Part shown: positions 1-57,878 of the stretch, piece by piece
Numbering within the stretch: the stretch's first letter is position 1
Layout of the letters: the number at the start of each line of letters is the position of its first letter
Source of the DNA: a virus
Lineage: Duplodnaviria > Caudoviricetes
IMG/VR virus record: IMGVR_UViG_3300043178_000021
Location: 1 to 57,878 of that record
DNA length: 57,878 nucleotides
Strand: one strand, 5' to 3'
Notes under the pieces: generated by a model
The model's input: the letters and a program-made list of their open reading frames with translations, nothing else
Databases searched by the model: none
Told to the model about the DNA's origin: nothing
Made by a program: the position numbers and the translations under genes

Positions 1-243
1 CGCCTCCAGGCGGAGGCGGATAGACTTGTCCCTGGGCTGCACGAAATCCGCAGGCAGATTCGGGCGATCGATCCGAACCTGAGCGGCATGGAGTGAGATG
101 GACTACGTCGCCGAGCATGCGCCGAAGTACCCTGGGGTAGACCCGGACTTTGTGCGCGCCATCATCCAGAAGGAGTCTGGCGGAAATCCGCGCGCCACCA
201 ACCTGGAGGCTGCCTCTGTTGGCGGCGCGCATGGCCTTGGGCA
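1..243. repeat. Terminal direct repeat / circular overlap, left copy
   Basis: 1-243 matches 57636-57878 except at 79, 81, 135 and 136. Confidence 0.97.
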
Positions 244-3200
244 GTTCATCCCTCAGACCGCCTACAGCCTGCACATAGACCCCTACGACCCCAATCAGGC
301 GGTCGAGGGCATCTATCGGCTCGCCGCCGAGAGTCTGAAGCGAAACCAGGGCGACTACCGAAAGGTGGCGATGGAGCACTTCGGTGGCACCAACCCGGAG
401 AACCACGGCCCCAAGACGCTGGCCTACGCCGACGATGTCCTGAACATCTGGGGCGCCCTCACCGCATCCAAGCGCGTCCGCGCGACCCCGGTGAAGCGCC
501 TGGATGCGCCAGTTGTCGCGGACGCGAGCGCTGCGACAGATGCCGGTGTATCAGGCGTTGCGACAGATGCGATAGATGCGACAGCACTGGGCCAGTTCTG
601 GACAGTTCAGGCGGTGCCTGTGCGCCGCCCAAGGACCGCCGTAGGCGCTGCGGTTGATGTCGGCACAGATATCCTCAAGGGGCTCAAGGTTGGCCTGGAC
701 GTTGCCGCACTGGATGTCCGAGAGGCGATCAGCCAGATTCCTGGCGTCGGGCCGACAATCGTGTCTACGCTCGACTACGCCGACCAGCTCACCACCGGGA
801 GAAAGAGCGAGGACATCCTCAAGCAGGACATGGAGGCGATAACAAAGCGACTCTCGCCTTCCGCTGGCTACGCGATGTCGAAAGACTGGTGGGACTCCGA
901 GCGCGGCACGTTCGGGCCAGCCTGGAGCGACCCCAGGGCCTACATGATGGGCCTGACGGTCTCCGCTCCCGAGACGGTGATGACCATGCTGCCGGCCATG
1001 CGGCTGGCGCAGGCGGCGCACGCCGGGATGCTGGCGGCTGGGATGAGTCAGGCGCGCGCCGCGGCGCTGGCGGTGAACACAGCGACCGTTGCCGGCGCGG
1101 TCCTCGAGGGCTCTCTTGGCGGGGCGTCTGCGGCGCGCGACGTGCGCGACACAATCCTCAAGGTGCCGGAGGCGGACTTACAGCAGTCAGAGGCGTACAA
1201 GGCGCTGCGTAGGACCATGCCGCATGAGCAGGCGCTCGCTTCGCTTGCTGATGACCAGGCTACCAAGGCTTTCCTCATGGCCGGGGTCGCCACAGGGGCA
1301 TTCGGCGGCATGGGCGATCGCTTGCTGGCGAAAATCTACTTGGGCGAGGTCAAGAAAGGGTTGATCGGTCGCGCGGTCGCTGGTGGCGTTGCCGAGGGAT
1401 TCCTGGAGGAGTTCCCGCAGAGCGGCCTGTCCAAGATGGCGGAGAACGTCGCCACGCAGCCGGTGCGTCCGGTACCGCTTACCGAGGGCGTCCTGAACGA
1501 AGCCCTTGGTGGACTGGCGGTCGGAACTCCGATGGGCGCTGGGGTCGGCGCACTGGCGCGCGGACCTGAACGCGACCGCGCGCAGCCCATTCCCGCCCAG
1601 GATGTTCCGGGGATGACGCCTGCGCCCGGTCCCGCTCGGCCCGAAGCGCCGCCGCCGATCATCCAGGGGCCGGCCGCCGGCGCCACTGTGCGCAGCAAGC
1701 AGCGCATGACCGAGGGCGCGACGCCCACCCAGACGACGCTTGAGCCTGCGTTGCTCGGCAAGGAGTCAGAAATTCAGCTTCCGTCCGGGGCCAAGGTCGG
1801 CGTGCAGTACGCGATCGTGGATGCCGAGAAACTTGTCACGTCGCATGCGGACGACTTGAGCGAGCGCCCTGATTTCCCCGCCGCGCTGCAACCCAGGGTT
1901 AGGGATCGCGCCGGATACGCCATCCAGCTTGCCACGATGCAGCGACAGTTCAACCCGGAATTCCTTGGTGAGAGCCCCACTGCCGAGCAGGGCGCGCCGA
2001 TCGTTGGCGCGGATGCCATCGTGGAGTCCGGCAATGGACGCATGATCGTGCTGCGCCGCATTTTGCAGAAGGACCAGGAAAAGGCGACCAAATACTGGAA
2101 TTGGGTGGCCGCAAAGGCGGAGCAATTCGGCTTCGACAAGCAGGAGCTGGCGCAGGCCCTGGTGGGCACCAACAAGCCGGTCCTGGTGCGACTGCGCACT
2201 ACCGACGTGAACCGGGCGGAATTCGTGCGGCAAGCCAACGTCTCCAACCTGGCCCGCATGTCGGCGTTCGAGCAGGCGCTCTCGGACGCCAAGCTGGTGA
2301 ACATGGATGCCCTGCAGATCCGCCAGGACGGCGGGTTTGCTGTTGGAGAAAACCGCAGCTTTATCCGCCAGTTCATGTCTCAGCTTCCTCCGGTGGAGCA
2401 GGCCGAGCTGGTTGACGAAGCTGGTGTGCTGTCGCAGGCCGGCTTCGTCCGCGTGCGCAACGCGATCCTGGCCAACGCCTACGGCTCGACCGCGTTGCTC
2501 ACCCGCATGACTGAGACGATGGAGGATGGCGGCCGGAACCTGATCCGCGCGCTGTTCACCGCCGCCCCTACGGTCGCCAAGGCAAGAGCCGGCCTGAGCG
2601 AGAAGCAGAAGGCCCTGGACATCACGGAGCAGATCCTGGCCGCGGTGGGGGAGTTCGCCTCCATCCAGGCCAAGGGCATGAGCGTCAAGGAGTTCCTGGG
2701 GCAGCAGCAGCTCCTGGGCAAGCTCGATCCCATCATCGAGGACCTGCTTCGGTTCCTCGCCGACAACACGCGCAACCCGGGTCGCATTGCGCAGTTCATC
2801 ATGGCCTACATGGACGCCCTTTCGGCCTTGCCACCGGAAGAACAAGGCGCGCTGTTCGCGCCGGAGCCCGTCACTCGCGAGCAGTTGCTGACCAAGGCAG
2901 GTCTGGAGGTGTCACGTGAAACAGTCCAATCTGAAGGTGCCCAAGACGGTGCGCTCGCCGGCGGAGCCAGACTCGGGGGCGGTGCTGAAGCTGGTTCGCA
3001 GCCTGCAGCGAAGCCCGAGCCTACAGGCGCTGGCGCGCAAGGCGCTGGGAAGCCTGCCGAGCCGGTCGATCAGGCGCGGCCCGCCGGGGACATAGACAAG
3101 GAGGTCCAAAGTGCCACTCAAGAAGGGAAGCAGCCGGAAGGTGGTGGGTCAGAACGTGTCGGAGATGCTGAAGGAGTGCGCCCCGGGCGGGGACCAGAAG

Positions 3201-3448
3201 ATCGGGAACGTCCCGTGCGGGAACCGGAAGCACGCCCGGAAGGTGGCGGTGGCCGCGGCGCTGAACAAGGCGGGAAAGAGCCCGCGGTAAGCGGTAAGGA
3301 TCTCTCGAAAATCTACGTCACCGTGAAGGTGATCGAGGGCGAAACCGGCAAGCTGGCGAACCTTCGCATGAAGGCCGACGAAGCAATCGCGGACATCGAT
3401 CAACGACTCACCAAAGCCATCGAGATGTGGGAATGCCTAAAGTCGTAG
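98..3448 (+). CDS. Virion ejection/polyvalent protein: N-terminal lytic transglycosylase (SLT) plus DdrB-like ParB domain
   Basis: RAIIQKESGGNPRA...GAHGLGQFIP SLT motifs; LQPRVRDR...GAPIVGADAIVESGNGR ddrB-ParB signature; on the circle it follows the ejection genes. Confidence 0.85.
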   Translation: MDYVAEHAPKYPGVDPDFVRAIIQKESGGNPRATNLEAASVGGAHGLGQFIPQTAYSLHIDPYDPNQAVEGIYRLAAESLKRNQGDYRKVAMEHFGGTNPENHGPKTLAYADDVLNIWGALTASKRVRATPVKRLDAPVVADASAATDAGVSGVATDAIDATALGQFWTVQAVPVRRPRTAVGAAVDVGTDILKGLKVGLDVAALDVREAISQIPGVGPTIVSTLDYADQLTTGRKSEDILKQDMEAITKRLSPSAGYAMSKDWWDSERGTFGPAWSDPRAYMMGLTVSAPETVMTMLPAMRLAQAAHAGMLAAGMSQARAAALAVNTATVAGAVLEGSLGGASAARDVRDTILKVPEADLQQSEAYKALRRTMPHEQALASLADDQATKAFLMAGVATGAFGGMGDRLLAKIYLGEVKKGLIGRAVAGGVAEGFLEEFPQSGLSKMAENVATQPVRPVPLTEGVLNEALGGLAVGTPMGAGVGALARGPERDRAQPIPAQDVPGMTPAPGPARPEAPPPIIQGPAAGATVRSKQRMTEGATPTQTTLEPALLGKESEIQLPSGAKVGVQYAIVDAEKLVTSHADDLSERPDFPAALQPRVRDRAGYAIQLATMQRQFNPEFLGESPTAEQGAPIVGADAIVESGNGRMIVLRRILQKDQEKATKYWNWVAAKAEQFGFDKQELAQALVGTNKPVLVRLRTTDVNRAEFVRQANVSNLARMSAFEQALSDAKLVNMDALQIRQDGGFAVGENRSFIRQFMSQLPPVEQAELVDEAGVLSQAGFVRVRNAILANAYGSTALLTRMTETMEDGGRNLIRALFTAAPTVAKARAGLSEKQKALDITEQILAAVGEFASIQAKGMSVKEFLGQQQLLGKLDPIIEDLLRFLADNTRNPGRIAQFIMAYMDALSALPPEEQGALFAPEPVTREQLLTKAGLEVSRETVQSEGAQDGALAGGARLGGGAEAGSQPAAKPEPTGAGAQGAGKPAEPVDQARPAGDIDKEVQSATQEGKQPEGGGSERVGDAEGVRPGRGPEDRERPVREPEARPEGGGGRGAEQGGKEPAVSGKDLSKIYVTVKVIEGETGKLANLRMKADEAIADIDQRLTKAIEMWECLKS
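2916..3095 (+). CDS. Nested +1-frame small basic protein (59 aa, MKQSNLKVPKTVRSP...)
   Basis: GGAGGT at 2905-2910, GTG at 2916, TAG at 3093-3095; the host frame turns G/A/P-rich here. Confidence 0.55.
   Translation: MKQSNLKVPKTVRSPAEPDSGAVLKLVRSLQRSPSLQALARKALGSLPSRSIRRGPPGT
3111..3290 (+). CDS. Nested +1-frame small basic protein, DUF6496-like (59 aa, MPLKKGSSRKVVGQNVSEMLKE...KVAVAAALNKAGKSPR)
   Basis: Perfect SD AAGGAGGT at 3098-3105, GTG at 3111, TAA at 3288-3290; resembles the common phage MPLKKGxS...AVAIALxKAGK family. Confidence 0.75.
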   Translation: MPLKKGSSRKVVGQNVSEMLKECAPGGDQKIGNVPCGNRKHARKVAVAAALNKAGKSPR

Positions 3449-3771
3449 ACAATGCGCGGCTCGCGCGGATGGCCGAGCTTGGGATGGCGGCCTACGAGGG
3501 CGGCCAGAAGATTGCGGCCCTGCCAAGCAGCAAGGACGTGGTCGATCAGTTGCGCGCAATCGCCATGTCGCTGTCCGCCGCGAATGCGAAGCAGGCGGAA
3601 ATCTTGGGCGCGCAACTCGCCGCGCTGGCTGAGGTAGTCAAGTCTCTTGTCGAGCGCAAGGAGACGGAGCGGGCAGATCCTGAGTACGAATTCGAGATAG
3701 TCGAGCGCGACAGCCACGGCAGGGGAAAGAGGATGATTGCGCGACCGATGAGAGGGGGAGATGACGCATGA
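3433..3771 (+). CDS. Hypothetical protein
   Basis: Coupled ORF with a coiled-coil and a FEIVERD.. C-terminus. Confidence 0.7.
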   Translation: MPKVVDNARLARMAELGMAAYEGGQKIAALPSSKDVVDQLRAIAMSLSAANAKQAEILGAQLAALAEVVKSLVERKETERADPEYEFEIVERDSHGRGKRMIARPMRGGDDA

Positions 3772-4166
3772 GTGAGAAAACCGAGAGCAGGCAGGTATGG
3801 TTCCCGGACTCCAACCGGATCGGCAAGTTCAACCTGCTTTCCGAGGTATTGCACGACGGAACGCAGCGACCGATGCTGCAGGCGCTGTTTGGCCTGTGCC
3901 GCATCCTCGAGGTCATCGACCACGAGTCAGGGCGTGGCAAGACCTACATCGCGGCGAGCGATCTGTTCCAGCCGCTCGCCGAGGGCGAGGAGATTCCCGA
4001 GTACCGAATCGAGATGGCGTGCAACATGCCGTTCGAGGACCCCAAACGTGAGACCGCGCGCATCAATAGCGGCTCGTTCGGTTTCGTGGCGATTCGCAAC
4101 ATCATCGTGCGCGTGCCGCCGATTCAGATGCGCATCAACGTCGCGGCTCCGGCAATAATCAGATAG
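3768..4166 (+). CDS. Hypothetical protein
   Basis: ATGA overlap, SD, typical codon usage. Confidence 0.75.
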   Translation: MSEKTESRQVWFPDSNRIGKFNLLSEVLHDGTQRPMLQALFGLCRILEVIDHESGRGKTYIAASDLFQPLAEGEEIPEYRIEMACNMPFEDPKRETARINSGSFGFVAIRNIIVRVPPIQMRINVAAPAIIR

Positions 4167-4176
4167 GAGGCAGCAC

Positions 4177-4494
4177 ATGAACATGCAGGCAGATGTGGCG
4201 TCTGAGTTCAGCCCGACGCACAAGCGGTTGGATACCGGAGAGGCGGTCAAGGCAACGCGCTGGCGCAAGGACGGCGATCATCCAATGGTGGAGCGATACC
4301 CGATCGAGCGGCGCGAGTATAAGGGATTGCTCGTGGTCGGGCCGAAGGAAAAACTCGCGCTACGTTTCGGAGACTGGATCGTGGAAGACGAGCAGGGCCG
4401 GATCTACGTTGTGGACGGCCAAAGACTGAAGGACAGCGCCGGGAAAGAGTATCCGTCCAGGTTCGAGGTTAGTTACGAGGAGCTGCAGTCATGA
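4177..4494 (+). CDS. Hypothetical phage protein (KATRWRKDGDHP...GDWIVED...FEVSYE family)
   Basis: AGGAGG SD; motif common in small phage proteins. Confidence 0.75.
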   Translation: MNMQADVASEFSPTHKRLDTGEAVKATRWRKDGDHPMVERYPIERREYKGLLVVGPKEKLALRFGDWIVEDEQGRIYVVDGQRLKDSAGKEYPSRFEVSYEELQS

Positions 4495-4988
4495 GGGTCC
4501 TGCGCTTTTTCTCCTGGTGGCTGGCGTGGCTCTCGCCGGGGGTGACGCACCTGATGTACTACCGCGCGCTCGAAGGCCAGTGGAACGGGGCGGCCAATTC
4601 GGTGTTTGACCTGGATACCGACGACATCCGGGTGGCGATCTGCACAAACACATACACGCCGAATCAGGACACGCACGATTTCTTCGATGACGTGACGAAC
4701 GAAGTAACTGGCACCAACTACCCGAACGCCACGAACAACTCGCTGCAAAGTCCAGTGGTGAGTCGCTCGACAAACACCGTCACATTCGATGCTGCTGATG
4801 TTGTGTGGTTGCAGTCTGGAGCTGGATTTTCTAACGGACGCAAGTTCGTGCTACGCAAGCACAACGCTACCGCAGGGAACGCTCGGCTATACAGCGTGGT
4901 CACAGCCGACGCTGACGTAGGCAACGTGACCGGCGATCTCACGCTTGCATGGAGCGGGAGCGGCATCGCCACCTGGACGACAACCTAA
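4491..4988 (+). CDS. Putative minor tail/virion structural protein
   Basis: DLDTDDIRVA...YTPNQDTHDFFDDVTNEV...FDAADVVW motif seen in phage virion proteins. Confidence 0.65.
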   Translation: MRVLRFFSWWLAWLSPGVTHLMYYRALEGQWNGAANSVFDLDTDDIRVAICTNTYTPNQDTHDFFDDVTNEVTGTNYPNATNNSLQSPVVSRSTNTVTFDAADVVWLQSGAGFSNGRKFVLRKHNATAGNARLYSVVTADADVGNVTGDLTLAWSGSGIATWTTT

Positions 4989-5049
4989 TGACGAGCCAGA
5001 CGAAACGCAATCCTCCGCTGCGCCCGCCACCACTCAAAGGACGATGACC

Positions 5050-5469
5050 ATGATCTCTCTCACCTGGCTTCTTCGCATTCTGCTGGCCTCGCTGATCGTG
5101 CTGGCCGGCATGGCGCAGCAAGCGAACGCGGCACAAGTCACCTTCGCTTGGGACACGCCCACCGACAAGACCGGCATAGTCGGTTACTTCCTGGGCTGCG
5201 GGCCTTCCGCCGGCAACCACGGCACGCCCGTCAAGCAGCCGGGGGCGAACACCTCGACAGGCACGCTCAACCTCGCGCCAGGCACCTGGTATTGCGCGGT
5301 GTGGAGCTATGGGACCCCTGACACGTTCGTGTCGGCGAAGTCTAACGAGCCGCAGGTGCCAGTGCCGCTCGGCAAGCCGGACAACCTTCGCGTTACCATC
5401 ACGCTTACCTGGGATCCGGAGCGTGGTGTGTTTGTGGCGAAGGCCGGGCCGGTGCGCGGGATCGAGTAG
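5050..5469 (+). CDS. Signal-peptide-bearing fibronectin type III-like protein
   Basis: Hydrophobic N-terminus ending ANA/A; VTFAWD...GY...GTWYCAVWSY...SNE FN3 pattern; SD AAGGA. Confidence 0.7.
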   Translation: MISLTWLLRILLASLIVLAGMAQQANAAQVTFAWDTPTDKTGIVGYFLGCGPSAGNHGTPVKQPGANTSTGTLNLAPGTWYCAVWSYGTPDTFVSAKSNEPQVPVPLGKPDNLRVTITLTWDPERGVFVAKAGPVRGIE

Positions 5470-5474
5470 TCCAT

Positions 5475-5825
5475 ATGGTCCTGCGCGCCAACACGGACGA
5501 TCCAGAGGTTGTCACCGGGTTGCGTAAACGTATTGAGCCGTGGGCAATGGAGCACAACCACGGCCAGATAGGCGGGCTGCTGGTGCTGTGTCTGGGCCCT
5601 TACCGCGCCGGTGAGCATCTGAAGGCGCACGATCATCCGTTCCGGCACGTGCAATACGTGGAGAGCGGGGCGATGCGGCTGCTGATCGGCGAGAGTGCTA
5701 TCGAGGTGGTCGCGCCCAACATGATCGAGATTCCTGCGCGTACCATTCACGGCGGCACGGCGCTCGAAGACGGCACGCGGCTGCGCTGCATTTTCATAGA
5801 GGCTGAGACGCGCCCCTATGCCTGA
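5475..5825 (+). CDS. Cupin-domain protein
   Basis: HDHPFRHVQYVESG ... IPARTIHGGTALEDGT cupin motifs. Confidence 0.8.
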   Translation: MVLRANTDDPEVVTGLRKRIEPWAMEHNHGQIGGLLVLCLGPYRAGEHLKAHDHPFRHVQYVESGAMRLLIGESAIEVVAPNMIEIPARTIHGGTALEDGTRLRCIFIEAETRPYA

Positions 5826-6909
5826 GCGCGACTACGTCGAGCCGATTCCGCGCGGCGTGTACACTGTCGGTAGGCATGCCACGCCAGCGCTCGACGTGGA
5901 CGACGATGTCACGCACGTGACCGTGTCGCTGTTGCGCGCCGCATGGCCGAACATCGGCGCCGAGGTGATACGCGTCCCCATCGAGTGCAGCGTCGATGGC
6001 GGCCCCTGGCGCAAGTCGGGCGCGGTCGCGGCTGCGGGCGGCGATCACTATCACCGCTACGGCTTTCTGATGCCGGCCACCACAGCGCGCTTGCGCCTGC
6101 CGCGCGGCGTTGGGCGCCAAGTGCGCGCGCAGATTGATGTCCATGCCGCGCTGGAAATTAAGCTCGACGTGGGACTGCGCATCGCGCCGCTGCCACAGGA
6201 ATCTGGCAGCCACAACTCGGCGGCATTCCTGGCCGAAAACGGCGCCACGGGCACCGCGCTGACATCGCTCACCAGCGGATCGTTCGACGGGAGTGGATCG
6301 GACCGCGCTATTGTGGCAATCATCGGCAACGGGACTTTCGCTGGCGGCGCAGTGGTCTCGAGCTGTACTTGGGATGTGCCCTCACCGCAGTCGCTTTCCA
6401 GCCTGGTGACTGTCACCGGCGGGCCCTATCATCGCTGTTCGGCGTGGGGCTTGGCGAACACCACCAGCGCCACCGACACGGTCACCGCCAACTGGGCGAG
6501 CACCCAGGACGAGGCGCTCATTATCGGGCACGCATTCACGGGCGTGGACACTGCCTCGGCTTTCGGTGATACGCAAAGCGGCGCGGGCACCGCGGCAGAG
6601 CCGAGCGCGACGCTGACCGGCGTGGTGTCCGACGATCTGTGCCTGGACGGCGTGCTGATAGAGACATCGGCCTCGGCGAGCCAGGGCGCGGATCGGACGC
6701 TGCGTGGTGACGAGAATCTGGGCGGGGCCTATCCGCACCACTTGGTGAGTTCGACACAGTCTGGCTCCGCAGGCGGCGTAATGACCTGGACGGTCACAGG
6801 CTCGCCGCAGTGGACACATGTCGCCGTGGTTATCAAGGGCATTACGTGGGTGGCGCAGCAGAACGCGCCAGAAACACTTCGCGTTCACGCGGGCGCACTG
6901 AGGTGGTGA
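5818..6909 (+). CDS. Putative virion accessory/beta-sandwich protein
   Basis: T/S/G-rich beta-strand C-terminal domain within a structural block. Confidence 0.6.
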   Translation: MPERDYVEPIPRGVYTVGRHATPALDVDDDVTHVTVSLLRAAWPNIGAEVIRVPIECSVDGGPWRKSGAVAAAGGDHYHRYGFLMPATTARLRLPRGVGRQVRAQIDVHAALEIKLDVGLRIAPLPQESGSHNSAAFLAENGATGTALTSLTSGSFDGSGSDRAIVAIIGNGTFAGGAVVSSCTWDVPSPQSLSSLVTVTGGPYHRCSAWGLANTTSATDTVTANWASTQDEALIIGHAFTGVDTASAFGDTQSGAGTAAEPSATLTGVVSDDLCLDGVLIETSASASQGADRTLRGDENLGGAYPHHLVSSTQSGSAGGVMTWTVTGSPQWTHVAVVIKGITWVAQQNAPETLRVHAGALRW

Positions 6910-6910
6910 G

Positions 6911-7348
6911 ATGAGAGTATCTGCAGCAGGAAGGGCGAGCGCGGTGGCGACGAGTGCGCGAGGGCCGTCGGTGTATGGCATCGCAAACAAGGGCGGTCGC
7001 ATCCGCGAGATCGGCATCAGCAACACGACCACGACTGCGTTTGCTGCGGCGTTGGCGCGCGCATCGACAACCGGCACGCAAGGCGCAGCGCTGACTGAAG
7101 TGCTCAACGACGGCACGCTAAACGCGATCTCGGCTTCGCTGACAGCCTTCAACACGCACACGGCGGACGCGACAGTAGGCAGCCCATTCCGGCAGGTAAC
7201 GATTGGCGCCGCTGCTGGCGCCGGATGGGTGTGGACCTTCGGCGAGGAGGGTTTGATCGTGCCGCCCGGCACGGCGAACGGCATCGTCATCGTCTGTCCG
7301 ACCGGAACTGGGCAGGTGTTTGATTTCTGGTTCGAGTGGGACGAGTAA
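6911..7348 (+). CDS. Putative virion structural protein
   Basis: SD GAGGT; ends FDFWFEWDE; small T/A/G-rich beta protein. Confidence 0.6.
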   Translation: MRVSAAGRASAVATSARGPSVYGIANKGGRIREIGISNTTTTAFAAALARASTTGTQGAALTEVLNDGTLNAISASLTAFNTHTADATVGSPFRQVTIGAAAGAGWVWTFGEEGLIVPPGTANGIVIVCPTGTGQVFDFWFEWDE

Positions 7349-7349
7349 C

Positions 7350-8327
7350 ATGGCGTGGACGATCCCCGATGATGGTGAGGGCGACAATACCATCCAGTCG
7401 CGTCTGTTCCAGGAATATCTAGATGTACTGGTAGCGGGCATCTCTGGCGTCGATTGTGTGCTATCCGGGTGCGCCATCACTGGCGGGGCGGACATGACGC
7501 CGGCGGTCGCTAAGGGCGCGGTGCTGAGCAACGGCACACTGTTCGCCGTGGCGGCGGGCGACGTGACTATCTCTGCGGCGGACGGCAGCAACCCCCGTCT
7601 CGACTTGATCGTGGTCAACAGCGCCGGCACAAAGGCCGTGCGCACCGGGACTGCGGCAGTCAACCCGAAGCCCGCTGCGCGCAGCGCCAATGACGTGGTG
7701 CTGGGCGTGGTCTACGTCCCTGCGGCAGATACGAGCATTGAGACCACGAAGATCGTCGATATGCGGGTGTTCCCGCCGTCGCCCATCACGATCTACAAGC
7801 AGACCACGCAGCGCACGCAGAACAATTCGACCTCTGCTGTTTCGCTGTTCAGCAACGGCTCCGGGCTGGTCATCCCGAACGGCTTGTTCCTGGCCGGCAA
7901 AGTGTTGCGTGTACGCACGGGCGGCAATGTGTTACACAACACCACGACCGCAATGACCCTGACCGTCATCATCAGCTATGGCGGCACGACGATCTTCCAG
8001 GATGTGACAGCCAGCTACGGCACCACGGCGGACGCTGACCGCATGGCGTGGTTTCTCACCTTCGACCTGATCGCGCAGGCGTCAAACTTGCAGCGGCTGG
8101 TCGGGCAGTGGTTCAACGCGGGCGCGACGGTGACCGCGCCGACCACCGGCATTGGCGACATTGCTACGGACGAGCACTTGGGGCACTCTGGTATCGCCTC
8201 GGCCACTGGCGGCATCGCCGTGGACTCGGACGCGGCGGACCGCACGCTCAACATCACCTTTACGATGAGCGCCGCGAACGCTTCGCACGAGTGGACGTGC
8301 GATTACATGACGATTGAGATGCTCTGA
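7350..8327 (+). CDS. Putative tail-fibre/collar-like protein
   Basis: MTPAVAKG...AADGSNPRLDLIVV...LGVVYVPA...IVDMR motif typical of phage fibre N-termini. Confidence 0.65.
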   Translation: MAWTIPDDGEGDNTIQSRLFQEYLDVLVAGISGVDCVLSGCAITGGADMTPAVAKGAVLSNGTLFAVAAGDVTISAADGSNPRLDLIVVNSAGTKAVRTGTAAVNPKPAARSANDVVLGVVYVPAADTSIETTKIVDMRVFPPSPITIYKQTTQRTQNNSTSAVSLFSNGSGLVIPNGLFLAGKVLRVRTGGNVLHNTTTAMTLTVIISYGGTTIFQDVTASYGTTADADRMAWFLTFDLIAQASNLQRLVGQWFNAGATVTAPTTGIGDIATDEHLGHSGIASATGGIAVDSDAADRTLNITFTMSAANASHEWTCDYMTIEML

Positions 8328-8488
8328 TGGCGGCATTCACGGTCGGGCACAACACGCAGGGTCAGGTTGGAGGCACTGATCCAATCGGAGGGGCTGATGC
8401 CTTAACGCCGCCTGAGATACCTCAAGTGGTCATGGCTTGGCCGCAGCCGGCCCAATGGGGCGGCGTGGCCGGCTGGAATAAGCCTTGA
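8327..8488 (+). CDS. Small hypothetical protein (53 aa, MAAFTVGHNTQGQ...)
   Basis: TGATG coupling upstream and TTGA coupling downstream; fills the gap exactly. Confidence 0.6.
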   Translation: MAAFTVGHNTQGQVGGTDPIGGADALTPPEIPQVVMAWPQPAQWGGVAGWNKP

Positions 8489-9309
8489 CGCAGTACGTCC
8501 GCTGGCCGAATTGGGCGCGCGGGTGGACGCAGCCGCGCCGCGTATCGCGGAACGTAGGTGGCCTGACGCCGACTAGCGGCACGACCGTCAGCGCGCCAGT
8601 CGTCACGCACACCTATACCGGCCAAGCGCCCCAGGTACGCGCCCGTGTGCAGCCGGCGCAGGTACCCCACACCTACACCGCGCAGGCTCCGCAGTTCGTC
8701 TACACCGTTCGCCCCGCGCAGGTCACGCACACCTACGTCGCGCAGGCGCCGCAGGTTCGAGCCAAGGTCCAGCCTGGGGTCGTAACTCACACCTACACGG
8801 CACAGACTCCGCAGGTCAGGGCGAGGGTGCAGCCTGGCCAGGTAACGCACACCTACAGCGCGATCGCCCCGCAGGTACAGGCCCGCGTACAGCCGGGCGT
8901 GGTGACGCACACGTACACGGCGGTCGCGCCGAAGTTCGGCGCCACACTCCGGGTTGGGATCGTTACCCACACCTACACCGCCGTCGCCCCGCAGGCGCAG
9001 GCCAGGGTGCAGGTGCCGGTTGTCGCGCATACATACCTGGGGCAAATCCCGGGCGTCCAAGCCGGCAACACCGTCATGGTGCCGACTGCCGCGCATACCT
9101 ACGGGGCGCTGACGCCAGACATCATTGCGCAAGCCGAGGCCCCGTCTCAACCGGCCTCGCCAAGGGGCGGTGGTGGTGGTAGCCTGATCTCCCTGGATCG
9201 CTTTAGGAAGCGCGCCGCCGAAGATGCCCAGAGGGTCACTGACGACCAGGATAGCGATGATCTAATGCTCGCAGCGATGGCGTTCACAATTCTACGGAGG
9301 GCCGCCTGA
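8485..9309 (+). CDS. Repeat-containing fibre-like protein (20-aa VTHTYTAQAPQVRARVQPGV repeats)
   Basis: Eight units at an exact 60-bp period plus a ninth diverged unit. Confidence 0.75.
   Translation: MTQYVRWPNWARGWTQPRRVSRNVGGLTPTSGTTVSAPVVTHTYTGQAPQVRARVQPAQVPHTYTAQAPQFVYTVRPAQVTHTYVAQAPQVRAKVQPGVVTHTYTAQTPQVRARVQPGQVTHTYSAIAPQVQARVQPGVVTHTYTAVAPKFGATLRVGIVTHTYTAVAPQAQARVQVPVVAHTYLGQIPGVQAGNTVMVPTAAHTYGALTPDIIAQAEAPSQPASPRGGGGGSLISLDRFRKRAAEDAQRVTDDQDSDDLMLAAMAFTILRRAA
8599..9120 (+). repeat. Coding tandem repeat, 60-bp period
   Basis: Units start at 8602, 8662, 8722, 8782, 8842, 8902, 8962 and 9022 and differ mostly at synonymous sites. Confidence 0.9.
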
Positions 9310-12300
9310 TGGCCGGGCTTTCTGCGTGTCTTAAAAAAATCGGTCTTGAAAAACACGAGGCGGCGATCCTCAAGGGGCTTGCCAGAGACAAGCTCGACGA
9401 GGGCCTCGAGGGGCATGCTGCAGCCGAGCAGGCCGTGCGCGAATACATCGAGACGCTGCTGACCGAGCGCGCCGACATCGCGCGCCAAGTGTTGCGCGCC
9501 GGCGGGGTCATGCCGGAGGAGCCGAGCGTTCCAGACCTTGGAACGGTGGATGCGTCCGCGCACGATGCCGCGTCTTCGCCCCGCAACCAAGAGCCCGAGC
9601 CCACCCCGGAACAAAAAAAGGCGGGGAACTACAAGAAGGGGCATGTGCGGGTGGCCGGGCTCGACGTGGCGATCGAGACCCCCGCCGGATCGTGGCGCTG
9701 GAGTTACGATCTGGAGCGCATCGCTCAGGTAGCCAAGTTGCTCGAAAGCAAGGATCTGACGGTCAACGAGAACACTGCGCGCAACGAGATCACCATCGCG
9801 CTCGAGAAATTCCGTCTCGGCGAGCCGATGGACGGCGCGCACTCCCTAGCCGCGGCCGAGCGCGGTCTGCGCCGAAACTTCCCGGCGCTGGCCGAAGTGA
9901 TCGAGAACATTCTGGACCGTGGCTGGCGCATCAAAATGGCCTCCCACTACGGCTACGTCAAGCGCACCGTTGGAAAGGACGGCGACCAGGTCGATGTCTT
10001 CGTCCGCGTGGGTACGCCGCTCGACTATGACGGGCCGGTGTTCGTGGTCGATCAGCAGAAGGGCAACGGGCATCTCGACGAGCACAAGATCATGCTCGGC
10101 TGGACGGATGTCGATGCCGCCAGGAAAGCCTACCTGGACAACTACGAGAGGGGCTGGGGCGGACTCAAGAACATCACGGAGTGGACGCTGCCGCAGCTCA
10201 AGCAGTGGCTGGCCGGCGGGGATCTGGAGCGCCCGGCGATCGAGGCAGCGGCGCCCCTCACCCCGGCCGAGGAGATCGCCAGCCGGTTCCTCATGGGCAA
10301 GGGTTTCGAGTCAATCGGTGAGGCGCGGGAGGTGGTCGGCAAACTCATCGGGAAGGACATCAAGCCGGGGACTCCGGAAGCGAAACTCGCCGATGAGATC
10401 ATCGAGCTGGGGGCGGTCCTGGCGGCGCGAGACATTGTGCGCGCGCCTGTGTCAGCGAGACAGGCATACGGCCACCTGGTCCATCTGTACGAGGAGTTGA
10501 TGCCGGCGCTCTACGTGCGCACTTCTGGCTCGATCGAACGGCAGGCGTACTCTACTCCGCTGCCATTGGCGTTTGTCGCTTCTGAGTTGGCCGAGATCGA
10601 CGCATTCAAGTCGGTCTACGAGCCAACCGCCGGCAACGGCGCGCTGCTGATCGCCGCGAACCCGGACAGCAAGGGCACCGAGGTCAACGAGATCGACCCG
10701 CAGCGCGCAGCGGCGCTCGCGGCGCAGGGCTTCAAGCCACAGAGCTACGACGCAACCGAGCGCGGCGCAGCATGGCCCGGGAAGGACGTGGTGATCGCCA
10801 ACCCGCCGTTTGGCGTCACACGCGATAAGAAGGGCAAGACGCGCAGCTTCGACATGGGCGGCGGGTACGTGACCAACGAGGTCGATCACGTCATTGCGCT
10901 CAAGTCTCTGGGCTCGATGAAGGATGACGGCAGGGCGGTGCTCATCATCGGCAGCGTGAATATGCTGGCGAAGACACCGGAGGCGCGTTCGGACGCCTAC
11001 CACGCCAAGGCGAAACGCGAGTTCTTCTTTACACTCTACAACAAGTACCGGGTGGTGGACCACTTCACCGTGTCGGGCGATCTGTACGCCAAGCAGGGCG
11101 CTGCGTGGCCGGTAGACGTGATCGTCATCCGCGGCAAGGGCAAGTCAACCTTGCCGCTTCCGGCGGTCAGTCCGCCGAGGCAATATACTTCCTGGGAGCA
11201 GCTTGCGGAGATCTTCGATGCCGACTACCAAAATCGCCTGGGCACCGCCGCCCAGGGAGACGTACCTGAACCCGGTGGAGAATCTACAGGGACGACTGGG
11301 GGCGGTGCGCCTGGAGGCGGGGGAGCCGCTGGACCAAGACAGCTACTTTCTGGCGCTGGCGGAGCGACTCAGCCGGGGGATGGAGGAGCTGGAGCCCGAG
11401 GAGGTCGAGGAGATGCAGGAGTATCTCACCGCGGAGGGACTGCTTCCGGCGCGCCTGGTGCTCGAGGAGGGGGACGACCGCGCACTGGTGTGGATGCAGA
11501 GCCCGGAGCTGCGCCGCCGCCTGCTGATGCTGGGGGTGCCGGGGCCGGACTTGCCGGAGCGGGCGCCCCTCAAGAGCAGCCCGAGGGCGGAGGCGCTGCT
11601 GGCGGAGTTGACGCCGCTTCAGTGGGTGGGCCTGCTGCTCTACCACCCTCCGGACGACCAGTAAGCGCGGAGGCCGACGCCCAAGCCGCCCAAGACCTGC
11701 AGGACGCCCTGGGCGAGCTAGCGGACATTTTCGGGAAGAAAGGCCGCCTCAACATCACGCCGGAGCAGGAGCAGCGGCTGCTGCCGGTACTGACGAAGCT
11801 CTTTGACGCAGCGTTTCGCCGCGGTTACCACAAGTTTAGGGAGGCGGCGCGCTACGTCCTGAATGCCGTGCGGCAGGCATTGGGGGCCGTCGCTGATCTG
11901 ATCTCCCTGGAGCACCTGCAGGGAGCCTACATTGCCATGTCTGCCCGCTACCGCTCCCAGGGGGCGGAGGCCGCGAAGGATGTGATCGCTGTGCAGGCGC
12001 TCGCCGAGATCGAGCCGCCTCCAACGCCGCCCGAGAAGAGCTTGAGGGACCGCCAGGCCGAATCCGAAACCGAGCATCAAGTCATGTATGAGCCGGCCAG
12101 CACCGCGGCTGGCCTTGGCACGCTCATCCCGGCCAACCTCAAGACGGTCACCAAAGACGCGCTGCGGGCGCTCGTGCGCGCCGTGGGCGACATCGACGAG
12201 TTCGTTATGTCCAAGCTCGGATGGACGCGCGAGCAGTTGACGGCGCGCCTCGGGGCCGAGCAGGTGGATGCGCTGGCGCTGGCGCTTTACAACTTCGACA

Positions 12301-15300
12301 AGGGCTCCGGTGTCATCATTGGCGACCAGACAGGCATCGGCAAGGGGCGCGTGGTAGCGAGCATTATCGCCTACGCGCTCAAGGAAAAGCTCGTCCCGAT
12401 CTTCGTTACGGAGAAGCCGAATCTCTATGCGGATATCTACCGCGACCTGAAGGCAGTCGGCTTGGGCAAAGTGCGCATGTTGATGACCAACGCAGGTCAG
12501 GACGTGCCGATGGATGATGGAGCCTGGGCGCTGCGCGCGCCGCCACTGGCGAAGCACAACGCCACGATGGACGCGCTCATGCGCGCCGGGAAGCTATCCG
12601 GCTACGACGTGATCCTCACGACGTACAACCAGATGCAGACCATCAAGGGCGGCGAGCGCACCCTGCGCATGAACTTCCTCGAGCAGTTCGCCAAGGGCGG
12701 CGTGGTGATCTTCGACGAGTCGCACAACGCCGGCGGAACCGACGCCCCCAAGAGGGGCGAAGAAACGTCCGGCAAAACTGGAAGGGCAGGATTTGCGCGG
12801 TCGATCGCAGCGGTCGCGCGCGGGGTCATATATTCCTCGGCCACTTACGCCAAGCACCCGAGCGTGATGGATCTGTACTTCAGAACCGACATGCGCCTGG
12901 CGGTGGAGAAGATCGAGGATCTGCCTGGAGCGATTGCGGCCGGCGGCGTGCCGTTGCAGCAAGTGGTGGCGACCATGCTCGGCGCGGCCGGGCAATACAT
13001 CCGCCGCGAACGATCGTTCTCTGGCGTGCGTTACGATGTCGTGGAAATCGCGGTAGACAAGGAGGTCGCGCAGCGCGCGGCGCTACTACTGCGCGAGATC
13101 AACGACTTCGAGCGCAAATTTATCCGGCCGGCAATTAGAAACATCAAAGCCGATGCCAAGGCGGCGGCCGGATCGGCGCAAACCGTAGGGCCGCAGATTA
13201 CCAGCACGTCGTTTGGCCAGATCATGCACAACCTGATTGACCAGACGCTGCTGCAAATGAAGGTGGTAGCGGCCACACAGAAAGCCTTGGAAGCGCTGAA
13301 AGCGGACCAGAAGGTAGTGCTCACGGTTGCCAACACGATGGGATCGTTCATCGAGGAACACATCGCGCAGACGAATATCCACGCTGGCGACGCGATCCGC
13401 ATGGGCGTTGCAGACCTGTTCGCGCGATACCTGCAAAAGACGCGCCGGTATGTCTACAAAGCGCCGTTCCAGAAGGGTCAGGGGGTGACGCTCTACACCT
13501 CCGACGAGCAGCTTGGGCAGCTGGGCGTGCGCGCCTTCGAGCGCGTGCTGAAGATGATCCGAGACAGCGAAGAGCTGTTCTCCGACATCCCACTTTCTCC
13601 CATCGACTACATGCGTGCGGAGCTGCGCAGGGCCGGGTACAAAGTCGAGGAGATCACGGGGCGCGCGACGTACCTGGAGTATCACGCAGACGGGACTGTA
13701 ACCTACGAGATCCGGCCGCCGAAGGAAACCAGCATTGCCGGGCGCGTGGATGCGGTTCGGCGATTCAACAGCGGCGAGGCGAGCGTCATCATCCTCAACC
13801 AGGCTGGCGCTACCGGCCTGTCCTTGCACGCGAGCGAAACCTTCGCGGACAAGCGACAGCGCCACATGATGATCGTGCAGGCCGAGAAGAACATCGACAC
13901 CCACATGCAGATGCTCGGGCGCATCCATCGCACCGGGCAGGTGGTGGTCCCACAGTACAGTCAGCTTGCGGCCGACATCCCGGCCGAGCAGCGTCCTGCC
14001 GCCGTTCTTGCGAAGAAGATGGCGAGCCTGAACGCGAATACTACGGCGAGCCGGCGCTCCGCCGTCACTGCAGAGGCCGTCGATTTCATGAACGCATACG
14101 GCGACGAGGCCGCCGCGCGCGTCATGTGGGACAACCAGGATGCCCATGACTTGATCGGCAGCCCACTGAAAATCAATGACGATGGAGATGGGTTCGTTAC
14201 CGAGGACGCGATCACGAAAGTGACTGGGCATATTCCTCTCCTGGACCTTGACCAACAGCGCGCGATCTACGATCTCATTGTCCAGGCATACCGGGATAGG
14301 GTGGAGCTGGCCGACGCGATGGGCGAGAACGTACTGGAAGCAAAAACGCTGCCGCTGGATGCCAGGACCATCAACAAGACGATGATTTTCGAGGGGCGCG
14401 GAGGGGATAGTCCGTTTTCACAACCGGCCTACGCCGAGCGCATGGACGTCAAGAAGATCGGCAAGCCCTACATGCCGGAGCAGGTGACGCAAATGGTGCG
14501 CGTCGCGCTGGGTGTGCCGGCGAGTGACCAGAGTATCTTTGAGTTGGCGGACTTGGCCGAGCAAAATGCTCAAAAGATGCTTAGAGAAACGCGCGAGCGA
14601 CTCACGAAATTCATGGAGGAGAAGATCCTTCAGGCAACGACGGCGCCTGGGGAGGCCGGTATGCCCGTTCCGGTGAAGCTGACTCCAGACGACGAGAACG
14701 CAATTACGGGCTTCCGATTGCTTCAGGAGCGCAACGCTAGATTGGTCCAGGAGTTGCTGACCAACTACCGCATTGGCACCCACGTCGAGTTGCATGGCCT
14801 ATGGGGAAGCATCCCAGGGATCGTCATCGACATCGAGCACAACACGCGCACGCACAATCCTGTGGCTCTTGGGGCGTGGAAACTCAAGGTTGCGGTGCCC
14901 GATGCAATCCGACAACTGAAGATCGGCCTGAACGATTTGGCGATGGGCGCTTCGGATGCCCCGCAAAGGGGGGTTGGCATCCAGCCCTATGCTGGCGACG
15001 ACCCGGTGCTGCCCATGTTCACCGCCGCGCAATCGGTCACGCGCGAAGAACGCACCGTGATGACCGGGAACCTGCTGGCGGCGTTCGGCAAGTTCCAGGG
15101 TGGACAGGTGGCGATGTTCACCGACAACACCGGAGCCATTCGGCAGGGCGTGGTGATGCCGGCGCGCTTCAATATCGGCGAGGCCATCAGCAAGCAGCCC
15201 GTGGAGTTCACAACGCCGGAGCAGGTCATAACCTTCATTGGCCGCTCCGCCACCAAGGTGTTCGCATCCAACGGCTTGATCGGGATCGAGCCCTACCGCA

Positions 15301-18300
15301 GCGGATACCGCATTATGGTTGCCCCGAGGAAGGGGGACGGCGGTCGGTACTACCTAGATCAGGAAATGCGCGCCGCCACCGGAGACTTCACAAAGGTCGG
15401 GCAGTGGATGCGCGCGCAGGTAAATGAGCGAGAAGCCGCGCTTGCGCTGCGCAGGGCAATGGAGCTGGGTGCGCAGTTCCAGGCGACCTCCAACAAGGAC
15501 GTTGCCCTGGATGTGACAGGTCAGAAGCGCGTGGAGCAGGTGCGCGCGCTCTATGGCGAGCAGTTTCTGGTAGAGGCAACGCGCGGGCATTATAGAAAGG
15601 GGGCAAGGCCAGATGCGACACCAGCCATCGAAGACAGTGCCGTTCAAGGGGTGCTCGATCTATATCGCGCCGGGGAAACTGCGCCTGTGCCAGTGGGTGA
15701 TCGTGGATGGCAGCCCAAAGTACGCTACCTCGCCCAAGGCATCGCGGAGCGCATCGCGGTCGCCGGCGCGGAGGAGATCCGCGGGCAGGTGATTCGTAAC
15801 GCGCACGACCTGGCGGCCATCATGCAGCTCTACCGCGATCCGCGGTTCGAGACGATGCGCTGGGTGTTCACGCGCGAAGGAAAGGCGGTCGGGCATGTTG
15901 GCGTGAGTGCGCGCCTGCCGAGCGTCGCGCCCGGCTTCCCGATGGGGGTCGAGCCCTTACAGTGGCTAAAGGAGCAGGTCGAGGCGACGGGGGCCGATGC
16001 CGTGTGGTCGGTACACAATCATCCAAGCGGCAATCCAGAGCCTAGCCCCGCCGATCAGGGCCTGCAGCGCCACATCGCACGCATGCTTGCACAGGTGAGC
16101 CAGGAGCTAGGGCGCGAAGTCAAGGCGATGCCGCACGTCGTCATCGACACCAACAGCTATGCGGTGATCGAGAACACCGGCCAGTGGATCATCCACAGGC
16201 GCAAGTTCGGGGACGAACATCTCCTGGTTGCCTCCATCGACCACGAGATACTCGGCACCCAGGTGCGGCAGCCGGAGGATGTCGCCAGGGTCGGCCGGCG
16301 CTTCAAGCGCCAGGGCTGGGTCACGCTGATTGCGGCGACGGTTCCGCCGTATCCCGCAACGACCCGCGTTACGCAGGTGCGCGCAGTGGCGGAGGTGCCG
16401 GAGGCGGTGCTGTTGAGCGCGCGTGGCGGGGCCGCGATTCGCCGCTTCGCCAGACAGACCGGCGCGATGCATGTCTTCGCCGCAGGCTTTTCCGCAGAAA
16501 ACTTCGACTATTTCACGCAGCTCACCGCGGACGGCTTTCTGTTGGACGCCGTGGATGAGCAGGGAATCCCGACGCTGTCCAGGCTGATGGCCCCCAGCGA
16601 CAAGTTCTTCGGGGCAGATGTTCCGCACGCGCGCGCCGTCGCGCAGGCGAAGAAGTTGCGCGCGTTCGGCATCCCGGCCGATGCGGCGTTCATTTACGGC
16701 GACACCAGCACCACCGGCCTGAAGATGCACCCGGACTATGCGGATGCGAAGGAAGGGGACTTCATGGCCGCCGCTAGGTTGGCGGAGGACATGGTCACGA
16801 GCGACATCATCGAGCGCGTGGAGGGACTGGGGCCCGTCATCTTTGCGCCCGTCTCCGCTTCCGAGCGCAGGGCCACCAACAGGATCCCGGGCGCGATGGC
16901 GGCCTATCTGGCGAAGCGCACCGGGAACAAGCACGCGGTCGGGCGCATCGCACAAAGCTCGCGCGCGTCGCACACCGGCGCGACGCTGATGGATCGCATG
17001 CTCTCGCCGGCAACCTTCTCGGGCAAGGTCGAGGAGGGCGGGCGCTACGTGCTAGTGGACGACGTTGTAACGTCCGGGGCGACGCTCGCGAACTTGGCCG
17101 ATTTCATTCAGGCGAACGGCGCCCAGGTAGTGGGCATCGTCACCTTGTCCAACATGACGCGCGGCAGTAGAATTGCCGCTGACCCCGCGCAACTCGGGGA
17201 CGTGGAGGCGAAGCATGGGAGCACAATCCAAGAGCTTTTTGCGATCGACCACTCCGCCCTCACGGCAGTCGAGGCCGACTACCTCCTCCGATTCCGATCT
17301 GCTGACACCCTCCGAGCTCGAGCGGCTGAAGCGCGGCGAACAAGAGGCGGCCATCTACTACGAGAGCCGCTGGGCGAATACGGGGCCGACGAAGCCGGCC
17401 CAATCGTAGAGTCCGAGCGGCTGACCGAGCCGCTGTTCGCGCACATCTACACGCCGGAGGAGCGCGCCGCCGCGACGGCGATCCTCGGCAAGCGCGTGCG
17501 CGAGTCTATCAGCAACCGGCTGTTCCGTGTCCCGGTGCAGGCCCTTGGTATCGACCGCCGGCTGCGCGCCGGCATCGACCTGGTACTCGAAAAGACGTGG
17601 GGATTGCTGCCAGAAAAGGCGCAGGAGCGGCTGGCCGCCGGGTTGGTATCCGACTACTGGCTCGATGAGGGCGTGGTGGATCGCCGCGCTCTGATGTATT
17701 CGGCCATCCGCCGCGGCTATCGCGGCATCGAGGAGGCCCTGCTGTCCCTGGGCAACCTCACCAGGGCAGAGTCCCGAGTAGCCTACGAGTGGATGAACGC
17801 CGACCACCCGCAGGCGGCGGACTACTTCATGCAGCAGCTCTCCGACGAGAGCATCGCGGCGCTCACCAGGGTGATGCAGGCGATCGACCGCTTGAGCGGA
17901 GAGGCGGTGCGCCTGGGCCAGCTTGGCGCGGATACCTACGAGCGGAATCGGTTCGCCTACCTGCGCCGGTCCTACGAGAGCTACGTCCTGGAGGCCACCC
18001 CGCAACAGAAGGCCATGATGGCGCGCGCCAAGCAGATCCTCGGGGATCAGTACAAGGGTCGCGGCATTTCCTACAAGGTGGACGCCTCCGACCTGTCGGC
18101 CACAGACCCTACCTGGTGGGGCAGGAAGGCGCAGGCGGGCCGCGCCGACTTGGGTCTGATGGGCGAGAAGTTCCTGCGCCTGGAGCGGCGTGCGGCCGCT
18201 CCTGGGGCCGGAGCGGGAATCCTTGAGGGGATGGAGGGCGGCGAGGAACGACCGGGGAGGCTTCTCGAGGTCAAATACTGGCCGGCTGAGGTGCCGGTGC

Positions 18301-20132
18301 CGCTTCGCCTACAGTCCTGGCAGCAGGACCGGCACACCTGGGAGGTCCGCAACGTAGAGCGCGGCAAGGTCAGCCTGTGGCGCGACTTCACGAAGGAGGA
18401 GCGCGAGCGCATGGGCGAGATCGATGAGGTCCGCTTCGCCATCGCGCGCACCCTGCAGCAGATGATCCATGATGTCGAGGTTGGCCGATACCTGGAGTGG
18501 CTCGCCAATACCCATGCCCTGCCGGAGCCGCCCGCAGGGGCGGTGACAGTCGAGGCGGCCGAGACGCTGCGCCAGACCTATACCCCGAAGGAGTGGGTCA
18601 AGGTGCCGTCTACCGAGATCCTGAAGACCGGGGGGGTCAAGAAGTACGGAAAGCTCGCTGGCCTGTGGGTGCCGGGCCCGATATGGAATGACGTGCGGCA
18701 GACCGTGAGCATGCGCTACGAGCCCCTGGGCCGCGCCTACGCGACGATCCTGAGGGCCTGGAAGATCAGCAAGACCGCGCTCTCCCCCGCGGTACACATG
18801 AACAACGTGATGGCCAACGTCATCATGGCCGACTGGCATGACGTGTCTCCCCGCCACGTCCTGCTCGCGCTCGAGATCATGCTGCGCGACAAGCCAGAAC
18901 ACCAACTGATCATGCAGAAGTTCGAGGACTCCGGCGCCATGCAGGGGATGTATGTCCTGTCGGAGGTGCAGAAGGAGCAGTTACGCCCGCTCATGGACCA
19001 ACTGCGCGAGGCAGTCCAGGAGGCTGAGGGCACATCTGCCTGGGTACAGATGGGTAACGTCGTGTCGATGATCGCGCACGGCAGGCTCCGGGAGGCCGTT
19101 GCGGCCGCTCGGCAAAGCGCCGCCACCGGGGTGGTGCGTTGGCCGGTCGCCAAGATGATGGCGCTCTACGAGGCGGAAGACACGGTGTTCCGCCTGGCCG
19201 CCTTCCTCAAGGCAAAGTCAGATGGGGCGGACGACATTGTGGCCGGTCGGGTCGCGCGGGATAGCTTCCTTAACTACGAAATCAATGCGCCGTGGATCAA
19301 CATCATGCGCAACACGGCGTTCCCGTTCATCGGGTTCACCTACCGCGCTATCCCGGAGCTGCTCAACGTGATACGCAACAAGCCTTGGAAGCTCATGAAG
19401 CTCGCCACGATCTTGGGGGCGATCAATGCGCTCGGCGCGGCCTTGGCTGGCGCGGATGATGATGAGGAGCGCAAACTGCTGCCGGAGGAAAAAGCGGGGT
19501 GGATCTACGGCGCGCTCGGACCGAATCTGCTGCGCCTGCCGTGGAACGACGACTACGACGCCCCGATGTTTCTGGATGTGCGCCGGTTCATCCCGGCGGG
19601 AGACATCTTCGACATCGGGCAGACCAACGCGGCTTTCCCGCTCTTGCCGTTCCTGGTGCCCGGTGGGCCGCTCGGCATGCTCGCCGAGCTGCTCGCGAAC
19701 AAGGTGCAATTCACCGGAAAGCCGATCGTGGCGGACACGGACACGCCGCGCGAGCAAGCCGAGAAACTGCTGGCCTACGCTTATCGCTCCCTTGCGCCCA
19801 ACGCAGTGTGGGTGCCTGGGTCATACGCCTGGAACGCGCTGTTAACTGCCGGCCAGGGTAAGACGGACGTGTTTGGGCGCGAGCAAAGCGTGGGCATGGC
19901 GGTTGCCTCCGGCTTCGGTCTGAAGGTCGCCGCCTATCCGAAGGACGTGGGGCTCTACAACGCCAACTCCAAGCGTGAAGCTCAGGTGCGCGAGATTCGC
20001 GAGCAGATCGGGAAACTCAAGCGCGAATACTCGCGCCGCGGGCTCACCGACGAGGAGTTCGAGGCGGGGCTGCAATACCAGCTCGAGAAGCTGGAGCGCG
20101 TCAACCAGGAGTACCTGGAGAAGCTAGACTGA
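9309..20132 (+). CDS. Giant DarB-like polyvalent protein: iPPase-like, N6-adenine DNA MTase, Strawberry-notch SF2 helicase, RadC/JAB, PRTase, helical C-terminal domain
   Basis: YGYVKRTVGKDGDQVDVF/DEHK (iPPase-like); YSTP, YEPTAGNG, ANPPFG (MTase); GDQTGIGKGR, FDESHN, QMLGRIHRTGQ (SBNO helicase); HNHPSGNPEPSPAD (JAB); LVDDVVTSGATL (PRTase). Confidence 0.92.
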   Translation: MAGLSACLKKIGLEKHEAAILKGLARDKLDEGLEGHAAAEQAVREYIETLLTERADIARQVLRAGGVMPEEPSVPDLGTVDASAHDAASSPRNQEPEPTPEQKKAGNYKKGHVRVAGLDVAIETPAGSWRWSYDLERIAQVAKLLESKDLTVNENTARNEITIALEKFRLGEPMDGAHSLAAAERGLRRNFPALAEVIENILDRGWRIKMASHYGYVKRTVGKDGDQVDVFVRVGTPLDYDGPVFVVDQQKGNGHLDEHKIMLGWTDVDAARKAYLDNYERGWGGLKNITEWTLPQLKQWLAGGDLERPAIEAAAPLTPAEEIASRFLMGKGFESIGEAREVVGKLIGKDIKPGTPEAKLADEIIELGAVLAARDIVRAPVSARQAYGHLVHLYEELMPALYVRTSGSIERQAYSTPLPLAFVASELAEIDAFKSVYEPTAGNGALLIAANPDSKGTEVNEIDPQRAAALAAQGFKPQSYDATERGAAWPGKDVVIANPPFGVTRDKKGKTRSFDMGGGYVTNEVDHVIALKSLGSMKDDGRAVLIIGSVNMLAKTPEARSDAYHAKAKREFFFTLYNKYRVVDHFTVSGDLYAKQGAAWPVDVIVIRGKGKSTLPLPAVSPPRQYTSWEQLAEIFDADYQNRLGTAAQGDVPEPGGESTGTTGGGAPGGGGAAGPRQLLSGAGGATQPGDGGAGARGGRGDAGVSHRGGTASGAPGARGGGRPRTGVDAEPGAAPPPADAGGAGAGLAGAGAPQEQPEGGGAAGGVDAASVGGPAALPPSGRPVSAEADAQAAQDLQDALGELADIFGKKGRLNITPEQEQRLLPVLTKLFDAAFRRGYHKFREAARYVLNAVRQALGAVADLISLEHLQGAYIAMSARYRSQGAEAAKDVIAVQALAEIEPPPTPPEKSLRDRQAESETEHQVMYEPASTAAGLGTLIPANLKTVTKDALRALVRAVGDIDEFVMSKLGWTREQLTARLGAEQVDALALALYNFDKGSGVIIGDQTGIGKGRVVASIIAYALKEKLVPIFVTEKPNLYADIYRDLKAVGLGKVRMLMTNAGQDVPMDDGAWALRAPPLAKHNATMDALMRAGKLSGYDVILTTYNQMQTIKGGERTLRMNFLEQFAKGGVVIFDESHNAGGTDAPKRGEETSGKTGRAGFARSIAAVARGVIYSSATYAKHPSVMDLYFRTDMRLAVEKIEDLPGAIAAGGVPLQQVVATMLGAAGQYIRRERSFSGVRYDVVEIAVDKEVAQRAALLLREINDFERKFIRPAIRNIKADAKAAAGSAQTVGPQITSTSFGQIMHNLIDQTLLQMKVVAATQKALEALKADQKVVLTVANTMGSFIEEHIAQTNIHAGDAIRMGVADLFARYLQKTRRYVYKAPFQKGQGVTLYTSDEQLGQLGVRAFERVLKMIRDSEELFSDIPLSPIDYMRAELRRAGYKVEEITGRATYLEYHADGTVTYEIRPPKETSIAGRVDAVRRFNSGEASVIILNQAGATGLSLHASETFADKRQRHMMIVQAEKNIDTHMQMLGRIHRTGQVVVPQYSQLAADIPAEQRPAAVLAKKMASLNANTTASRRSAVTAEAVDFMNAYGDEAAARVMWDNQDAHDLIGSPLKINDDGDGFVTEDAITKVTGHIPLLDLDQQRAIYDLIVQAYRDRVELADAMGENVLEAKTLPLDARTINKTMIFEGRGGDSPFSQPAYAERMDVKKIGKPYMPEQVTQMVRVALGVPASDQSIFELADLAEQNAQKMLRETRERLTKFMEEKILQATTAPGEAGMPVPVKLTPDDENAITGFRLLQERNARLVQELLTNYRIGTHVELHGLWGSIPGIVIDIEHNTRTHNPVALGAWKLKVAVPDAIRQLKIGLNDLAMGASDAPQRGVGIQPYAGDDPVLPMFTAAQSVTREERTVMTGNLLAAFGKFQGGQVAMFTDNTGAIRQGVVMPARFNIGEAISKQPVEFTTPEQVITFIGRSATKVFASNGLIGIEPYRSGYRIMVAPRKGDGGRYYLDQEMRAATGDFTKVGQWMRAQVNEREAALALRRAMELGAQFQATSNKDVALDVTGQKRVEQVRALYGEQFLVEATRGHYRKGARPDATPAIEDSAVQGVLDLYRAGETAPVPVGDRGWQPKVRYLAQGIAERIAVAGAEEIRGQVIRNAHDLAAIMQLYRDPRFETMRWVFTREGKAVGHVGVSARLPSVAPGFPMGVEPLQWLKEQVEATGADAVWSVHNHPSGNPEPSPADQGLQRHIARMLAQVSQELGREVKAMPHVVIDTNSYAVIENTGQWIIHRRKFGDEHLLVASIDHEILGTQVRQPEDVARVGRRFKRQGWVTLIAATVPPYPATTRVTQVRAVAEVPEAVLLSARGGAAIRRFARQTGAMHVFAAGFSAENFDYFTQLTADGFLLDAVDEQGIPTLSRLMAPSDKFFGADVPHARAVAQAKKLRAFGIPADAAFIYGDTSTTGLKMHPDYADAKEGDFMAAARLAEDMVTSDIIERVEGLGPVIFAPVSASERRATNRIPGAMAAYLAKRTGNKHAVGRIAQSSRASHTGATLMDRMLSPATFSGKVEEGGRYVLVDDVVTSGATLANLADFIQANGAQVVGIVTLSNMTRGSRIAADPAQLGDVEAKHGSTIQELFAIDHSALTAVEADYLLRFRSADTLRARAAEARRTRGGHLLREPLGEYGADEAGPIVESERLTEPLFAHIYTPEERAAATAILGKRVRESISNRLFRVPVQALGIDRRLRAGIDLVLEKTWGLLPEKAQERLAAGLVSDYWLDEGVVDRRALMYSAIRRGYRGIEEALLSLGNLTRAESRVAYEWMNADHPQAADYFMQQLSDESIAALTRVMQAIDRLSGEAVRLGQLGADTYERNRFAYLRRSYESYVLEATPQQKAMMARAKQILGDQYKGRGISYKVDASDLSATDPTWWGRKAQAGRADLGLMGEKFLRLERRAAAPGAGAGILEGMEGGEERPGRLLEVKYWPAEVPVPLRLQSWQQDRHTWEVRNVERGKVSLWRDFTKEERERMGEIDEVRFAIARTLQQMIHDVEVGRYLEWLANTHALPEPPAGAVTVEAAETLRQTYTPKEWVKVPSTEILKTGGVKKYGKLAGLWVPGPIWNDVRQTVSMRYEPLGRAYATILRAWKISKTALSPAVHMNNVMANVIMADWHDVSPRHVLLALEIMLRDKPEHQLIMQKFEDSGAMQGMYVLSEVQKEQLRPLMDQLREAVQEAEGTSAWVQMGNVVSMIAHGRLREAVAAARQSAATGVVRWPVAKMMALYEAEDTVFRLAAFLKAKSDGADDIVAGRVARDSFLNYEINAPWINIMRNTAFPFIGFTYRAIPELLNVIRNKPWKLMKLATILGAINALGAALAGADDDEERKLLPEEKAGWIYGALGPNLLRLPWNDDYDAPMFLDVRRFIPAGDIFDIGQTNAAFPLLPFLVPGGPLGMLAELLANKVQFTGKPIVADTDTPREQAEKLLAYAYRSLAPNAVWVPGSYAWNALLTAGQGKTDVFGREQSVGMAVASGFGLKVAAYPKDVGLYNANSKREAQVREIREQIGKLKREYSRRGLTDEEFEAGLQYQLEKLERVNQEYLEKLD
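11218..11664 (+). CDS. Nested +1-frame acidic, Leu-rich protein (148 aa)
   Basis: GGAG at 11207-11210, ATG at 11218; G/C-ending codons and a globular-looking sequence in this frame, while the host frame is a Gly/Ala linker with A/T-ending codons. Confidence 0.75.
   Translation: MPTTKIAWAPPPRETYLNPVENLQGRLGAVRLEAGEPLDQDSYFLALAERLSRGMEELEPEEVEEMQEYLTAEGLLPARLVLEEGDDRALVWMQSPELRRRLLMLGVPGPDLPERAPLKSSPRAEALLAELTPLQWVGLLLYHPPDDQ
15613..15792 (+). CDS. Possible nested +1-frame peptide (59 aa, MRHQPSKTVPFKGCSIYIAPGK...)
   Basis: AAGGGGG SD-like site at 15597-15603; lies in the linker between the helicase region and RadC. Confidence 0.35.
   Translation: MRHQPSKTVPFKGCSIYIAPGKLRLCQWVIVDGSPKYATSPKASRSASRSPARRRSAGR
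17215..17409 (+). CDS. Possible nested +1-frame peptide (64 aa, ...SDLLTPSELERLKRGEQEAAIYY...)
   Basis: GGAGG at 17204-17208, ATG at 17215; at the end of the PRTase region. Confidence 0.4.
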   Translation: MGAQSKSFLRSTTPPSRQSRPTTSSDSDLLTPSELERLKRGEQEAAIYYESRWANTGPTKPAQS

Positions 20133-20140
20133 ACAAGTCT

Positions 20141-20199
20141 GCCTGCCCGCTCTCGCGGACAAGGCGCTCCCTGCGTCGTTGTGCGAGGCAAAGTTAGGC
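20141..20199 (+). mobile_element. Degenerate attC-like site 1
   Basis: GCCTGCC (degenerate R'') ... CTCGC/GCGAG, ACAA/TTGT and GGCGC/GCGTC stems ... GTTAGGC (R'). Confidence 0.55.
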
Positions 20200-20207
20200 G
20201 TCAATAG

Positions 20208-20594
20208 ATGTTGACCAAGCGCCTGCGATAGCTCTTTCAAGAAGCTAGAACTCGGAAGGATGAGCTTGACAAACAGGCGCAGGATAACTTCGCTTATCGC
20301 TTGGCAAGCCAGTCAGTCGCATCTCACATAGACGATCTCGCGCAGCAGCTCGGCGCGCTGGATGAGGTTGTATTGGAGGGCACAATTGAACTGCTTAGCA
20401 AACGTGAGCGCATTTAGCTTCGGACAGACGTAGGGCAGAATGTTCGCGTCTTGTGTCCAAAGCGTCTGTTGCGTGACGTATCAGAACTGCACCTAGATCA
20501 GCACGTCCGCTTGCGCTGTTGCGTAACGGAGACCGAGAACCCATTGACCGGAGAGTCTTCAATCTTCTATGAGTTGCTTGAGATTGTCAGCTAA
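20208..20594 (+). pseudogene. Integron-cassette gene with two in-frame TAG stops
   Basis: ATG 8 nt after GTTAGGC; TAG at 20229 and 20415; terminal TAA lies inside the next attC R'' box (AGCTAAC); AT-richer than the flanks. Confidence 0.75.
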
Positions 20595-20646
20595 CCTCGC
20601 AATGCACCGGAGCGCCTGCGGTGCCCGGTCATGCGCGGCGTTAGAC
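20589..20646 (+). mobile_element. attC site 2 (58 bp)
   Basis: AGCTAAC...ATG(C)ACCGG...CCGGTCAT...GTTAGAC: R''/R' boxes and L boxes with one extrahelical base. Confidence 0.85.
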
Positions 20647-20647
20647 C

Positions 20648-21094
20648 TCACACCGCTTCCCATAGGCTCTTTTGGCCTCGAAGAATTTCGGCTGTGTCCA
20701 CTCTCGGCCTGCTTCGCACGTTCCAGTTACCGCCACCACGCAGCCCCAACAAACGCCACCCCGCAGCGCGCAGGCTGGCCCCTCCCTCTTCCGGCAGCGT
20801 GTAGGTAATGAGCCGCCGAAACCCAAGCGCCTTCGCTGCCCTCCACGCCGCTCCGTACAGCATGCTGCAGGCGTTGCGCGCCCCATCTGTACAAACCCGG
20901 TTCACTTCCAGCGTCCACCCGTCGTCGCTCATGCGCGCCACAGGTCTGCCAACAATCGCCACTCCACGCACTACGCCATCTTTGTCACTAACGGCAATAC
21001 AGAACTTCGCGCCCGGCACTGGCTTATGATGGCGATGGTGGCGTGATATAAAGGCGTTGGCCTCTGCCAGTCCGATCGGTGTTACCGTTAGCAT
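20648..21094 (-). CDS. XF1762-family (Mom-like GNAT-fold) putative DNA-modification protein
   Basis: EANAFISRHHRHH...GVAIVGRPVAR..DDGWTLEVNRVCTDG.RNACSMLY...ITYTL..EGGASLRAAGW. Confidence 0.8.
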   Translation of the reverse strand: MLTVTPIGLAEANAFISRHHRHHKPVPGAKFCIAVSDKDGVVRGVAIVGRPVARMSDDGWTLEVNRVCTDGARNACSMLYGAAWRAAKALGFRRLITYTLPEEGGASLRAAGWRLLGLRGGGNWNVRSRPRVDTAEILRGQKSLWEAV

Positions 21095-21112
21095 ATAGTG
21101 CTTTCGCTGCCA

Positions 21113-21170
21113 GCATAACTTGCGCATCGACTGGAGCGCCTGCGGTGCCCGGTCATGCGCGGCGTTGGGC
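21113..21170 (+). mobile_element. attC site 3 (58 bp)
   Basis: GCATAAC...GTTGGGC; shares GGAGCGCCTGCGGTGCCCGGTCATGCGCGGCGTT exactly with site 2. Confidence 0.85.
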
Positions 21171-21189
21171 CGATACGCAACGTGGGATG

Positions 21190-22167
21190 CTAGGCTAGGT
21201 CAAACCTGAACTTACTGCCGGCGAGATATTCTTCCAGCATCTCCACCGCAATCCAGCGTCGCCCTAGGCTTTCCGCCACAGCTCCTGCTGTGTTCGAGCC
21301 GGCGAAAGGATCGAGGAGAACGTCATCTTCGTCTGTGAGCATTTTAAGAAAGAACTCGGGCATGGCGGCTGGGAACCTGGCTGGGTGAATCTTTATGCCC
21401 GCTTCTTTGCACCTTTTGGTGTATGGATCGTTGCTGGCGCTATTGCCCAGCTTGAGGAAATTTGTAGGGCTTGCATCTTCGAAGACGTTCGGTGCTATCG
21501 AGCCCCCGGCAGAGATATCGCCGAACGCCTCCTTGATGTTGTGTACAGAGGGACGCACTGCCGTTTTCACGCCACGCTCGTTCAACCTCAGTATGTCTCG
21601 ACTGTAGGGACGTAGGACTCGTCGGTTGTCGGCCTTCGGCCATGGCGTCTTCGACAACCACCAAACATTCTCTACCGCATCCTTGACCCTTATTCGTCGA
21701 ACCGCAACCCACTCAGTTGGGACGGGCATCTTTGCCGGGTTGTACCAAAAGCATTCCTGTGCCAAGTGGAACTCGATCTCTTCCACTAACGCAACGAGGA
21801 GCTTGTACTGATAGAGCGACTTTGTCGGTACCCCGGGATTCCAGGTCCCGCCTATGTTGAGCACAAAGCTCCCGTCTTCGGCTAAAGTTCTATGAATTTC
21901 CCGAGCGAACGCAAGGAACCAGTCAACGTACTGGTCCCTGTGAACATTGCCGTACTCTTTCTTGAAGTGAAGGGCATATGGCGGTGACGTAAAGACCAGA
22001 TTCACTGAACCACTGGGAATTGCCTTCAAGACGTCGAGCGAGTCCCCCAGGTAGGCAGCTCCCTGGTCCGTGTGGTAGTAGGGCGGGAACCCTGGAACAA
22101 GTTCGCAGGGGTGTGGTGACTGACCGAACTGGAACCTCAATGCTTTGGGAGAGGAAGGCGATAGCAT
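21190..22167 (-). CDS. Orphan beta-class N4-cytosine/N6-adenine DNA methyltransferase (M.PvuII-like)
   Basis: FTSPPY motif IV precedes HPARFP...LDPFAGSNT motif I; no cognate endonuclease adjacent. Confidence 0.9.
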
Positions 22168-22227
22168 GGTCTAGGTTCTCAGAGAGGGTACTGTAGGCCA
22201 GTTACCCAGCGTAAGAAGCCGCGCCAG

Positions 22228-22305
22228 GCGCCTGACCTCCGACGTTAGGGGTGGGTTATGCCCCACTGTGCCGCCATTGGTCCCGCCTTAGCTGCAACGT
22301 TGGGC
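22228..22305 (+). mobile_element. Two truncated attC 3' halves
   Basis: CCTGACCTCCGACGTTAGGG (ends 22250) and CCCGCCTTAGCTGCAACGTTGGGC (ends 22305) look like L'-R' ends; R'' boxes are missing. Confidence 0.55.
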
Positions 22306-22500
22306 GTCGTTGTCGCTCCACCTGTCGATAGCCTCTTCCGCTTCTTGTTTGTTGCGATAGGGACCGTGGCAAATCGGCTGATCCGAATCGTCATAACTCG
22401 CCCAATACAACCCGCTGCGCGGTTCGTCCGGCGTTTCGCAGCCGGGGAAAACGGTATAAATCGTCGGGCGTCGCGGCATTGCCTTCAGGCCCACGGCCAT
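22288..22500 (-). CDS. Small hypothetical protein
   Basis: GLYW...HGPYRNKQEAEEA motif common in small phage proteins. Confidence 0.6.
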   Translation of the reverse strand: MAVGLKAMPRRPTIYTVFPGCETPDEPRSGLYWASYDDSDQPICHGPYRNKQEAEEAIDRWSDNDAQRCS

Positions 22501-22670
22501 AGGATCGCCGCCGCGATCAGGGCGCAGGCGATGAGAATCTCCGCGATATCGCGCCAGTGCGTGCGCGCGCGCAGGATTTCTGGCGGAGTGAGCCAGTCCT
22601 CCTTACCCGTGGTGCGATCGTGCGCGAATCCAATGTCTAAGGTGCTTTGCATACGCTGGTGCCCTACCAT
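22485..22670 (-). pseudogene. Possible N-terminal remnant of a phage N6-adenine methyltransferase fused to a hydrophobic tail
   Basis: GKEDWLTPPEILRA resembles the DxWxTP start of phage Dam-like MTases; the rest of the domain is absent. Confidence 0.4.
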
Positions 22671-22672
22671 CG

Positions 22673-23065
22673 CTAGGCCTGCCAGTCATCAGTTATGGCG
22701 GTCATGGATTCAGGCAGTGCGCCGCGGTGCAGGTCAATGCGGCCGCCGTAGTACCCGTTGCTGCTGTTCCGGTACACGATGTTTGCCACCCCCCTGGCGG
22801 TGCGCAGCTTCAGGCCGTAGAACTGGTCGTGCTCTTGCCGTGTGCGCTTGTCGTCCACGGCCGGCAGTTCCACGTTCTCGACTTTCAGCACCTTGCCGCC
22901 CAGCAGCGCGCTAACGCCCGTGATGTCCGCAAACCAAGTTTCGGAGCAGCAGTCGCCCCAGGTCGCGTAGCTAGTGCTGGCGCCGTCCGGGTGGTCAAAC
23001 GTCAGGATGCTTTGGTCTTCGTTCACGCGCAGGCCGGTCACGGTCTTGCCAATCAGTTCTCTCAT
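22673..23065 (-). CDS. Conserved phage protein (DCCSE...SSNGYYGG family)
   Basis: SD GGAGGT; ELIGKTV, GDCCSETW and SNGYYGG motifs. Confidence 0.8.
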   Translation of the reverse strand: MRELIGKTVTGLRVNEDQSILTFDHPDGASTSYATWGDCCSETWFADITGVSALLGGKVLKVENVELPAVDDKRTRQEHDQFYGLKLRTARGVANIVYRNSSNGYYGGRIDLHRGALPESMTAITDDWQA

Positions 23066-23091
23066 GTCACCTCCAAGGTTGTGGCGAGCAG

Positions 23092-23126
23092 GCCTAACCC
23101 GTCGCTCAAGTTGAGAGCCGCCACAG
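23092..23126 (+). mobile_element. attC 5' half (R''-L''), truncated
   Basis: GCCTAACCCGTCGCTCAAG is a canonical attC start; no R' box found downstream. Confidence 0.65.
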
Positions 23127-23244
23127 TACGCATCCTCGCACAGATAGGCAGTAGGGATCACATCCCAGGCATCTGCCCATCCGTCTGTGCGACGATCTAG
23201 CCCCAGCGCCTGCACCACGTCTGCTGCGACTGCGGATATGCGGG

Positions 23245-23670
23245 TCACGACTCTACAATCTCCAGACCGTACAGCTCGCGCATGAGTCGCTTCTTGCGTT
23301 GGTAGTCTCGCGTGCGGTAACCCTTCGTGTCCTCGACAACGAACCGGCGGTGGTGGATGTCGAAGTAGACGAAGTCAGCGACGTAGGTTTCGAAGTGCTG
23401 CACGCCCACTACACCGGTCGCCATGAGCCTGAAGCGTACTTGACGCGAGAGACCTGTGATGTGGCCGGCGCGCTCGAGCATCTTCAGGTGCGCGGCGCGC
23501 TTGGCCTCTAGTTGGCTGTCGGACGTGCCATCTTCGGTGGTCGTCTTGACGTTGTTGTACTTCGAGCGCGACGGCTTCGCGCTGTGCGCTGTGGTGGCCT
23601 GCGCCAGCGCCTTGTAGCGGGCACCGAGGCGCGCGATCTCCTGCTCTGTTAACCGAAGACCGCGGCCCAT
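23245..23670 (-). CDS. DUF1064-family PD-(D/E)XK nuclease
   Basis: SKYNNVKT...DSQLEA...YVADFVY...VEDTKG...YQRKKRLM. Confidence 0.88.
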   Translation of the reverse strand: MGRGLRLTEQEIARLGARYKALAQATTAHSAKPSRSKYNNVKTTTEDGTSDSQLEAKRAAHLKMLERAGHITGLSRQVRFRLMATGVVGVQHFETYVADFVYFDIHHRRFVVEDTKGYRTRDYQRKKRLMRELYGLEIVES

Positions 23671-23676
23671 TGCCGG

Positions 23677-23859
23677 CTAATCCTGGCGCCCCTCGATGTC
23701 CGCCTTCACCTGCGCGATCTTGATGCGGTTGCGCAGGCTGAGGGCGTCGATCTCCTCGTCGGTGGGCTCGCGCTGCTCGGCCGCCAAGGTCTGCGCGAGC
23801 GTGAGCGAGGCTATTGCGATTTCGTAGACTGCTGTCAATCCGATGCCAACTGCCATCAT
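23677..23859 (-). CDS. Small hypothetical protein
   Basis: ATGA-coupled; MMAVGIGL...AEQREPTDEE. Confidence 0.6.
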   Translation of the reverse strand: MMAVGIGLTAVYEIAIASLTLAQTLAAEQREPTDEEIDALSLRNRIKIAQVKADIEGRQD

Positions 23860-24023
23860 TGCCCCCTGTAGACGTAGGTTTCGAGCTGCGAGAGGATTGC
23901 CTGCGCCGCAGCGAGCTTGCTTTGCGCGGCAGAACAATCTGTTTCGACCGGGCACATGGAAAGCGCGATGCCGGCGGCGTCCAGGGCGTCCTGGGCGCGC
24001 TCGGCCAGGCTCACGCGGTCCAT
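23856..24023 (-). CDS. Small hypothetical protein
   Basis: SD AAGGAG; TGATG coupling. Confidence 0.6.
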   Translation of the reverse strand: MDRVSLAERAQDALDAAGIALSMCPVETDCSAAQSKLAAAQAILSQLETYVYRGQ

Positions 24024-24811
24024 CACGTTCTCCTTGCGAGTTGAGTTTCCTGATACCCCTCGGTGCCCGGCAGCACGTCGCCGAGACGCCCTTCCGAGAC
24101 TTTCGCCTGCGCGTCCAGCTTGGCCCGGGGGATCTCGACCAAGTGCAGCCATGCCGGATGCGCCGCAATGAAGGTCACGAGTTTGTGCAGGTTGACCACG
24201 CGCCCCTTCCACGGGCGGCGAGAGGACAGGCCAGTAATCTTGATGGGGGCCGCAACGGGCACGGCAGGCATGGTAGCGAGTTCCTCTGTCTGCACTTGGG
24301 CCTCCAACACGGCGCTCTCGGCCTGCGCGAACAGTGCGTTGGCCTCCACCATGTTTCCGGCGGCCTCGGCCTCACGAGCGGCTGTGATCTTGGCTTCCGC
24401 CTCCTTGCGAACCGCGTCCTCGCGCGCCGCCGCCTCGCGGACTGCGCGCTCGTACTCCTCTCTGCGCTTCTGTTCGGCCTCGCGCTCGGCGGCGATGCGC
24501 TTGCGCTCCTCTTGGTCCAGATATGCCGCCATACGCCCCTTGAGGGCTGTCTCGGCAGCCTTCGCGCGCTGGATAGGTGAGCGGAACAGCGCGCGCACGC
24601 GCTCCTCGGCTTCCGCCAGGGGGGCAAGGATTTTCTTCTGCTCGGCCTCGATGTTGCGCAGGAAGGTCTTGATCGCCCCGAGTTCATCGTTCGCCAGCTC
24701 GAGCATTTCCCTGCTGTCGATGATGCACAGCTCTGCGGACCGCTCCAAGTGCACCACCTGCCTTTCCACGGACTGCGCATCGGGCCGTTCGATTGTGACG
24801 CTTTCCAGCAT
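24023..24811 (-). CDS. Coiled-coil protein of the phage recombination block (Gam/Gp157-like context)
   Basis: Long helical N-terminus, GLSSRRPWK...LPG C-terminus; adjacent to the exonuclease. Confidence 0.65.
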   Translation of the reverse strand: MLESVTIERPDAQSVERQVVHLERSAELCIIDSREMLELANDELGAIKTFLRNIEAEQKKILAPLAEAEERVRALFRSPIQRAKAAETALKGRMAAYLDQEERKRIAAEREAEQKRREEYERAVREAAAREDAVRKEAEAKITAAREAEAAGNMVEANALFAQAESAVLEAQVQTEELATMPAVPVAAPIKITGLSSRRPWKGRVVNLHKLVTFIAAHPAWLHLVEIPRAKLDAQAKVSEGRLGDVLPGTEGYQETQLARRT

Positions 24812-24820
24812 GATCGCCTC

Positions 24821-25459
24821 CTAGACGTTGTACTGCCGCTTCCAGCGCCACAGGCGCAGCAGCGACGCGAACATGGTGAAGTCGTGCGCATGCGTGTTGA
24901 GCGGTTCGCGCAGACGATAGGTTCCGTCCTTCCGAAGCAGAAGTGTGGCGCGGATGACCCCAAGCGGCAATAGATCCTTGCCGCGGAACTGGTTGCGCCT
25001 AGCCTCGGTGTAGGCGGCCAGTTGTAGATCGTATGCCGGGTGCCAGCCACCTGTCTTGATGTCCAGCAGGCACGGAACGCGCCGTGCTATCTCTGGGTGC
25101 GCAATGCTGTAGTAGTGCTGCAGCGTGCCGATTCTGTCAGGAGTCCCGGCGTACATGAGGGTAGGATGATAGGTGGGCTCCTCCGATTCGTCCCACAGCG
25201 GCTCGTGCTCCTCCCGAAAGCGGCGATACGCCTCCAAATAGGGCGCGTACTCCTCCGGCACTGCGCTGTCGTCGAGGTCGTCCTCGTCGAGCAGGCAAGT
25301 CGCCTTGTGTACCCAATCTCCCCGGGCGCGCGCCGCGTCCAGTAACTCCTCCGGCACCACGGTCCAGTTGGTGACTTGCTCCAACACGCGCGTGACGTTC
25401 GGGATGGCAACGCCGCCCACTGAGTAGGTGTGCGAAGCCTTGTCGAAGACTAGCGTCAC
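24821..25459 (-). CDS. PD-(D/E)XK exonuclease (Cas4/RecB-like)
   Basis: PNVTRVL, RGDWVH, YAGTPDRIG, LLDIKTG, QLAAY. Confidence 0.85.
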   Translation of the reverse strand: MTLVFDKASHTYSVGGVAIPNVTRVLEQVTNWTVVPEELLDAARARGDWVHKATCLLDEDDLDDSAVPEEYAPYLEAYRRFREEHEPLWDESEEPTYHPTLMYAGTPDRIGTLQHYYSIAHPEIARRVPCLLDIKTGGWHPAYDLQLAAYTEARRNQFRGKDLLPLGVIRATLLLRKDGTYRLREPLNTHAHDFTMFASLLRLWRWKRQYNV

Positions 25460-26385
25460 GCCGCTGTCGCCTCAGCGGCATCGGGCACGTACCCGGCGGG
25501 ATCGGCAAGGAACTTCTTGGCCTTGTTGAATTCGACTAGGGTCAGTCGGCCCAGCACAATGCCCGTGGCTCTCTGAAACTCCTCCTGGGTAATCGCAGCA
25601 GCCTCGAGCTTCTTGGTGATGTATGCCACCTCCCCTTCCGTCGCCGCGCGCCCTGGCGGCTCCTCGGATGGCGGCCTGTCGCCTTCTGGCGGGACGCCGC
25701 TCTTGCGCTGCGGAGGCGGCGGAGTGTCTTTCTTCGGCGGCTCGTCGGTATCCACGCCGACGATGTGATCGCGCAATTCGTCGGTAAGGTCCTCCAGGTC
25801 TTGATTGAAGGCGTCGCTGGCCGCCAGGACCGCGAGGGTCATGGCAATGTGCGCCCGTTTCACGGCCATCTTGAGGATGGTGTTGGCGAGGTCGGCCGGC
25901 TCAGTGCGCACTTGGAGCAGCTCGAACTCCTCACGCCGCTGCTTGTTGTACCCGAACTTAATGCGCCGCATGTCCTCCGGCGTGTTGTCCCATTCTTTGC
26001 GCGCCGCCCTGCGCCACTTGTATTTCTCCTCGTGGCTCGAGCACTCGCCGACACCCTCGCCAAGCGTGGCCCCGCTGAGTTGATGCACACCCTCCATAGT
26101 GATCCGGTAGCGCACCATACCCTTCACCGACAGGTCGTCGATCTGGCGGATGTGCGGTGCGATGCGGAAGGTCATGCACAGAAGTTCGGCTCCCGGCTTC
26201 CAGAGCGAGGGCTTGTCCGTGCCTGGGATCACGCCGTAGTGCTTATCCCGCACCATCACGTTGGCCATCACGGAGCGGATCAGCGCTACGTGCTGCGCCA
26301 CCTCGCCGATGCTCAATTTCTGCTCTGCCGCCCCTACCTGCATAGGCGATGGCTGCGCAATGACCTGGCCTGCGGACTCGTTCAT
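25456..26385 (-). CDS. Putative single-strand annealing protein (Rad52/Erf-like)
   Basis: HYGVIPGTDKPSLWKPGAE...GEGVGECSS...NTILKMAVKRA...FNQDLED; paired with the exonuclease. Confidence 0.65.
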   Translation of the reverse strand: MNESAGQVIAQPSPMQVGAAEQKLSIGEVAQHVALIRSVMANVMVRDKHYGVIPGTDKPSLWKPGAELLCMTFRIAPHIRQIDDLSVKGMVRYRITMEGVHQLSGATLGEGVGECSSHEEKYKWRRAARKEWDNTPEDMRRIKFGYNKQRREEFELLQVRTEPADLANTILKMAVKRAHIAMTLAVLAASDAFNQDLEDLTDELRDHIVGVDTDEPPKKDTPPPPQRKSGVPPEGDRPPSEEPPGRAATEGEVAYITKKLEAAAITQEEFQRATGIVLGRLTLVEFNKAKKFLADPAGYVPDAAEATAA

Positions 26386-26759
26386 GCGGATGCTCCTGTG
26401 AGTTTGGCACGGTTCTGGAGTTGGGCAAGCAGATGCGCCTCCAGGGTTTCAATCTGCGCATCGCTCATCAACCCATAGAGCGGCGCGCCGGATGCGTACA
26501 CGGCCAGGACTTCCACGAGCGGATCGGCCGAGCCGATTCCCGTCTCGTCGGCCGGGTAGTAGATGTAGGGCACCTGAGCGTGGACAGTGGCCGCCAAACC
26601 CTGCACCGTGAGCGTCACAGCAATCTCGGCCACCGGAGCGTGCTCCAAGATCTGATTGTGTTGCGCGCGATGGCGCATGCTGGATAGGTCCACCGCATTG
26701 CGCTTGAGTAGTTTCGTGATCCGCCGCAAGCCCTTCAGAGTGATGGCTTCCACGATCAT
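26382..26759 (-). CDS. Hypothetical protein
   Basis: Coupled ORF in the leftward operon. Confidence 0.65.
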   Translation of the reverse strand: MIVEAITLKGLRRITKLLKRNAVDLSSMRHRAQHNQILEHAPVAEIAVTLTVQGLAATVHAQVPYIYYPADETGIGSADPLVEVLAVYASGAPLYGLMSDAQIETLEAHLLAQLQNRAKLTGASA

Positions 26760-27043
26760 TACCTCACGCGACGCAACAGCCGATCGGCGGCTGGCGATTT
26801 AGTACACCAGACTTCGACGTAGGTCTGTCCTTCGCTCCAGCGGGCGTGTACGTTGACCTGTTGGTAGGTCGTATCGTCCAGGCGGCAGTCCAGGGGGTGC
26901 AGGTCGAGTGGGGAGGATTGCCCAGGCAGGTATATCCGTCCGTGCGGCAAATCCACTAACTGCGTATCTGTGCGCGCGCTGCGCGCCCCCATGTAGAGCA
27001 GCATGAGCGCAAAAGAACACACCAGCACGAACAAGGCGCGCAT
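26759..27043 (-). CDS. Hypothetical membrane-anchored protein
   Basis: SD AGGAGG; N-terminal TM segment. Confidence 0.65.
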   Translation of the reverse strand: MRALFVLVCSFALMLLYMGARSARTDTQLVDLPHGRIYLPGQSSPLDLHPLDCRLDDTTYQQVNVHARWSEGQTYVEVWCTKSPAADRLLRRVR

Positions 27044-27062
27044 AGCACCCTCCTGAGCAGCA

Positions 27063-27126
27063 AGTTTGCGTTGCGAGGCGCAAACTGTCAAGATGGGATT
27101 GCATTTCTCGCTCAATTTTGTATGCT
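27063..27126. promoter_or_regulatory. Divergent sigma70-like promoters with a palindromic operator
   Basis: Minus strand TTGACA(27091-27086)-N17-CAAACT; plus strand TTGCAT(27099)-N16-TATGCT(27121); inverted repeat AGTTTGCG-N8-CGCAAACT at 27063-27086. Confidence 0.65.
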
Positions 27127-27150
27127 GGCGCTGTTATCTGTGGAGGGTGT

Positions 27151-27405
27151 ATGAACGCTAGGAAGAAAGCGCGAACGGTGGGGCAACGCATGCAGGGCGC
27201 CTGTCGTCTGGCGGTCCGCAAGATGGGTGGCCAGTCCGAAGCGGCTCGCCGACTTACGAAAGCGGCCGGCAGGCGAATCTCGAGACAGGCCGTTGGGCAG
27301 TGGTGCAAGGTGCCGGATTCGTGGTTGGTCGTCGTCGAGCGGCTTTCCGGGATTCCCCGCGAGCAACTGCGCCCGGACCTGGCCGCCCTAGCCATGCGCA
27401 AGTAG
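27151..27405 (+). CDS. Cro/YdaS-like HTH regulator
   Basis: GGQSEAARRL...ISRQAVGQW..VP...IPREQLRPDL; SD GGAGG. Confidence 0.85.
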   Translation: MNARKKARTVGQRMQGACRLAVRKMGGQSEAARRLTKAAGRRISRQAVGQWCKVPDSWLVVVERLSGIPREQLRPDLAALAMRK

Positions 27406-27414
27406 CGCCCGGCC

Positions 27415-28218
27415 ATGCCCACTAGGATTCTCCGGGCCGAGCTGTTGGATTCCGAGGCGTGGTTAAGCCTCAAGGACAACGCAGACCGGGCAGCCTGGAT
27501 CTCCTGCTTCCTTTCGGTGGACACGCTGGGCAACATGCCGGCCGGCACCTACCGGCTCATCAAGCTCTGGCGCTGCTACGGCATCGAAACCCCGGAAAAG
27601 ATCGCCAAGGTTCTGGCCGAATTGGCCGATGTAGACCTGGTTCGACTGTACGAAATCGACGGCAAACCATTCCTGCATATCCCGCGTTTCGGGCAGTCTA
27701 GGCGCTATCTAGGCCATGTTTGGCCGCTTTCTCCGTGGAACACAGAAGAAGAAAAACAAATGGTTGCGCGAAAAGCTCCTGTGAACCGCAGGTGTGCTCG
27801 GGCGACGCACGGTGAACCGCCCCTAGGGGTAGGGGTAGGGGTAGGGGTAGAAGTAACTACTACCAGCCTTACTCTAACGAGTAAGGCTGGTCGTCAGAAC
27901 TCGCGTTCTGACCCGCCCCCGCCTGTGGATCAAGTCCCCTACGCCAAGATCGTCGATTTGTACCATCGAATGCTCCCGGAACTGCCGCGGGTGGTGAGGC
28001 TGAGCGAAGCCAGGAAGGGGCAAATACGCGCTCGCTGGAAGGGCAAGGACGCCGAGGACCTGAGCGACTGGGAGGCGTTCTTCGGGTTCGTGCGCAAATC
28101 CAAGTTCCTGATGGGGGCGGGCACGCCCAGGGACGGGCGCAAGCCGTTCCGGGCCGATCTACCCTGGCTGATCCGTGAGGAAAATTTCCTGAAGGTGCTG
28201 GAGGGGCGCTATGAGTAG
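27415..28218 (+). CDS. Phage replication initiator (lambda O-like architecture)
   Basis: N-terminal wHTH-like region, low-complexity middle, C-terminal LP.V..LSEARK..IRARW...ADLPWLI...NFLKVLEGRY. Confidence 0.8.
   Translation: MPTRILRAELLDSEAWLSLKDNADRAAWISCFLSVDTLGNMPAGTYRLIKLWRCYGIETPEKIAKVLAELADVDLVRLYEIDGKPFLHIPRFGQSRRYLGHVWPLSPWNTEEEKQMVARKAPVNRRCARATHGEPPLGVGVGVGVEVTTTSLTLTSKAGRQNSRSDPPPPVDQVPYAKIVDLYHRMLPELPRVVRLSEARKGQIRARWKGKDAEDLSDWEAFFGFVRKSKFLMGAGTPRDGRKPFRADLPWLIREENFLKVLEGRYE
27781..27891. other. Probable replication origin inside the initiator gene
   Basis: GTGAACCGC direct repeat (27781, 27812); (TAGGGG)x4 at 27824-27847; perfect 13-bp hairpin at 27862-27891. Confidence 0.6.
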
Positions 28219-28561
28219 TATCAAGCGAAAGCTCGAGTCGCAATCGGTCCCCGGAATAATCGCGGTCACGCAGCGCAGTGAGTTGGCGGACGCGGTCGAG
28301 GCGGTGCGACAGGGGCGGGAAGCCGACGCGGCGCGGGCCGCTGCGGCCTACTGCGCGCAGCGGGGGCTTGCCGATGTCGCGCAGATGCGCGCATTCATCG
28401 CGCAGTTGCGCAGACCTGATCCGTTGGCGTGGGCGCGCAGGGTGGTGCGCCGGCATGAGCGCGGCTATCCCGTCGCGCCGTTGGCGCTGGAGCGCTCGCG
28501 CGCGGCGCTTGTCGCGGCCGCTCGGCAGCGCGGGGATCGAGAGCCGGGAGAGGAAGGTTGA
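28211..28561 (+). CDS. Hypothetical protein
   Basis: Overlaps the initiator stop; DPLAWARR and REPGEEG motifs. Confidence 0.7.
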   Translation: MSSIKRKLESQSVPGIIAVTQRSELADAVEAVRQGREADAARAAAAYCAQRGLADVAQMRAFIAQLRRPDPLAWARRVVRRHERGYPVAPLALERSRAALVAAARQRGDREPGEEG

Positions 28562-29031
28562 GCAAGGTTTACGGACATGTGACCAACGTGCGCGCGGTAG
28601 ACTCGCGCAGCGTGAGCCAGATCATTGTCGAGGTCGATCTAGCGGCGCACGTGGCGGTCACGCAGATGCTGTTCGGCAAGGACGTGCTGCTCGAGCTCGC
28701 CCCGAAAGTCTACGGGGCGTATGGCGTGATCGCTCATGCGCAGGCGATCGAGCCGCCCCGGCCCAAAACCGGTGGGGAGTTGTGCAAGTGGGCCGGCATT
28801 CTGTGCGCAGATCCCGATTTCCAGACGTGGCTGCAGGACCGGTTTCGCGCGGATTGGCCACAGGCCGCAGACCGCGAGGAAGCTGCGGCCGCGATGGTGC
28901 GGGAGGCGTGCAACGTCAGTTCGCGGCGCGAGTTGGATCAAACCCCGGAGGCCGGGCGGATCTTCCGCGAGCAGTTCATGCGGCCGTTCAACGATTTCAT
29001 GCAGGGCAAACCCTTGGGCAATCCCGCCTGA
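28558..29031 (+). CDS. Hypothetical phage protein
   Basis: AGILCADPDFQTWL...CNVSSRRELD motif. Confidence 0.7.
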   Translation: MSKVYGHVTNVRAVDSRSVSQIIVEVDLAAHVAVTQMLFGKDVLLELAPKVYGAYGVIAHAQAIEPPRPKTGGELCKWAGILCADPDFQTWLQDRFRADWPQAADREEAAAAMVREACNVSSRRELDQTPEAGRIFREQFMRPFNDFMQGKPLGNPA

Positions 29032-29049
29032 GCGAAACGAGGAGAACGT

Positions 29050-29352
29050 ATGCGTTACATTACGAGGCAGATCGAAGTCGATGCGTGGAGAATCGAGGAG
29101 GTTTCCGGAGGGCAGCAGGCGCCGGGCAACCCAGCAGCACTGCTCCTGGAAGACGGCAGGGTGGTCGAGGTCGCAAGCGACATGACAGCGCGCATGTGGC
29201 CGGCGCCGGGCGACTACCTGGTGCAGGCGCCGCAACCGAACGTGGTGTACCTGTCCTTGAATCCGAAAGCGGTTTTCGAGTCCCGGTACATGACGATTCA
29301 GCAGGGCCCGACGACCGAAGACGATGCTCCAGTCCCTGCGCACCAAGGTTAG
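29050..29352 (+). CDS. Hypothetical protein
   Basis: SD GAGGAG; PGDYLV...LNPKAVFESRY. Confidence 0.7.
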   Translation: MRYITRQIEVDAWRIEEVSGGQQAPGNPAALLLEDGRVVEVASDMTARMWPAPGDYLVQAPQPNVVYLSLNPKAVFESRYMTIQQGPTTEDDAPVPAHQG

Positions 29353-29665
29353 CCGCCTGCGGCACGCGCCACGGGGCCGGCCTTGCGTGATCTGCCAAAG
29401 CGTGGGGACAACCGTGCTGGCGCACTGCAACGACCAGGAGTTTCGTGGCATCGGCCTTAAGTCGCCTGATATCCTGGGCGCGCATCTGTGCCAAAGCTGC
29501 CACGATTTTGTAGACGGGCGTACCAAAGGGACTACCAGGGAGCAACGTCGAGCTCTGTGGGACCTGGCGTTCAAGCGCACGATCCTACGGCTGTGGGAGG
29601 CTGGAATCCTAGGGGTTGACAAGCCAAGTCCAGGCTCAGAGAATTCCAACACCATGCTGAGGTAA
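29324..29665 (+). CDS. DUF1364/YbcO-like Zn-binding putative nuclease
   Basis: RGRPCVIC..TTVLAH...GIGLKSPD..GAHLCQSCHDFVDGR. Confidence 0.8.
   Translation: MLQSLRTKVSRLRHAPRGRPCVICQSVGTTVLAHCNDQEFRGIGLKSPDILGAHLCQSCHDFVDGRTKGTTREQRRALWDLAFKRTILRLWEAGILGVDKPSPGSENSNTMLR
29616..29644 (+). promoter_or_regulatory. Putative late promoter
   Basis: TTGACA-N17-GAGAAT. Confidence 0.55.
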
Positions 29666-29674
29666 CCCCGTCCC

Positions 29675-29709
29675 GGCCCATCGCGCATGCGCGCCTGGGT
29701 CGTTTTTTT
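29675..29709 (+). terminator. Intrinsic terminator
   Basis: GGCCCA..GCGC/GCGC..TGGGTC hairpin followed by T7. Confidence 0.7.
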
Positions 29710-29725
29710 CAGGAGACACCAGCCA

Positions 29726-29845
29726 ATGAAGAAAAACCCGGCCAAGCCCAAGAAGGGCAAGCCCGCCCCGAAGCCGATGCCCGAGGACATGGCCTACATG
29801 CACGGCGGTAAGGTGGGCGGGAGGAAGTCCAAGAAGGGCTGCTGA
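29726..29845 (+). CDS. 39-aa Lys/Pro-rich peptide with an HGGKV motif
   Basis: SD AGGAG; MKKNPAKPKKGKPAPKPMPEDMAYMHGGKVGGRKSKKGC. Confidence 0.7.
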   Translation: MKKNPAKPKKGKPAPKPMPEDMAYMHGGKVGGRKSKKGC

Positions 29846-29857
29846 GGGGAGTTCGTC

Positions 29858-30286
29858 ATGGGCGCTCTGAGTAGGGTACTGCGTGCGTTAAGCTCCTTCG
29901 ACGGCGAGGAGGAGGCGATCAAGTCCACGAACAACGCGCTGCACGTCGCCGACTTTGGTGACCACCCGGGCGAGGACGGACTGCTCGACCGCACCTGGGG
30001 CGGTGGCCTCGCTTACGCCAGCGCGCTCATCACGGGCGATACCCTGATCTACACCGGCGCAAATGCTATCGCCGGCTACTGCGTGCATGTGGCCACCGCA
30101 ACGGCCGCAATCGAGTTGCGCGACGCAACGTCCGCTGGCAGCGGGACGGTGCGCGTGACGATTCCAGCCGGCAAAGCGATTGGGGAGTATCTGTTCCCCC
30201 AGGCCATCAACTGCGACACCGGCATCTATGCCGACTACGCGGCCTCCGCTACCGGGACCATCAGCATTCTGCGAGTCAAGCCGTAA
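29858..30286 (+). CDS. Putative virion decoration protein
   Basis: Small jelly-roll-like C-terminus (IELRDATS...INCDTGIYA). Confidence 0.6.
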   Translation: MGALSRVLRALSSFDGEEEAIKSTNNALHVADFGDHPGEDGLLDRTWGGGLAYASALITGDTLIYTGANAIAGYCVHVATATAAIELRDATSAGSGTVRVTIPAGKAIGEYLFPQAINCDTGIYADYAASATGTISILRVKP

Positions 30287-30298
30287 GGCGCCATTCGT

Positions 30299-31618
30299 GT
30301 GCCGTTCTTCATCGACCCGTCTCGATCAGTCAACGGCTCGGGGACCGAGACAAGTCCCTACAACGTAGTACCCACGATCTCCAGCGGGAACGTCTACCTG
30401 TTCAAGCGCGGCACTCGCCATCGCGGGGCGACGGTCCTGATCCCGGACGGCAGTGTAGGGGTCACGCTAGGCGCCTACGGCACTGGCGAGATGTTGCCCA
30501 TCATCGACGGGGCAAACCAGAGAATTGCTGTGCGCTTCGGTATCAACGCATCGCTGTGCGTGGCCGAGGATCTGGAAGTCCTCGGCTCTAGCAGCTCGAC
30601 ACAGAACACAATCGGCATTTACATTGGATCGAACGAAATGACCCGCGCCATGAACTGCACGGTGCGGCGTTGTGTGATCCACGACATCGTCGGCAACGGC
30701 TTCGGCGACTGCAATTTAATGCAGGTGTTCGGAAGCGACTGCGTCGTGGAGGACAACTGTTTCTACAATGCCCCGGACGACGCATGCTGGCAGAACGGGC
30801 CAAATTTCGTTTTCCGCCGCAACAAGGTTGTCGCTGTTGGGTTAAAGGCCGGCATCACTGGAGACGGGTTGCAGCTTTCCGGCAGCACCGGCGGCGGCGG
30901 AAGCTTTCGCATCGAGGACAACTACATTGAGACGCTCAACGCAGAGAAGCAAGCCATCATCATTTCCGGCGCAAGCGCAGGCTCTGGCGGCATCATCCGC
31001 GGGAATCGCGTGATTTTCCCGTATGCCACTGGCGGCCAGGCGGCGATCTTTAACGACCAGCCAAATGTGCGCATCGAGGGCAACCGAATCTCCGGCGGCT
31101 ACATGGGCATCTTTGTGGACACCACCGGGACGAACTGCGTTGTGCGCGGTAACGTCATCGACAACTCCTATCGAGGCATTCAACCGGCAGCGGCCGGGAG
31201 CAAGCTGCACAACAACACAATCCTGTACGCGAAAGGTCAAGGCATTCAACAGTCGCTCGCCGACGCAACGACGGAGATCAAAAATAACATCGTCTACGGA
31301 TGCCAGAGTGGCATCCATTGCCGCGGCGAAGTGGCGCGCGATTACAACTGCTACTACGCCACAATCGGCGCCAACTTCGTCAGCACAGGCGGGGGCGGCA
31401 GCATCGACGCGCATGCAGTGCTTAGCGATCCGCAGTTCGATGAGCGGTACGCGCCGCTCAACGTCTTGGTGTCAGAGGGCGGAACGTTCATCGCTGGTGT
31501 CGATCACTACGGTAAGCCCTACCGCCTACCGATGGCGATTGGGGCGGTAGTGCCGCAGCCGCAACGCTCAGTGGCGTCCAGCAGATCGGCGGTGGTACGC
31601 AGAGGAGTGCGCGGGTGA
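30299..31618 (+). CDS. Right-handed parallel beta-helix (pectate-lyase-like) protein
   Basis: YLFKRG, LGAYGTG.LPIIDG and repeated I.GN.I rungs. Confidence 0.85.
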   Translation: MPFFIDPSRSVNGSGTETSPYNVVPTISSGNVYLFKRGTRHRGATVLIPDGSVGVTLGAYGTGEMLPIIDGANQRIAVRFGINASLCVAEDLEVLGSSSSTQNTIGIYIGSNEMTRAMNCTVRRCVIHDIVGNGFGDCNLMQVFGSDCVVEDNCFYNAPDDACWQNGPNFVFRRNKVVAVGLKAGITGDGLQLSGSTGGGGSFRIEDNYIETLNAEKQAIIISGASAGSGGIIRGNRVIFPYATGGQAAIFNDQPNVRIEGNRISGGYMGIFVDTTGTNCVVRGNVIDNSYRGIQPAAAGSKLHNNTILYAKGQGIQQSLADATTEIKNNIVYGCQSGIHCRGEVARDYNCYYATIGANFVSTGGGGSIDAHAVLSDPQFDERYAPLNVLVSEGGTFIAGVDHYGKPYRLPMAIGAVVPQPQRSVASSRSAVVRRGVRG

Positions 31619-33201
31619 GCACTTGGCACGTGCGGCCGGATACTTCCCATAGTGGCACGCGAGACGGCACTTCCTACGCGACGGCGTGGGGTGGGTGGGG
31701 CGAGATTGTGTGGGGCGGCGGGGGTGTCGTGGGCGGCGATACGCTCAACGTATACGGCACCCATCTGCGCAGCACCTCGGTTGCTGTTGGAGCGCATGGC
31801 GCGACCAGCGAGGCCACGCGCGTGACGATCCGCGGCATCGACAATGCGGCGATAATCTTCAGCGGGGCTAGCTACTTCGAGAACGCTCGCGCGTGGACCA
31901 CGGTTGATGGCTTGACGATATTCGCCGGCACGAATGTCTGCATTTTCGTGACGGACACAGCAGCGAACTCGGTCTACTCACGAAACATTCTTAACGCAAA
32001 CGGCGCTGTCGCCTTTTCGATCTATGCGATTAACGGCCAGGATCACGCGGACATCACGATCCAGGGCAACACGTTTCGCGGTAGTGCGCCGACACTTGGC
32101 AATGGTGCTGCAATCGCGTGGTTCGTCTACGACACCTCTGCGCTGTCCACGCTCACGCGCTGCACGATCTCGGAGAATGTGTTTGACGGATTCAGTGCTG
32201 GGCGTGCGGTCATTCACCTGCGGACCGCAAACGACGTAGACATCGGCAGCAAGATGGTGGACTTGGTGATTGAAGGTAATCACTTCAACGATTGCCGCGG
32301 GATACTCATCGAAGCCAACCACGGACACGCAACCTATGGCGTTGGGTCCGGTGTTCGCGTTCGCGGGAACTTCGCAAACGGCAGATGTCTGGAATCGATT
32401 GCCGAAGCTGGCGCTGGCGGGTTCGTCTCTCTGCGGGGCTTCGGCCCGTCTGCTAATGGCGCCTTCGGGCCGAACTTGGTTTGCGACAACACGGCGGACT
32501 CGATTCAAGGTGCGGCCGGGTTCGCGAACGTGTTCTACGGGACCTATAACGTCATCCACAACGAGGTCGCCGAGATCGACACGACCACCATCGATGGGTG
32601 CGGCTTGCTGTTCGATCACCTTGCTCAAAATTGCTATGCACGCGGCAACAAGTTCAAGCGCATTCTCGGCAAGGCTGGTGTAGCGAACTCCGGGGTGGGT
32701 ATCATGGTGTTGGATGCGACGAATATCGTCTGCGAGGGCAACATCTTCGACGACTGCCTTTATGGTATTCACTTCGGCGACTCTGGTGGCGGGCAGTCCT
32801 GCACCATTCGCAACAACGTGTTCATTGGCGTGCGGCTGGCGGGTGTCTACGCAACCGCCAGTGCTGCGCTAGGCAACTGCGCTGTGCATAACAATCATTT
32901 CGCCGGTGACGGATACTCCGTGCAGGATCTGAGCGCTGTGAGTTGGACGGCCGAGAACTACAACAACTTTTACGGCTTCGCCCTGGGTACACTAGCGCAC
33001 ACGCTAGGCGGGAACGACACCGCGCTGGACGCACAACTCGATGCCGATTATCTGCCGCGCACTGAGGCGCTGATGAGCGCGGGCACTCCAATCGCCGGGA
33101 TGGATTTCTATGGCAAGCCGTTTCGTCTGCCGACCCCAATCGGCGCGGTGCAGCCGTCCCAGCGGCGTGGCGCCAACAACTTGCGCGGGTTGGCGGCGTA
33201 G
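31615..33201 (+). CDS. Second right-handed beta-helix protein
   Basis: DGTSYATAW start, I.GN.F rungs, C-terminus paralogous to the upstream gene. Confidence 0.85.
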   Translation: MSTWHVRPDTSHSGTRDGTSYATAWGGWGEIVWGGGGVVGGDTLNVYGTHLRSTSVAVGAHGATSEATRVTIRGIDNAAIIFSGASYFENARAWTTVDGLTIFAGTNVCIFVTDTAANSVYSRNILNANGAVAFSIYAINGQDHADITIQGNTFRGSAPTLGNGAAIAWFVYDTSALSTLTRCTISENVFDGFSAGRAVIHLRTANDVDIGSKMVDLVIEGNHFNDCRGILIEANHGHATYGVGSGVRVRGNFANGRCLESIAEAGAGGFVSLRGFGPSANGAFGPNLVCDNTADSIQGAAGFANVFYGTYNVIHNEVAEIDTTTIDGCGLLFDHLAQNCYARGNKFKRILGKAGVANSGVGIMVLDATNIVCEGNIFDDCLYGIHFGDSGGGQSCTIRNNVFIGVRLAGVYATASAALGNCAVHNNHFAGDGYSVQDLSAVSWTAENYNNFYGFALGTLAHTLGGNDTALDAQLDADYLPRTEALMSAGTPIAGMDFYGKPFRLPTPIGAVQPSQRRGANNLRGLAA

Positions 33202-33213
33202 CTTGGGGGGCAG

Positions 33214-34743
33214 ATGGTCTGGAGGCTGGAGACTGCGTGCGGCAACGAAAGCGCGAAAGTCAAGTGGCAGGTCATTCCCTACATCAAGGGCCGCGGGCTC
33301 GATGTAGGGTGCGGGCACTGGAAGATCCTGCCGTGCGCGATCGGCGTGGACGCTGATCCGTCGGTGCGCCCCGATCTCATCGGGTGCGCCACCGATCTGT
33401 CCATGTTCGCCGCTGGCAGCATGGACTACGTCTACTCCTCGCACTGCCTGGAGCACTTGGAAGACCCCAGGCAGGCGCTGCGCGAGTGGTGGCGGGTGGT
33501 CAAGCCGGGCGGGCACCTGATGCTCTACCTGCCGCACAAGAACCTGTATCCCAACATCGGGCAGTTCGGGGCGAACCCGGATCACAAGCATGACTTCGTT
33601 CCCGACGACGTGACGCGCATCATGCAGCGCGCTGCGAGCGGCTGGGACCTTGTCGAGAACGAAGTGCGCGCCGAGCGCGACGAGTATTCGTTCCTGCAGG
33701 TCTACCGCAAGCTGGACAACAGCATCGAGCGGCTCGCTTCCTACAAGCTGCGCCCCGATCCCAAAACAGTGACAATGGTGTTCCGGCCGGGGGCGGTCGG
33801 GGACATGGTCATCGCCTCCTCGATCTTCCATCTGCTGCCGCGGCCGATCTGGGTGTGGACCAACCCGCGCGGCGCCCAGGTGCTGCAAGGCGATCCGCGC
33901 ATTGATGGGCTCATCGTTCACCAAGAGGGGATCACGCCCGACAACATGGGCGCGCTGCGCGAGTTGTTCGCGTACCTGGAGCAGCGCTATGGGCGGTTCG
34001 TGAATCTGTTGGAGAGCCTGGAGGGCGGCGTCCTGTTCGAGCCCTGGCAATCGGCGTTTTATTGGCCGGCAGAGCTACGCCGTGAACGGTGCAAAGTGTC
34101 CTACGTGCAGTTTGCGCACCAGGTCGCCGACGTGCTGTACGACCCGAAGCCCAGGTACATGCCGAGCCCGGAGGAGTTGCGCGTAGCGCAGGCGCGCCGC
34201 GACGCGGAGGGCCGCTTCATCATGTTCGGCCTGTCTGGCTCCGGGGTGCAGAAGCGATACCCGCACAGCGCGCGGCTCCTGGAGGCGCTGCTGGATGCGT
34301 TCCCGGAACACAACATCGTGTGTGTGGGTGAGTGGGACCATGCGCGCCATCCGCTGCCTCGGCACGCGCGCGTGGTGGTGGACGGGGTGGCCAATCCCAT
34401 GCGCGATACGCTCGCCCTGGCGCAGTGCGCCGATCTGGTCATCGGCCAGGAGACGGGGCTCATGTGGGCGGTGGCCATGTGCGATGTCCCCAAGGTGCTG
34501 CTGCTGTCGCACTCCAGTCCGCGCAACCTGGGGCTGGACTGGAAGCGCACGCAGGTGCTGCACGCGCACCAGGGCCGGGTGGCGTGCTGGCCGTGCCATC
34601 GGATGCAGCACGATTGGGCCTATTGCCACATGGACGACAAGACGGGGATGGCGGCGTGTCAGGCCGACATCCCCGTAGAGGCCATCGTACAGGCGGCGCG
34701 CCGCGCCCTGGTTATCGACGCGCTCGCAACAGCCGCGACTTGA
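33214..34743 (+). CDS. Class I SAM methyltransferase fused to a GT9 (heptosyltransferase-like) glycosyltransferase
   Basis: LDVGCG, YSSHCLEH, EWWRVVKPGG; RPGAVGDMV, ADLVIGQETGLMWAVA, CWPC...C. Confidence 0.85.
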   Translation: MVWRLETACGNESAKVKWQVIPYIKGRGLDVGCGHWKILPCAIGVDADPSVRPDLIGCATDLSMFAAGSMDYVYSSHCLEHLEDPRQALREWWRVVKPGGHLMLYLPHKNLYPNIGQFGANPDHKHDFVPDDVTRIMQRAASGWDLVENEVRAERDEYSFLQVYRKLDNSIERLASYKLRPDPKTVTMVFRPGAVGDMVIASSIFHLLPRPIWVWTNPRGAQVLQGDPRIDGLIVHQEGITPDNMGALRELFAYLEQRYGRFVNLLESLEGGVLFEPWQSAFYWPAELRRERCKVSYVQFAHQVADVLYDPKPRYMPSPEELRVAQARRDAEGRFIMFGLSGSGVQKRYPHSARLLEALLDAFPEHNIVCVGEWDHARHPLPRHARVVVDGVANPMRDTLALAQCADLVIGQETGLMWAVAMCDVPKVLLLSHSSPRNLGLDWKRTQVLHAHQGRVACWPCHRMQHDWAYCHMDDKTGMAACQADIPVEAIVQAARRALVIDALATAAT

Positions 34744-34915
34744 GCCGCGACTTGAGCCGGAACAGTTCCAGGAAGGCCGGGTGCATCGCACGGCGGCCGG
34801 CCTCCCAATCCTCCCAGGCGCGGGTCGAGCAATAGATCAGCGCGGCCGCCTCGGCTTGGGTGAGCTCGGCTTTGGTCCGGGCTAGCCGGATCTGCGCCCG
34901 AGTGGGCTGGTTCAC
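34712..34915 (-). CDS. XRE-family HTH regulator
   Basis: IRLARTKAELTQAEAAALIYCSTRAWEDWEAGRRAM. Confidence 0.85.
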   Translation of the reverse strand: MNQPTRAQIRLARTKAELTQAEAAALIYCSTRAWEDWEAGRRAMHPAFLELFRLKSRLKSRLLRARR

Positions 34916-35142
34916 ACGCCCGCCGTGGCGGTATATGGGCCGATGGACACAGGCGGCGCGCCAGCCTTGCTGGCGCGTGTCCACACTTCAATCGTGTAGC
35001 CCAGGGACGCGATGCGGCTAAGCGTCCGGGGCGAGAGGGTGGCCGTGCCTGCGAGGCCCGCGAACACGTGCGCGTCGCGGCTCATGGGGTAGTAGACGAT
35101 GCTGCCGTACACGTTTCGGCGCTCGATGTCGATGTGCTTCAC
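34912..35142 (-). CDS. Small hypothetical protein
   Basis: RNVYG...YP...FAGLAGTATL...LGYTIE family; SD AGGAG. Confidence 0.7.
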   Translation of the reverse strand: MKHIDIERRNVYGSIVYYPMSRDAHVFAGLAGTATLSPRTLSRIASLGYTIEVWTRASKAGAPPVSIGPYTATAGV

Positions 35143-35309
35143 TGTGGTCTCCTGTGGGGTGGGATGACGACGAATGCCGCCCTAGGGTACACCAGGACCG
35201 GCACGGCGGCCGTGCAGACCGGGCAGGCGGCGGTGTGGGTCTGGCGTACCTGGGCGTCTACGGCGACTGTGTGGTAGCGCCCCGGGCATCCTGGCGGGCG
35301 CTGGTTCAT
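35139..35309 (-). CDS. Small Cys/His (zinc-ribbon-like) protein, 56 aa
   Basis: Coupled at both ends; CPG...CPVC...PPH. Confidence 0.55.
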   Translation of the reverse strand: MNQRPPGCPGRYHTVAVDAQVRQTHTAACPVCTAAVPVLVYPRAAFVVIPPHRRPQ

Positions 35310-35617
35310 GCGTCAGCGCTTCTTCTGGCGTTCGCCTCGTGCTGGAGAGTGATCTGCTCGCAGAGCATGTCGATCTCCTCATCGCCGAGCGGCGGGAAAG
35401 CGCCCAAGTCGGTGGCGGCGCAAAGATCTGGTCTCTGCGCGGCGTCATTGCGCTGCCAGTAGCGCAGTGCGGCCAGAAAGGCGTCGGCGGTATCGCGCAG
35501 CGTGCTGAGATAGGCTACAGCAGCCGCGCCGTTGACTGGCGCATCGTTGCCGCCGATGCCCAAGCGGCGCAGGTCCGCCAGTACGCATTGCACGAAGGCG
35601 AGCGCTGCGGTGCTCAT
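35306..35617 (-). CDS. Hypothetical protein
   Basis: SD AGGAG; LAALRYWQ...EIDMLCEQI motif. Confidence 0.7.
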   Translation of the reverse strand: MSTAALAFVQCVLADLRRLGIGGNDAPVNGAAAVAYLSTLRDTADAFLAALRYWQRNDAAQRPDLCAATDLGAFPPLGDEEIDMLCEQITLQHEANARRSADA

Positions 35618-35865
35618 GATTGGTCTCCTGCTACGATCCAAGTCGTGCTCCCGGACTTGCGGGGCGGCCGGATCAAGGTGAGGGCGAGTCTCGAGCCGCC
35701 CGCGAGCAAGACGGTCGCTGCCGGGCCATAGTATACGGGCGAGTCAATCTGATAGTTGTCCCACATGCAGATCCCGATGACGTGCTTGGCCTCGATGCCC
35801 AAGCCTTCCAGCGCGCTGCCCAGGGACACGAGCTCGACATAAGTGGGGATGCGCGGCGTCAGCAT
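35614..35865 (-). CDS. Hypothetical protein
   Basis: SD GGAGG; WDNYQIDSPVYYG. Confidence 0.65.
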   Translation of the reverse strand: MLTPRIPTYVELVSLGSALEGLGIEAKHVIGICMWDNYQIDSPVYYGPAATVLLAGGSRLALTLIRPPRKSGSTTWIVAGDQS

Positions 35866-36056
35866 GGGGCGGCCTCCAGGGGCAGCAGATCCTCGGGCTG
35901 GACGTGCCAGGGCCGGATCCTGCGCGAGGTTCCGTCCATGCGCAGCGGCTCTACCTCCCACGCGCCGGAGCGCAAGGGGCGGAGCAGCCGCACCTTGGAG
36001 CAAGTGCCGTGGGCGTCGCGGTGCAGCGCCCACATGATCGAGTTAGGTTGCAGCAT
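35859..36056 (-). CDS. Hypothetical protein
   Basis: SD AAGGAG. Confidence 0.6.
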   Translation of the reverse strand: MLQPNSIMWALHRDAHGTCSKVRLLRPLRSGAWEVEPLRMDGTSRRIRPWHVQPEDLLPLEAAPC

Positions 36057-36264
36057 GGTGAGTTCTCCTTGTTGGGGTGAGGGGTGAGGCGTGAGCCTCC
36101 GCAAGCCCCCGCGAGGAGGCTGGCGGCGGATCACCCGCGCTACAGTCGTTCGGCGGCGACGGCCGCCGCAGCGCAGGCGCGGGACTGCGCCTCTACGGAT
36201 CACGAGCGGCGCGCCGCCTGCTTGCCCGGTAGCCGGCCAAGTAGGTCGTACGGTCTGGCCGTGC

Positions 36265-36753
36265 TCATTGGCGCATCCTCGCCTCAAGCTCCTCCACGGG
36301 CACCACGCCTCGGGTGAAGTCGCACAGCTCGCGATGCCGGTGCGCCTCGCAGCCCGCCGCCCGAACCGCCGTCCAGGCCGCCTCGCTGGCCGCATCGCGC
36401 GTCGCCGCCCAGGCCGCCCAGGCCGCCCAGGCCGCCGCGCGGGCCGCATTGCGCGTCTCCACGCAGACCTCCGACCGGGCCGCGCTGCGGGCCAACCAGC
36501 GCAGGGTCTGCTCGCCCTTATCGAGGTAGTACAGCACCACGGCCGGCGGGCGTCCCCGCCATTGTGCGATAACGCTCATCGCATAGCCGCGCGCCAGTAT
36601 CCCCGCGTACTGCGGCGCTACACACTCGATGAGCCACGCGAGCCAGTCCGCTCGGTCGCACTCGTGGTAGGCTTGGCGCAGCGTGCGTGCGCCGACCCAT
36701 GCGAGCGCTTCGGGGCACGCGTCCATCGCGACCAGTCGGTCGCGGAATGTCAT
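36265..36753 (-). CDS. Hypothetical protein with Ala/Trp repeats
   Basis: ACPEALAW...CDRADWLAW...AAWAAWAA family. Confidence 0.7.
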   Translation of the reverse strand: MTFRDRLVAMDACPEALAWVGARTLRQAYHECDRADWLAWLIECVAPQYAGILARGYAMSVIAQWRGRPPAVVLYYLDKGEQTLRWLARSAARSEVCVETRNAARAAAWAAWAAWAATRDAASEAAWTAVRAAGCEAHRHRELCDFTRGVVPVEELEARMRQ

Positions 36754-36871
36754 GATGGTTCCTTGTTCCGCACTGGCCGCTGCGTGCTGGTGCACAGACG
36801 AGTATGTCGATCCTGGCGTGTACTCGGCCATATCCTGCGCCGGACAATATTCGTTGGTTGTGCTCATCGCT

Positions 36872-37276
36872 TCATTCTCCCCATGGACTGTATGATGCCC
36901 GTATATCGGCGCACTGTTCGGACGCCTCGTGCTGCAGGTGCTTGTTAGCCCGCGCCTTGGCGATCATCCGCCCTCGCAAATCGGTCAGGATGCGCCGCAC
37001 CGCGACGGCAGACTGCGCAGGATCGCCCGTCTCGTAGGCGTGCCAGCACGCGATGATCGCGACAGCGAGCGGGTGGCGCTCGGAGCACGCGAGGTCGTCC
37101 AGCAGCTCCGGATCGGCGATGTAATCCTCGGCCAGGGCCTGCAGGGCCATGTCGTAGTCCTCGCGGTCCTCATCCTGCGAGTTCTGCGGATCGTTCGCAT
37201 AGTGGATCATGTTGGCCGTTTCTAGCTCGCGCCGCGCGGCGCGCAGCAATCGTGTTGCAGCGTCCAGGTAGTTCAT
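36872..37276 (-). CDS. Hypothetical acidic protein
   Basis: SD AGGAGGGG. Confidence 0.7.
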   Translation of the reverse strand: MNYLDAATRLLRAARRELETANMIHYANDPQNSQDEDREDYDMALQALAEDYIADPELLDDLACSERHPLAVAIIACWHAYETGDPAQSAVAVRRILTDLRGRMIAKARANKHLQHEASEQCADIRASYSPWGE

Positions 37277-37288
37277 CTCCCCTCCTGT

Positions 37289-37591
37289 TTATGCCTCGGG
37301 CCGCACGGCGGCCTGACTGCGCAGGTCGGCGTGCGATCGGCCGCCATCCAGATCGGCCCGGTGCCAGTCCAGGACCGCCTCCAAGGCTTCCTGGGCGGCC
37401 GGGGCCAACTCGATGTCAGTCCAGGACGTGCAGCCGCGCAGGGCGTCGAGCAGCGTCTGTGCGGCGTCGTGGTCGCAGCAGGCGAGGCGCACCGTGTGGC
37501 CGTCGATGTCGAGCAGCACGTCGCAGGCGCGGGAGCCGTCGCTGAGGGTGTTGGTGTGGATGCGCATGGATGTCTCCGTATAGTTGGTCAT
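37289..37591 (-). CDS. Hypothetical protein
   Basis: TLSDGSRACDV motif; alternative start at 37567. Confidence 0.65.
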   Translation of the reverse strand: MTNYTETSMRIHTNTLSDGSRACDVLLDIDGHTVRLACCDHDAAQTLLDALRGCTSWTDIELAPAAQEALEAVLDWHRADLDGGRSHADLRSQAAVRPEA

Positions 37592-38283
37592 GATGTTGTG
37601 CCTTCGGGTTGCGTGGAGGTTCGCGATGCGTAACGCTCGCCAGCGATGATGGCGCGCTGGAGGATAGCGAGCAGATCGAACTGAGAGGGCGTCACTTGCG
37701 ATACTACCGCCGCTCGCGCCGCCGCCACCGCCACCGCTGCCCGCGCTGCCCGCGCCACCTCCACCGCCCACACCGCCTCGATCACCCAGACCGCTGCCCA
37801 CGCTGCCCGCGCCGCCGCCACCGCCGCCCCCGACCCAATCTGGCTCGCCGCCCTCTCTGCGGCCTCCGCCGCACCCTGCGACCTATCCTTGCCGTCCAAC
37901 CAGTCGTCTGCCCAGCGCCGCCAAGCTGGAATGTCGCAATCGACTTGCGCGATATAGATCGCGGCACGCACGCGCTGGGCCAGCGTCAGCTGCGGCACTG
38001 CGAGCTCCCGCACCATCCTGGCACGCTTGCACCATCCCTTCAGCCCATCTGTGCCGGACTCTCGATCGATCTCGATCTCGATGAGACGCGGGTCTGGAAT
38101 AGCAGCATGGATGGGATTGAGGAAGACCGCGATGAGCGGGTGATGGTAGTAGTGGATGAATGCGTCGGAGCAGGGCTCGTTGCCTGTCCCGGCGGCCTCA
38201 TGCCATTCCGGCGTGGCCCAGTCGGTCTCATTCGACTCGCCGAGGCGGGTCTTCATGGATTGGGTTACCAGTTTGCAGAACAT
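37588..38283 (-). CDS. Conserved phage early protein with an Ala-rich C-terminus
   Basis: CSDAFIHYY.HPLIAVFLNPIHA...WADDWLDGKDRS; SD AGGAG. Confidence 0.75.
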   Translation of the reverse strand: MFCKLVTQSMKTRLGESNETDWATPEWHEAAGTGNEPCSDAFIHYYHHPLIAVFLNPIHAAIPDPRLIEIEIDRESGTDGLKGWCKRARMVRELAVPQLTLAQRVRAAIYIAQVDCDIPAWRRWADDWLDGKDRSQGAAEAAERAASQIGSGAAVAAARAAWAAVWVIEAVWAVEVARAARAAVAVAAARAAVVSQVTPSQFDLLAILQRAIIAGERYASRTSTQPEGTTS

Positions 38284-38297
38284 GTGGTCTCCTGGGG

Positions 38298-38612
38298 CTA
38301 CTCGGACACTTCGTCGGCGAGTGCGGCCAGATCGGCCGGCATTTCTGCGTTGGTGTAGTGGTTGCGCAGCAGCCACGCGGCCGCTCGCTGCGCCGTGAGC
38401 CATGCAGCAGAGGGCGGCCGCCCCTGCCAATCGCTGCGCCGCTCGGCATAATAGCGGCCCTTGCGCGAGCGGTAGAGTGTCTCGTGCTCCCACTGTTCTC
38501 CGGTGGCGAGGCTGATGCTATTCCGGCCATCGTAGGTGGTGCGCTCGTGGTACACGGCGGTAGCTTTGTGGGTGTGGACGATGATGCCGTCGGGCGTCGC
38601 ATGGCGGGTCAT
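38298..38612 (-). CDS. Hypothetical protein
   Basis: DGRNSISLATG.QWEHETLYRSRKGRYY motif. Confidence 0.75.
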   Translation of the reverse strand: MTRHATPDGIIVHTHKATAVYHERTTYDGRNSISLATGEQWEHETLYRSRKGRYYAERRSDWQGRPPSAAWLTAQRAAAWLLRNHYTNAEMPADLAALADEVSE

Positions 38613-38760
38613 GGATGCCTGCTAGTGAGGATAGTCTCTGCTTGGTAACTCGCGGCAACTGGGGCGGGGAGTTGCGCGCGGGCGCCGCCTGTGGTTTGAT
38701 GGGTATCTCTTTGGTCTGGTTGATGGTATCTTGCTTCCGGCCCGCCAGCCGGCAAGACGA

Positions 38761-38790
38761 ATCGTGCCACGCAATGCGTGGGCGTGTCAA
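38761..38790 (-). promoter_or_regulatory. Early leftward promoter with an embedded palindromic operator
   Basis: TTGACA(38790-38785)-N18-CACGAT; CCACGCA-A-TGCGTGG at 38767-38781. Confidence 0.6.
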
Positions 38791-38801
38791 GAGGAGAGCG
38801 C

Positions 38802-39104
38802 ATGGGCGGCAAGGCGTTAGGCAGTAGGAAAGGGGCGACTGGGCGCAAGACTCAGCCCGCCCCGGCGGCCAGAGAGGTGCCCGACACGAATCGCTCGGCA
38901 GACCGCATGCCCGACCCAGGCATGCCGCCTCCTCCCGTCCCGATGCGCGAGATGACCATCGACCAAGCGCGCAAGGAGATCAAGCTGCCGTCCGACGAGC
39001 GCATCCGCGGTCGCGTCGGCAAGGAAGGGATCACCATCGAGCGCATGGCCTGGCCCAAGAAGCAGACGATGCGCCACGGTGGAAAGGTCCGGGGGCGTGC
39101 ATGA
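38802..39104 (+). CDS. Basic Pro-rich protein with a C-terminal HGGKV motif
   Basis: SD GAGGAG; ends MRHGGKVRGRA. Confidence 0.7.
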   Translation: MGGKALGSRKGATGRKTQPAPAAREVPDTNRSADRMPDPGMPPPPVPMREMTIDQARKEIKLPSDERIRGRVGKEGITIERMAWPKKQTMRHGGKVRGRA

Positions 39105-40036
39105 GCCGCATCGGGCCGCTGTCGAACGTCTCGCGTCCCAAGGGCAATCCATCCTGGTTGCGGCGCGGCAAGGACAAGCGGCGCGACCAGCGGCAGATCG
39201 ACTGGGCCGCGATCAGGGTCGAATGGGAGGCCGGCGCGTCGGAGCGATCCATCGCTGCCCGCTATGGTGTCTCCCATACCGGCGTGGCCAAGCGATCCCG
39301 CAGGGATGCCTGGAGCATCGACGCCAGGAACCATAGCAAGCGTGAGCTCGCCGAGCGACTGGTGGGCGCGGTGCTCGCCGACGAGGTCGCGTTGCCGGGC
39401 GACGGACACTTGCCGGCAATCCAGCGGCCACTGGTGGCACCCTCCAGGGGAGACCCGCCGCCGTTGCGGCGTAATCCCGAGGCGAATCAACAGGATGGCG
39501 AGGCGGATTCCGGCAACGTAGACGGAAACGAGGACGGAACCACGCTGGATTCCGGGCCGGCCGGCATGACGCCTACCGAGTGGGTGCAGTCCCTGGGGAT
39601 GTTCCCTGAGTTGGGGGACGTGCTGCGCACCGTGGCCCGGGAGGAGATCCTGCAGGCGCGGCTGCGAGTCATTGCCCGGCACCGCGGGCTTGCCCATGTG
39701 GGGATGGGCGTGGTCGAGTTGCTCATGGGCCAGTTGGCGTTGTTGTCGAACCACATCGAGGACTTCGAGGAGTTCGCGGGGCGGTTGTGCGAGAACGACA
39801 AGGATCCGGCCCGGTTCAATGCGTTCATGAAGGCTATCAGTCTGCAGGAACGCTCGGCCACCATTCGCAACCTGGCACAGACATCCCGGCAGCTTGTGGC
39901 CATCGAGCGGCAGGCGGTGGGCCTGCCCATTGGCGATGCCCTCGAGGACGAGGACGCGCAGCGGGCGAAGCGGCCGGTATTCCGGGCCTACTACCAGGGC
40001 CAGGCGCAGGCGTCGCCTGCGGCCGGCAATGGATGA
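39101..40036 (+). CDS. terS: Terminase small subunit
   Basis: DWAAIRVEWEAG.SERSIAARYGVSH HTH; LVAIERQAVGL; upstream of TerL. Confidence 0.75.
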   Translation: MSRIGPLSNVSRPKGNPSWLRRGKDKRRDQRQIDWAAIRVEWEAGASERSIAARYGVSHTGVAKRSRRDAWSIDARNHSKRELAERLVGAVLADEVALPGDGHLPAIQRPLVAPSRGDPPPLRRNPEANQQDGEADSGNVDGNEDGTTLDSGPAGMTPTEWVQSLGMFPELGDVLRTVAREEILQARLRVIARHRGLAHVGMGVVELLMGQLALLSNHIEDFEEFAGRLCENDKDPARFNAFMKAISLQERSATIRNLAQTSRQLVAIERQAVGLPIGDALEDEDAQRAKRPVFRAYYQGQAQASPAAGNG

Positions 40037-40198
40037 TGCGATGCGGCAGACAGTGGCAGGAACGCCAGGCTCGGCACCATGCTGTCCGCTGCATCGCAGC
40101 GCAGATCACGGCGCGACCGAGGCCAGATTGGGGTCTGGGCGTGTCCAGCGGCGCGTGGCCGGCGGCCCCTCCTTCCCGCCTGCCGCCACGGTCGTGCC

Positions 40199-40408
40199 GT
40201 GACCCCGATCCAGGCCGCCGAGCTGGCATGGGCGCACGGCTGCACGCTGGAGATCAGCGACGGCACTCTGCGGGTGGTCGTGAGCCAAGAGCCGATGTCG
40301 GCAGTGCGTGACATGCTGCCGGCCGTGTGCGCGGCCAATGAAGCGATTCACGCGGCGGTGATGGCCTGCCAGATCGCGCTCGCCAGGGCAAGGAGAGGAC
40401 TGACATGA
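40199..40408 (+). CDS. Hypothetical protein
   Basis: Coupled small ORF. Confidence 0.5.
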   Translation: MTPIQAAELAWAHGCTLEISDGTLRVVVSQEPMSAVRDMLPAVCAANEAIHAAVMACQIALARARRGLT

Positions 40409-40602
40409 ACTTCGGTGAGCGGCGACAGAACGGGATCGGATGGCTGGCCGGCTGGCGGACCTACATCGTAGCGGCCTCCCTGGTGCTGACGGCGGCGGCA
40501 TCGTTCGCGCAAGGCGACGTGACGCTGAGCGAGGCAATACGGCAGGCGCTGGAGGGGCTTGGGCTTGCCGCCCTGCGCCTTGGCATCGCGGGGCAGCGAT
40601 GA
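40405..40602 (+). CDS. Putative holin-like membrane protein
   Basis: LAGWRTYIVA...GLGLAALRLGI two-TM pattern. Confidence 0.6.
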   Translation: MNFGERRQNGIGWLAGWRTYIVAASLVLTAAASFAQGDVTLSEAIRQALEGLGLAALRLGIAGQR

Positions 40603-40727
40603 GCGAGATCGGGGTATTCGTCGTCGTGTCGATCGTCCTGGCGCTCGCCATGGTGGTCGGGGCCCTGGCTTGGTTGTTGTGGAGTGATTGCGGCCGCCCA
40701 GCGCGGCGCAGGCGGACGCGGTCGTGA
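40599..40727 (+). CDS. Small single-TM protein
   Basis: ATGA coupling; hydrophobic helix plus basic tail. Confidence 0.55.
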   Translation: MSEIGVFVVVSIVLALAMVVGALAWLLWSDCGRPARRRRTRS

Positions 40728-42296
40728 ATGGAAGTCGAGGACGACCTCACAGAGTACGTCGCCGAGCCCACGGCGCAGCGGTTCCACGGCTCGCGCGCCA
40801 TCGTCAAGGGGATCATGGGCCCGCTGGGGTCTGGCAAATCGGTGACGGTGTGCTGGGAGATCATCAGGTTGGCCGGGCTCCAGGAGGCGGACAAGAACGG
40901 CATCCGGCGCTCCCGGTGCGGCGCGATCCGCAACACCTACGGCGAGCTGAAGTCAACGACCATCGAAACGTGGCTGCACTGGTTCTCCGACATCACGACG
41001 ATGCGCTGGGCCCATCCCATAAAGGCGATGGTGGAGTACCCTGGGGTAGATCCAGTTACGCAGGAGGAGGACGGGACCACGGTCCAGCTGGAGATCCTGT
41101 TCTTCTCGATGGACCGACCGCGGGACATCAAGAAGCTGAAGTCGCTCGACCTGACGTTCATCTGGCTCAACGAGTGCTCGGAGTTGGCCCTTGCCACGTT
41201 TCAGATGGCCTGGGCGCGCCTGTGGCGCTACCCGCCACTAAAGGACGGGCCCGGGCCGACAAACAGCGCGCTGTTGATGGACACCAACCCTCCGGACGAC
41301 GATCACTGGTACTACCGGCTCGCGGAGGAACAGGACCCGGTTGTGCTGGAGGCGCTGCGCGAGCAGATGGAGAAGTATCTGGGCGACGACCGGCCGCTGA
41401 TGCAGTTCTTCCGCCAACCTGCGGCCCTGCTGCGCAAGCCGGGCAAGGACGGGCTCATGGAGTGGTCGCCGAATCCCGAGGCCGAGAACGTGCGCAATCA
41501 CAAGCTTGGACACGGGTACTGGCTACAGATGGTGGTCGGGCGACCGCGGGAATGGATCAAGGTGTTCGTTGAGGGCAACTACGGCGTGGTCACGGATGGA
41601 ATGCCCGTGTACCCGGAGTACAACGACGAGATCCACTGCGCCAGCTACGAGATCAGGCCCATCGAGGGTGTCGGGCTGCACTTCGGCTGGGACTTCGGCC
41701 TCACCCCCGCCCTGGTGATCGCACAGATGACGCCAATGGGCCAGTTGCGAGTGATCGACGAGATATGCGCGAAGGCTGTCGGCCTGCGCACGTTCCTCAC
41801 GCATGTCGTCCTGCCGCACCTGCGCACGCACTATTCGCGCTGGCCGATCCCGGACATGCTGGCATCGAGCACCGGCGATCCCTCCGGCGAGGGCGGCGGG
41901 AACATTGACGAGTCGCAGAGCTGCATTATCGAGTTGGGGGATCAAGGTATCCCGACCATCGCAGCGTACACGAATGAACTGGTGCCGCGCCGCGAGGCTG
42001 TTGCGGGTTTCATGACGCGCCTGCTCGGCGACGGACAGCCTGGATTCCTCCTCTCGCCGAAGTGCAAGGTGCTGCGCAAGGGCTTCCGCGGCCACTACCG
42101 GCTGGAGCGCATTCAGGTGGCCGGCACCGAACGGTATCGCTCCGAGCCGGTCAAGGATATGTTTTCCCACCCACAGGACGCGCTGCAATATATCGCGCTC
42201 GGCCTGGACATGACACAGAGAGATGTACGCAGAAAAAGCCTTTGGGGAACAAGGCGCAGCCGCGCAGGGCTCGCTGACGCCACCGCCGGATACTAG
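40728..42296 (+). CDS. terL: Terminase large subunit
   Basis: GPLGSGKS Walker A, IWLNE Walker B, DTNPP, GWDFGLTPA, SHPQDALQY. Confidence 0.95.
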   Translation: MEVEDDLTEYVAEPTAQRFHGSRAIVKGIMGPLGSGKSVTVCWEIIRLAGLQEADKNGIRRSRCGAIRNTYGELKSTTIETWLHWFSDITTMRWAHPIKAMVEYPGVDPVTQEEDGTTVQLEILFFSMDRPRDIKKLKSLDLTFIWLNECSELALATFQMAWARLWRYPPLKDGPGPTNSALLMDTNPPDDDHWYYRLAEEQDPVVLEALREQMEKYLGDDRPLMQFFRQPAALLRKPGKDGLMEWSPNPEAENVRNHKLGHGYWLQMVVGRPREWIKVFVEGNYGVVTDGMPVYPEYNDEIHCASYEIRPIEGVGLHFGWDFGLTPALVIAQMTPMGQLRVIDEICAKAVGLRTFLTHVVLPHLRTHYSRWPIPDMLASSTGDPSGEGGGNIDESQSCIIELGDQGIPTIAAYTNELVPRREAVAGFMTRLLGDGQPGFLLSPKCKVLRKGFRGHYRLERIQVAGTERYRSEPVKDMFSHPQDALQYIALGLDMTQRDVRRKSLWGTRRSRAGLADATAGY

Positions 42297-44259
42297 CGCC
42301 GTCCTGACCGACGAGCAGGCCGACGCCCTGCGGGCGCTGGGCGAGACGCTGTTCAGCGAATTCGACTTGGCGCGCAAGCTGCGCCGCTCGCAAGAAGATG
42401 TATGGCTGGAGAACCTGCGCCAGTTGAAGGGCATCTACGACCCCGAGACGATGGCGCGCATCGGCCACAGGCGCTCCAAGGTGTTCATCCGCATGACGCG
42501 GGCCAAACTGAGGGCGATTGACGCGCGGGTGCGCGACCTGCTGTTTCCCGCGGGGGACAAGAACTGGGCGATCGAACCCACGCCAGTGCAAGAACTGGTC
42601 GAGGACAAGCACTTGGCTGCGGTCGCGCGGCTCATGATGGCGAGGATGCAGACTGGCGTGTTCCAGCCGCCGAGCTCCGAGGAGGCGCTGGCATACGTGC
42701 AGAAGGAGGCGGCCGACGCCTGCGCTCGCATGGAGGAGCAGATCAATGACCAATTGACCGAGCTCGAGTACGAGAGGCACGCGGTCAAGGTGCAGCACAA
42801 CGCTCACCTGTACGGGTGCGGCATCCTAAAGGGCCCACTCAGCGAGGAGATCCAGGAGTTTGTCTGGCAGCCCGAGCTGCCGGCCGGCGGCATCCCACTG
42901 GAGACGCAATACGCGCTCGTCAAGAAGACCAGGCTGCGCCCCTGGATTGGTGCGGTGAATCCCTGGCGGTTCTACGTTGACCCGCAGGCTTTGGCGCCGA
43001 GCGAGGCCGAGTATTTCTGGGAGGAGCACATCCTGACCCGGGCCGATTTGCTGCGGCTCGCCAAGCGCCGCGGCTTCAACCAGGACGCGATACGTGCGCA
43101 CCTTGCCGCCTACCCGCACGGAGACGACGAGACCCCGCAGCACTGGGAAACAGCGTTGCAGCAGATGCCGGAGGGCTACGACTACGTCGGCGCGCTGAAG
43201 AATCGCTATCGGCTGCGGGAACGCTGGGGCTACCTGTCGGGCCGCGACCTGCGCAATGCTGGCATGGACATTCCCAAGGAGATGCTCGAAGAGGCCATTG
43301 AAGCGCGCGTGTACCTGCTGGGCCGCATGCCGGTGAAGGCGAGCAAGAATCCTCTCCCTGGCGAGTATGGGGTCTATCACTTCTACTACTTCGACAAGGA
43401 CGAGACATCGTTCTGGGGTGAGGGCATCGCGGGGGTGTACGAGCACCCGCAGAAGATGGTCAACGCCTCGATACGCATGGCGCTGGACAACGGCGCAATC
43501 TCGTCGGGCCCGCAGATCGAGGCGAACCGATCGTTGCTCGACGACGAGGACGACTTCGAGAGCGTCGTGCCGTTCCGCATGTGGATTCGCACCGGCCTGG
43601 GCAAAGACGCGACCGCGCCAGCGCTGCGTGTGTACGACATCACCTCGAAGGTCAAGGACCATCTGGAGCTGCTTCGGGTGGCGAAGGACCTGGGGGACGA
43701 AATCTCCTCAGCGCCGTCCTACGCCTACGGGCAGCCGTCCAGCCAAGCGGCCAACACACTCGGCGGCCTGTCCATCCTGATGGGCAACGTCAACATCACG
43801 CTCAAGGATCTGGCTGCCGGATGGGACCGCGGCATAACCGCGCCGTTCATCAAAGCGATGTACGCCTGGAACATGGCGTTCAATCCGCGCAAGGACATCA
43901 AGGGCGACTTTCGCGTCAAACCGATCGGCGTCACGAGTCTTCTCGCCAAGGAGCTGCGCTCGCATGCGCTGGAGACGTTCCGCATGTCTACCGCGAACCC
44001 TATTGACGGGCCATTCACCAAGCGTGTCGCGCTGCTGCGCGAGACGGCCAAGGCGCTCGACCTTCCCCCCAACGAGTTGGTGGCCACCGACGACGAGATC
44101 GAGAACTACAAGACGACGGGCATCGCCTCCTGGGTGATCCCGCCGCCGCCAATGATCGGGCCGCTTCCAGGGCAAGGGATGCCTGCGGGATCGCCTCTTC
44201 CTGGCAATCCAGCGGCCCTGGAGGTCGAGCCCGCACAAAGGCAAGGTGAGCCGCTGTGA
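42223..44259 (+). CDS. Portal protein
   Basis: Follows TerL; RSKVFIRMTRAK, LYGCGILKGP, FWGEGI, TLGGLSILM motifs. Confidence 0.9.
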   Translation: MYAEKAFGEQGAAAQGSLTPPPDTSAVLTDEQADALRALGETLFSEFDLARKLRRSQEDVWLENLRQLKGIYDPETMARIGHRRSKVFIRMTRAKLRAIDARVRDLLFPAGDKNWAIEPTPVQELVEDKHLAAVARLMMARMQTGVFQPPSSEEALAYVQKEAADACARMEEQINDQLTELEYERHAVKVQHNAHLYGCGILKGPLSEEIQEFVWQPELPAGGIPLETQYALVKKTRLRPWIGAVNPWRFYVDPQALAPSEAEYFWEEHILTRADLLRLAKRRGFNQDAIRAHLAAYPHGDDETPQHWETALQQMPEGYDYVGALKNRYRLRERWGYLSGRDLRNAGMDIPKEMLEEAIEARVYLLGRMPVKASKNPLPGEYGVYHFYYFDKDETSFWGEGIAGVYEHPQKMVNASIRMALDNGAISSGPQIEANRSLLDDEDDFESVVPFRMWIRTGLGKDATAPALRVYDITSKVKDHLELLRVAKDLGDEISSAPSYAYGQPSSQAANTLGGLSILMGNVNITLKDLAAGWDRGITAPFIKAMYAWNMAFNPRKDIKGDFRVKPIGVTSLLAKELRSHALETFRMSTANPIDGPFTKRVALLRETAKALDLPPNELVATDDEIENYKTTGIASWVIPPPPMIGPLPGQGMPAGSPLPGNPAALEVEPAQRQGEPL

Positions 44260-44531
44260 AACTCCCGCGCGATCAAATGAAGATGCTGCTCGGCGAGTGC
44301 CGCGAGGCATCCAGCAGCGCGATCGGCAAGGCGTTCATCGGTTACGCCGAGCTGGTGATCGAGCACCTGAAAGAGGAACTGGTTGACCCGAGCAACGGTG
44401 AACAGGTGGATCTGACCATCAAGGGGGCGATTGCAGGGCTGCGCCGCTACATTGCGGCGGTGGCCATGAGGCCGCTCACAGACGAACAAAGGCAGCAGGC
44501 GCACGTCATTGACGGCGCCTACAACCCGTAA
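44256..44531 (+). CDS. Small conserved head-module protein
   Basis: Between portal and scaffold; KGAIAGLR. Confidence 0.7.
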   Translation: MKLPRDQMKMLLGECREASSSAIGKAFIGYAELVIEHLKEELVDPSNGEQVDLTIKGAIAGLRRYIAAVAMRPLTDEQRQQAHVIDGAYNP

Positions 44532-44606
44532 GAGTACCCCGGCCCCACACAGGGACACCGGGTAGCGGATACCGGCGACGACCCGCACAACGCAAGGAGT
44601 AACGCA

Positions 44607-45347
44607 ATGGCGGAAGCAACGAACCTTGAAGCGGAAGTCAGACAAGGCTTCCACGCAGCCCGTGATACCGCAGCCGCGACCACGGAGACGCACCAAGCTC
44701 AAGGCGCAGATCAGGACGTGGACTATCGGGCCCTGTACGAGCGCGAGCGGAAGTCTCGCATCACGCTTCAGGGCAAATACAACGCCGAAGTGCCTCGCCT
44801 GCAGGCGCAGGTGAAGGACCTGGAGAGCAAGGTGACAGCCGGCAAGCCCGCGGCGTCCACTGGGGAAGACGAAGACCTCGAGTTGTTCCGATCGGAAAGC
44901 CCGTCCATCGCCAAGGCGGTGGATCGGCTAGTCGAGAAGAAGATCGAGGAGATCATCGCGCCCATGAGGATCGCAACGGAGACTGCCAAATCGACATCGC
45001 AGGAGGCGGCCATTAAGGCGCACTTCGCCGAGATTCGAGCTGCACACCCTGATTTTCAGTCGGTGGTGAATTCCGGTCAGTTCGCCTCGTGGATCGCAAA
45101 GCTGCCGGACAACGAGCGCGAGGGCGCGGAGCAAACGCTCGACCGGGGTAGCTCGGCCGATGTAATCGGCCTGCTGGATCGGTTCGCGCGGCGCGGCGCG
45201 CCCAAGCAGACCAACAACCAGGTAGACGAAACCATCGCCGTCACAGGGCGCGGCGCGCCGATCAATGCCGGCGCTACCTCGGCCGACATGGGGGCGCAGG
45301 ATTTCTCTGCCGGGTTCAACGCGAAACAGCGAGGAACTAGGAAATGA
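44607..45347 (+). CDS. Capsid scaffolding protein
   Basis: LQGKYNAEVPRL, IRAAHPDF...FASWI; precedes the MCP. Confidence 0.8.
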   Translation: MAEATNLEAEVRQGFHAARDTAAATTETHQAQGADQDVDYRALYERERKSRITLQGKYNAEVPRLQAQVKDLESKVTAGKPAASTGEDEDLELFRSESPSIAKAVDRLVEKKIEEIIAPMRIATETAKSTSQEAAIKAHFAEIRAAHPDFQSVVNSGQFASWIAKLPDNEREGAEQTLDRGSSADVIGLLDRFARRGAPKQTNNQVDETIAVTGRGAPINAGATSADMGAQDFSAGFNAKQRGTRK

Positions 45348-46327
45348 TCAATTTGTATGGGGACATCTCTCCGCGAACTGCGGGATATGCCTCCAGAGAC
45401 TTGCTCGAACGCCAGCAGCCGTACCTGGTGCTGGAGAAGTTCGGGCAGGGCAAGCCTTTGCCCAAGCGCATGACGAAGATGATGATCTTCCGTCGCTACG
45501 AGCCTCTGGACAGCACGCCCAATGCTCTGCAGGAAGGAGTCACGCCCGCAAGCAAGTCGCTGCGCAAGACCGATGTTCCGGTCGTGCTGCAGCAGTACGG
45601 TGACCGCGTTACCATCACAGACGTGATCCTCGACACACACGAGGACCCCGTACTTCAGGAGTCGGTGGACATGATGTCGGAGCAGTCCGCTCAGATGATC
45701 GAGCGGGTTCGCTTCTACGCGCTGCGCGCCGGCACCAACGTGTTCTACGCCAACGGCGCAAGCCGCTCGGCGGTCAACACTGTCATCTCGACCTCGCTGC
45801 AACGGCGGATCGTTCGCGCGCTGAAGCGCCAGAACGCGCGCAAGGTGACCAGCATCATCGGCCCGAGCGCGAACTACGGAACCGAGCCCGTTGCACCTTC
45901 TATGGTCGGTCTGGCGCATCCCGACCTGGAAGGCGACATCCGCAACATGGCCGGCTTCGTTCCCACGGAGAAGTACGCGAACGTGACTCCCTGGGAGAAC
46001 GAGATCGGCAAGGTGGAGGAAGTGCGCTACCTGTGGTCAACCATCTTCGAGAGCTGGCTGGATGCGGGCGGTTCCGCCGGTTCGACGGTCATCTCGAACG
46101 GCGGTTCGGCTGCGGATGTATACCCGATCCTCTACATTGCCAAGGATGCCTACGGCATCGTGCCCCTCAAGGGCGAGGAGGCCATCACTCCGATGGTCGT
46201 CAATCCGAAGCCTTCGGACTCCGACCCAATGGCGCAGCGCGGGCACGTGGCTTGGAAGTCGATGCAAGCTGCCGTCATCCTGCAGGACCTGTGGATGGTG
46301 CGCGCTGAAGTCGCGGCATCGATCTGA
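45344..46327 (+). CDS. Major capsid protein (N4-gp56 family)
   Basis: YGDISPRTA, LEKFGQ.KPLP, FRRY, EIGKVEEVRY, SDPMAQRG.VAWK. Confidence 0.93.
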   Translation: MINLYGDISPRTAGYASRDLLERQQPYLVLEKFGQGKPLPKRMTKMMIFRRYEPLDSTPNALQEGVTPASKSLRKTDVPVVLQQYGDRVTITDVILDTHEDPVLQESVDMMSEQSAQMIERVRFYALRAGTNVFYANGASRSAVNTVISTSLQRRIVRALKRQNARKVTSIIGPSANYGTEPVAPSMVGLAHPDLEGDIRNMAGFVPTEKYANVTPWENEIGKVEEVRYLWSTIFESWLDAGGSAGSTVISNGGSAADVYPILYIAKDAYGIVPLKGEEAITPMVVNPKPSDSDPMAQRGHVAWKSMQAAVILQDLWMVRAEVAASI

Positions 46328-46344
46328 CCGGAGAGGAGACACAC

Positions 46345-47064
46345 ATGATTCCCGGACGAGACCTTACCGACCTGAATTGGCGCTCAGGCTTGCTCAATCA
46401 GGTGTTCAGCAAGGGCACGCTGGCGATCACTTCTACCGCCGCAACCACGTTCAAGACGGGTGCGGCGCTGGAGTATTCGATCGACGGCGTGTCGTACAGC
46501 AAAGCGGCTGGCACGTTTTCGTTCGCGCCGTCTGCCGCATTGGAGACTCAACCCGCCGGCCAGTCGCGGTACTACACCGTGGAACTGGACGCTGCGGGCA
46601 ACGTCACCGTCAAGCAAGGTGCTGCCAACGGTTCGCTGCCCGTTGCTGGGTCGGGGTACGACAACAGCAAGACCTATCGGCCGCTTACCGGCGTGATCAC
46701 TGGTGTGACCAAGGCATTCCCGCCAGTCGTCACCTGCACTTCGCACGGCCTCCAGACTGGAGACTGGATTCGCATTGACGGCGTGGGGGGGATGGGCGAT
46801 CTCAACAACCAGATTTACCAAGTCAAGCGCACCGGTGCCAACGACTTCTCGCTGGTCGGCGTGGATGCCACGAAGTTCTCGGGCACCTACACGTCCGGCG
46901 GTACGTGGCAGGAAGTGCGTAAGGCTCGTGTTGCTGCCGGAGCCATCCGCATCGACACCGGGACGGCATCGTTCGTACCCGGTACGACTGCGCTGGACGC
47001 CGCCGGCATCACGACTACCTACTTCGACTTGGCCGGTCCGGTGCCAAGCGCCGCCTACCCGTAA
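46345..47064 (+). CDS. Capsid decoration-like protein with an inserted E1 FCCH-like domain
   Basis: ITGVTKAFPPVVTCTSHGLQTGDWIRIDGVGGM..LN...YTSGGT. Confidence 0.75.
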   Translation: MIPGRDLTDLNWRSGLLNQVFSKGTLAITSTAATTFKTGAALEYSIDGVSYSKAAGTFSFAPSAALETQPAGQSRYYTVELDAAGNVTVKQGAANGSLPVAGSGYDNSKTYRPLTGVITGVTKAFPPVVTCTSHGLQTGDWIRIDGVGGMGDLNNQIYQVKRTGANDFSLVGVDATKFSGTYTSGGTWQEVRKARVAAGAIRIDTGTASFVPGTTALDAAGITTTYFDLAGPVPSAAYP

Positions 47065-47143
47065 CCGCAAGCCGGCTGCGTGAGACACGTCGCCGTGGGA
47101 GGAGGGGCCTGACCGCCCCTTCTCCAACACCAAGGAGAAGCAG

Positions 47144-47353
47144 ATGGCCAGCGTCAAGGAAAGACTCAACGCCTATTTCACCAGCAACAACCAGAACGAC
47201 CTGCGGAAGTTGTTCGAGGACGTGGCAACCGACCTCGCAACGCTCAAGACCAAGCTGGAGAGCACTCAAACCAAGCTCGACGCGGATGCGGGCGTCACCG
47301 ACACCAACTACGCATCGCTCGGAGCGGTTGGCACGCTCCTCACTCAGCAGTAA
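47144..47353 (+). CDS. Small virion coiled-coil protein
   Basis: KLDADAGVTDTNY motif; SD AAGGAG. Confidence 0.75.
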   Translation: MASVKERLNAYFTSNNQNDLRKLFEDVATDLATLKTKLESTQTKLDADAGVTDTNYASLGAVGTLLTQQ

Positions 47354-47363
47354 GAGGGCCCCC

Positions 47364-47891
47364 ATGAACCTGAAGCAAATGAAGAAGGAGGAACTTCTGG
47401 CCGCCGCCCAGGAGGCCGGCCTAAATGTTCCTCGGGATACCGCGACCATTACCAGAGAGGAGTTGATCGAGCTCCTGCTGGCCGATGCGGAGGACGCGGT
47501 GAACAACGACCAAAACACGAACGTGCGCGTTCTGAGCAAGCTCGAGCAGCTCGTGGACCTGCTGTCCGCAGAGAAGTACGGCAGACCGGTCGGCGATCTG
47601 GCGGGCTTCGTGCCACCGGAGGACTTGTCGCACTATCCCAAGGTGCCGATCATCATCTACTCCAACGAGAGCTCCTTCGGGAAGTTTCCTGTCACCCTGT
47701 CGTGCAACGGCAAGACGTGGAACGTGCCGCGCGATCAGCGCGTTGAGGTGCCAGCCCCGCTGGTGGAGATCCTGCGCAATGCCGTGACCAAGACCTTCGA
47801 GCAGTCTGGCGTGAACGAGGAGGATGGAACGATCATCTGGAAAGAGCGCGCGGTGCCGAGGTTCCAGACGCAGATCGAAGGGCCCGCATAA
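47364..47891 (+). CDS. Conserved head-module protein
   Basis: VTLSCNGKTWNVPRDQRVEVP...EILRNA. Confidence 0.75.
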   Translation: MNLKQMKKEELLAAAQEAGLNVPRDTATITREELIELLLADAEDAVNNDQNTNVRVLSKLEQLVDLLSAEKYGRPVGDLAGFVPPEDLSHYPKVPIIIYSNESSFGKFPVTLSCNGKTWNVPRDQRVEVPAPLVEILRNAVTKTFEQSGVNEEDGTIIWKERAVPRFQTQIEGPA

Positions 47892-48224
47892 GTGGCGACT
47901 TGCCAGAGCGTGCTGGACGCGGCGCGCCTGGATCTGAACGACTCCGACACGACCAAACGCTGGCCGGACGCAGACCTGCTGCTGTTCCTGAACGACTTCA
48001 TTCAGGCCGCGTTCCAGCAGCGCCCGGACGTATTCCTCGGCAGCTTGCTTGCCGCGCCTGCGGAAGTGGTGGCTGGCGACACCTTCCCGCTTCCCCTGGC
48101 GTATCGAGCACAGGCGGTCTACTTCATCGTGTTCCGGTGCATGAAACGCGACGATCAATCTACGTTCGATGGCCAGTGGCGGCTCAATCATGATCTGTGG
48201 GTAGAAGGGATAAAGGCATCCTGA
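47892..48224 (+). CDS. Head-tail adaptor (DUF6682-like)
   Basis: ARLDLND...RWPDADLLLFLND....RPD. Confidence 0.75.
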   Translation: MATCQSVLDAARLDLNDSDTTKRWPDADLLLFLNDFIQAAFQQRPDVFLGSLLAAPAEVVAGDTFPLPLAYRAQAVYFIVFRCMKRDDQSTFDGQWRLNHDLWVEGIKAS

Positions 48225-48225
48225 C

Positions 48226-49137
48226 ATGACGCTATTGACCTCCCTCTACGATCACGTCATGCCGCATGTGCGGGCGGTACAGCAGGCGATGGTGCTGTTC
48301 GAGGCGCGCAATGCGATCAACGAGTTTCTGCGCCGCAGCCGCACCTGGAGAGTAGCCACCGCGCCAATCTCCATGAAGTACGCGACCGTGACTGGAGTCA
48401 CAAACGCCAATCCAGCCGTTGTCACCGCTGTGGCGCACGGCTTCGCGAACGGCGACGTGGTTCTCTTGGGGTCGATACGCGGGCCGCAGGAAATCCAGGG
48501 TCATCTGTGGACGATCACGCTCATCAACGTTGACAGTTTCTCGCTGAACGGATGCGACACTACCGCCCTGGCGGCGTTCTCTGGGCAGGGCCGGGCGTCG
48601 GTGCCGATCTACACGCCTGTATCGCCCATCGCGGACACCAGCATCTGCGACGTGCTGGGCATCACAAGCCCAACGGCCGCCTACGAGGACTCACTCTCGC
48701 TGTTCGGGAGCATGCCCGCGCTGGGCAACGCCTCTCTAGCGTCACCTGCAGACCTGGACAACGCCTATCCAGGATGGCGCTGCGACATAGCTGGCATTCC
48801 GATGTGGGTTCACATGCATGACGAGGAGCGTGTGCGCCTGGTTCCGGCTCCCGGTGAGGCGCTGGCTAACGCGCTGACGCTGGACGTTGCGCTCGAGCTA
48901 TCCAGCGCGGCGAGCTCGATCGACTCCGGCTTGTACCGCGCTCATCATCGAGCCTGGGCTGACGGGACCTTGCGCAACCTGTTCTCCATGAAAGAAAAGC
49001 CGTGGACGGACGGGGCACTGGCCACCTACCATGCCGAGCGGTTCGAGAATGCAGTCTACGAGGCCGCACAACGCGCTCGAAAGGGAAAGGTGAAGTCTGT
49101 CAGCGTTGCGCGCGCGGTCAGCTACGGCGGGATGTGA
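48226..49137 (+). CDS. Head-tail adaptor with an inserted FCCH-like domain
   Basis: AINEFLRRSRTWR...VTNANPAVVTAVAHGFANGD...KPWTD..LATYH. Confidence 0.75.
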   Translation: MTLLTSLYDHVMPHVRAVQQAMVLFEARNAINEFLRRSRTWRVATAPISMKYATVTGVTNANPAVVTAVAHGFANGDVVLLGSIRGPQEIQGHLWTITLINVDSFSLNGCDTTALAAFSGQGRASVPIYTPVSPIADTSICDVLGITSPTAAYEDSLSLFGSMPALGNASLASPADLDNAYPGWRCDIAGIPMWVHMHDEERVRLVPAPGEALANALTLDVALELSSAASSIDSGLYRAHHRAWADGTLRNLFSMKEKPWTDGALATYHAERFENAVYEAAQRARKGKVKSVSVARAVSYGGM

Positions 49138-49457
49138 TGGACGAAATTCCAGTAATGACGCAATGGCTCGCCGACTCCTTCCAGGGCGCAATGTGCGCTA
49201 TGGCCGCCAGTCCGGTGAAAGGGCCGCTGTTAGGCTTCGCGCTCAACCTTGGCGTGGGAGCGATCGGCGCAGGAATCGGCGCGTACACGATGATCCATGT
49301 GCTCCGTGCCGATGTTGAAGTTTTGAAGGAGGCTGTTGCGAAGATCGAGGCGAAAGTGGACGCTCAGGTGGTACGCACTCACGAGCGAGACATCGACCTG
49401 ATGAAAGCCCTGGCGGACATCGAGAAACGCAAGGCCGATCGGGTGAACCATGACTGA
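49137..49457 (+). CDS. TM plus coiled-coil protein
   Basis: Hydrophobic helix followed by heptads. Confidence 0.6.
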   Translation: MDEIPVMTQWLADSFQGAMCAMAASPVKGPLLGFALNLGVGAIGAGIGAYTMIHVLRADVEVLKEAVAKIEAKVDAQVVRTHERDIDLMKALADIEKRKADRVNHD

Positions 49458-49740
49458 GTTGGTTGACATCGAGCGGTACATCATGGACGCCGTCAGACAA
49501 AAGGCCAAGACTGAAGTGGACTTGGCGATGGCGGGAACGCAGCATCTGGCGCAAAGCGTCGGCGACAGTATCCGGTTTCCTGGCATGACTCAGCAGCAGG
49601 CTCGGGCGCGCGTGGCCGAAGCCTACAAGCTCCTCCACGAAGCCCTGGTAGACGCCCTGATTAGAGATCGAGCGCAGGCCGAAGTGGCTGACTTTCTGAG
49701 CGACTTCGAGGCGTACCGGCAGCAACTTCCGCAGACGTAA
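49450..49740 (+). CDS. Hypothetical protein
   Basis: Coupled ORF. Confidence 0.6.
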   Translation: MTELVDIERYIMDAVRQKAKTEVDLAMAGTQHLAQSVGDSIRFPGMTQQQARARVAEAYKLLHEALVDALIRDRAQAEVADFLSDFEAYRQQLPQT

Positions 49741-49749
49741 GGACGCGAC

Positions 49750-51168
49750 ATGCCAGGACTGCAGCACAAGGATTTTGGATACGGGACGATCAACAGCACG
49801 ATCGGAGCTGGCGATTCTCGGGTGGGCATGGCGGTCAACCTGTCGGCCGGGCATGGGGCGCGTTTGCCGACCATCGACGCCGCGCAAGGCGAGTTCTTCT
49901 ACGTTGACTTCATAAACAGCAGCGGCTACCGCGAGCGGTTTCTATGCACTGCGCGCACCGCAGATGCTTTGACGCTGCGCGGCGCGATGTGCGGCACCAC
50001 GGCAAAGGCGTTCGCGCCGGCGGATCGATTCGAGATCGTCATGTGCGCAGGACACCACCTGGACTATGCCGATCTATTCGGCTTGAAGCTGGTGGCGGTG
50101 GCAGGAGGAACCTCGGACGCACTGACCGCGACGGTAAAGAGCGCGATCGGCGCCCTGGTGCATGGGATGCGCCTTACGGTCATCTCTGCGGCAGCGAACA
50201 CGCTCACCAATCCGACTCTCACTGTCACCTTCGACGCAACATCCATTGGCGGAACGACCGTCGCCACTGCCGCCAAGACAATCGTCAAGGGAAACGACCT
50301 TCCTTTGTCGGTGTGGGACATCCCTGGCTCGGGCTATCCGTTGGACCTGATCTACAACTCGACCTATGGAAAGTACGTCCTCCTGAATCCGGCGCGCGGG
50401 ATCTACATCACACCGGAGCGGTCCGTGCGCGGGCTGGTCGCTGTCAACAATGCCGGCGCGCCAGCCTCGCAGATGGACATTACCTGGGACGAGGTCATCG
50501 TCCAGGACGCCAATGGGCGGACAGTCAACGTAGGCGGGTCTGGCGGGACAATCACGCTGGACATCAACGATTCGCAGTCCGGCCCGGAAGCGAACAAGCG
50601 CGACGGGACTGGGACGTTCGCGGCGTCCGCTACGATCAACGTCTTCGCCATCTACAACGGAACCACCAAGGCGGTCATTGCATCAACCGCGAGCCGCACG
50701 ACAGGGCCGGCGCTACCAACCGGATACGACTACTGGGCCTATCTGACAACGTTCGTGCTGGACGGCTCGAGCCAGTTCTACACCGTCTATTGTTACGGCG
50801 ACAAGGTGTTCTATCAGGCCAAGAAGCAGATCGCCAGCAGCCTGGCAAACACGTCGCGCACTGCCATCACAGTGACGGCATACGTGCCCACGTCAGCCAA
50901 GGAGTTCGCCATCTCCGGAACCTGCTACCTGAACACCGGCGGCACCTCGCACAACAACATCTTGAGCTTCTACGTCGTCGATTCAGCGACGATCTATGCA
51001 AGCCCGCTCCAGCAGGTGCGCGAGGGCGCTGGTGCCAACACCAGCAGCGGCGGAGCGATCTCCCTGGTCGTGCCGAACACGGGCTACTTCGGCTACGGGA
51101 ACAACAACAACGGGCAATCCGCGGCTGATCTCAGCGTGAACTGGTACTCCGTGCACAACGGCGGCTGA
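49750..51168 (+). CDS. Tail fibre protein
   Basis: GARLP...ERFLCTARTADALT.R...GTTAKAF N-terminal attachment domain; PALPTGYDY. Confidence 0.8.
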   Translation: MPGLQHKDFGYGTINSTIGAGDSRVGMAVNLSAGHGARLPTIDAAQGEFFYVDFINSSGYRERFLCTARTADALTLRGAMCGTTAKAFAPADRFEIVMCAGHHLDYADLFGLKLVAVAGGTSDALTATVKSAIGALVHGMRLTVISAAANTLTNPTLTVTFDATSIGGTTVATAAKTIVKGNDLPLSVWDIPGSGYPLDLIYNSTYGKYVLLNPARGIYITPERSVRGLVAVNNAGAPASQMDITWDEVIVQDANGRTVNVGGSGGTITLDINDSQSGPEANKRDGTGTFAASATINVFAIYNGTTKAVIASTASRTTGPALPTGYDYWAYLTTFVLDGSSQFYTVYCYGDKVFYQAKKQIASSLANTSRTAITVTAYVPTSAKEFAISGTCYLNTGGTSHNNILSFYVVDSATIYASPLQQVREGAGANTSSGGAISLVVPNTGYFGYGNNNNGQSAADLSVNWYSVHNGG

Positions 51169-51171
51169 CAG

Positions 51172-53139
51172 ATGCTGCCGATCCGCATCACCAACTTTGG
51201 AGGAGTGGCGCCTCGCATCGAGGCCGAGCAACTGCCGGCCAATGGCGCAACGGTCGCCGAGAACGTGCGCCTGCTCTCGCACGGCCTTCGGCCATGGAAG
51301 GGATTGGCGGAGGTGTTCTCCTCGGCGAAGCCGGTGGTGAAAGCGATGTACCGCATGTACTCGGCAGACATGCTCACCGACTACTGGAACACCTGGATCG
51401 ACGACGTTGACGTGGTGCGCGCACCGTTCGCAGACGCAGAGTTTCGCATCTATTACACCGGAGACAGCTCTGGGACCGGCGGCCCGCACAAGACGAACCG
51501 GACCATCGCAACAGCCTCCGGGAATTACCCGAACGATTACCTGGAGATGGGGATTCCGAAGCCAGCGACGGCGCCAACCATCAGTGGGTACACAGGTGGT
51601 GTTGGGGCCAATGTCACGGAGAGCTATGTCTACACCTACTACTCGAGCGCATGGGGGGAGGAGGGACCGCCCAGCGACCCAGTAACAGGAACCGGCAAGA
51701 CGGATGCGACCTGGACGGTTACCATCGGCGGTGCTGGCGCTCCAGCGGGCAAGTACGACATCGACAAGAAGCGTATCTACCGAACCGTCACGGCTACGAG
51801 CGGCCTTGTCGATTTCTACTTTGTGGCCGAGGTCACGGTAGCGACGACATCCTACGCCGATAACCGCACGACAAACCTGGACAGCGTGATCGTTCGCAAC
51901 GGGCCAATCCCAAGCGTAGAAATCGACATCAACGGCAATTTCGTTGTCGGATCGACGTGGGACCCACCAGACGTTTCTGGCCGGGGACTGCGTGCTGGCC
52001 CGAACGGCATCCTGTCGATGCACTTCGGGAACACGCTGGCGATGTGCGAGCCGAACAAGCCGCACGCCTGGCCGATCCGCTATCGCTACACCGTCCCCCA
52101 TCCGATCGTGGCCCACGGTTGGATCGGGCGCCTGTGCGTAGTGGCGACCAGGGGACAGCCGTTCCTGTTCGTTGGTGATCATCCGCTTTCGATGTCCAGA
52201 GAGCCGATCCGACGCACTGACATGGCCTGCGTATCAAAGCGCAGCTTCGCCATTCTTCCGTGGGGCGCGGCGTGGGCCGCGCCAACCGGCCTCGCCGTTG
52301 CTGGAGCTGGGGCGCCTGGGGTCGTCACGCTGCCGTGGATGAGCGAACGAGAGTGGACGCTGCAAGTCTACCCGAGCACCATCATTGGCGTAGCCTTCGA
52401 GGACTCATACCTGGGGTTTTTCAACACCGGAACGCAGCGCAAGGCGTTCCTGTTCGACCCGACCAACGAGCAGGGGCCGTTCACGTTCCTCAATTACGCG
52501 GTAGATGGGGCCTACGTCGATCCTGAGAGCGGGAAACTCTACTTGTCGAAAGACAACAAAGTGCGTTCGTGGGATGCTGATGCGAACAACTATCAGGATT
52601 TCGAGTGGCGCTCCAAGGTGTTCGTGCTGCCGAGGGAGCAGAACTACGGTGCCTATAAAGTAGAGGCGAACTATTCCGAGATCGACGCCTATTCGGCGCA
52701 GGCCGCTAGCCAACTCGCGGCCGACATCGCCTACAACGTCACGTTGATCGGTTCGCTGACCGACAGCTACGCGAACACCAGTGCCGGCAGATTCCGCTCA
52801 GGGTTCGGGGATCAAGCCTACGGGAGCTACAACCCGTCCTCAGACGCAGCTTGGAATCCCACGCCGTATCAGTCCTTCTACGGCGGCGGAGGGCTGCTGC
52901 GCGATCTGAACCACTCCAGCGTCTCAATGCGCGCGCTGCGGTTGCTGGTCTACGCCTACGACAAGACTGCGAAGGCCATGACGCTACGGCAGACGGTGGA
53001 GCTTTCGTCCTCAGAGCCCGGAACATTGATCTCCGGCTACTCGGCAAATCGCTATCAGTTTGCCCTGCTCGGGAACATTACGGTGAGTCCCGATATTCGC
53101 ATTGCCCAGAACCAACGCGAGTTGTCCGCTCTGGCATGA
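51172..53139 (+). CDS. Tail nozzle / packaged-DNA stabilisation protein
   Basis: FGGVAPR...LP, YVYTY..WGEEGPPS, RIYRT, EPNKPHAWP, CVSKRS, WRSKVF. Confidence 0.8.
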   Translation: MLPIRITNFGGVAPRIEAEQLPANGATVAENVRLLSHGLRPWKGLAEVFSSAKPVVKAMYRMYSADMLTDYWNTWIDDVDVVRAPFADAEFRIYYTGDSSGTGGPHKTNRTIATASGNYPNDYLEMGIPKPATAPTISGYTGGVGANVTESYVYTYYSSAWGEEGPPSDPVTGTGKTDATWTVTIGGAGAPAGKYDIDKKRIYRTVTATSGLVDFYFVAEVTVATTSYADNRTTNLDSVIVRNGPIPSVEIDINGNFVVGSTWDPPDVSGRGLRAGPNGILSMHFGNTLAMCEPNKPHAWPIRYRYTVPHPIVAHGWIGRLCVVATRGQPFLFVGDHPLSMSREPIRRTDMACVSKRSFAILPWGAAWAAPTGLAVAGAGAPGVVTLPWMSEREWTLQVYPSTIIGVAFEDSYLGFFNTGTQRKAFLFDPTNEQGPFTFLNYAVDGAYVDPESGKLYLSKDNKVRSWDADANNYQDFEWRSKVFVLPREQNYGAYKVEANYSEIDAYSAQAASQLAADIAYNVTLIGSLTDSYANTSAGRFRSGFGDQAYGSYNPSSDAAWNPTPYQSFYGGGGLLRDLNHSSVSMRALRLLVYAYDKTAKAMTLRQTVELSSSEPGTLISGYSANRYQFALLGNITVSPDIRIAQNQRELSALA

Positions 53140-53378
53140 GGACACAGCCGATCGTCAAGCCGCAAGCCCCGGTGCTGGATACAGTGCCACGGGAGACGGC
53201 CAACGCGCTGCGCCCGATCATCGAGACGCTGGACATCATCACTGGCAACAAGCCCAACTATCCTCCGCTCGAGCAGTTTCCGCAACTGGCGGCGAGCGCA
53301 ACGCTTGCGGACACCATCAGCCGGTTGAATGCGATCACCACGCAACTGAACGAGTTGATTCGCAGGGTGCAGCGATGA
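53136..53378 (+). CDS. Small tail-module protein
   Basis: LRPIIETLDIITG...LNELIRR. Confidence 0.7.
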   Translation: MRTQPIVKPQAPVLDTVPRETANALRPIIETLDIITGNKPNYPPLEQFPQLAASATLADTISRLNAITTQLNELIRRVQR

Positions 53379-53944
53379 TCCTGCATTCGATGATCGTGGA
53401 CAGCTTCCTGGGCGACTTCAATGCTGCGCGCGCGCATCTGGATGGAGCGATCTTCGGAGATGCGCGCAACCCGCAGGACGGCGTGGTGTACCCTGGCATC
53501 TGCCTGGACATTCCTCAGCGTGAGGAGGTCATTGCAAGGCTGTCTGCGACGCTCGGACATGCAATCAAGCTGCACTGGTTGTTCGCGCGCATCTCGCGGG
53601 CTGGAGAGCACGCTCCGCATCAAGCGCACACCGATGTCGTCATGGGGCAGTACACGCTGATCCTCTACATGAATCGGCCGGAACACTGCGTCGGGGGAAC
53701 GACGATTCTGATCCACAAATCCGGAATGCATCGCCATCCTCAAACCGAGGAGGAACGCGCAATGTGGCAGCAGGACTGCAACGACGCCGAAAAGTGGTGG
53801 GTTGTCGGCGGCGCGCCGATGATGGCCAACCGCGGGTTCATTGTGCGAAGCGACGTGTTTCACCGATCTGAGCCCATCGGAGGCTTTGGTCAGACTCCGC
53901 GCGACGCGCGCATGGTAATTGTTGGGTTCTTCGATTTCGCATGA
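53375..53944 (+). CDS. 2OG-Fe(II) oxygenase-like (DUF6445-like) protein
   Basis: IVDSF, YPG, HTD, LILYMN, GGT, NR....SDVFH, R...VGFF. Confidence 0.75.
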   Translation: MILHSMIVDSFLGDFNAARAHLDGAIFGDARNPQDGVVYPGICLDIPQREEVIARLSATLGHAIKLHWLFARISRAGEHAPHQAHTDVVMGQYTLILYMNRPEHCVGGTTILIHKSGMHRHPQTEEERAMWQQDCNDAEKWWVVGGAPMMANRGFIVRSDVFHRSEPIGGFGQTPRDARMVIVGFFDFA

Positions 53945-54375
53945 ACGTCAGAAACGCCGTTACTGGTGACTTCGGCTGGATGGCGGCCTGGGGCCAGGAG
54001 TTCGTGCGCTCCGCCTATGGTGGCGATTACTCCAGGCCGGCTGTGATTGAGATGCTCCGCATGCTGATGGAGAACCATGTTCTGCTGGTCGCTGAACGTG
54101 AGGGCGGGATTCCGCTGGCAATGGCTGGGGCGATGCTATTCCCGCGGTGGTGGAATCCGGCTATGGTTGAGGCGATCGAGCTGTTCTGGTGGGTCACGCC
54201 AGACGCACGCCGCTGCGGCGTCGGTCGTATCATGCTCGAATCGCTGGAGCTGCGGTGCAAGGAACGTGGGGCCGCAAAAATGACGATGGTGCGAACGGCG
54301 AACCTGGATCTGACGCAGATGTACCTGCGGCGAGGCTATGCGCCGCTTGAGGAGCACTTCTCGAAGGAACTGTGA
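53941..54375 (+). CDS. GNAT acetyltransferase
   Basis: ELFWWVTPDARRCGVG...YLRRGY. Confidence 0.85.
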   Translation: MNVRNAVTGDFGWMAAWGQEFVRSAYGGDYSRPAVIEMLRMLMENHVLLVAEREGGIPLAMAGAMLFPRWWNPAMVEAIELFWWVTPDARRCGVGRIMLESLELRCKERGAAKMTMVRTANLDLTQMYLRRGYAPLEEHFSKEL

Positions 54376-54376
54376 C

Positions 54377-55414
54377 ATGGCTGTTGCGATTGCGAGCGCG
54401 GTAGCGGGGGCGGCGGTGTCGGGCGCTATCGCGTCGGCCAGCGCCGATGACTACGGAGCGGAGGAGTACAACGCTTCGGCGGCGGCCGCGGAGCAGCAGC
54501 GTGCCCGCATCGCCGGTGATATGTACTCCTACTACAAGCAGTATTACCGCCCCCTCGAGACCCAGCTCATCGAGGACGTAAAAGGGATCGGGACGGCAGA
54601 AGACCAGGAGCGCGAAGCCGGCGCGGCGCAGGCGGAGGTTGCGCAGGCGTTCAAGATCGGCAGAAAGAACATTGAGCGCGCGCAGCAAGCGCGCGGTATA
54701 GATCCGGGCTCTCCAGCCGCGACCACGGCAATGGATACCTCCAGGCTTGCCGAGGCAGGCGCGCAGTCCGCCGCGGGCTATGGGGCCCGCCTGGCGTCTC
54801 GCGATCGCGGCATCGGCCTGCGGTTCGATATGGTCAATGCGGCCCGTGGTACGCCGACACAGGCGGCGGCTCAATTCGGGGCCGCCGCCAACAGCTACTT
54901 TGATGCGGCAAACGCCGGCTGGAGACAGGAGGCGCTCGACCAGTATTCGGCTGGGCAGGCCGTTGGGCCGATCTTCAGGGCGGCATCTGATTGGTTCCGG
55001 GGACAGCGCGCGCCGCCAAAGAGCACTGCCGGAACTCCATCCTACGCAGGCCAGGCTACGCCGTTCGGCGGCATTGGGACGGTGCAGCCATCTACCTCCT
55101 TTCCTGGAGTGGGTGGGGTCAACCCAAGCATGAGTTCGTCGTCCGCAGCCTCGAATCTCTGGCTCGAGCACGGAGGGCCGGTGCGCGGACCGGGCACGGG
55201 AACCAGCGACTCGGTCGCCGCGCTGAACACGGACACGGGAGACGCCATGCGCCTGTCGGACGGCGAGTTCGTTCTCCCGGCATCCGTTGTGCGCCGCGTT
55301 GGTGAGGAGAGGCTGGAGAAGATGATCGAGCAGCACGGCAGTCCGGAGGATGTTGACGCACTGCACCGCCGGCGCGGCTGGGGGGTCAAAGGAGGGCGAG
55401 ATGTTCGGCGTTAA
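54377..55414 (+). CDS. Internal virion/ejection protein with a C-terminal GPGTGTSD...SDGEFV domain
   Basis: Ala/Gly-rich N-terminus, YRPLE, RGIDPGS, HGGPVRGPGTGTSDSV...LSDGEFVLP. Confidence 0.75.
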   Translation: MAVAIASAVAGAAVSGAIASASADDYGAEEYNASAAAAEQQRARIAGDMYSYYKQYYRPLETQLIEDVKGIGTAEDQEREAGAAQAEVAQAFKIGRKNIERAQQARGIDPGSPAATTAMDTSRLAEAGAQSAAGYGARLASRDRGIGLRFDMVNAARGTPTQAAAQFGAAANSYFDAANAGWRQEALDQYSAGQAVGPIFRAASDWFRGQRAPPKSTAGTPSYAGQATPFGGIGTVQPSTSFPGVGGVNPSMSSSSAASNLWLEHGGPVRGPGTGTSDSVAALNTDTGDAMRLSDGEFVLPASVVRRVGEERLEKMIEQHGSPEDVDALHRRRGWGVKGGRDVRR

Positions 55415-57731
55415 CCTTGCCGGCGCCGGCCGCGTCATGAAGGGCGCGGCCGACTTCAACGCCCAGGCCGATGCGGATTCCTTTGCCAGAAAAAGCTACG
55501 GCTACCGTGAAGGCGTCATGCGCGACGAGGAGCGCATGCGCCCGGAGCGGATGGCGGTCGAGCGCGCCGAGCTGGGCGTGCGCAGGAAGGTAGCCGAGAC
55601 TGCTGCTGCCGACTTTGCCGACGACGATCGGGTTCGCAATCGGCTTGCCGCGGCACGCGAACAGAGCGTGTCCGAAGGGCAGAAGCGCGGCCTGTCCCCG
55701 ATGGACGTCTACACCAAGCTGTATCTCCCCGAGGCGCAAAAGATCTACCTGGAGTCGAGGATGCCTGAGAAGGCGCAGGCGATCGACGACTTCATGCGGT
55801 CGCAGAGAGGCCGCGCATATCTCTACCAGTGGGACGAAATGAATCGCTCGCTCGCCTTCGGCGACTTGGTCGGAGCGGCGAAGATTGCGGAGGATATGTG
55901 GAATAGCCACAACCCGGACAAACCGGCGAAGGTGGAGCCTCCGTCACTGGTCCCAGAGGAGGCGGGGAATTTCACGGGAAAGTTCAGAATCACTACGACC
56001 ACGGACCAGGGTCCGCAGATGGTCGAATACACCCCGAGTCAGTTCGTGCGCATCATGCAAAGCCTGTCCTCTGGTCTGCTATCGCCAGAAGCGCGCGCTG
56101 CCGCCTGGGCTGCCGCCGACGCGGAAAGCGCGAAGTACAACCGCGAGGCCGCGATCGAGGCGCTCAAGAGCAACCTTCGCATGAGCGAACAACAGGCGAA
56201 GGCGGCGATCGAAGGCGGCGAGTTCATGATCGGCACACAGCGCGTCGGCGATGATGAGCAGACGATTGTCGTCTCAAAGCGTCCGGGCCCTGATGGGCGT
56301 CCGATCGTCTTCCCGCTTGGGCGCCCGGGCTCGAAATTCCAGTCAACCATCGTTCCATCTGCGCTCGATTCGCGTACCGCCTACGTGGCGCGAGGCAGCA
56401 ATGTCGGCGTGTTCACGCCCGGCGAAAAGGGCGTTGCCCCATCTACGACGTGGTACGGAGACAGCAGACCAGGGCGTCCCGGCACGCCGCCACAGGTACA
56501 GTGGGCACCACGCGGCGATGGGTACGGCGGGGCGCCGCGCGCTCAGCCTGCGCAACCCGGCGCTGCAGCGCCGCAGACACCGCCTTGGGTCAATGCCTGG
56601 GTAGCGGCGAACACCAAGGGTGGTGCAGCGCCGGCGGTAGAGTTCGGCGCCTACGAGGATCCGACCACTGGCGCCACGGTTCAAGGGTGGCTCGCGACCG
56701 ACCCGACGACCGGGGAGACGGTTGCCCTCAGCCTCGCCGATCCGAATGCACAGCAACAGGGGGCGGTATTGGGAGGTCGCGGCACGCAGTCCACCGGCGC
56801 GCCCGCGCAGGGCTACGGATTGCGTCCCGACCTTGGCTCCGGCGCAATTCCGCCGGTGACGCAGCAACTCAGAAGGCCGCGCCCTGACCTTGGGGCTGGG
56901 GCCATTCCTCCGGTGACGACTCCCGCGCGCGCCGCGCCTCCTGGAGCTGGACCGAGTGCCGCGCCGCCCATCCCTCCGGCGCAAGGGCCGCGCTCCGACA
57001 TGGCGCCGAGTTCCGTCCCGGCGGTAACCACGGATCTGCGCGGCCCCTCGATGGAGGGCCCATCGCGCACCAGCAAGGACGTCGGTTTCGGCGTGCGCAA
57101 CGTCACTGTCGCGCCGGATGTAGAGGCCGCCGCCGCTCGCGCTGAAGGGCAGGCCGCCGCCGCGCGAGAGCAGGACTGGCTCAGGATGCAGGACGAGGAG
57201 ACCGCCCGCACCGCGGCCCAGGCGCAGTCTGAGGGGATGGCCGTCGAGTGGGGGGCGCGTGACAGTGCGGACGCGCTGAGCGCCGAGGACGCCGCCGGGA
57301 TCCCGCCGGTCGTGAGTACGATTCCGGGGGCGCCATCCGGGCGCGCCGCCGTTACACCGCCCCGCCCGGCGCAGCCGAAGCAGGCGCCGCAGGCGGCTCC
57401 CAAACCAGCCCCGGCGCAAAAGGCCAGCCCGGCAAAGCCCAAGCCGGCACCAAAGGCCGCGCCCAAGCCGAAAGCGTCCAAACCGCCAGCAACCGCCGGG
57501 GACGTGCGCAAGGCCGATCAGAAGCCGCGCCTCAAGGAACTGCAGGACCAAGCGCGCGCCAACGAGAAGCGCATCGAAGAACTCGAGATCATGGCGCGCA
57601 CCGCGAAGTGGAAGGGGAACCAAAAAGAAGCCGAGCGCCTCCAGGCGGAGGCGGATAGACTTGTCCCTGGGCTGCACGAAATCCGCAGGCAGATTCGGGC
57701 GATCGATCCGAACTTAAGCGGCATGGAGTGA
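55401..57731 (+). CDS. Internal virion/ejection protein, Pro/Ala-rich
   Basis: SD AAGGAGG; sits between an ejection gene and the SLT protein on the circle. Confidence 0.7.
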   Translation: MFGVNLAGAGRVMKGAADFNAQADADSFARKSYGYREGVMRDEERMRPERMAVERAELGVRRKVAETAAADFADDDRVRNRLAAAREQSVSEGQKRGLSPMDVYTKLYLPEAQKIYLESRMPEKAQAIDDFMRSQRGRAYLYQWDEMNRSLAFGDLVGAAKIAEDMWNSHNPDKPAKVEPPSLVPEEAGNFTGKFRITTTTDQGPQMVEYTPSQFVRIMQSLSSGLLSPEARAAAWAAADAESAKYNREAAIEALKSNLRMSEQQAKAAIEGGEFMIGTQRVGDDEQTIVVSKRPGPDGRPIVFPLGRPGSKFQSTIVPSALDSRTAYVARGSNVGVFTPGEKGVAPSTTWYGDSRPGRPGTPPQVQWAPRGDGYGGAPRAQPAQPGAAAPQTPPWVNAWVAANTKGGAAPAVEFGAYEDPTTGATVQGWLATDPTTGETVALSLADPNAQQQGAVLGGRGTQSTGAPAQGYGLRPDLGSGAIPPVTQQLRRPRPDLGAGAIPPVTTPARAAPPGAGPSAAPPIPPAQGPRSDMAPSSVPAVTTDLRGPSMEGPSRTSKDVGFGVRNVTVAPDVEAAAARAEGQAAAAREQDWLRMQDEETARTAAQAQSEGMAVEWGARDSADALSAEDAAGIPPVVSTIPGAPSGRAAVTPPRPAQPKQAPQAAPKPAPAQKASPAKPKPAPKAAPKPKASKPPATAGDVRKADQKPRLKELQDQARANEKRIEELEIMARTAKWKGNQKEAERLQAEADRLVPGLHEIRRQIRAIDPNLSGME

Positions 57732-57878
57732 GATGGACTACGTCGCCGAGCATGCGCCGAAGTACCCTGAAGTAGACCCGGACTTTGTGCGCGCCATCAT
57801 CCAGAAGGAGTCTGGCGGAAATCCGCGCGCCACCAACCTGGAGGCTGCCTCTGTTGGCGGCGCGCATGGCCTTGGGCA
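57636..57878. repeat. Terminal direct repeat / circular overlap, right copy
   Basis: Matches 1-243. Confidence 0.97.

What the first reader, a model, noticed from the sequence alone, without database searches (positions are those of the whole stretch)
2905..17409. Genes hidden inside giant polyvalent proteins: the linkers are intact small genes in the +1 frame
Seen: five ORFs (2916-3095, 3111-3290, 11218-11664, 15613-15792, 17215-17409) lie wholly within the two giant genes. All are on the same strand, all in the +1 frame, each preceded by an SD-like site, and each at or near an inter-domain linker. For the first three, the host frame abruptly switches to Gly/Ala/Pro low-complexity sequence with A/T-ending codons (GGA, GCT, CCT), while the +1 frame has the genome's usual G/C-ending codons. 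Established: polyvalent/DarB-like proteins are mosaics of domains joined by disordered linkers. Inference: these proteins grow by reading through neighbouring small genes that stay independently translatable, giving a dual-coding layer that gene callers miss. The nested products might be chaperones, inhibitors or packaging partners of the host protein.
Basis: partly seen in the sequence, partly recalled or inferred. Interest (0 to 1): 0.9.

Follow-up and report, generated by a model that had tools for sequence, protein, structure and literature searches.

The report
Real genes hidden in giant-protein linkers
Inside two giant phage counter-defence genes, the floppy "linker" stretches are also read in a second frame as complete small genes, at least one of which encodes a conserved, well-folded protein that gene callers and annotators miss.

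Summary
The five +1 ORFs exist, but ORF counting alone gives nothing beyond chance: 12 +1 ORFs of at least 59 aa against 10.3±2.3 expected.

Comparison with relatives changes the picture.

ORF 11218-11664 is a real nested gene.
- Its product has full-length homologues in public protein sets.
- The same +1 gene follows the same methyltransferase domain in 56 of 77 distinct related phage loci, low-GC ones included.
- It usually has its own ATG and often a Shine-Dalgarno site.
- It folds with pLDDT 94.
- It also occurs as a stand-alone gene in a bacterial island.
- The giant frame is kept open over it: 0 stops seen against 228 expected in 47 loci. This is true dual coding.

ORFs 2916-3095 and 3111-3290 lie where 11 relatives encode a conserved small basic two-helix protein in +1. 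In the window, codon adaptation swaps fully to +1, but sequence similarity to that family is weak. They are probably real.

ORFs 15613 and 17215 are unsupported.

The Gly/Ala/Pro linker with A/T-ending codons is the by-product of reading a normal gene one base out of frame. The function of the nested proteins is unknown. No Pfam, PHROG, PDB or BFVD relative was found.

The parts
9309..20132 (+). Host gene 2. It encodes a 3607-aa polyvalent protein with InPase, N6-adenine MTase, Sno/AAA_34 helicase, RadC/JAB and PRTase-like domains.
   Evidence: Open frame. Pfam and PHROG hits.
11218..11664 (+). Nested gene A, in +1 of host gene 2. It encodes a 148-aa acidic protein (pI 4.45), N-terminus MPTTKIAWAPPP. 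It belongs to a conserved family with no Pfam, NCBIfam or PHROG match.
   Evidence: phmmer: 21 small full-length homologues. Family present in 56 of 77 distinct related loci. AF2 pLDDT 94.2, pTM 0.87. CAI 0.717 nested against 0.366 in the host frame. Nested GC1/2/3 = 0.78/0.43/0.89.
11207..11210 (+). SD-like GGAG, 7 nt upstream of the ATG of nested gene A.
   Evidence: In relatives an SD-like site of at least 4 nt precedes the start in 29 of 47 loci, against 10.5% background.
11199..11708 (+). Host-frame Gly/Ala/Pro-rich 'linker' between the MTase domain and the next module. It is coextensive with nested gene A. Host GC1/2/3 = 0.89/0.73/0.48.
   Evidence: The host frame is kept free of stops: 2.8 expected in the window, P(0)=0.043. 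Across 47 loci, 228.4 stops were expected and 0 seen.
98..3448 (+). Host gene 1. It encodes a 1116-aa polyvalent protein with an SLT lytic transglycosylase domain, a DarB-like region and a ddrB-ParB domain.
2916..3095 (+). Nested ORF 1, in +1 of host gene 1. It is 59 aa, basic, with a GTG start. GGAGG lies at 2905-2909, 6 nt upstream. It is probably a diverged member of the small basic two-helix family that relatives encode at this position.
   Evidence: Same place, frame and size as the conserved +1 gene of 11 relatives. hhalign P=0.0099 over 25 collinear columns. CAI 0.701 nested against 0.428 host. A roughly 95%-identical strain shows 7 differences: 3 synonymous in the nested frame, 1 in the host frame. 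The HMM does not reach significance (E 5.3, rank 12 of 1043).
3111..3290 (+). Nested ORF 2, in +1 of host gene 1. It is 59 aa, basic, with a GTG start. AAGGAGG lies at 3098-3104, 6 nt upstream. It may be a second copy of the same small family.
   Evidence: CAI 0.756 nested against 0.362 host; nested GC1/2/3 = 0.64/0.47/0.93. hhalign P=0.0094 on the family's most conserved motif, 11 columns only. HMM rank 5 of 1043, E 2.4. No listed difference from the ~95% strain over 3006-3274. No significant likeness to ORF 1.
15613..15792 (+). +1 ORF of 59 aa. Not supported as a gene.
   Evidence: No SD. No family. Nested GC1/2/3 = 0.51/0.64/0.81. CAI 0.571 against 0.518. In the one relative found the +1 frame is also open, but without a start or any likeness of its own.
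17215..17409 (+). +1 ORF of 64 aa, overlapping the end of the PRTase-like domain. Not supported as a gene.
   Evidence: GGAGG 6 nt upstream. No family and no relatives found. Nested GC1/2/3 = 0.53/0.61/0.77. CAI 0.573 against 0.452.

Best explanation
The window is a 57.9-kb freshwater phage contig. Two of its polyvalent (DarB-like, counter-defence) genes contain dual-coding stretches.

How the DNA is read:
- Over 11218-11664, frame 0 gives a hydrophobic-poor Gly/Ala/Pro spacer. This spacer keeps the methyltransferase and helicase modules in one polypeptide.
- The +1 frame, read from its own SD and ATG, gives a 148-aa acidic, folded protein of a conserved family that no library describes.

Where selection acts (shown):
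- Sequence selection acts mainly on the +1 product.
- Frame 0 is selected only to stay open.
- Its low-complexity composition and A/T-ending codons follow automatically. Host position 1 is the nested wobble base (G/C-rich). Host position 2 is nested position 1. Host position 3 is nested position 2.

The first gene: its C-terminal linker (2916-3290) carries one or two further nested genes for a small basic two-helix protein. This is well supported in relatives and probable in the window.

ORFs 15613 and 17215 are most likely chance frames.

Inferred, not shown:
- The small genes came first. Flanking genes fused by reading across them in the frame in which a GC3-rich gene has the fewest stops.
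- The nested proteins are made together with the giant protein and act with it, as accessory or partner subunits of the anti-restriction module. I put about 45% on this. The alternative is a separate anti-defence effector, about 30%.
For: Gene A, homology and structure:
- phmmer of the window's +1 product against 1.84 billion representatives gave 22 hits at E<=1e-3. Of these, 21 are 127-349 aa proteins aligned nearly end to end.
- 80 viral loci were found through the MTase domain alone. With L001, L011 and the window, 82 of 83 loci have a linker of 48-277 aa with the +1 frame open for 80-248 codons. They carry 0-2 stops in +1 against 1-20 in +2. This also holds where the genome's GC3 is 0.35-0.47.
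- 47 of 77 distinct +1 products start M(1-12 aa)-W-x-P. 56 of 77 match the family HMM.
- An SD-like site lies upstream in 29 of 47 loci, against 10.5% background.
- AF2 on a 57-sequence alignment gave pLDDT 94.2 and pTM 0.87.

Gene A, selection on each frame:
- In close pairs, differences in the MTase domain pile up at host position 3 (for example 1/2/32 and 1/0/30). In the linker they do not. Nine independent pairs sum to 171/131/124 at host positions 1/2/3.
- Host-frame stops expected from the nested protein sequences total 228.4 over 47 loci. None is seen.

Gene A, outside the overlap:
- A stand-alone 313-aa gene with the family domain at its C-terminus sits in a bacterial integrative island.

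Small family:
- It is conserved in +1 in 11 relatives.
- Differences by nested position 1/2/3 are 231/132/250 (19 non-independent pairs). The upstream domain gives 874/674/1637 by host position.
- About 17.5 host stops are expected (my sum of the 11 relatives' rows) and 0 are seen.
- AF2 gives two helices, with core pLDDT about 91.

Window-specific:
- CAI swaps frames for ORFs 1-3.
- An independent run assembles identical sequence over 10502-11586 and 2800-4476.
Against: - There is no expression or protein evidence. No RNA run holds the stretch.
- Given only the host amino-acid sequence, the +1 interval of gene A is stop-free in 24-42% of resamplings. So the ORF by itself proves nothing.
- The word-indexed protein search found nothing for the single product or for the family alignment.
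- 21 of 77 loci are not assigned to family A. Most of them still carry protein-like +1 products.
- The family evolves fast, and the position bias in the linker is modest (171/131/124).
- For ORFs 1 and 2 the family HMM is not significant (E 5.3 and 2.4 among 1043 frames). hhalign probability is only about 4%. The two ORFs are not detectably alike.
Confidence: 0.82

Rival explanations
1. All five are chance open frames of a 64% GC genome. Linkers poor in hydrophobic residues have no T at codon position 2, so they cannot form +1 stops. Gly/Glu codons make SD-like strings.
For: - The ORF count is not above expectation: 12 against 10.3±2.3.
- The intervals are stop-free in 20-83% of resamplings.
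- SD-led starts are not enriched for long ORFs (p=0.15).
- 44 antisense ORFs of at least 59 aa, up to 389 aa long, lie in the same two genes.
- This remains the best reading for 15613 and 17215.
Against: It cannot explain any of the following:
- full-length homologues;
- the conserved +1 family in low-GC relatives;
- the confident fold;
- the stand-alone gene;
- the codon-adaptation swap;
- the substitution pattern.
Confidence: 0.04
2. The +1 genes are relics. Small genes were overrun when neighbours fused. Their frames survive only as a fading compositional imprint and are no longer translated.
For: - In the window, ORFs 1 and 2 resemble the relatives' small family only weakly.
- ORFs 4 and 5 show an intermediate codon shift that could be decay.
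- There are no expression data.
Against: - For gene A, the frame is intact in every related locus with a linker long enough to examine (82 of 83). Among the 47 of 77 distinct loci whose product carries the W-x-P start motif, a start Met lies at a consistent position and 29 of 47 have an SD. MTase identity among these loci goes down to 33%.
- Coevolution is strong enough to give pLDDT 94.
- A relic would have collected stops, above all in low-GC genomes.
Confidence: 0.06
3. The +1 frame is reached by programmed +1 ribosomal frameshifting from the giant frame. This would give a shorter MTase-X fusion, not an independent small protein.
For: The +1 frame is open for some codons upstream of the ATG in many loci: the stop-to-stop frame in the window is 180 codons against an ORF of 148. 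Phages use this device elsewhere, for example in tail assembly chaperones (recalled).
Against: - A Met lies 1-12 residues before the invariant W-x-P in 47 of 77 loci.
- SD-like sites are enriched six-fold in front of it.
- Database proteins start at the same point.
- No slippery site was looked for.
Confidence: 0.07
4. The giant ORFs are assembly or frameshift artefacts. In reality there are three separate genes, and the small one is an ordinary gene.
For: None was found.
Against: - The host frame runs through the nested gene without a stop in all 47 loci tested, each from a different viral contig, although 228 stops were expected.
- A second run from another sample and study assembles identical sequence with no gaps over 10502-11586. 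A ~95% strain covers 9921-11800 with 102 substitutions and no indel.
- GenBank phage BS-TP4 has the same single giant CDS.
Confidence: 0.01

Closest known systems
Embedded spanin genes Rz/Rz1 of phage lambda and relatives
   Same: A complete small gene lies wholly inside a larger gene in the +1 frame, with its own start. In spanins the two products work together. Embedded, overlapped and separated layouts of one pair exist (PMC6139136, PMC5295617: search listing and starts of abstracts only; the details are recalled).
   Different: - Here the host is a giant multi-domain virion or counter-defence protein.
- The overlapped host stretch is a low-complexity spacer with almost no sequence constraint of its own.
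- The nested products are soluble proteins (one acidic alpha/beta, one basic two-helix), not lipoproteins.
- No interaction between nested and host products has been shown.
Overprinting in viruses (ancestral frame versus de novo frame)
   Same: There are two frames, one ordered and one disordered. The frame whose codon usage matches the genome is taken as the older one (PMC3744397, PMC8227390, PMC3494269: listing and starts of abstracts). Here the nested frame has the genome's codon usage and the host linker is the disordered one.
   Different: In the classic cases a new small protein is born inside an old gene. Here the old gene appears to be the small inner one, and the new reading is a linker of the large outer gene. 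That is fusion by out-of-frame read-through, not birth of an accessory protein.
Polyvalent proteins of phages and conjugative elements (Iyer et al. 2017, PMC5512222)
   Same: The hosts have the defining many-domain make-up: MTase, Sno/SNF2 helicase, ParB-like, SLT, RadC and InPase.
   Different: A term search of that paper's main text found 0 occurrences of 'overlapping', 'linker', 'low-complexity' or 'frameshift'. So nested genes in the linkers are not part of the published description. Its supplements could not be seen.
Acidic DNA-mimic anti-restriction proteins (Ocr, ArdA)
   Same: These are small, strongly acidic proteins in an anti-restriction setting. Family A has median pI 4.75, and 43 of 57 members have pI below 5.
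   Different: No sequence or fold likeness to anything in PDB or BFVD was found. The comparison rests on charge alone and on recalled knowledge.

Membership tests
Embedded out-of-frame gene pair (Rz/Rz1-type layout) | A complete ORF lies wholly inside a longer ORF on the same strand in another frame. | tested here: met
   The same layout is seen in 47 relatives for gene A and in 11 for the small family.
Embedded out-of-frame gene pair (Rz/Rz1-type layout) | The nested gene has its own translation start signals. | tested here: met
   The window has ATG with GGAG at -7. In relatives a Met sits 1-12 aa before W-x-P in 47 of 77 loci, and an SD-like site is present in 29 of 47 against 10.5% background. 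This is sequence evidence only.
Embedded out-of-frame gene pair (Rz/Rz1-type layout) | Both frames are under selection. | tested here: met
   Nested frame: homologues, fold and substitution pattern. Host frame: 0 stops against 228.4 expected.
Embedded out-of-frame gene pair (Rz/Rz1-type layout) | Both products are made, and they interact. | not testable with these tools
   No RNA run holds the stretch. The complex prediction gave no verdict (see Tried and rejected).
Polyvalent protein (Iyer et al. 2017) | One polypeptide carries several unrelated counter-defence domains. | tested here: met
   Pfam hits: InPase, N6_Mtase, AAA_34/Helicase_C_4, RadC, Pribosyltran; SLT and ddrB-ParB. PHROG: DarB-like.
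Overprinted pair with the nested frame ancestral | The older frame has the genome's codon usage. The younger product is disordered or low-complexity. | tested here: met
   CAI is 0.70-0.76 nested against 0.36-0.43 host, with a genome-like mean of 0.673. The host stretch is a Gly/Ala/Pro run and the nested product folds. The order of events remains inference.
Small basic two-helix nested family (alignment A5), membership of window ORFs 1 and 2 | Significant sequence match to the family profile. | tested here: inconclusive
   HMM E 5.3 and 2.4 among 1043 frames, ranks 12 and 5. hhalign P 0.0099 and 0.0094, probability about 4%. Position, frame, length, charge and codon usage all agree.
Any described protein family for nested protein A | A match to a Pfam, NCBIfam or PHROG profile, or to a solved or predicted viral structure. 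| tested here: not met
Programmed-frameshift product | A slippery site and a stimulatory element lie at the frame junction. | not tested
   No search for slippery heptamers was run.

The most novel reading that the evidence does not exclude
Linkers of polyvalent proteins may in general be overrun genes. Phage and plasmid counter-defence genes would fuse by reading across an intervening small gene in the one frame that a GC3-rich gene leaves open. The inner gene would stay alive as a dual-coded partner of the giant protein, for example an assembly or packaging chaperone or a regulator of the MTase-helicase module. If so, there is a whole hidden layer of new protein families, at least one apparently with a new fold, inside genes that are annotated as single 'hypothetical proteins'.
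Probability: 0.35. Interest if true: 0.9.

Novelty: new variant of a known kind. Interest (0 to 1): 0.8.

Why it matters
- **A hidden gene.** A conserved, confidently folding protein family exists in dozens of phages. No Pfam, NCBIfam or PHROG model matches it. In the one GenBank isolate found, the only annotated feature over the examined 5.8-kb stretch is a single giant CDS called 'hypothetical protein'.
- **A new reading of 'linkers'.** Here a disordered linker is explained not by a need for flexibility but as the shadow of another gene read one base out of frame. The linker frame is constrained only to lack stops.
- **A route for gene fusion.** It offers a concrete way for multi-domain counter-defence proteins to grow without losing the gene in between.
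- **A practical screen.** A codon-adaptation swap between frames picked out the three real or probable cases in this window. The same swap could be used to screen other giant genes.
- **A testable system.** The arrangement occurs in a cultured phage, Bacteroides phage BS-TP4, so the idea can be tested at the bench.

Tried and rejected
- **Nearby DNA relatives.** blastn of the linker region against GenBank phages found nothing. Against plasmids it found only short helicase matches.
- **Close relatives of the window for dN/dS.** None was found in the viral, metagenome or genome collections.
- **Word-indexed protein search.** Nothing for the 153-aa product or for alignment A2.
- **tblastn of family members.** No match against GenBank phages or PLSDB plasmids.
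- **The search for related loci with A2 and A3.** I used the genome search instead.
- **Position-specific divergence over the whole family alignment.** Saturated and uninformative: 0.61/0.57/0.60.
- **Pairwise likeness of +1 products of the window, L011 and L001.** Only marginal, p about 0.02. Superseded by the 80-locus set.
- **'GC cap' or G-run avoidance as the cause of low host GC3.** Rejected. Pro-rich and Ala-rich segments keep GC3 at 0.80-0.93, and Glu and Gln codons shift too.
- **The phrog_2423 hit of ORF 2** (E 4.5e-5, 22 residues). Not shared by the relatives' small proteins, so treated as chance.
- **Complex prediction of the MTase domain (A6) with nested protein A (A2).** 'No answer', score 0.02. 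This is no evidence either way.
- **ESM Atlas.** No usable hit for gene A, and only sub-threshold leads for ORF 17215.
- **RNA.** No RNA holder was listed among the sequencing runs.
- **Read laying.** The difference table was cut. The positions of the 102 differences of the ~95% strain in 9921-11800 could not be read.
- **Failed or crashed calls.** One family scan failed on a frame containing stops and was rerun on proper ORFs.

Full report
**Setting.** The window is one whole IMG/VR viral contig of 57,878 bp, about 64% GC, with a CheckV completeness of 82%. Sequencing runs that hold it are freshwater metagenomes. Gene 98-3448 (1116 aa) has SLT and ddrB-ParB domains and a DarB-like PHROG match. 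Gene 9309-20132 (3607 aa) has InPase, N6-MTase, Sno-type helicase, RadC/JAB and PRTase-like domains. Both are polyvalent proteins in the sense of Iyer et al. 2017.

**The observation taken by itself.** They are, however, five chosen out of 12 +1 ORFs, 9 +2 ORFs and 44 antisense ORFs of at least 59 aa inside the two genes.
- I kept the host protein sequences and redrew synonymous codons 400 times. This gave 10.3±2.3 +1 ORFs of that size (12 observed, P=0.29). The five intervals stayed stop-free in 20-83% of rounds.
- The reason is simple. A +1 stop needs T at host codon position 2, that is, a hydrophobic residue, and linkers have few of these.
- SD-like strings precede 4 of 5 stated starts against a 13% background. 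Among all 199 +1 start codons, those with an SD are not significantly more often followed by a long frame (7 of 25 against 27 of 174, p=0.15).
- None of the five products hits Pfam. The only PHROG hit is a 22-residue match of ORF 2.

At this stage I rated the finding as mostly chance.

**What did not fit chance.** Host GC3 really does collapse in the two linkers: 0.35-0.58 against 0.77-0.80. It does so for Gly, Ala, Pro, Arg, Ser, Thr, Glu and Gln alike. Pro-rich and Ala-rich segments of the same and related proteins keep a high GC3. So neither a cap on GC content nor avoidance of G-runs explains the drop.

**Comparative data for 11218-11664.** No close relative of the window exists in the collections.
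- I searched viral contigs with an alignment of the MTase domain alone and obtained 80 loci at 33-66% identity.
- With L001, L011 and the window, 82 of 83 loci carry a hydrophobic-poor stretch of 48-277 aa directly after the MTase domain. The remaining locus is cut at a contig end.
- Over that stretch the +1 frame is open for 80-248 codons, with 0-2 stops. The +2 frame has 1-20 stops. This also holds in phages whose GC3 is only 0.35-0.47.
- The +1 products are visibly homologous. They share M..(L/I)AW.P at the start, then ..Y(L/F).LL.DR(V/L)..L, a GVPG.LP or SNP motif, and L..W...L at the end. The window's product has all of these.
- Of 77 distinct products, 47 have a Met 1-12 residues before W-x-P. 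After iteration, 56 match the family HMM.
- Most of the other 21 carry a different but equally protein-like +1 product. One group ends in LLPSDHHL(D/E).

**Independent support for gene A.**
- phmmer of the window's 153-aa product against 1.84 billion representatives gave 22 hits at E<=1e-3. Of these, 21 are proteins of 127-349 aa aligned almost end to end. They come mostly from short metagenome contigs and are named 'hypothetical'.
- Ten of them have no Pfam, NCBIfam or PHROG family.
- AlphaFold2 on a 57-row alignment with the window's protein first gave mean pLDDT 94.2 and pTM 0.87. The fold is a beta-hairpin plus six helices.
- In 401 genomes of one bacterial order the family profile hit two. 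One is again nested in a giant ORF. The other is a conventional 313-aa gene with the domain at its C-terminus. It lies in an island with an integrase, a Toprim-DUF3987 primase, a SNF2-PLD protein and a GIY-YIG protein.

The family is therefore a real protein domain that also lives outside any overlap.

**Which frame is selected.** In close pairs of loci, differences in the MTase domain sit at host position 3 (1/2/32; 1/0/30; 8/1/50). In the linker they do not. Nine independent pairs sum to 171/131/124 for host positions 1/2/3. The most variable site is thus the nested wobble position.
- Across loci, host position 1 GC tracks the genome's GC3 (0.53 to 0.98). Host position 3 stays at 0.27-0.61 apart from one outlier, L091 at 0.75, as a second codon position would.
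- In the window, CAI measured against the giant genes' own usage is 0.717 in the nested frame and 0.366 in the host frame. Background values are 0.673±0.071 for the host frame and 0.418±0.052 for +1.

**The host frame is also selected, but only to stay open.** I redrew synonymous codons for the nested proteins from each locus's own codon pool. This predicts 228.4 host-frame stops over 47 loci, and none is present. In low-GC loci 7-11 stops are expected per locus. In the window 2.8 are expected, P(0)=0.043.

This rules out the idea that the giant ORF is an artefact. So do two further results. A second run from another sample assembles identical sequence. A ~95% strain covers 9921-11800 with 102 substitutions and no indel.

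**Start signals.** SD-like sites precede the nested start in 29 of 47 loci (23 with at least 5 nt), against 10.5% background. A common form is AAGGAGAAG..AATGG, which in the host frame reads K-E-K-L-N-G. The ATG in that count follows from how I picked the start, namely the nearest Met.

**The first gene.** Sixteen viral loci related to the ddrB-ParB region were found with an alignment. My anchor search recovered 10 of them plus L016 and L020. L115-L120 were not examined. L112 equals L111.
- In all 11 distinct loci, the +1 frame right after the domain encodes a 42-65 aa basic protein (pI above 10 in 10 of 11). Its consensus is M..LPKTPSGE.LEK.RKL.R.L..NPKMRRAVAAALKAMG.P.
- Differences by nested position are 231/132/250 (19 non-independent pairs). 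The upstream domain gives 874/674/1637 by host position.
- About 17.5 host stops are expected and 0 are seen (my sum of the 11 printed rows).
- AF2 gives two helices with a core pLDDT of about 91. There is no PHROG family.

**ORFs 1 and 2 in the window.** They sit at this very place and are 59 aa each. Both are basic, with net charge about +9 by my hand count from the translations. GGAGG and AAGGAGG lie 6 nt before their GTG starts.
- Nested CAI is 0.701 and 0.756, against 0.428 and 0.362 in the host frame.
- Sequence likeness to the family is weak. The HMM gives E 5.3 and 2.4, ranks 12 and 5 of 1043 frames. hhalign gives P about 0.01 each.
- The two ORFs are not alike.
- In the ~95% strain, ORF 1 has seven differences. 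Three are synonymous in the nested frame and one in the host frame. Both differences in the conserved core are nested-synonymous (hand count).
- No difference is listed over 3006-3274.

I rate ORF 1 at about 65% and ORF 2 at about 55% as live genes.

**ORFs 15613 and 17215.** No family or homologue was found. Only one distant relative of the host region of ORF 4 turned up. There the +1 frame is open but shows nothing of its own. No relative was found for ORF 5. Nested GC2 exceeds GC1, and CAI is intermediate. A phase-switch scan of the whole window flags exactly these four places in the two giant genes, so something mild is there. Even so, I rate each at about 20-25%.

**Mechanism and origin.**
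- Shown: dual coding, with the sequence constraint on the inner gene and an openness constraint on the outer one.
- Follows from the code: reading a GC3-rich gene in the frame (pos3, pos1, pos2) gives G/C at host position 1 and rarely T there. The result is few stops and a Gly/Ala/Pro/Arg/Asp/Glu-rich peptide. The other frame is full of stops (2-20 per locus). This explains why the nested genes are in +1 of the host.
- Inferred: the small genes came first and the flanking genes fused across them. This fits the codon-usage criterion for the ancestral frame (PMC3744397, abstract start only) and the stand-alone copy.
- Function is open. Family A is acidic, with median pI 4.75, and follows the MTase module in every locus retrieved, all of which were found through that module. 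A partner role is my best guess. It was not supported or excluded by the one complex prediction I ran (see Tried and rejected).

**Novelty.** Embedded out-of-frame genes (Rz/Rz1) and overprinting are known. A full-text search for 'polyvalent proteins' together with 'overlapping gene' found one unrelated paper. The founding paper on polyvalent proteins has no occurrence of 'overlapping', 'linker', 'low-complexity' or 'frameshift' in its main text; its supplements were not seen. In the only GenBank phage with this MTase domain, BS-TP4, the stretch carries one giant 'hypothetical protein' CDS. The 119-aa +1 ORF after the MTase domain is not annotated. Its likeness to family A is weak (P=0.014).

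Noticed in passing
L124 3327-3686 (GenBank PQ571277.1, Bacteroides phage BS-TP4): A cultured low-GC phage has a 119-aa ATG-led +1 ORF directly after the same MTase domain, inside a 5391-aa CDS annotated 'hypothetical protein'. The ORF is not annotated. Its likeness to family A is weak (hhalign P=0.014).
   Followed up: partly
L106 5443-6384 (G052:C57): A stand-alone 313-aa gene has an unknown N-terminal domain, a Asp/Glu run and the family-A domain. Its neighbours are a LEM-3-like GIY-YIG protein and a SNF2-PLD protein. The island also carries a Toprim-DUF3987 primase and an integrase, so it may be a satellite or defence island.
   Followed up: partly
L001, L033, L045, L048, L051, L056, L064 and others (post-MTase linkers): 21 of 77 loci do not match family A. 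Most of them hold another conserved-looking +1 product. One group ends in LLPSDHHL(D/E) and lacks the N-terminal W-x-P hairpin. This may be a second nested family or a shortened form.
   Followed up: partly
window 11665-12010 (host residues ~786-901); also L107-L122 after the small nested gene: A conserved helical module (DFKDALADLA...LMPTLVKLFDAA...) follows the nested gene in different polyvalent proteins. It recurs in many loci in shuffled positions, for example upstream of the MTase domain in L011.
   Followed up: no
window 3006-3274 and 3271-3290: The ~95%-identical strain in run X3 shows no listed difference over 269 nt covering most of ORF 2, where about 14 would be expected at the mean divergence. 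It then has a messy 21-nt insertion at the end of ORF 2.
   Followed up: no
window 11198-11222 and relatives' equivalents: The host residues K-E-K-L-N-G at the end of the MTase domain are conserved in many relatives. Their codons (AAGGAGAAG..AATGG) are the SD and ATG of the nested gene. The host sequence here seems shaped by the nested gene's start signals.
   Followed up: partly
L013 3618-4107 compared with L015 3618: Two contigs that are 99.3-99.6% identical differ by one in-frame 489-nt insertion or deletion inside the giant ORF.
   Followed up: no
window 27715-27924 and 28891-29040 (- strand): The phase-switch scan also flags two spots in ORFs 27415-28218 (+) and 28639-29790 (-). Their coding status I did not check.
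   Followed up: no

Follow-up and report, generated by a model that had tools for sequence, protein, structure and literature searches.

The stretch of DNA analysed here (the window, 57,878 nt) derives from a podovirus-like phage and probably carries a real, separately translated gene of the phrog_2423 family, which lies wholly inside the +1 frame of a giant gene encoding an SLT/DdrB-ParB protein. By sequence comparison, the small ORF belongs to this family and is embedded in the larger gene, both frames are kept in a diverged variant, and the arrangement recurs and is selectively conserved in other phages. The features involved are:

98..3448, plus strand, frame 0: host gene of 1116 codons for an internal-virion/polyvalent-type protein, with SLT at 8-88 and ddrB-ParB at 563-700 of the product
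2930..3292, plus strand: low-complexity Gly/Ala/Pro/Glu/Arg-rich linker of the host frame, the second half of which (3111-3290) is an alternative reading of the small gene
3093..3095, plus strand: TAG stop in the small frame, five codons upstream of the GTG, which is also the end of ORF 2916..3095
3098..3105, plus strand: Shine-Dalgarno sequence AAGGAGGT, followed by the spacer CCAAA (5 nt) and GTG
3111..3290, plus strand: putative embedded 59-codon gene, phrog_2423 long form, for a small basic two-helix protein (from ORF listing, family searches, AlphaFold2 model and variant contig)
3293..3448, plus strand: C-terminal tail of the host protein, 51 residues, by inspection without an SD-led start of its own, in frame in a relative despite a 24-nt indel

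The host protein matched the Pfam families ddrB-ParB (9.6e-28) and SLT (4.6e-8), and in PHROG both DarB-like proteins and 'internal virion protein with endolysin domain'. Its gene is surrounded by genes for internal virion and structural proteins. This combination of a ddrB-ParB domain with another enzymatic domain in a virion module places the host gene among the polyvalent or internal virion proteins.

According to the ORF listing, the small ORF comprises 59 codons, from a GTG start at 3111-3113 to a TAA stop at 3288-3290. Its frame relative to the host ORF is +1, since (3111-98) mod 3 = 1. It is contained completely in this larger ORF on the same strand and has translation start signals of its own (AAGGAGGT, 5 nt, GTG), which corresponds to an architecture of the Rz1-in-Rz type. 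The preliminary description had named the same octamer, 5-nt spacer, GTG and 59-aa peptide, and all were recovered unchanged, the peptide being identical to that of the ORF listing. The AAGGAGGT octamer occurs three times in the 57,878-bp genome, with 0.72 copies expected and three reached in 6 of 100 shuffles; solely the copy at 3098 has both a start codon and an ORF behind it. The second plus-strand copy, at 13059, was rejected as a gene start, having no start codon behind it. The Shine-Dalgarno match of 3111..3290 is the longest of the 34 gene starts inspected in this genome. No promoter-like site was found at 2500-3900, and a look-up of RNA runs gave none that contains this stretch.

In prfB, an internal Shine-Dalgarno sequence near the shift site stimulates +1 frameshifting, and the direction needed here would be the same. 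A programmed +1 ribosomal frameshift, by which the internal signal drives host ribosomes into the small frame and produces a truncated host protein with the small domain at its C terminus, is nevertheless highly improbable. Since the small frame is closed by the TAG at 3093-3095, five codons ahead of the GTG, a shift would be possible only within 15 nt, and a simple fusion from far upstream is ruled out. Furthermore, the 5-nt spacing between the Shine-Dalgarno sequence and the start codon is of the initiation type, and the start methionine occupies an identical position in every family member, free-standing ones included. In the nested copies found elsewhere, 2 to 64 codons lie between the upstream in-frame stop and a start codon, which likewise argues against a shift.

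A search of the 59-aa peptide against 5.8 billion sequences gave seven matches, the best with E = 4e-8 and 58% identity over 97% of the query. In PHROG, the peptide matched phrog_2423 (E = 4.5e-5, 24.4 bits), with residues 1-22 on profile positions 1-22 of 52. Judged by these small-protein and family matches, the ORF is more than a chance open frame. The HMM match is limited to residues 1-22 because the long form has about 17 extra residues; all seven relatives tested scored between 1.6e-20 and 8.7e-8 against the phrog_2423 HMM. The peptide could be aligned over its full length with long-form members, and in an alignment of 40 sequences it retains 8/8 invariant and 9/11 nearly invariant columns, the replaced positions being Ser34 and Gln45. 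HMM match and full-length alignment with the invariant residues both assign it to phrog_2423, with which it shares the N-terminal MPLKKGSS motif, a central Asn and the C-terminal KQAVAxAL..AGKS helix. Unlike the free-standing members it is embedded, and it is the most divergent member sampled: its terminal branch is the longest (2.12) and its composition is odd. The preliminary description had recognized a family of small basic phage proteins here, which is borne out by phrog_2423 and the small-protein matches; the outcome it named as contrary, a lack of significant matches to such proteins, did not occur.

Its label 'DUF6496-like' applies only loosely. Two of 12 relatives exceeded the gathering cut-off of DUF6496 (PF20106; 24 bits), with 29.6 and 24.8 bits, in both cases by the C-terminal helix only (profile positions 35-58), which is the motif in common; the other ten gave no match. 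On one nearby ESM Atlas cluster, DUF6496 was annotated for 17% of the members. The window peptide itself gave no Pfam match at E <= 1 and does not qualify as a DUF6496 member, and the N-terminal motif of the family lies outside the DUF6496 match. The proper family is phrog_2423. An AlphaFold2 model of the 59-aa protein (pLDDT 77.6) predicts helices at residues 9-22 and 39-53. No fold match at E <= 0.001 was found in the PDB, and the viral fold matches are uncharacterised proteins. A profile search against PDB sequences pointed to a variant of the Arc repressor (best E 0.013, 16 residues), which we judged to be a chance match.

We then considered relatives of the small gene in other genomes. 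phrog_2423-type genes were present in at least 155 of 600, at least 467 of 600 and at least 268 of 596 scanned stretches; relatives also occur in 73 GenBank phage records. A bacterial genome collection yielded 2 loci only, and tblastn of the window peptide against GenBank phages a single weak match. Among 223 distinct loci, the gene is free-standing in 176, in agreement with the earlier view that its relatives are usually separate genes (the check for free-standing copies that this view called for); it forms an N-terminal module in 20 and is nested in 14. The most typical site of free-standing copies is directly behind the portal gene. The start of the small gene is -12 to +30 nt from the end of a 740-830-codon ORF in 38 loci, and 3/3 such ORFs tested encode portal proteins. 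As a module, the family forms the N terminus of proteins that carry the annotation head maturation protease or NUDIX hydrolase. All 14 nested copies are in the +1 frame of their covering ORFs (1,108-2,813 codons) and begin with ATG or GTG; on inspection, a purine-rich SD-like motif is present within the 20 nt upstream of most, though not all, of them. The host genes of three other nested copies encode ART-PolyVal and/or LPD38. No nested copy was found in GenBank phages with two nested-type queries, and no unfused version of a giant host gene was present among the loci examined. Nesting requires 5 changes on the family tree, the alignment of which has too few columns to decide on a single origin.

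Nested copies could be compared pairwise. For the small frame, dN/dS ranged from 0.06 to 0.63, and host-frame dS was 0-0.08 inside the overlap versus 0.39-0.52 or more in the flanks. In five of six pairs of giant genes, none of the 385-537 windows compared is less diverged than the 55-codon window that covers the hidden gene; in the sixth pair the latter ranks 19 of 532. The substitutions in the overlap of these pairs spare the small frame. In one pair (L134 and L139), the host proteins share 55% identity on the upstream side of the cassette and 26% on the downstream side, and the cassette differs at 11 nt. These substitution patterns indicate that the embedded gene is under clear purifying selection in other lineages. 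Its position is conserved even where host proteins have diverged to about 30% identity, which makes the arrangement testable. The chance of an open host frame under synonymous recoding was 0.0017 and 0.032 for two other nested loci (L042 and L005) and 0.21 for the window. Since this genome has 64% GC and the host frame is open by chance about 1 time in 5, the window alone yields no dual-coding statistic.

Within the lineage of this phage, host-protein scans (viral and metagenome) and blastn against GenBank phages returned no DNA of close relatives, so that contigs of two runs are the source of all divergence data on this phage. Two contigs (X1, X2), from two runs that are possibly the window's own source, match it exactly. 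A diverged variant contig from another metagenome (X3) has both frames open, with the small ORF, its start and its own stop (TAG) intact. Of its 36 differing letters, 34 were listed, with none at 3006-3274, 12 at 2875-3005 and 10 at 3462-3570; the flanks of the small ORF differ by about 9%. This contig is the sole relative at the DNA level, and as none of its listed substitutions falls within the ORF, it allows no dN/dS estimate for this phage. Recent recombination, instead of constraint, could account for the identity of the block 3006-3274. A 24-nt indel patch in this contig preserves the host frame by hand reading, in agreement with a relative of 86% identity (P0009), in which the long ORF is retained.

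These data also bear on the alternative that the small gene is a relic, swallowed by the host ORF, no longer expressed or needed and open solely since stops are rare at high GC, in which case the linker of the host frame alone would be of importance. We regard this as unlikely. The long branch and odd composition, the two replaced positions and the chance of 0.21 that both frames are open would all be compatible with decay, but a relic would hardly be expected to show the longest Shine-Dalgarno sequence of the inspected starts at ideal spacing, nearly all of the conserved residues, and an intact ORF, start and stop in the variant with its diverged flanks. The purifying selection on the embedded gene in other lineages points in the same direction.

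The overlap itself might be apparent only. In that case the SLT/DdrB gene would end upstream, 98..3448 would be continuous through a chance lack of stops or an assembly frameshift, and the small gene would be an ordinary free-standing one with a further small gene behind it. Homology of the host protein to other DdrB-ParB proteins indeed stops at about residues 900-950, and GC by codon position in the linker (0.88/0.69/0.60 and 0.92/0.63/0.47) shows host-frame GC3 falling to 0.47-0.60. Moreover, the chance of an open frame amounts to 0.29 for one nested ORF and 0.21 for the other. However, ordinary Gly/Ala/Pro-rich linkers elsewhere in the genome, including those of the giant ORF, have a similarly low GC3 and a high GC3 in the alternative frame, so this signature is typical of the genome's own linkers. 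No stop interrupts the host frame between 98 and 3448, and a ribosome could not terminate earlier. The exact matches of X1 and X2, together with the open frame of X3, where the indels sum to 24 nt, speak against an assembly error. The tail, lacking an SD-led start, was found among 120 DdrB-ParB proteins only in the window's own cluster and in P0009, and a word-limited search did not find a free-standing homologue of its 51 residues. Taken together, we consider a merely apparent overlap improbable and retain the reading of a true embedded gene.

The preliminary description spoke of nested ORFs in the plural as real. For 3111..3290 this could be upheld, but not for its neighbour 2916..3095, which belongs to no Pfam, PHROG or NCBIfam family. 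An exhaustive search with this second ORF gave three matches only, to short stretches of 1,297-1,924-residue proteins at 33-36% identity, and by hand count it differs from the variant by 3 synonymous and 4 non-synonymous substitutions, which is about neutral. Its open frame has the chance of 0.29 given above. We therefore rejected it for now as a second real nested gene, based on the missing family, the near-neutral substitutions and a GC3 signature that an ordinary linker mimics.

Expression of the overlapping pair would probably proceed as follows. On the late structural mRNA, ribosomes would initiate at AAGGAGGT-N5-GTG independently of the host gene and produce the 59-residue protein. For ribosomes already on the host gene, these 180 nt would encode a disordered Gly/Glu/Arg/Pro-rich linker that joins the DdrB-ParB module to the 51-residue tail. 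With respect to origin, the small gene would have been free-standing in the head module at first and later covered by the host frame, either by read-through or because a linker captured the cassette. The linker and tail were found only in the window phage and one close relative, and the family is far more widespread, from which we infer that the small gene predates the frame overprinting it. The same order of events had been proposed in the preliminary description and gains support from this distribution.

The function of the product is the weakest step of our interpretation. The end of the portal gene is overlapped by free-standing copies, and the module is N-terminal in the proteins with head maturation protease or NUDIX hydrolase annotation; we tentatively suggest on these grounds that the product may be a small basic protein associated with the head or portal, a role that is possible but less than probable. 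Rather doubtful is the further idea that giant ejected virion proteins have a dedicated partner in the phrog_2423 protein, which might act, for instance, as an adaptor or chaperone to the portal or capsid interior or as a brake on their activity in the producer cell. On this view, embedding would be favoured by selection since the two are then inherited and expressed as a unit. It is also conceivable that the near-invariant 180-nt cassette provides a homology anchor for swapping N- and C-terminal halves of giant genes.

The closest known parallel is Rz/Rz1 of phage lambda, where a small gene with its own start likewise lies entirely in the +1 frame of a larger phage gene on the same strand, and the family occurs in separated form elsewhere. 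The embedded part of Rz1 covers a flexible, mutationally silent linker of Rz (PMC5295617). The two systems differ in their products: by inspection, the phrog_2423 protein is hydrophilic, basic and two-helical, without signal peptide or lipobox. We rejected it as an o-spanin, given its hydrophilic basic MPLKKGSS N terminus, the lack of a hydrophobic leader and the absence of a lipobox Cys. Furthermore, the host in our case is an ejected virion protein and not a lysis protein, and the embedded gene would be the older, widespread partner, with the host reading being lineage-specific. The host gene itself resembles the polyvalent proteins in combining ddrB-ParB with a peptidoglycan hydrolase domain among virion genes, a combination described for Acinetobacter prophages (Iyer et al. 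2017, PMC5512222). The text of that article, as searched, contains neither 'overlap' nor 'frameshift', uses 'nested' only for a hairpin fold, and does not describe genes hidden in linkers. The open-access literature searched did not mention DUF6496 or the N-terminal motif and contained nothing on the embedded arrangement.

Gene callers give the 1,116-codon ORF and omit the 59-codon gene, which leaves a conserved phage protein without annotation here, and likewise in at least 14 giant virion-protein genes. Among overlapping genes this is an unusual case, in that the ancient, widespread partner would be the embedded gene and the reading of the long gene the newcomer. It suggests one way in which giant multi-domain phage proteins may gain linkers, namely when a small gene is read through, or captured, in another frame. 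Mutations that are silent in one frame could separate the functions of the small and the host frame.

The small ORF lies on the same strand as the 1,116-codon host gene (98..3448), by which it is wholly covered, and uses the +1 frame relative to it in this complete virus genome (57,878 bp, 64% GC):

3098-3105, + strand: Shine-Dalgarno sequence AAGGAGGT, followed by CCAAA and a GTG at 3111
3111..3290, + strand: small ORF (ORF listing) with GTG start, 58 sense codons and TAA at 3288-3290

We conclude that this ORF represents a real gene whose translation most probably uses its own Shine-Dalgarno sequence and GTG. Both signals and the 5-nt spacer are as claimed in the preliminary description, and the ORF listing returned exactly its 59-residue peptide. 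The frame is closed by a TAG at 3093-3095, five codons upstream of the GTG. The octamer has three copies in the whole genome. The second one on the + strand (13059) was rejected as a gene start: it has no start codon behind it and encodes Asp-Lys-Glu-Val in a 3,607-codon ORF. GGAG-type motifs were seen at about half of the 32 ordinary gene starts inspected; that at 3098 is longer than any of these.

The peptide had initially been likened to small phage proteins and called DUF6496-like. The first part was confirmed: a comparison with 5.8 billion proteins returned seven small proteins (41-65 aa; best E = 4e-8, 58% identity). These have three features in common: the MPLKKGSS motif at the N-terminus, an invariant Asn, and an Ala-rich C-terminal helix that ends in AGK. 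Residues 1-22 match phrog_2423 (function not annotated; E = 4.5e-5), as do all seven relatives tested (1.6e-20 to 8.7e-8). The DUF6496 label holds only for two of 12 relatives, which reach this Pfam family via the C-terminal helix alone; the window peptide has no family match in Pfam or NCBIfam. It represents a "long form" with ∼17 additional residues between the helices and retains all eight invariant and nine of 11 nearly invariant columns of a 40-sequence alignment. Its AlphaFold2 model (pLDDT 77.6) consists of two helices (9-22 and 39-53). No resembling solved structure was found by sequence or by fold; the viral proteins matched by fold are uncharacterised and come from phages, Ralstonia phage RSB1 among them. 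In the ESM Atlas, its neighbours are clusters of viral hypothetical proteins, in one of which 17% of the members have DUF6496.

Scanning contigs from viruses, bacterial genomes and metagenomes yielded at least 240 loci, which represent a sample; removal of 17 duplicates left 223 distinct loci.

Arrangement of the small gene family at the 223 distinct loci sampled
Free-standing gene of at most 100 codons: 176
Module at the N-terminus of a longer protein: 20
Nested in an ORF of 1,108-2,813 codons: 14
Covered by a 150-999-codon open frame: 5
Long upstream open frame, or without own start: 5
Locus runs off: 3

The 176 free-standing copies agree with the expectation that these proteins usually have separate genes. 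In the commonest setting (at least 38 loci), the small gene starts -12 to +30 nt relative to the point where a 740-830-codon ORF ends, and an 11-nt overlap is frequent. All three upstream neighbours of the long form tested are portal proteins (phrog_1216), and among the 73 upstream neighbours from the first locus set, five matched SU10_portal. The canonical order of the long form (38 loci, L087-L157 and others; e.g. L093 3409-5938 and L097 2137-5466) is a portal gene of ∼780-800 codons, the small gene overlapping its end by 11 nt, a gap of ∼250 nt, and a GroES-like gene of ∼155 codons (Cpn10 match in the one locus tested). The short form matched 73 GenBank phage records, 29 of them from Acinetobacter phages and 14 from Pseudomonas phages; nearly all matches are annotated as hypothetical. 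Family matches were also found under a gene annotated as head maturation protease (Burkholderia phage BcepB1A) and under a NUDIX protein (Cronobacter phage A24), and a copy from a metagenome forms a fusion with DUF2213. At L011, L028, L030, L051, L068, L073, L075, L077, L154, and L160, proteins of 168-474 residues begin with the N-terminal module and have a conserved His/Pro-rich core and a C-terminal motif in common; L011, the sole member of this group tested, matched no Pfam family. Its place next to portal genes and its occurrence as an N-terminal fusion point to a head-associated role of the small protein, which we nevertheless consider less likely than not.

The host gene matches PHROGs annotated as DarB-like antirestriction protein and as internal virion protein with endolysin domain. 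It is surrounded by internal virion and structural protein genes, and the phage is podovirus-like:

Host residues 8-88, + strand: SLT lytic transglycosylase domain (Pfam match)
Host residues 563-700, + strand: ddrB-like ParB domain (Pfam match)
About 2930-3290, + strand: Gly/Ala/Pro/Glu/Arg-rich stretch beyond the end of DdrB-ParB similarity
2916..3095, + strand: 59-codon ORF in the same +1 frame, GGAGGT-N5-GTG start, ending at the TAG before the small-gene Shine-Dalgarno sequence
9309..20132, + strand: second giant DarB-like ORF, 3,607 codons
40728: terminase (neighbourhood annotation)
42223: portal (neighbourhood annotation)
45344: major head protein (neighbourhood annotation)
51172: internal virion protein (neighbourhood annotation)

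Similarity to 118 other DdrB-ParB proteins stops around residues 900-950, with some low-complexity alignments extending beyond. The Gly/Ala/Pro/Glu/Arg-rich stretch is followed by a 51-residue C-terminal tail which, among 120 DdrB-ParB homologues, is restricted to the window's own cluster and P0009, a 1,134-aa relative of the host protein. Since the small family occurs widely and mostly as separate genes, whereas a single phage lineage has this linker and tail, the small gene is probably older than the frame covering it, as had been proposed.

The same proposal regarded the nested ORFs, in the plural, as real. This fails for ORF 2916..3095, which we rejected as a second nested gene: it has no protein family (Pfam, PHROG, NCBIfam, and a wide protein search), and its substitutions relative to the variant contig described below follow a near-neutral pattern (hand count). 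The codon-position GC pattern seemingly favouring its frame is no evidence of coding, since it recurs in the Gly/Ala/Pro linker of the giant ORF (11230-11680), demonstrating that linkers of this kind imitate the signature of a coding +1 frame. This linker also contains a 153-codon alternative-frame ORF (11203-11661, + strand; GC3 0.89) without a Pfam or PHROG family.

P0009 (86% identity) also reads across the small-gene region into the same tail. The variant, a diverged sequence of this type, is carried by contigs from two freshwater metagenome runs, and the window's own sequence was found in two other runs, from which it may originate. Of 36 letters differing between the window and the variant contig, 34 were listed and two are unplaced. 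Twelve differences lie in 2875-3005 (host codon positions 6/3/3; eight alter the host protein), four substitutions in the tail past the indel patch (3357-3395), and ten differences in the next gene (3462-3570), eight of them at third codon positions. Among the 34 letters placed, none falls within 3006-3274 (269 nt), while the flanks differ by ∼9%; this identity may reflect dual constraint or recent exchange. The block begins in the linker, 105 nt 5' of the small gene, and stops 16 nt short of its stop codon. With zero substitutions placed inside the small ORF, no selection ratio is computable for the window phage. A dense patch with insertions totalling 24 nt lies at 3271-3301. Read by hand against P0009, the variant keeps the host frame, and its small ORF has a TAG of its own, three codons earlier, and ends in a short basic tail that differs from that of the window. 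Thus, both frames survive in a lineage with ∼9% flank difference.

All 14 nested copies in giant genes elsewhere (at least 14 among the sampled loci) occupy the +1 frame of their host ORF, with ATG or GTG as the start codon; by eye, most but not all have a purine-rich Shine-Dalgarno-like motif within 20 nt upstream. This exclusive frame use may be partly forced, because the conserved Leu-Lys pair would, by reasoning rather than simulation, give a stop in the other frame with most Leu codons. The hosts represent more than one gene. Those of L005 and L084 (68% identity) and L119 have LPD38 and/or ART-PolyVal; a loose family with 27-92% identity is made up of L134, L139, L141, L165, L171, L175, L177, and L203; the only match of L195 is L203 (46% over 381 residues); L042 and L216 stand apart. 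The nested gene has a similar position (codons 761-925) in the nine hosts comprising the loose family and L195. Polyvalent-protein domains were detected in only three of the 13 hosts covered by a Pfam scan (13 of 14), and the window's host gene resembles none of the 14. The host ORFs of L175 and L177 match a MORN repeat in the host frame (∼residues 821-908), just before or around the nested-gene position, which may be a compositional match. The nested segment of L042 (5001-5153) has 55% GC compared to 40% elsewhere in the host ORF, suggesting either a foreign cassette or strong codon constraint by dual coding. Around 6001-6183, L134 and L139 share 55% host protein identity upstream and 26% downstream, and their nested genes differ by just 11 nt; the cassette could be the site of a recombination junction.

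The probability that random synonymous recoding leaves the host frame open is 0.0017 for L042, 0.032 for L005, and 0.21 for the window. Between related hosts, dN/dS is 0.06-0.63 when calculated for the small frame; for these nucleotides, the host reading yields ratios of at least 1 in the four closely related pairs. Host-frame synonymous divergence is 0-0.08 within the overlap versus 0.39-0.52 or more in the flanks. When 55-codon windows were slid across whole host genes of six pairs, the nested-gene window had the lowest divergence among 385-537 windows in five pairs; in the sixth pair, which is closely related, it ranked 19 of 532. The combination seen here, low divergence together with small-frame constraint, is the classical signature of functional overlapping genes.

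We could not decide whether nesting arose by stop loss and read-through or by capture of a cassette into a linker. No unfused forms of the giant host genes were found among the loci sampled, and the family tree is compatible with a single or a multiple origin. Searches of a collection of open-access papers returned none with "DUF6496" or the N-terminal motif and no description of the nested arrangement; the text searched of the polyvalent-protein paper (PMC5512222) contains neither "overlap" nor "frameshift". According to PMC5295617, the embedded part of lambda Rz1 overlies a mutationally silent linker of Rz. The arrangement described here resembles Rz/Rz1, with a small gene embedded in DNA that the host gene probably reads as a flexible linker.

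Follow-up and report, generated by a model that had tools for sequence, protein, structure and literature searches.

Complete genes nested on the same strand within another gene are known from phages: Rz1 of phage lambda lies inside Rz in the +1 frame, phiX174 carries overprinted genes, and in both systems both products are needed. Long same-strand nested genes have been treated as textbook curiosities of tiny phages; in large dsDNA phages, they are ignored by gene callers. Overprinting theory holds that the more recent of two overlapping frames tends towards disorder. The newer frame is also described as tending to a biased composition in passages of two accounts of overlapping genes (PMC6195259, PMC8227390), the second of which reviews nested and overprinted phage genes. 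In the main text of Iyer et al. (2017, PMC5512222), the phage polyvalent proteins, described there as collections of counter-defence effectors, and DarB of phage P1 combine a methyltransferase (MTase) and helicase core with an InPase, a PRTase, and other modules; the words 'overlap' and 'frameshift' do not occur in that main text.

The stretch of DNA analysed here (the window, 57,878 nt) is a virus record that contains terminase and portal genes, and it encodes a giant protein with the same MTase and helicase core accompanied by InPase, PRTase, and other modules. A second ORF, 11218–11664 (+), lies complete inside the giant ORF (9309–20132, +) in another frame of the same strand. As with Rz1/Rz and the phiX174 genes, the inner gene is complete, has its own start, and is conserved among relatives. 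Unlike in those systems, the outer gene encodes a multidomain virion-type protein of ~3600 aa, the overlap is confined to an interdomain linker, and the nested protein of ~140 aa is predicted to be globular (pLDDT 93) with the outer frame disordered. Rz and Rz1 form a spanin pair, whereas the nested gene described here has no known functional pairing. The locus also differs from P1 darB, which gave no match to a profile of the nested product and has no comparable +1 ORF. From sequence comparison and structure prediction, we consider it highly probable (roughly 0.87) that 11218–11664 is a genuine, separately translated nested gene and that the region is truly dual-coding.

A reading frame nested in a giant polyvalent protein gene

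The product of the giant gene is a phage polyvalent protein of the DarB-like type, 3607 aa long, in which InPase, N6-MTase, Sbno-type helicase, RadC-JAB, and PRTase domains are combined. The protein matched the Pfam families N6_Mtase, AAA_34, Helicase_C_4, and ResIII, and is DarB-like in that an N6-MTase and an SF2 helicase are joined in one phage polypeptide. For a neighbouring gene at 98–3448, the matching PHROG family is 'DarB-like antirestriction'. In an AlphaFold model of giant residues 331–1290, the MTase domain occupies residues 331–648 (10299–11252, +), and residues 651–781 (11259–11651, +) are the sole long segment with a pLDDT below 50. This Gly/Ala/Pro/Arg-rich linker, which is what the nested gene gives when read out of frame, is predicted to be disordered, with pLDDT values of 27–40 and no secondary structure, and the domains that flank it are modelled at values above 90. 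Straight after the linker follows a helical module (11685–11984, +), which is mobile and precedes the MTase in other relatives, and then the Sbno-type helicase (12303–14135, +), with AAA_34 at residues 999–1253 and Helicase_C_4 at residues 1445–1609. We considered whether the nested gene and the helical module are linked and rejected this, as the module is present in 52 of the 102 related loci described below, may lie before or after the MTase, and is missing from L002–L004. No other phase-flipped open frame was found in the giant ORF.

From stop to stop, the +1-frame ORF covers 11122–11664, with a TTG at 11203 and an ATG at 11218. Counted from the ATG, the gene has 148 codons and ends with a TAA at 11662–11664; because (11218 − 9309) mod 3 = 1, it lies in the +1 frame of the giant ORF. 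A Shine–Dalgarno (SD)-like GGAG at 11207–11210 (+), 7 nt upstream of the ATG, is located inside codons of the last MTase helix, and this helix also extends over the ATG and ~11 initial codons of the nested gene. A sequence-only reading of the window had proposed a 148-aa protein in the +1 frame, located between the MTase and helicase domains and coincident in its span with the Gly-rich linker. The product of ATG 11218 has this length and contains the peptide quoted in that reading, a real +1-frame protein is encoded at the proposed location, and the low-pLDDT segment at nt 11259–11651 places the linker where the reading had placed it. The start that it gave, 11207, needs correction, as this position is no codon boundary of the +1 frame and is instead the first G of the upstream GGAG.

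The start signals recur in related loci. An SD-like 4-mer is found at −16 to −4 of the nested ATG in 44 of 48 representative loci, compared with 579 of 5588 control ATGs (10.4%), although the former count is somewhat inflated because candidate starts with an SD were preferred. The AAGGAG also encodes a conserved K-E-K of the main frame, so that conservation of the SD is not independent of that frame. An upstream SD-like element can also stimulate +1 shifting, as in prfB, and since such an element lies just upstream of a site to which the main frame delivers ribosomes, the locus could in principle use programmed +1 ribosomal frameshifting, with no independent start, to produce a truncated fusion isoform of InPase, MTase, and the alternative-frame product. 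However, a stop in the alternative frame stands directly before the ATG (0 codons) in 20 of the 48 loci and within 7 codons of it in 36, so that the conserved Met would be the earliest point at which a shift could enter. The junction has neither a 0-frame stop nor a conserved slippery motif, the spacing between SD and ATG (5–7 nt) is that of a normal start, and the family also occurs as free-standing proteins of ~140 aa and as a stand-alone chromosomal gene. We regard frameshifting as very improbable. Under the favoured reading of a separately translated gene, ribosomes would start at the gene's own SD and ATG, within the last MTase codons, and translation would yield a compactly folded, non-enzymatic protein of 148 aa; a reading of this DNA shifted back by one base would give the Gly-rich linker. 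Among sequencing runs on record as RNA, none was found to contain the stretch.

Conservation of the +1 frame and dual coding

Related loci were anchored on the C-terminus of the MTase, which gave 102 loci (80 viral and 22 bacterial or from MAGs). Their apparent hosts, taken from record titles, include Alpha-/Betaproteobacteria, Desulfobacterales, Planctomycetota, Verrucomicrobiota, Bacillota, CPR, Gemmatimonadota, and Cyanobacteria. A seed profile was built from five of the loci (L002, L003, L004, L006, and L008), with the window excluded. Among the 1049 six-frame segments of the window, this profile had a sole match, 11122–11661 (+), with an E-value of 3.4e-9 for the seed and 6.2e-13 after iteration. 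The sequence-only reading had staked its proposal on homologous loci conserving the +1 frame, and conservation is what was found: a nested homologue was identified by HMM in 93 of the 102 loci, with one match each, and the nine loci missed by the HMM also have a shorter +1 ORF at this place, of ~90–100 aa in eight cases and cut by a contig end in the other (L024). Each of the 93 matches lies on the + strand, is read in the +1 frame, and starts at the MTase end of the MTase/helicase junction; setting aside the seven seed contigs among these loci leaves an independent count of 86 of 95. One of the matched loci, L093, is a prophage in Falsiroseomonas tokyonensis K-20, where the nested ORF has an E-value of 1.7e-24 and the main ORF is intact. 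Apart from loci truncated by a contig end, the main ORF always crosses the nested match and stays in frame into the helicase. A complete 960-aa region is present in 88 loci, which form 57 clusters at <75% identity, and, as the loci are phylogenetically related, counts across them are not fully independent events.

The conservation is specific to the nested frame. Comparison of the +1 products by BLASTP gave E-values of 2e-24 (L002 and L003), 8e-16 (L002 and L004), 9e-10 (L002 and L008), and 1e-4 (L002 and the window), and the main-frame linker translations of the same spans had no significant similarity by BLASTP, with an E-value of 0.012 for the best pair. A tblastn search of phage and plasmid collections with the window's product returned no match, and a search for related loci by the product alone gave eight pattern matches, none of which was confirmed. 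The only cultured-phage record that matched the MTase was Bacteroides phage BS-TP4 (39% identity); its 119-codon +1 ORF at the same place had no HMM match and an hhalign probability of 1.4%.

An open frame of this length might be expected by chance from a GC-rich, Gly-rich linker, or might be produced by a double frameshift error in the assembly, in which case there would be no gene. In the window, the first codon position of the linker's main frame is 93–97% G+C, so that stops are rare in the neighbouring frames, and some loci, such as L030 (at 1.0), are open in both frames in most shuffles. For the window, the +1 frame was open in 3.25% of synonymous shuffles and in 0.65% of codon-order shuffles of the linker codons, and the main frame was open in 29% of shuffles. 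In high-GC genomes, the openness of either frame is thus only mildly improbable per locus, and the decisive evidence for more than chance is the conservation in related loci. The +1 ORFs are retained in relatives of 36–47% GC, and the fact that +1-frame coding is kept in ~100 related loci argues for a real gene.

The distribution of substitutions points in the same direction. Within the overlap, substitutions per codon position were 0.277/0.193/0.351 in the alternative frame, corresponding to 0.351/0.272/0.194 in the main frame, where the third codon position is therefore the most conserved; a control block in the MTase gave 0.205/0.146/0.511. By BLASTP and codon-position substitutions, the protein of the nested frame is under purifying selection. 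The GC content by codon position flips as well, with main-frame values of 0.93/0.82/0.42 at 11260–11660 compared with 0.67/0.45/0.80 for the whole gene. The open frame is no assembly error: contigs from a second study, which leave 11587–11609 uncovered, show no difference from the window in the parts of 10300–12400 that they include, and a contig from a third study spans the full stretch with 120 substitutions and has its only indels at 12038 and 12049 (X3 record 17). The reading as chance or artefact is already refuted by the +1-frame conservation, the codon-position pattern, and the predicted fold (pLDDT 93 for the +1 product with AlphaFold2, AF2), and its probability is negligible.

Dual coding is seen most clearly in relatives of low GC. 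When the alternative protein was fixed, synonymous shuffles left the main frame open in only 0.8% of cases for L103 and L106 and 0.85% for L109. In the relatives with low GC3, the GC3 of the nested gene is 0.73–0.78 compared with 0.34–0.37 in the flank, and main-frame codons that begin with T are scarcer in the overlap (0.03–0.12) than outside it (0.13–0.19). The synonymous sites of the nested gene are biased in a way that keeps the main frame open and polar, which argues for true dual coding. The sequence of the linker would be free to drift while remaining open and polar, so that one frame of this DNA would specify a folded protein and the other a disordered tether. A dual-coding stretch of ~450 nt would then have been kept in at least 57 diverged lineages and missed by annotation pipelines and by domain surveys of polyvalent proteins, suggesting that the disordered linkers of giant proteins can hide genes.

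Predicted fold, family, and candidate roles

AF2 predicted the structure of the nested product with a mean pLDDT of 93.4 and a pTM of 0.87. The predicted fold is compact and consists of an N-terminal beta-hairpin, which carries a conserved A-W-x-P, and six helices; the helical character ascribed to the protein by the sequence-only reading is borne out, with the hairpin as an addition. Residues W8, P10, R50, and W136 are near-invariant in the family. Foldseek found no matches at E ≤ 0.001 among 350,542 PDB chains (best TM ≤ 0.26) or in BFVD (TM ≤ 0.28), and the best E-value of a PDB sequence-profile search was 0.2. Neither the window's product nor P0007, a 142-aa representative of the family, matched any Pfam family, a scan of six members against PHROGs, NCBIfam, and PADLOC gave nothing below an E-value of 0.002, and two queries of the ESM Atlas returned no usable match. 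An exhaustive search identified 201 cluster representatives at E ≤ 1e-3, mostly of 130–155 aa, compared with only four proteins in a word-indexed search. The names of ten family proteins were checked and none was informative, four being 'hypothetical protein' and six having no name. The nested product is a member of an undescribed, so far unnamed family, and its predicted fold is one for which no structural neighbour was found; the family would add a confidently predicted fold to the biology of DarB-like injected proteins.

Ocr and ArdA are small, acidic antirestriction proteins that act as DNA mimics, and the sequence-only reading had suggested, besides a regulator of the giant protein, a DNA mimic or anti-restriction factor, which in the manner of Ocr or ArdA would block host restriction enzymes. 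The window's product is acidic, as that reading had stated, with 27 Asp and Glu compared with 14 Lys and Arg residues, a net charge of −13, and a pI of 4.45, and the pI is below 5 in 78 of 115 family members. Like Ocr and ArdA, it is small and encoded by a mobile element beside anti-restriction functions, here within a DarB-like antirestriction-type gene. Across the 115 members, however, the net charge ranges from −18 to +7 (median −7) and the pI reaches 9.58, the conserved residues are Trp, Pro, Leu, Arg, and Ala and not acidic ones, and the PDB and BFVD searches above yielded no structure at E ≤ 0.001. The charge of the nested family is thus not conserved, in contrast to Ocr and ArdA, and the family lacks a structural match. 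Because acidity is not a conserved family property and no Ocr/ArdA-like fold was found, the DNA-mimic proposal is weakly supported, and we consider it improbable.

By sequence, the nested-protein family is autonomous. A lone copy (L121) is found in a MAG between genes for an alpha/beta-hydrolase and a bactofilin, and in another locus (L120) a domain resembling the nested product is fused in frame behind a LamB/YcsF protein. Other members are apparent fusions to DUF3293 (P0019), to a helical module (P0121), or to TM-like N-termini (P0044, P0055, P0065, and P0069). These occurrences would suit an autonomous effector, active in anti-defence or exclusion, that is aimed at a host or competitor protein and is merely locked inside the linker. 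Each fused form, however, is a single-member cluster seen at the protein level, and a search of viral and metagenome contigs gave no DNA context for P0019, P0096, P0121, P0098, or P0069. Moreover, a +1 ORF is present at the same junction in 102 of 102 loci, although a stop that is silent in the main frame could remove the gene. Such retention is more in keeping with a core role linked to the module than with an accessory effector, for which sporadic loss would be expected, and we regard the effector as an unlikely explanation, albeit one that merits consideration.

With odds that we place slightly short of even, the nested protein may instead be a non-enzymatic binding partner (a chaperone, adaptor, or inhibitor) of the MTase–helicase module, a reading drawn from its position and retention; no known family, fold, or partner was found. 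A complex prediction for the nested protein and giant residues 794–1265, which comprise the helical module and the N-lobe of the helicase, returned 'no answer' with a score of 0.00. Nesting in the junction would keep the gene of such a partner linked to the MTase–helicase module while other domains shuffle.

Origin of the two frames

The small gene had been described by the sequence-only reading as overprinted, but this direction may be reversed, with the linker as a derived frame over a pre-existing small gene being at least as likely. We tentatively suggest, though we would not wager on it, that the older of the two frames is that of the small gene and that the linker arose by read-through across it when the MTase and helicase genes fused. 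A codon-usage argument for the greater age of the small gene was set aside, as it is confounded by the dual constraint. A more elaborate scenario is rather doubtful as a whole. It combines fusion through the small gene with persistence of its product as an obligate trans-acting subunit of the MTase–helicase and with nesting as a linkage device. The linker would then be the out-of-frame shadow of a small gene that once lay between the MTase and helicase genes, and the subunit could act, for example, as an antidote that keeps the machine inactive in the producer cell or as an adaptor for capsid loading. Nesting would stop recombination from separating the subunit from its two domains.

If the linker is the younger frame, the locus departs from overprinting theory in that the younger frame would have given rise to no new protein but to a tether, by which two already existing enzymes were fused across the gene between them. 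No description of gene fusion by read-through across an intervening gene was found in the literature searched. As in that theory, one of the two frames is folded (as predicted) and conserved and the other is of low complexity and unconserved in sequence, and the locus, with its folded and its disordered frame, provides a clean natural example in which to study the sharing of one sequence by two frames.

The nested reading frame and its start signals

The window, a 57,878-bp IMG/VR virus record, contains terminase, portal, and tail-type genes together with a giant polyvalent ORF (9309–20132, + strand; 3607 aa) in which Pfam recognizes InPase, N6_Mtase, AAA_34/ResIII/Helicase_C_4, RadC-like JAB, and PRTase domains, the AAA_34/ResIII/Helicase_C_4 combination identifying the helicase as Sbno-type. 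This product is a phage polyvalent, DarB-like protein as that class is described in PMC5512222. Its RadC-like JAB domain (15987–16160) scores 28.7 bits against a Pfam cutoff of 22.1, within the same phage protein as the InPase domain. A second large virion-type protein of 1116 aa is encoded upstream (98–3448), and matches the PHROG 'DarB-like antirestriction' family (2.8e-91) as well as endolysin or internal-virion-protein families.

The main-frame sequence joining the MTase to the helicase is rich in Gly, Ala, Pro, and Arg. Over the same DNA, the +1 frame stays open over 11122–11664; a TTG occurs at 11203, and translation from an ATG at 11218 yields a 148-aa product (11218–11664, + strand). 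This product is the 148-aa +1-frame protein that a sequence-only reading had proposed; the start placed by that reading at 11207 is the position of a GGAG motif (11207–11210, 7 nt upstream of the ATG) and not a codon boundary, but the rest of the observation was correct. A Shine–Dalgarno (SD)-like 4-mer is present at positions −16 to −4 of the start in 44 of 48 representative related loci, compared with 579 of 5588 other ATG triplets, a count in which SD-bearing candidate starts were preferred. The commonest form, AAGGAG at 5–7 nt before the start, also codes for a conserved main-frame Lys-Glu-Lys, and its conservation has to be read accordingly. Entry into the +1 frame by frameshifting from the MTase frame was also considered and is disfavored, as an alt-frame stop immediately precedes the ATG in 20 of the 48 loci and lies at most seven codons away in 36.

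The assembly was checked against independent data. Contigs from another study's run were identical to the window wherever 10300–12400 was covered, with 11587–11609 uncovered. A third study supplied a full-length contig (X3 record 17) that covers the entire stretch and differs from the window by 120 substitutions; its sole indels, one nucleotide inserted at 12038 and one deleted at 12049, are both outside the nested gene. These two indels compensate each other, such that roughly 11 main-frame nucleotides are re-read just before the helicase N-terminal motif.

Conservation and dual coding

That the constraint lies in the +1 frame was first suggested by a flip in GC content by codon position, from 0.67/0.45/0.80 in the giant gene to about 0.93/0.82/0.42 within 11260–11660, which taken in the +1 frame is a normal coding pattern. 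The same flip was found in the linkers of all high-GC homologues first fetched (L002–L006; MTase 56–59% identical). A +1 ORF of 123–176 codons covers the linker in every homologue inspected, including two of 45% GC (L007 and L008); this inspection omitted L005, as its compared linker region does not differ from that of L004, and L009, as its match was weak (31%) and its ORF short. In BLASTP comparisons, the +1 product of L002 matched those of L003 (2e-24), L004 (8e-16), L008 (9e-10), and the window (1e-4), whereas main-frame translations of the identical DNA spans gave no significant BLASTP similarity (best E 0.012).

Out of 1049 segments from a six-frame translation of the window, a profile seeded without the window matched a single one, at 11122–11661 on the + strand (E 3.4e-9 with the seed profile and 6.2e-13 after iteration). 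The iterated profile was then applied to a set of loci anchored on the conserved MTase C-terminus, consisting of the best 80 of 109 confirmed viral loci and 22 bacterial or MAG loci. Exactly one match was obtained in each of 93 of the 102 loci; seven of these are seed contigs, which leaves 86 of 95 as independent. All of the matches share the same orientation (+ strand) and frame (+1) and begin at the MTase end, and the main ORF is open through the match in every locus that is not cut. In the nine profile-negative loci, which include loci of 36% and 43% GC, the corresponding position is likewise occupied by a +1 ORF; it measures about 90–100 aa in eight of them, and in L024 it is truncated where the contig ends. 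Conservation of the +1 frame in homologous loci, whose absence the sequence-only reading had named as one refuting outcome, is thus borne out. A complete 960-aa region is available for 88 loci, which fall into 57 clusters below 75% identity, and the bacterial carriers belong to many phyla, going by record titles. In two bacterial MAG loci, L099 (main ORF 2929–4959) and L110 (933–2006), an interrupted giant ORF coexists with an intact nested ORF; such loci may represent prophages in decay that keep the small gene.

Substitution patterns were compared using 82 distinct overlap sequences in pairs that are 2–35% diverged. Differences per site were 0.277/0.193/0.351 at positions 1/2/3 of the alt frame; read in the main frame these become 0.351/0.272/0.194, making the third position the most conserved, in contrast to the usual pattern of an MTase control block (0.205/0.146/0.511). 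The main frame across the overlap is nevertheless constrained to remain open and polar. In relatives with a flanking GC3 of 0.34–0.37, the GC3 of the nested gene is 0.73–0.78 and T-first main-frame codons are depleted in the overlap (0.03–0.12 vs 0.13–0.19). When synonymous codons were shuffled with the alt protein fixed, the main frame stayed open in 0.8% of shuffles for L103 and L106, 0.85% for L109, 5.6–7% for L028, L076, L097, and L013, and 29% for the window. These results indicate that selection shapes both frames.

Predicted structure and possible role

AlphaFold2 modeling of the window's 148-aa product with a 115-sequence alignment gave a mean pLDDT of 93.4 and a pTM of 0.87, with a β-hairpin (5–8, 30–33) and helices at 23–28, 40–55, 60–72, 88–93, 96–104, 122–130, and 133–141. 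In a model of giant-protein residues 331–1290 (58-sequence alignment), the MTase, helical-module, and helicase blocks mostly score 85–98, and residues 651–781 (nt 11259–11651) score 27–40 and lack secondary structure. Read in the main frame, this DNA is therefore predicted to encode a disordered tether and, read in the +1 frame, a folded protein, in agreement with the proposed coincidence of the +1 ORF with the linker. We conclude that the nested gene is real; the original observation is confirmed and its interpretation partly supported.

Searches with the nested protein found no matching family in Pfam, PHROG, NCBIfam, or PADLOC, no relative in a PDB sequence search, and no Foldseek match at E ≤ 0.001 in PDB or BFVD. 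Nearly invariant in the family are W8, P10, R50, and W136, with L47, L102, and A124 reaching 90%; none looks catalytic. Net charge varies from −18 to +7 (median −7), so the suggestion that the acidic product is a DNA mimic is poorly supported.

The analysis shows a small, conserved, folded, non-enzymatic protein that could be started separately and is encoded inside the MTase–helicase junction of this gene family, with the linker frame constrained solely to stay open as a polar tether. The protein may be a binding partner of the MTase–helicase module (a chaperone, adaptor, or inhibitor), to which we assign a probability of roughly 0.45; this reading is favored because all 102 loci keep the gene at this single junction, whereas other modules change position. 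One module of about 90 residues, helical and without a Pfam family in a scan of the whole giant protein, is present in 52 of the 102 loci, located after the linker in certain relatives and, in many others, immediately ahead of the MTase (window 11685–11984; L030 3628–3903; L085 2002–2307). The main rival, held to be less likely, is an autonomous effector locked in place. For a binding partner, nesting would guarantee co-inheritance with the MTase–helicase module. As to origin, a tentatively favored reading is that the MTase and helicase genes became fused by reading through a pre-existing small gene. Genome-like codon usage had been considered as a simple argument that the small gene is the older frame; selection on both frames undermines it.

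Known phages and relatives outside the overlap

Same-strand nested phage genes are already known, such as Rz1 in Rz. A full-text literature search found no description of a gene of ~450 nt that lies in a giant polyvalent protein's disordered linker, encodes a protein that folds, and is conserved across phyla, and the words 'overlap' and 'frameshift' do not occur in the main text of PMC5512222. P1 darB differs in having no nested-gene feature. The only cultured-phage relative of the MTase is Bacteroides phage BS-TP4 (46% GC), whose gp3 is a giant CDS (1511–17686) annotated as hypothetical. Directly after its MTase domain is an unannotated +1 ORF of 119 codons (PQ571277.1 10032–10388; L112:6710–7066) encoding an acidic product with a C-terminal L-S-Q-W-M-E-W; homology of this product to the nested-protein family was sought and not established.

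When 1.84 billion cluster representatives were searched exhaustively with the profile, 201 proteins matched at E ≤ 1e-3, most of 130–155 aa; a word-indexed search found only four. Several longer proteins join the nested-protein domain to DUF3293 (P0019; Pfam 5e-22), to a preceding module that shares 46% identity with the giant protein's helical module (P0121), to C-terminal sequence of unknown domains (P0096, P0098), or to TM-like N-termini (P0044, P0055, P0065, P0069). Each is a single-member cluster, and they may be either genuine fusions or frameshift artefacts. Among cellular genomes, matches were found in 3 of 401 in a class-level sample, including the center genome itself, and in 1 of 401 in a phylum-level sample, the center genome only.

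In one of the class-level matches (G358), a LamB/YcsF (PxpA-type) gene (L120:9845–11104, − strand; Pfam 1e-93) runs on, without a change of frame, into a C-terminal part resembling the nested protein (about 9977–10237; profile positions 3–90, E 6.7e-10, domain E 5.8e-09). Either this is a fusion of cellular origin, or an element has inserted at the 3′ end of the gene. Another class-level match (G267) has a stand-alone 129-aa homologue (L121:6675–7064, − strand; E 4.6e-17) between an α/β-hydrolase gene (5767–6639, + strand) and a bactofilin gene (7172–7741, − strand) that is followed by an M23 peptidase gene. Upstream of this homologue, in another frame, is an MTase-tail remnant of ~20 residues (..SDSWEALKGKLDG), and the copy looks like one captured by, or left over in, a bacterial chromosome. 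The stand-alone and in-frame copies indicate that the domain exists independently of the overlap.

Follow-up and report, generated by a model that had tools for sequence, protein, structure and literature searches.

The region 20208-21170 of this phage DNA is likely to be an integrase-less cluster of two attC sites at the convergent end of the leftward operon, made up of two cassettes, one of which carries an XF1762-family gene back to front. Within the window, i.e., the whole stretch of 57,878 nt that was analysed, the cluster and the genes next to it comprise the following features:

20208-20594, plus strand: decayed cassette gene, sense to the attC top strand and antisense to the phage leftward operon
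20589-20646, top strand plus: attC-like site 1, 58 nt, canonical attC geometry
20606-20647 and 21130-21171: direct repeats of 42 nt, 93% identical, spaced 524 nt, with one minus-strand ORF between them
20641-21164, plus strand: putative mobile unit, a 524-bp cassette from the TT of the first R' box to the G of the second
20648-21094, minus strand: XF1762-family/Mom-like GNAT gene, the sole gene of the window bracketed by attC-like sites
21113-21170, top strand plus: attC-like site 2, the cassette's own site, 58 nt
21190-22167, minus strand: N6_N4 DNA methyltransferase, beta-class (PF01555, E 2e-37)
22288-22670, minus strand: two small overlapping ORFs (70 and 61 aa) with no family match
22673-23065, minus strand: DUF7448 ("DCCSE") gene (PF24240, E 1.7e-16), with the DCCSE motif visible in the translation

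Geometry and strand of the two attC-like sites

Site 1 is arranged in the order R'' (AGCTAAC), a 5-nt spacer, L'' with two extra bases, a 3-nt loop, L', a 6-nt spacer and R' (GTTAGAC). The same order is found in site 2, where R'' reads GCATAAC, the extra bases of L'' are C at position 16 and A at position 23, and R' reads GTTGGGC (spacers of 5 and 6 nt, loop of 3 nt). The R' boxes correspond exactly to GTTRRRY, and each R'' box consists of AAC and three of the four RYYY positions, leaving one mismatch per site. Both sites form a single hairpin whose extra-helical bases are restricted to the R''-L'' arm, and both keep full L-box pairing via differing left-arm sequences. The geometry score of site 2 is 12.0 on the plus strand (density 0.75) versus 5.0 on the minus strand and is reached in 0 of 1000 shuffles; site 1 scores 10.5 (density 0.66) versus 7.0, a value reached in 1 of 1000. 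In a geometry scan of the whole window, with thresholds chosen after both sites had been seen, sites 1 and 2 are the sole passes, and any pass at all occurs in 1 of 1000 shuffles. The same scan recovers three of four inter-cassette sites in the control plasmid R46, each with a higher score on the gene-sense strand. A third candidate, 20128-20199, was discarded because its geometry scores 5.0, its spacers are non-canonical, its fold is branched and the covariance model does not match it.

It is very improbable that the pattern arose by chance from a local 42-nt duplication resembling attC. G+C-rich DNA folds well at random, but the repeats share a 31-nt exact core which is present twice in the window and as such a pair in none of 100 shuffles, the geometry is as rare as given above, and the XF1762 gene is independently found as a cassette elsewhere.

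Extra bases on the AAC-bearing arm mark the top strand of an attC site, and the extra-base positions of site 2 equal those named G16/T23 on the bottom strand of attC-aadA7 (Nivina et al., 2016, PMC5027507). Their placement points to the minus strand as the bottom strand of both sites. The fold points the other way: the better-folding strand of an attC is expected to be the recombinogenic bottom strand, yet here it is plus (-14.1 and -15.3 versus -12.1 and -9.6 kcal/mol), owing to two pairs that are G-T on that strand. A covariance model (R1) gives site 2 7.5 bits on plus versus 6.8 bits on minus. The plus top strand of the first-pass annotation is thus backed by geometry and extra bases but not by the fold, and the model does not separate the strands of site 2.

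Several tests count against the attC identity of the two sites. R1 was built from 13 real attCs (three from R46, ten from MAG and phage arrays) and covers one sequence family; it assigns the window sites 7.5 bits each, which is not significant (E 0.17 in 641 nt). A significant covariance-model score is what tools of the IntegronFinder type require of an attC. Across the whole window it returns seven matches at E<=10, neither site among them, the best chance match reaching 13.1 bits. The folding energies of the sites are no better than those of shuffles (z -0.9 to 0.0), and 59 of 200 shuffles held an AAC...GTT candidate that folds equally well per base. Folding energy was therefore dropped as an attC test, because sites and shuffles cannot be told apart by it. 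No match to the integron integrase model TIGR02249 occurs in the 57.9-kb record (CheckV completeness 82%). As regards a CALIN, geometry provides two sites 524 nt apart and the covariance model is significant at neither.

Some of these results would also be expected if the repeats were a phage intergenic hairpin (an RNA stabiliser, a processing site or a terminator-like element) between whose copies a gene has been inserted or shuffled by homologous recombination, as proposed for the repeat-flanked accessory genes of other phages. Such a hairpin would not need to be recognised by the covariance model, its stability is no greater than that of shuffles, and the phage is without an integrase. Moreover, the XF1762 gene of other phages is flanked by non-attC direct repeats with a ribosome-binding site (28 nt at locus L032, 16 nt at L015/L018). 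We nevertheless consider this explanation unlikely, since the repeat copies are confined to these two in 58 kb and missing from other gene junctions, and since attC spacing and extra-base positions are matched. In addition, the identity between the two repeats ends directly past GTT, and the window shares with the real integron L094 described below the junction past the XF1762 stop codon (TGA-G-GTCTAAC), beyond which the sequences diverge. A T-run 3' of the hairpin is absent on either strand, and a terminator scan found none there.

Genes within and next to the cluster

The gene between the two attC-like sites probably starts at the ATG 21092-21094; an alternative in-frame ATG upstream (21127) would overlap attC2. 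Its product matches NCBIfam NF045478 (XF1762_fam) with 209 bits against a cut-off of 50, over residues 15-157 of the long ORF, and PHROG 1384, "Mom-like DNA modification protein" (E 2e-39). The Pfam family Mom (PF25680) is reached just at threshold (27.2 versus 27.1 bits, covering 130 of 202 profile positions), and the Mom-like protein of Burkholderia phage phi1026b is 71% identical. In a Foldseek search with the AlphaFold model (pLDDT 88), Mu Mom (8bv8_B) ranks first (E 1.3e-6), followed by general GNATs; the PDB matches at E<=0.001 number 192, and among the matches listed are Mu Mom (first) and GNAT acyltransferases. The predicted structure thus has a GNAT-like fold in common with phage Mu Mom, its best structural match. 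Differences from Mu Mom are the identity of 16% and the length (148 versus about 230 residues), and general GNATs score nearly as well. The chemistry of Mu Mom is DNA adenine carbamoylmethylation. Judged by its sequence relatives, the XF1762/Mom-like gene is a phage-type gene, because at least 575 viral contigs encode relatives. Of the supposed cargo, it is the one gene that lies between attC-like sites, antisense to them.

The 524-bp cassette contains the inverted XF1762 gene and its own attC just 5' of the gene start. With the crossover position within the R box as described by Nivina et al. (2016, PMC5027507), the cassette ends one base past the stop codon. A scan of 19800-27600 for sigma-70-like promoters returned no site.

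To the left, the only plus-strand (classical) cassette of the window is a pseudogene, as had been stated in the first-pass annotation, whereas the inverted XF1762 gene is intact and co-oriented with the leftward operon. The frame of the decayed gene runs from ATG 20208 to TAA 20592-20594, a stop within the R'' box of attC1, and its read-through translation contains in-frame TAG codons at 20229-20231 and 20415-20417. The best homologue, P0002 (219 aa), is 55% identical (E 1e-29), and four further homologues were found. The alignment spans both TAG stops and covers only residues 89-217 of P0002, i.e., its C-terminal ~130 residues, which means that the gene is also truncated. It belongs to no Pfam or PHROG family.

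To the right, 25 nt separate the R' box of attC2 from the methyltransferase stop codon. In beta-class enzymes motif IV (xPPY) lies N-terminal to motif I (FxGxG), and here SPPY near residue 61 precedes DPFAGS near residue 287, in agreement with the class assigned at first sight. NCBIfam adenine-methylase models remain below their cut-offs. The best phage relative, from a Dolichospermum phage, is 62% identical, and the G+C content of the gene is 0.55 compared to ~0.64 nearby. On its 5' side (22168-22290) there is no plus-strand AAC, no minus-strand GTT and no ranked attC candidate, and none of five viral loci with relatives of the methyltransferase has an attC-like site beside it. The DCCSE-family gene is likewise present as described, as a member of PHROG 2650 (unknown function) whose relatives in 78 phage records are all annotated as hypothetical; no attC-like sites bracket it. 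Both genes thus appear to be ordinary neighbours or, at most, cassettes without their former sites. An intact minus-strand cassette cargo, originally extended to all three genes, is retained for the XF1762/Mom-like GNAT and is not confirmed for these two. The 61-aa ORF (orf61, 22485-22670), once read as a possible Dam-like remnant, lacks any Pfam match at E<=10, and its best tblastn hit among phages has E 0.7, which leaves that reading unsupported. The supposed enrichment for DNA-modification genes accordingly rests on two genes in the window, as DUF7448 is without known function; it does appear in the wider phage sample considered below.

Relatives of the cassette and its mobility

A search of bacterial integrons, as recommended in the first-pass annotation, located the same inverted cassette at three loci. 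L094, from a Rhodocyclaceae MAG, is a complete integron (integrase 473 bits versus a cut-off of 265, eight model-supported attCs) in which the XF1762 gene is the second cassette beside the integrase, inverted. Both of the first two cassettes of this integron are inverted, the XF1762 gene being in one of them, an observation that also fits the mirror-image arrangement discussed in the last section. L096 and L119 are integrase-less attC arrays in Gallionella and another MAG. In L096 the inverted gene lies between attCs and adjoins a classical HicA/HicB cassette, and in L119 it is likewise inverted and attC-flanked. The encoded proteins are 82-87% identical to that of the window in L094 (87%) and L096, and 67% in L119. 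All 22 R1 matches at XF1762 loci, 12 of which lie outside the training set, are on the strand opposite the gene. The three loci thus have in common with the window the same XF1762 gene, inverted and flanked by attCs. They differ in that their attCs form a common sequence family (50-67 bits) distinct from the window's sites, that L094 possesses an integrase and the window phage none, and that their other cassettes are classical. Inversion is a property of the XF1762 cassette itself, since it is seen again in bacterial arrays in which the remaining cassettes are classical. It follows that phage transcription could explain the retention of the cassette in the phage and not how it was built. The earlier proposal that phage transcription favors inverted cassettes therefore fits the contrast between the decayed classical and the intact inverted gene, but it cannot account for cassette construction. 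Among viral XF1762 loci, five of 80 have any attC, and only at L007 does an attC abut the gene.

Compared with classical cassettes (R46; Nivina et al., 2016, PMC5027507), the window shares the R''/R' and L''/L' pairing, the unpaired spacer, an arm with extra bases, a putative crossover within the R box and, in the classically oriented neighbour, a stop inside R''. Unlike in those cassettes, the bottom strand carries the intact gene, whose own attC is at the 5' end, and unlike in classical integrons the replicon is without attI, Pc promoter or integrase and its sites reach 7.5 bits with an attC-trained model. Phage CALINs with methyltransferase cargo have already been published (Qi et al., 2023, PMC9892861). 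They are defined by at least two attCs without an integrase, a pattern that the window matches by geometry; they carry N6_N4 and other DNA methyltransferases, and access to anti-restriction genes was proposed as their role. Five of six phage attCs tested in that study recombined with attI1 under IntI1, and cassettes "oriented in the same direction" are described as typical, with divergent sites in one phage. The parts of the paper covered here contain no genes antisense to attC, no Mom-like cassette and no instance of the same cassette in a bacterial integron (Qi et al., 2023, PMC9892861), points on which its supplementary tables may bear. Unlike those phage CALINs, the window sites lie outside the usual attC sequence consensus.

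Direct traces of movement were sought in several ways. No Rfam family is matched in the window at gathering thresholds. Phage records contained no match to the region by megablast or blastn, and exact scans found neither the repeat 31-mer in viral contigs nor the repeat 23-mer in genome contigs (0 each). Six 20-mer matches in metagenomes were set aside as chance, with no similarity beyond the 20-mer, and so were the matches of attC2 to 401 Rhodocyclaceae genomes by blastn (17-47 nt, per-genome E >= 2e-4). No phage relatives were obtained with 24821-25459 as query, and the C-terminus of the giant protein led to two distant contigs (51% and 40% identity), the phage's nearest relatives. These have none of 12 leftward-operon proteins in common with it save one weak match (E 7e-4), and because they are without the leftward genes no empty or alternative site is visible. 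Two freshwater metagenome runs contain the stretch, and one of them may be the source sample. Their Logan contigs are interrupted at the repeats, without any that spans the cassette; with depths of 41.3/35/37.6 in one run and 5.3/5.3/5.5 in the other for left flank, cassette and right flank, excision is neither shown nor excluded. Hence, no empty site, swap or excision product of the window phage was found among relatives, exact-word scans and the two runs. For the idea of a swappable anti-restriction kit this leaves, within the window, one demonstrable cassette instead of three or four, and no swap.

The even depths and the lack of a contig joining across the cassette would suit fossil attCs that have drifted out of function, the gene now being fixed in the phage and its 5' hairpin serving expression only. 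The departure of the sites from the sequence consensus, with one mismatch per R'' box, and the decayed and truncated left neighbour are in line with this. We regard such drift as quite unlikely, since free drift is not expected to leave 93% identity over 42 nt with a 31-nt exact core and L-box pairing kept via different left arms.

For the integrase-less two-cassette cluster, the most likely course of events is the following. The unit would have passed between phage and bacterial integron through a host integron integrase acting in trans, which would have recombined two attC sites or used a GTT-type site in the genome for insertion. Insertion of cassettes by integrases is possible at genomic GWT "attG" sites (Loot et al., bioRxiv 10.1101/2022.09.11.507474), which offers a possible route into a replicon without an att site, and the right end of the cluster reads G|TTGGGC. 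This type of insertion was described for E. coli chromosomes and not for phages (Loot et al., bioRxiv 10.1101/2022.09.11.507474), and the left end of the window cluster is a truncated cassette, so that a clean insertion of two cassettes is not demonstrated. Within the phage, expression and retention would be confined to the gene that runs with phage transcription. The probable role of the GNAT is to modify phage DNA and thereby escape restriction, beside the neighbouring orphan methyltransferase.

Cassette orientation in phages and bacteria

Gene orientation relative to attC, whose tabulation the first-pass annotation had suggested, differs between viral and bacterial DNA. Among Pfam-annotated attC-adjacent genes of viral contigs, 19 are inverted and 6 classical (n=25), in a census that covers annotated genes at 26 of 129 phage attC sites, all of one attC sequence family. 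In bacterial genomes, 0 are inverted and 8 classical (Fisher p = 2.2e-4). Methyltransferases, Mom or Lar make up 15 of the 19 inverted viral genes. The instances are unrelated, with cargo proteins at most 43% identical and loci without common DNA. In this sample, attC-adjacent genes of unrelated phage contigs are thus mostly inverted and mostly devoted to DNA modification or anti-restriction, unlike those of bacteria. Orientation calls from ORF length alone (36 classical, 49 inverted, 51 mixed and 5 without a flanking ORF; in a second pass 22 classical, 27 inverted and 81 ambiguous) were dropped because the controls were ambiguous. No published description of an orientation bias of phage cassettes was found.

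A broader reading, which we put forward tentatively and hold to be possible rather than probable, is that phage attC arrays are a phage-adapted mirror image of the integron cassette system, in which the recombinogenic bottom strand of the site lies on the sense strand, directly 5' of each gene, and the cargo consists mainly of genes for DNA modification and anti-restriction. Phage genes trapped between sites would become inverted cassettes, be exchanged among phages by host integrases and be deposited at the attI-proximal end of bacterial integrons. Phages would then be one birthplace of cassettes as well as carriers of a swappable anti-restriction kit.

Taken alone, the window has a modest yield, namely one intact cassette with divergent sites whose mobility is only inferred. 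Its wider interest lies in the origin of integron cassettes and the joining of gene and attC, a long-standing open question. Here, a phage-type gene occurs in one back-to-front form in three settings: a phage, integrase-less bacterial arrays and the newest end of a complete integron. If the orientation bias holds with proper gene calls across all viral contigs, integrons would have a link to the restriction arms race on the phage side and not on the bacterial side alone, and resident phage genes caught between attCs would constitute a testable route of cassette genesis.

Genes and attC-like sites at the cassette locus

The cassette region lies where a plus-strand gene for a 3607-aa protein, terminating at 20132, converges with the leftward operon, a block of minus-strand genes running from about 27115 down to 20648. 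A cassette gene is termed classical when it is sense to the attC top strand and inverted when it lies on the bottom strand.

20589–20646, plus as top strand: site 1, attC-like hairpin of 58 nt
20648–21127, minus: XF1762-family gene (NCBIfam, PHROG and Pfam matches)
21113–21170, plus as top strand: site 2, attC-like hairpin of 58 nt
21190–22167, minus: N6_N4 methyltransferase gene (PF01555, E 2e-37)
between the methyltransferase and DUF7448 genes, minus: two small ORFs with zero family matches
22673–23065, minus: DUF7448 gene, function unassigned by family
beyond the DUF7448 gene, minus: DUF1064/resolvase-like gene
beyond the DUF1064/resolvase-like gene, minus: exonuclease-like genes

The window, an entire viral record of 57,878 bp, is 82% complete according to CheckV. 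Its ends share a 243-nt repeat (1–243 and 57636–57878, 98% identical); the record may be complete, terminally redundant or circularly assembled despite its linear label. By eye, the 3607-aa ORF (9309–20132, plus strand) shows a methylase motif of the NPPF type and a helicase region of the DExH type; its product may be a DarB-like virion protein. Within ORF 8485–9309, a 60-nt unit is repeated seven times in tandem at 8602–9057 (60–75% identical).

A 42-nt direct repeat (20606–20647 and 21130–21171; 93% identical, spacing 524 nt) encloses the XF1762 gene only. An exact core of 31 nt is present in both copies, whereas none of 100 shuffles of the window contained it twice. Extended leftward, each repeat forms a 58-nt imperfect hairpin from an AAC-ending box to a GTT-starting box. 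A rule-based scan was built from the published attC layout: an R'' box nnnnAAC with at least three of four RYYY positions, an exact R' box GTTRRRY, spacers of 5 nt (left) and 6 nt (right), and a stem fixed at the L boxes, with extra bases penalised lightly on the left arm and heavily on the right. With thresholds set after both sites had been seen, sites 1 and 2 were the sole passes within the window (scores 10.5 and 12.0); among 1000 dinucleotide-preserving shuffles, any pass occurred in one at the lower score level and in none at the higher. Because the minus-strand reading scores only 7.0 and 5.0, plus is taken as the top strand. This accords with the rule of Nivina et al. (2016; PMC5027507) that on the top strand extra bases sit on the AAC-bearing arm; site 2 has its extra bases at positions 16 and 23, as that paper names them for attC-aadA7. 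In plasmid R46, used as positive control, three of four inter-cassette sites were recovered, all three with the better score on the gene-sense strand, and the fourth failed through a hybrid R' box.

A covariance model was built from 13 attCs (three from R46, ten from homologous-cassette arrays), the window sites being left out. It assigned these sites 7.5 bits each. The full window gave seven matches at E ≤ 10, a chance one attaining 13.1 bits, and neither site was among them; the strands of site 2 were scarcely separated (7.5 versus 6.8 bits). Given the low score, the sites resemble an attC in shape but lack the sequence consensus of the common attC family. Their folding energy is indistinguishable from that of shuffles, and the top strand folds more stably than the bottom strand, which counts against attC identity. 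A further inverted repeat at 23079–23130, in the 5' extension of the DUF7448 ORF, carries GCCTAAC and GTTGAGA boxes 11 nt apart and scores 9.6 bits in the attC model, but is too short and probably due to chance.

Upstream of site 1, a plus-strand frame extends from an ATG at 20208 to a TAA within the R'' box and contains two in-frame TAG codons. It has five homologues at E ≤ 0.001, the top one 55% identical (E 1e-29); the alignment spans both TAG stops and covers only residues 89–217 of the 219-aa relative. This makes the frame a cassette gene that has been truncated and nonsense-mutated and that runs antisense to phage transcription. The first-pass annotation had described the classical cassette as pseudogenised, which holds, but the frame lies outside its interval of 20648–23065. 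Of the intact cargo that it placed between attC sites, the XF1762 gene is enclosed by attC-like sites, and the methyltransferase has no attC-like site on its 5' side: at 22168–22290 there is zero AAC on plus, zero GTT on minus and no ranked attC candidate. No attC-like sites were detected near five viral relatives of the methyltransferase, whose stop lies 25 nt past the R' box of site 2. In its translation SPPY precedes DPFAGS, the motif order of the beta class, and its G+C content is 0.55 versus about 0.64 in the surroundings. Conjecturally, it could be a cassette whose own site was lost. The 61-aa ORF suggested as a possible Dam remnant matched no Pfam family at E ≤ 10, and its best phage hit had an E-value of 0.7; the suggestion is unsupported.

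The Mom-like product of the XF1762 gene

The XF1762 product matches its NCBIfam family at 209 bits (cut-off 50) over residues 15–157, and because of this span the start codon is probably the ATG at 21094. It also matches PHROG 1384, "Mom-like DNA modification protein" (E 2e-39), and Pfam Mom (27.2 bits, cut-off 27.1). A phmmer search found zero solved-structure relatives. Its AlphaFold model (pLDDT 88; 23 aligned sequences as input) finds its closest PDB structure in Mom of phage Mu (8bv8_B; E 1.3e-6, TM 0.73), with ordinary GNAT acetyltransferases ranking close behind.

Relatives of the gene occur in at least 575 viral and at least 343 genome stretches, the majority without attC. Burkholderia phages carry it packed among overlapping neighbors, adjoining a methyltransferase. 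In three viral contigs it is flanked by direct repeats (28 nt in L032, 3964–4480; 16 nt in L015 and L018), which hold the ribosome-binding site and are not attC-like. These repeats suggest a second route for moving the gene, recombination by homology.

XF1762 cassettes in bacterial attC arrays

The covariance model finds attCs in five of 80 viral and three of 80 genome XF1762 loci, and all 22 matches, 12 of them outside the training set, lie opposite to the gene strand. In L094, a Rhodocyclaceae MAG locus, eight attCs lead away from an integron integrase (473 bits, cut-off 265) on the expected strand; cassettes 1 and 2 are inverted, the second being an XF1762 gene with 87% amino acid identity to that of the window. 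L096, from a Gallionella MAG, carries opposite-strand attCs on both sides of the XF1762 gene, the adjoining cassettes (HicA/HicB and a 72-aa ORF) being classical, and in L119 the gene likewise lies between opposite-strand attCs. The same cassette, sought in bacterial integrons as the first-pass annotation had advised, is thus present in all three loci, which are decisive as independent support for an inverted XF1762 cassette. Since it is also inverted in bacterial arrays, the inversion is built into the cassette and does not result from selection in this phage. Read in the sense of the gene, the junction TGA-G-GTCTAAC after the stop is common to the window and L094, with divergence thereafter, the outcome that R-box recombination would predict. 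The attC bodies vary from locus to locus.

L094 holds a complete integron at 3100–5153, in which the two inverted attI-proximal cassettes (a 90-aa ORF, then XF1762) point the same way as the integrase gene and the cassettes beyond them are classical. On a bold reading, its inverted attI-proximal cassettes would fit recent capture from phages. In two viral contigs (L007, 4439–4900; L064, 483–1182), the next phage gene has its start codon and ribosome-binding site in the attC loop, and the attC arm codes for the first residues of its product, the DUF551-like proteins sharing an AQGPVDV stretch; the recombination site is therefore embedded in gene starts.

A host integrase may have moved the XF1762 unit. 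Integrases can also insert cassettes at genomic GWT sites, according to Loot et al. (bioRxiv 10.1101/2022.09.11.507474). The truncated left cassette would imply that the cluster has decayed since or came by another route. The phage would keep a gene co-oriented with its leftward operon and let an antisense gene decay; zero sigma-70-like promoters were found in 19800–27600, which fits read-through expression of the XF1762 gene. Inverted cassettes of this kind might originate when attCs land between resident phage genes, which would become excisable units. There is no direct sign of phage cassette mobility: an integron integrase is absent from the phage record, the window's repeat family was not found in other viral contigs, genome contigs, metagenomes or 401 Rhodocyclaceae genomes, the phage relatives found are too distant for comparison at the cassette locus, and two metagenome runs yielded zero contigs bridging across the cassette.

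Orientation and cargo of cassettes across viral contigs

A strand-specific degenerate attC pattern from alignment A1 identified at least 120 viral loci with at least 141 sites. Among the matches listed, 129 distinct sites were followed on their 5' side by 300 nt or more of sequence; for each, the longest ORF on each strand within 600 nt was compared with Pfam (E ≤ 1e-5), orientation from ORF length alone having been dropped as unreliable. An annotated gene was gained at 26 sites among the matches listed, all 26 supported by the covariance model (28.8–58.4 bits), in loci with as many as nine co-oriented attCs.

Orientation and cargo of annotated viral sites, among the matches listed
Classical, 6: SMR, AadA, a peptidase, SUKH, RNA ligase, one N6_N4 methylase
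Inverted, 20, modification/anti-restriction part: two MT-A70, five N6_N4 and two C5 methylases, five Mom, Lar
Inverted, other members: PAPS reductase-like, DUF5131, DUF3268, pentapeptide, one divergent integrase

The inverted gene starts within 32 nt of the attC in 17 of 20 cases among the matches listed. No two cargo proteins exceed 43% identity and the loci lack shared megablast similarity over 500 nt, so the cases are independent. Among the products of inverted genes adjoining attCs in L240, L280, L263, L271, L273, L298 and L307 are the restriction-alleviation protein Lar, a protein resembling PAPS reductase and five Mom-family proteins, the latter mutually distant (27–37% identical).

In 151 bacterial genomes the same pattern gave 19 sites in 16 genomes (reversed pattern, 0), with eight of eight annotated genes classical and none for DNA modification. 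The comparison of orientation against attC strand proposed in the first-pass annotation favors inversion in phages, with 6 classical and 19 inverted viral cases among the matches listed versus 8 and 0 in bacteria (Fisher, p = 2.2e-4), within one attC sequence family, a fifth of sites annotated and a small bacterial control. DNA-modification cargo accounts for 16 of 25 viral cases among the matches listed versus 0 of 8 bacterial ones (p = 0.003), host DNA being possible within IMG/VR contigs.

Phage CALINs with methyltransferases that recombine with attI1 have already been published (Qi et al. 2023; PMC9892861); in the literature covered, chiefly titles and abstracts, no account was found of XF1762 or Mom-like cassettes, nor of any bias in how phage cassettes are oriented. 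The window carries a single intact Mom-like cassette, inverted and with divergent attC-like sites, and one dead classical cassette, which confirms the original observation in part and in part backs its interpretation as inverted, phage-transcribed anti-restriction cassettes. The wider pattern of inverted, DNA-modification-rich phage cassettes appears real in the sample examined, and its phage-wide extent merits a full census.
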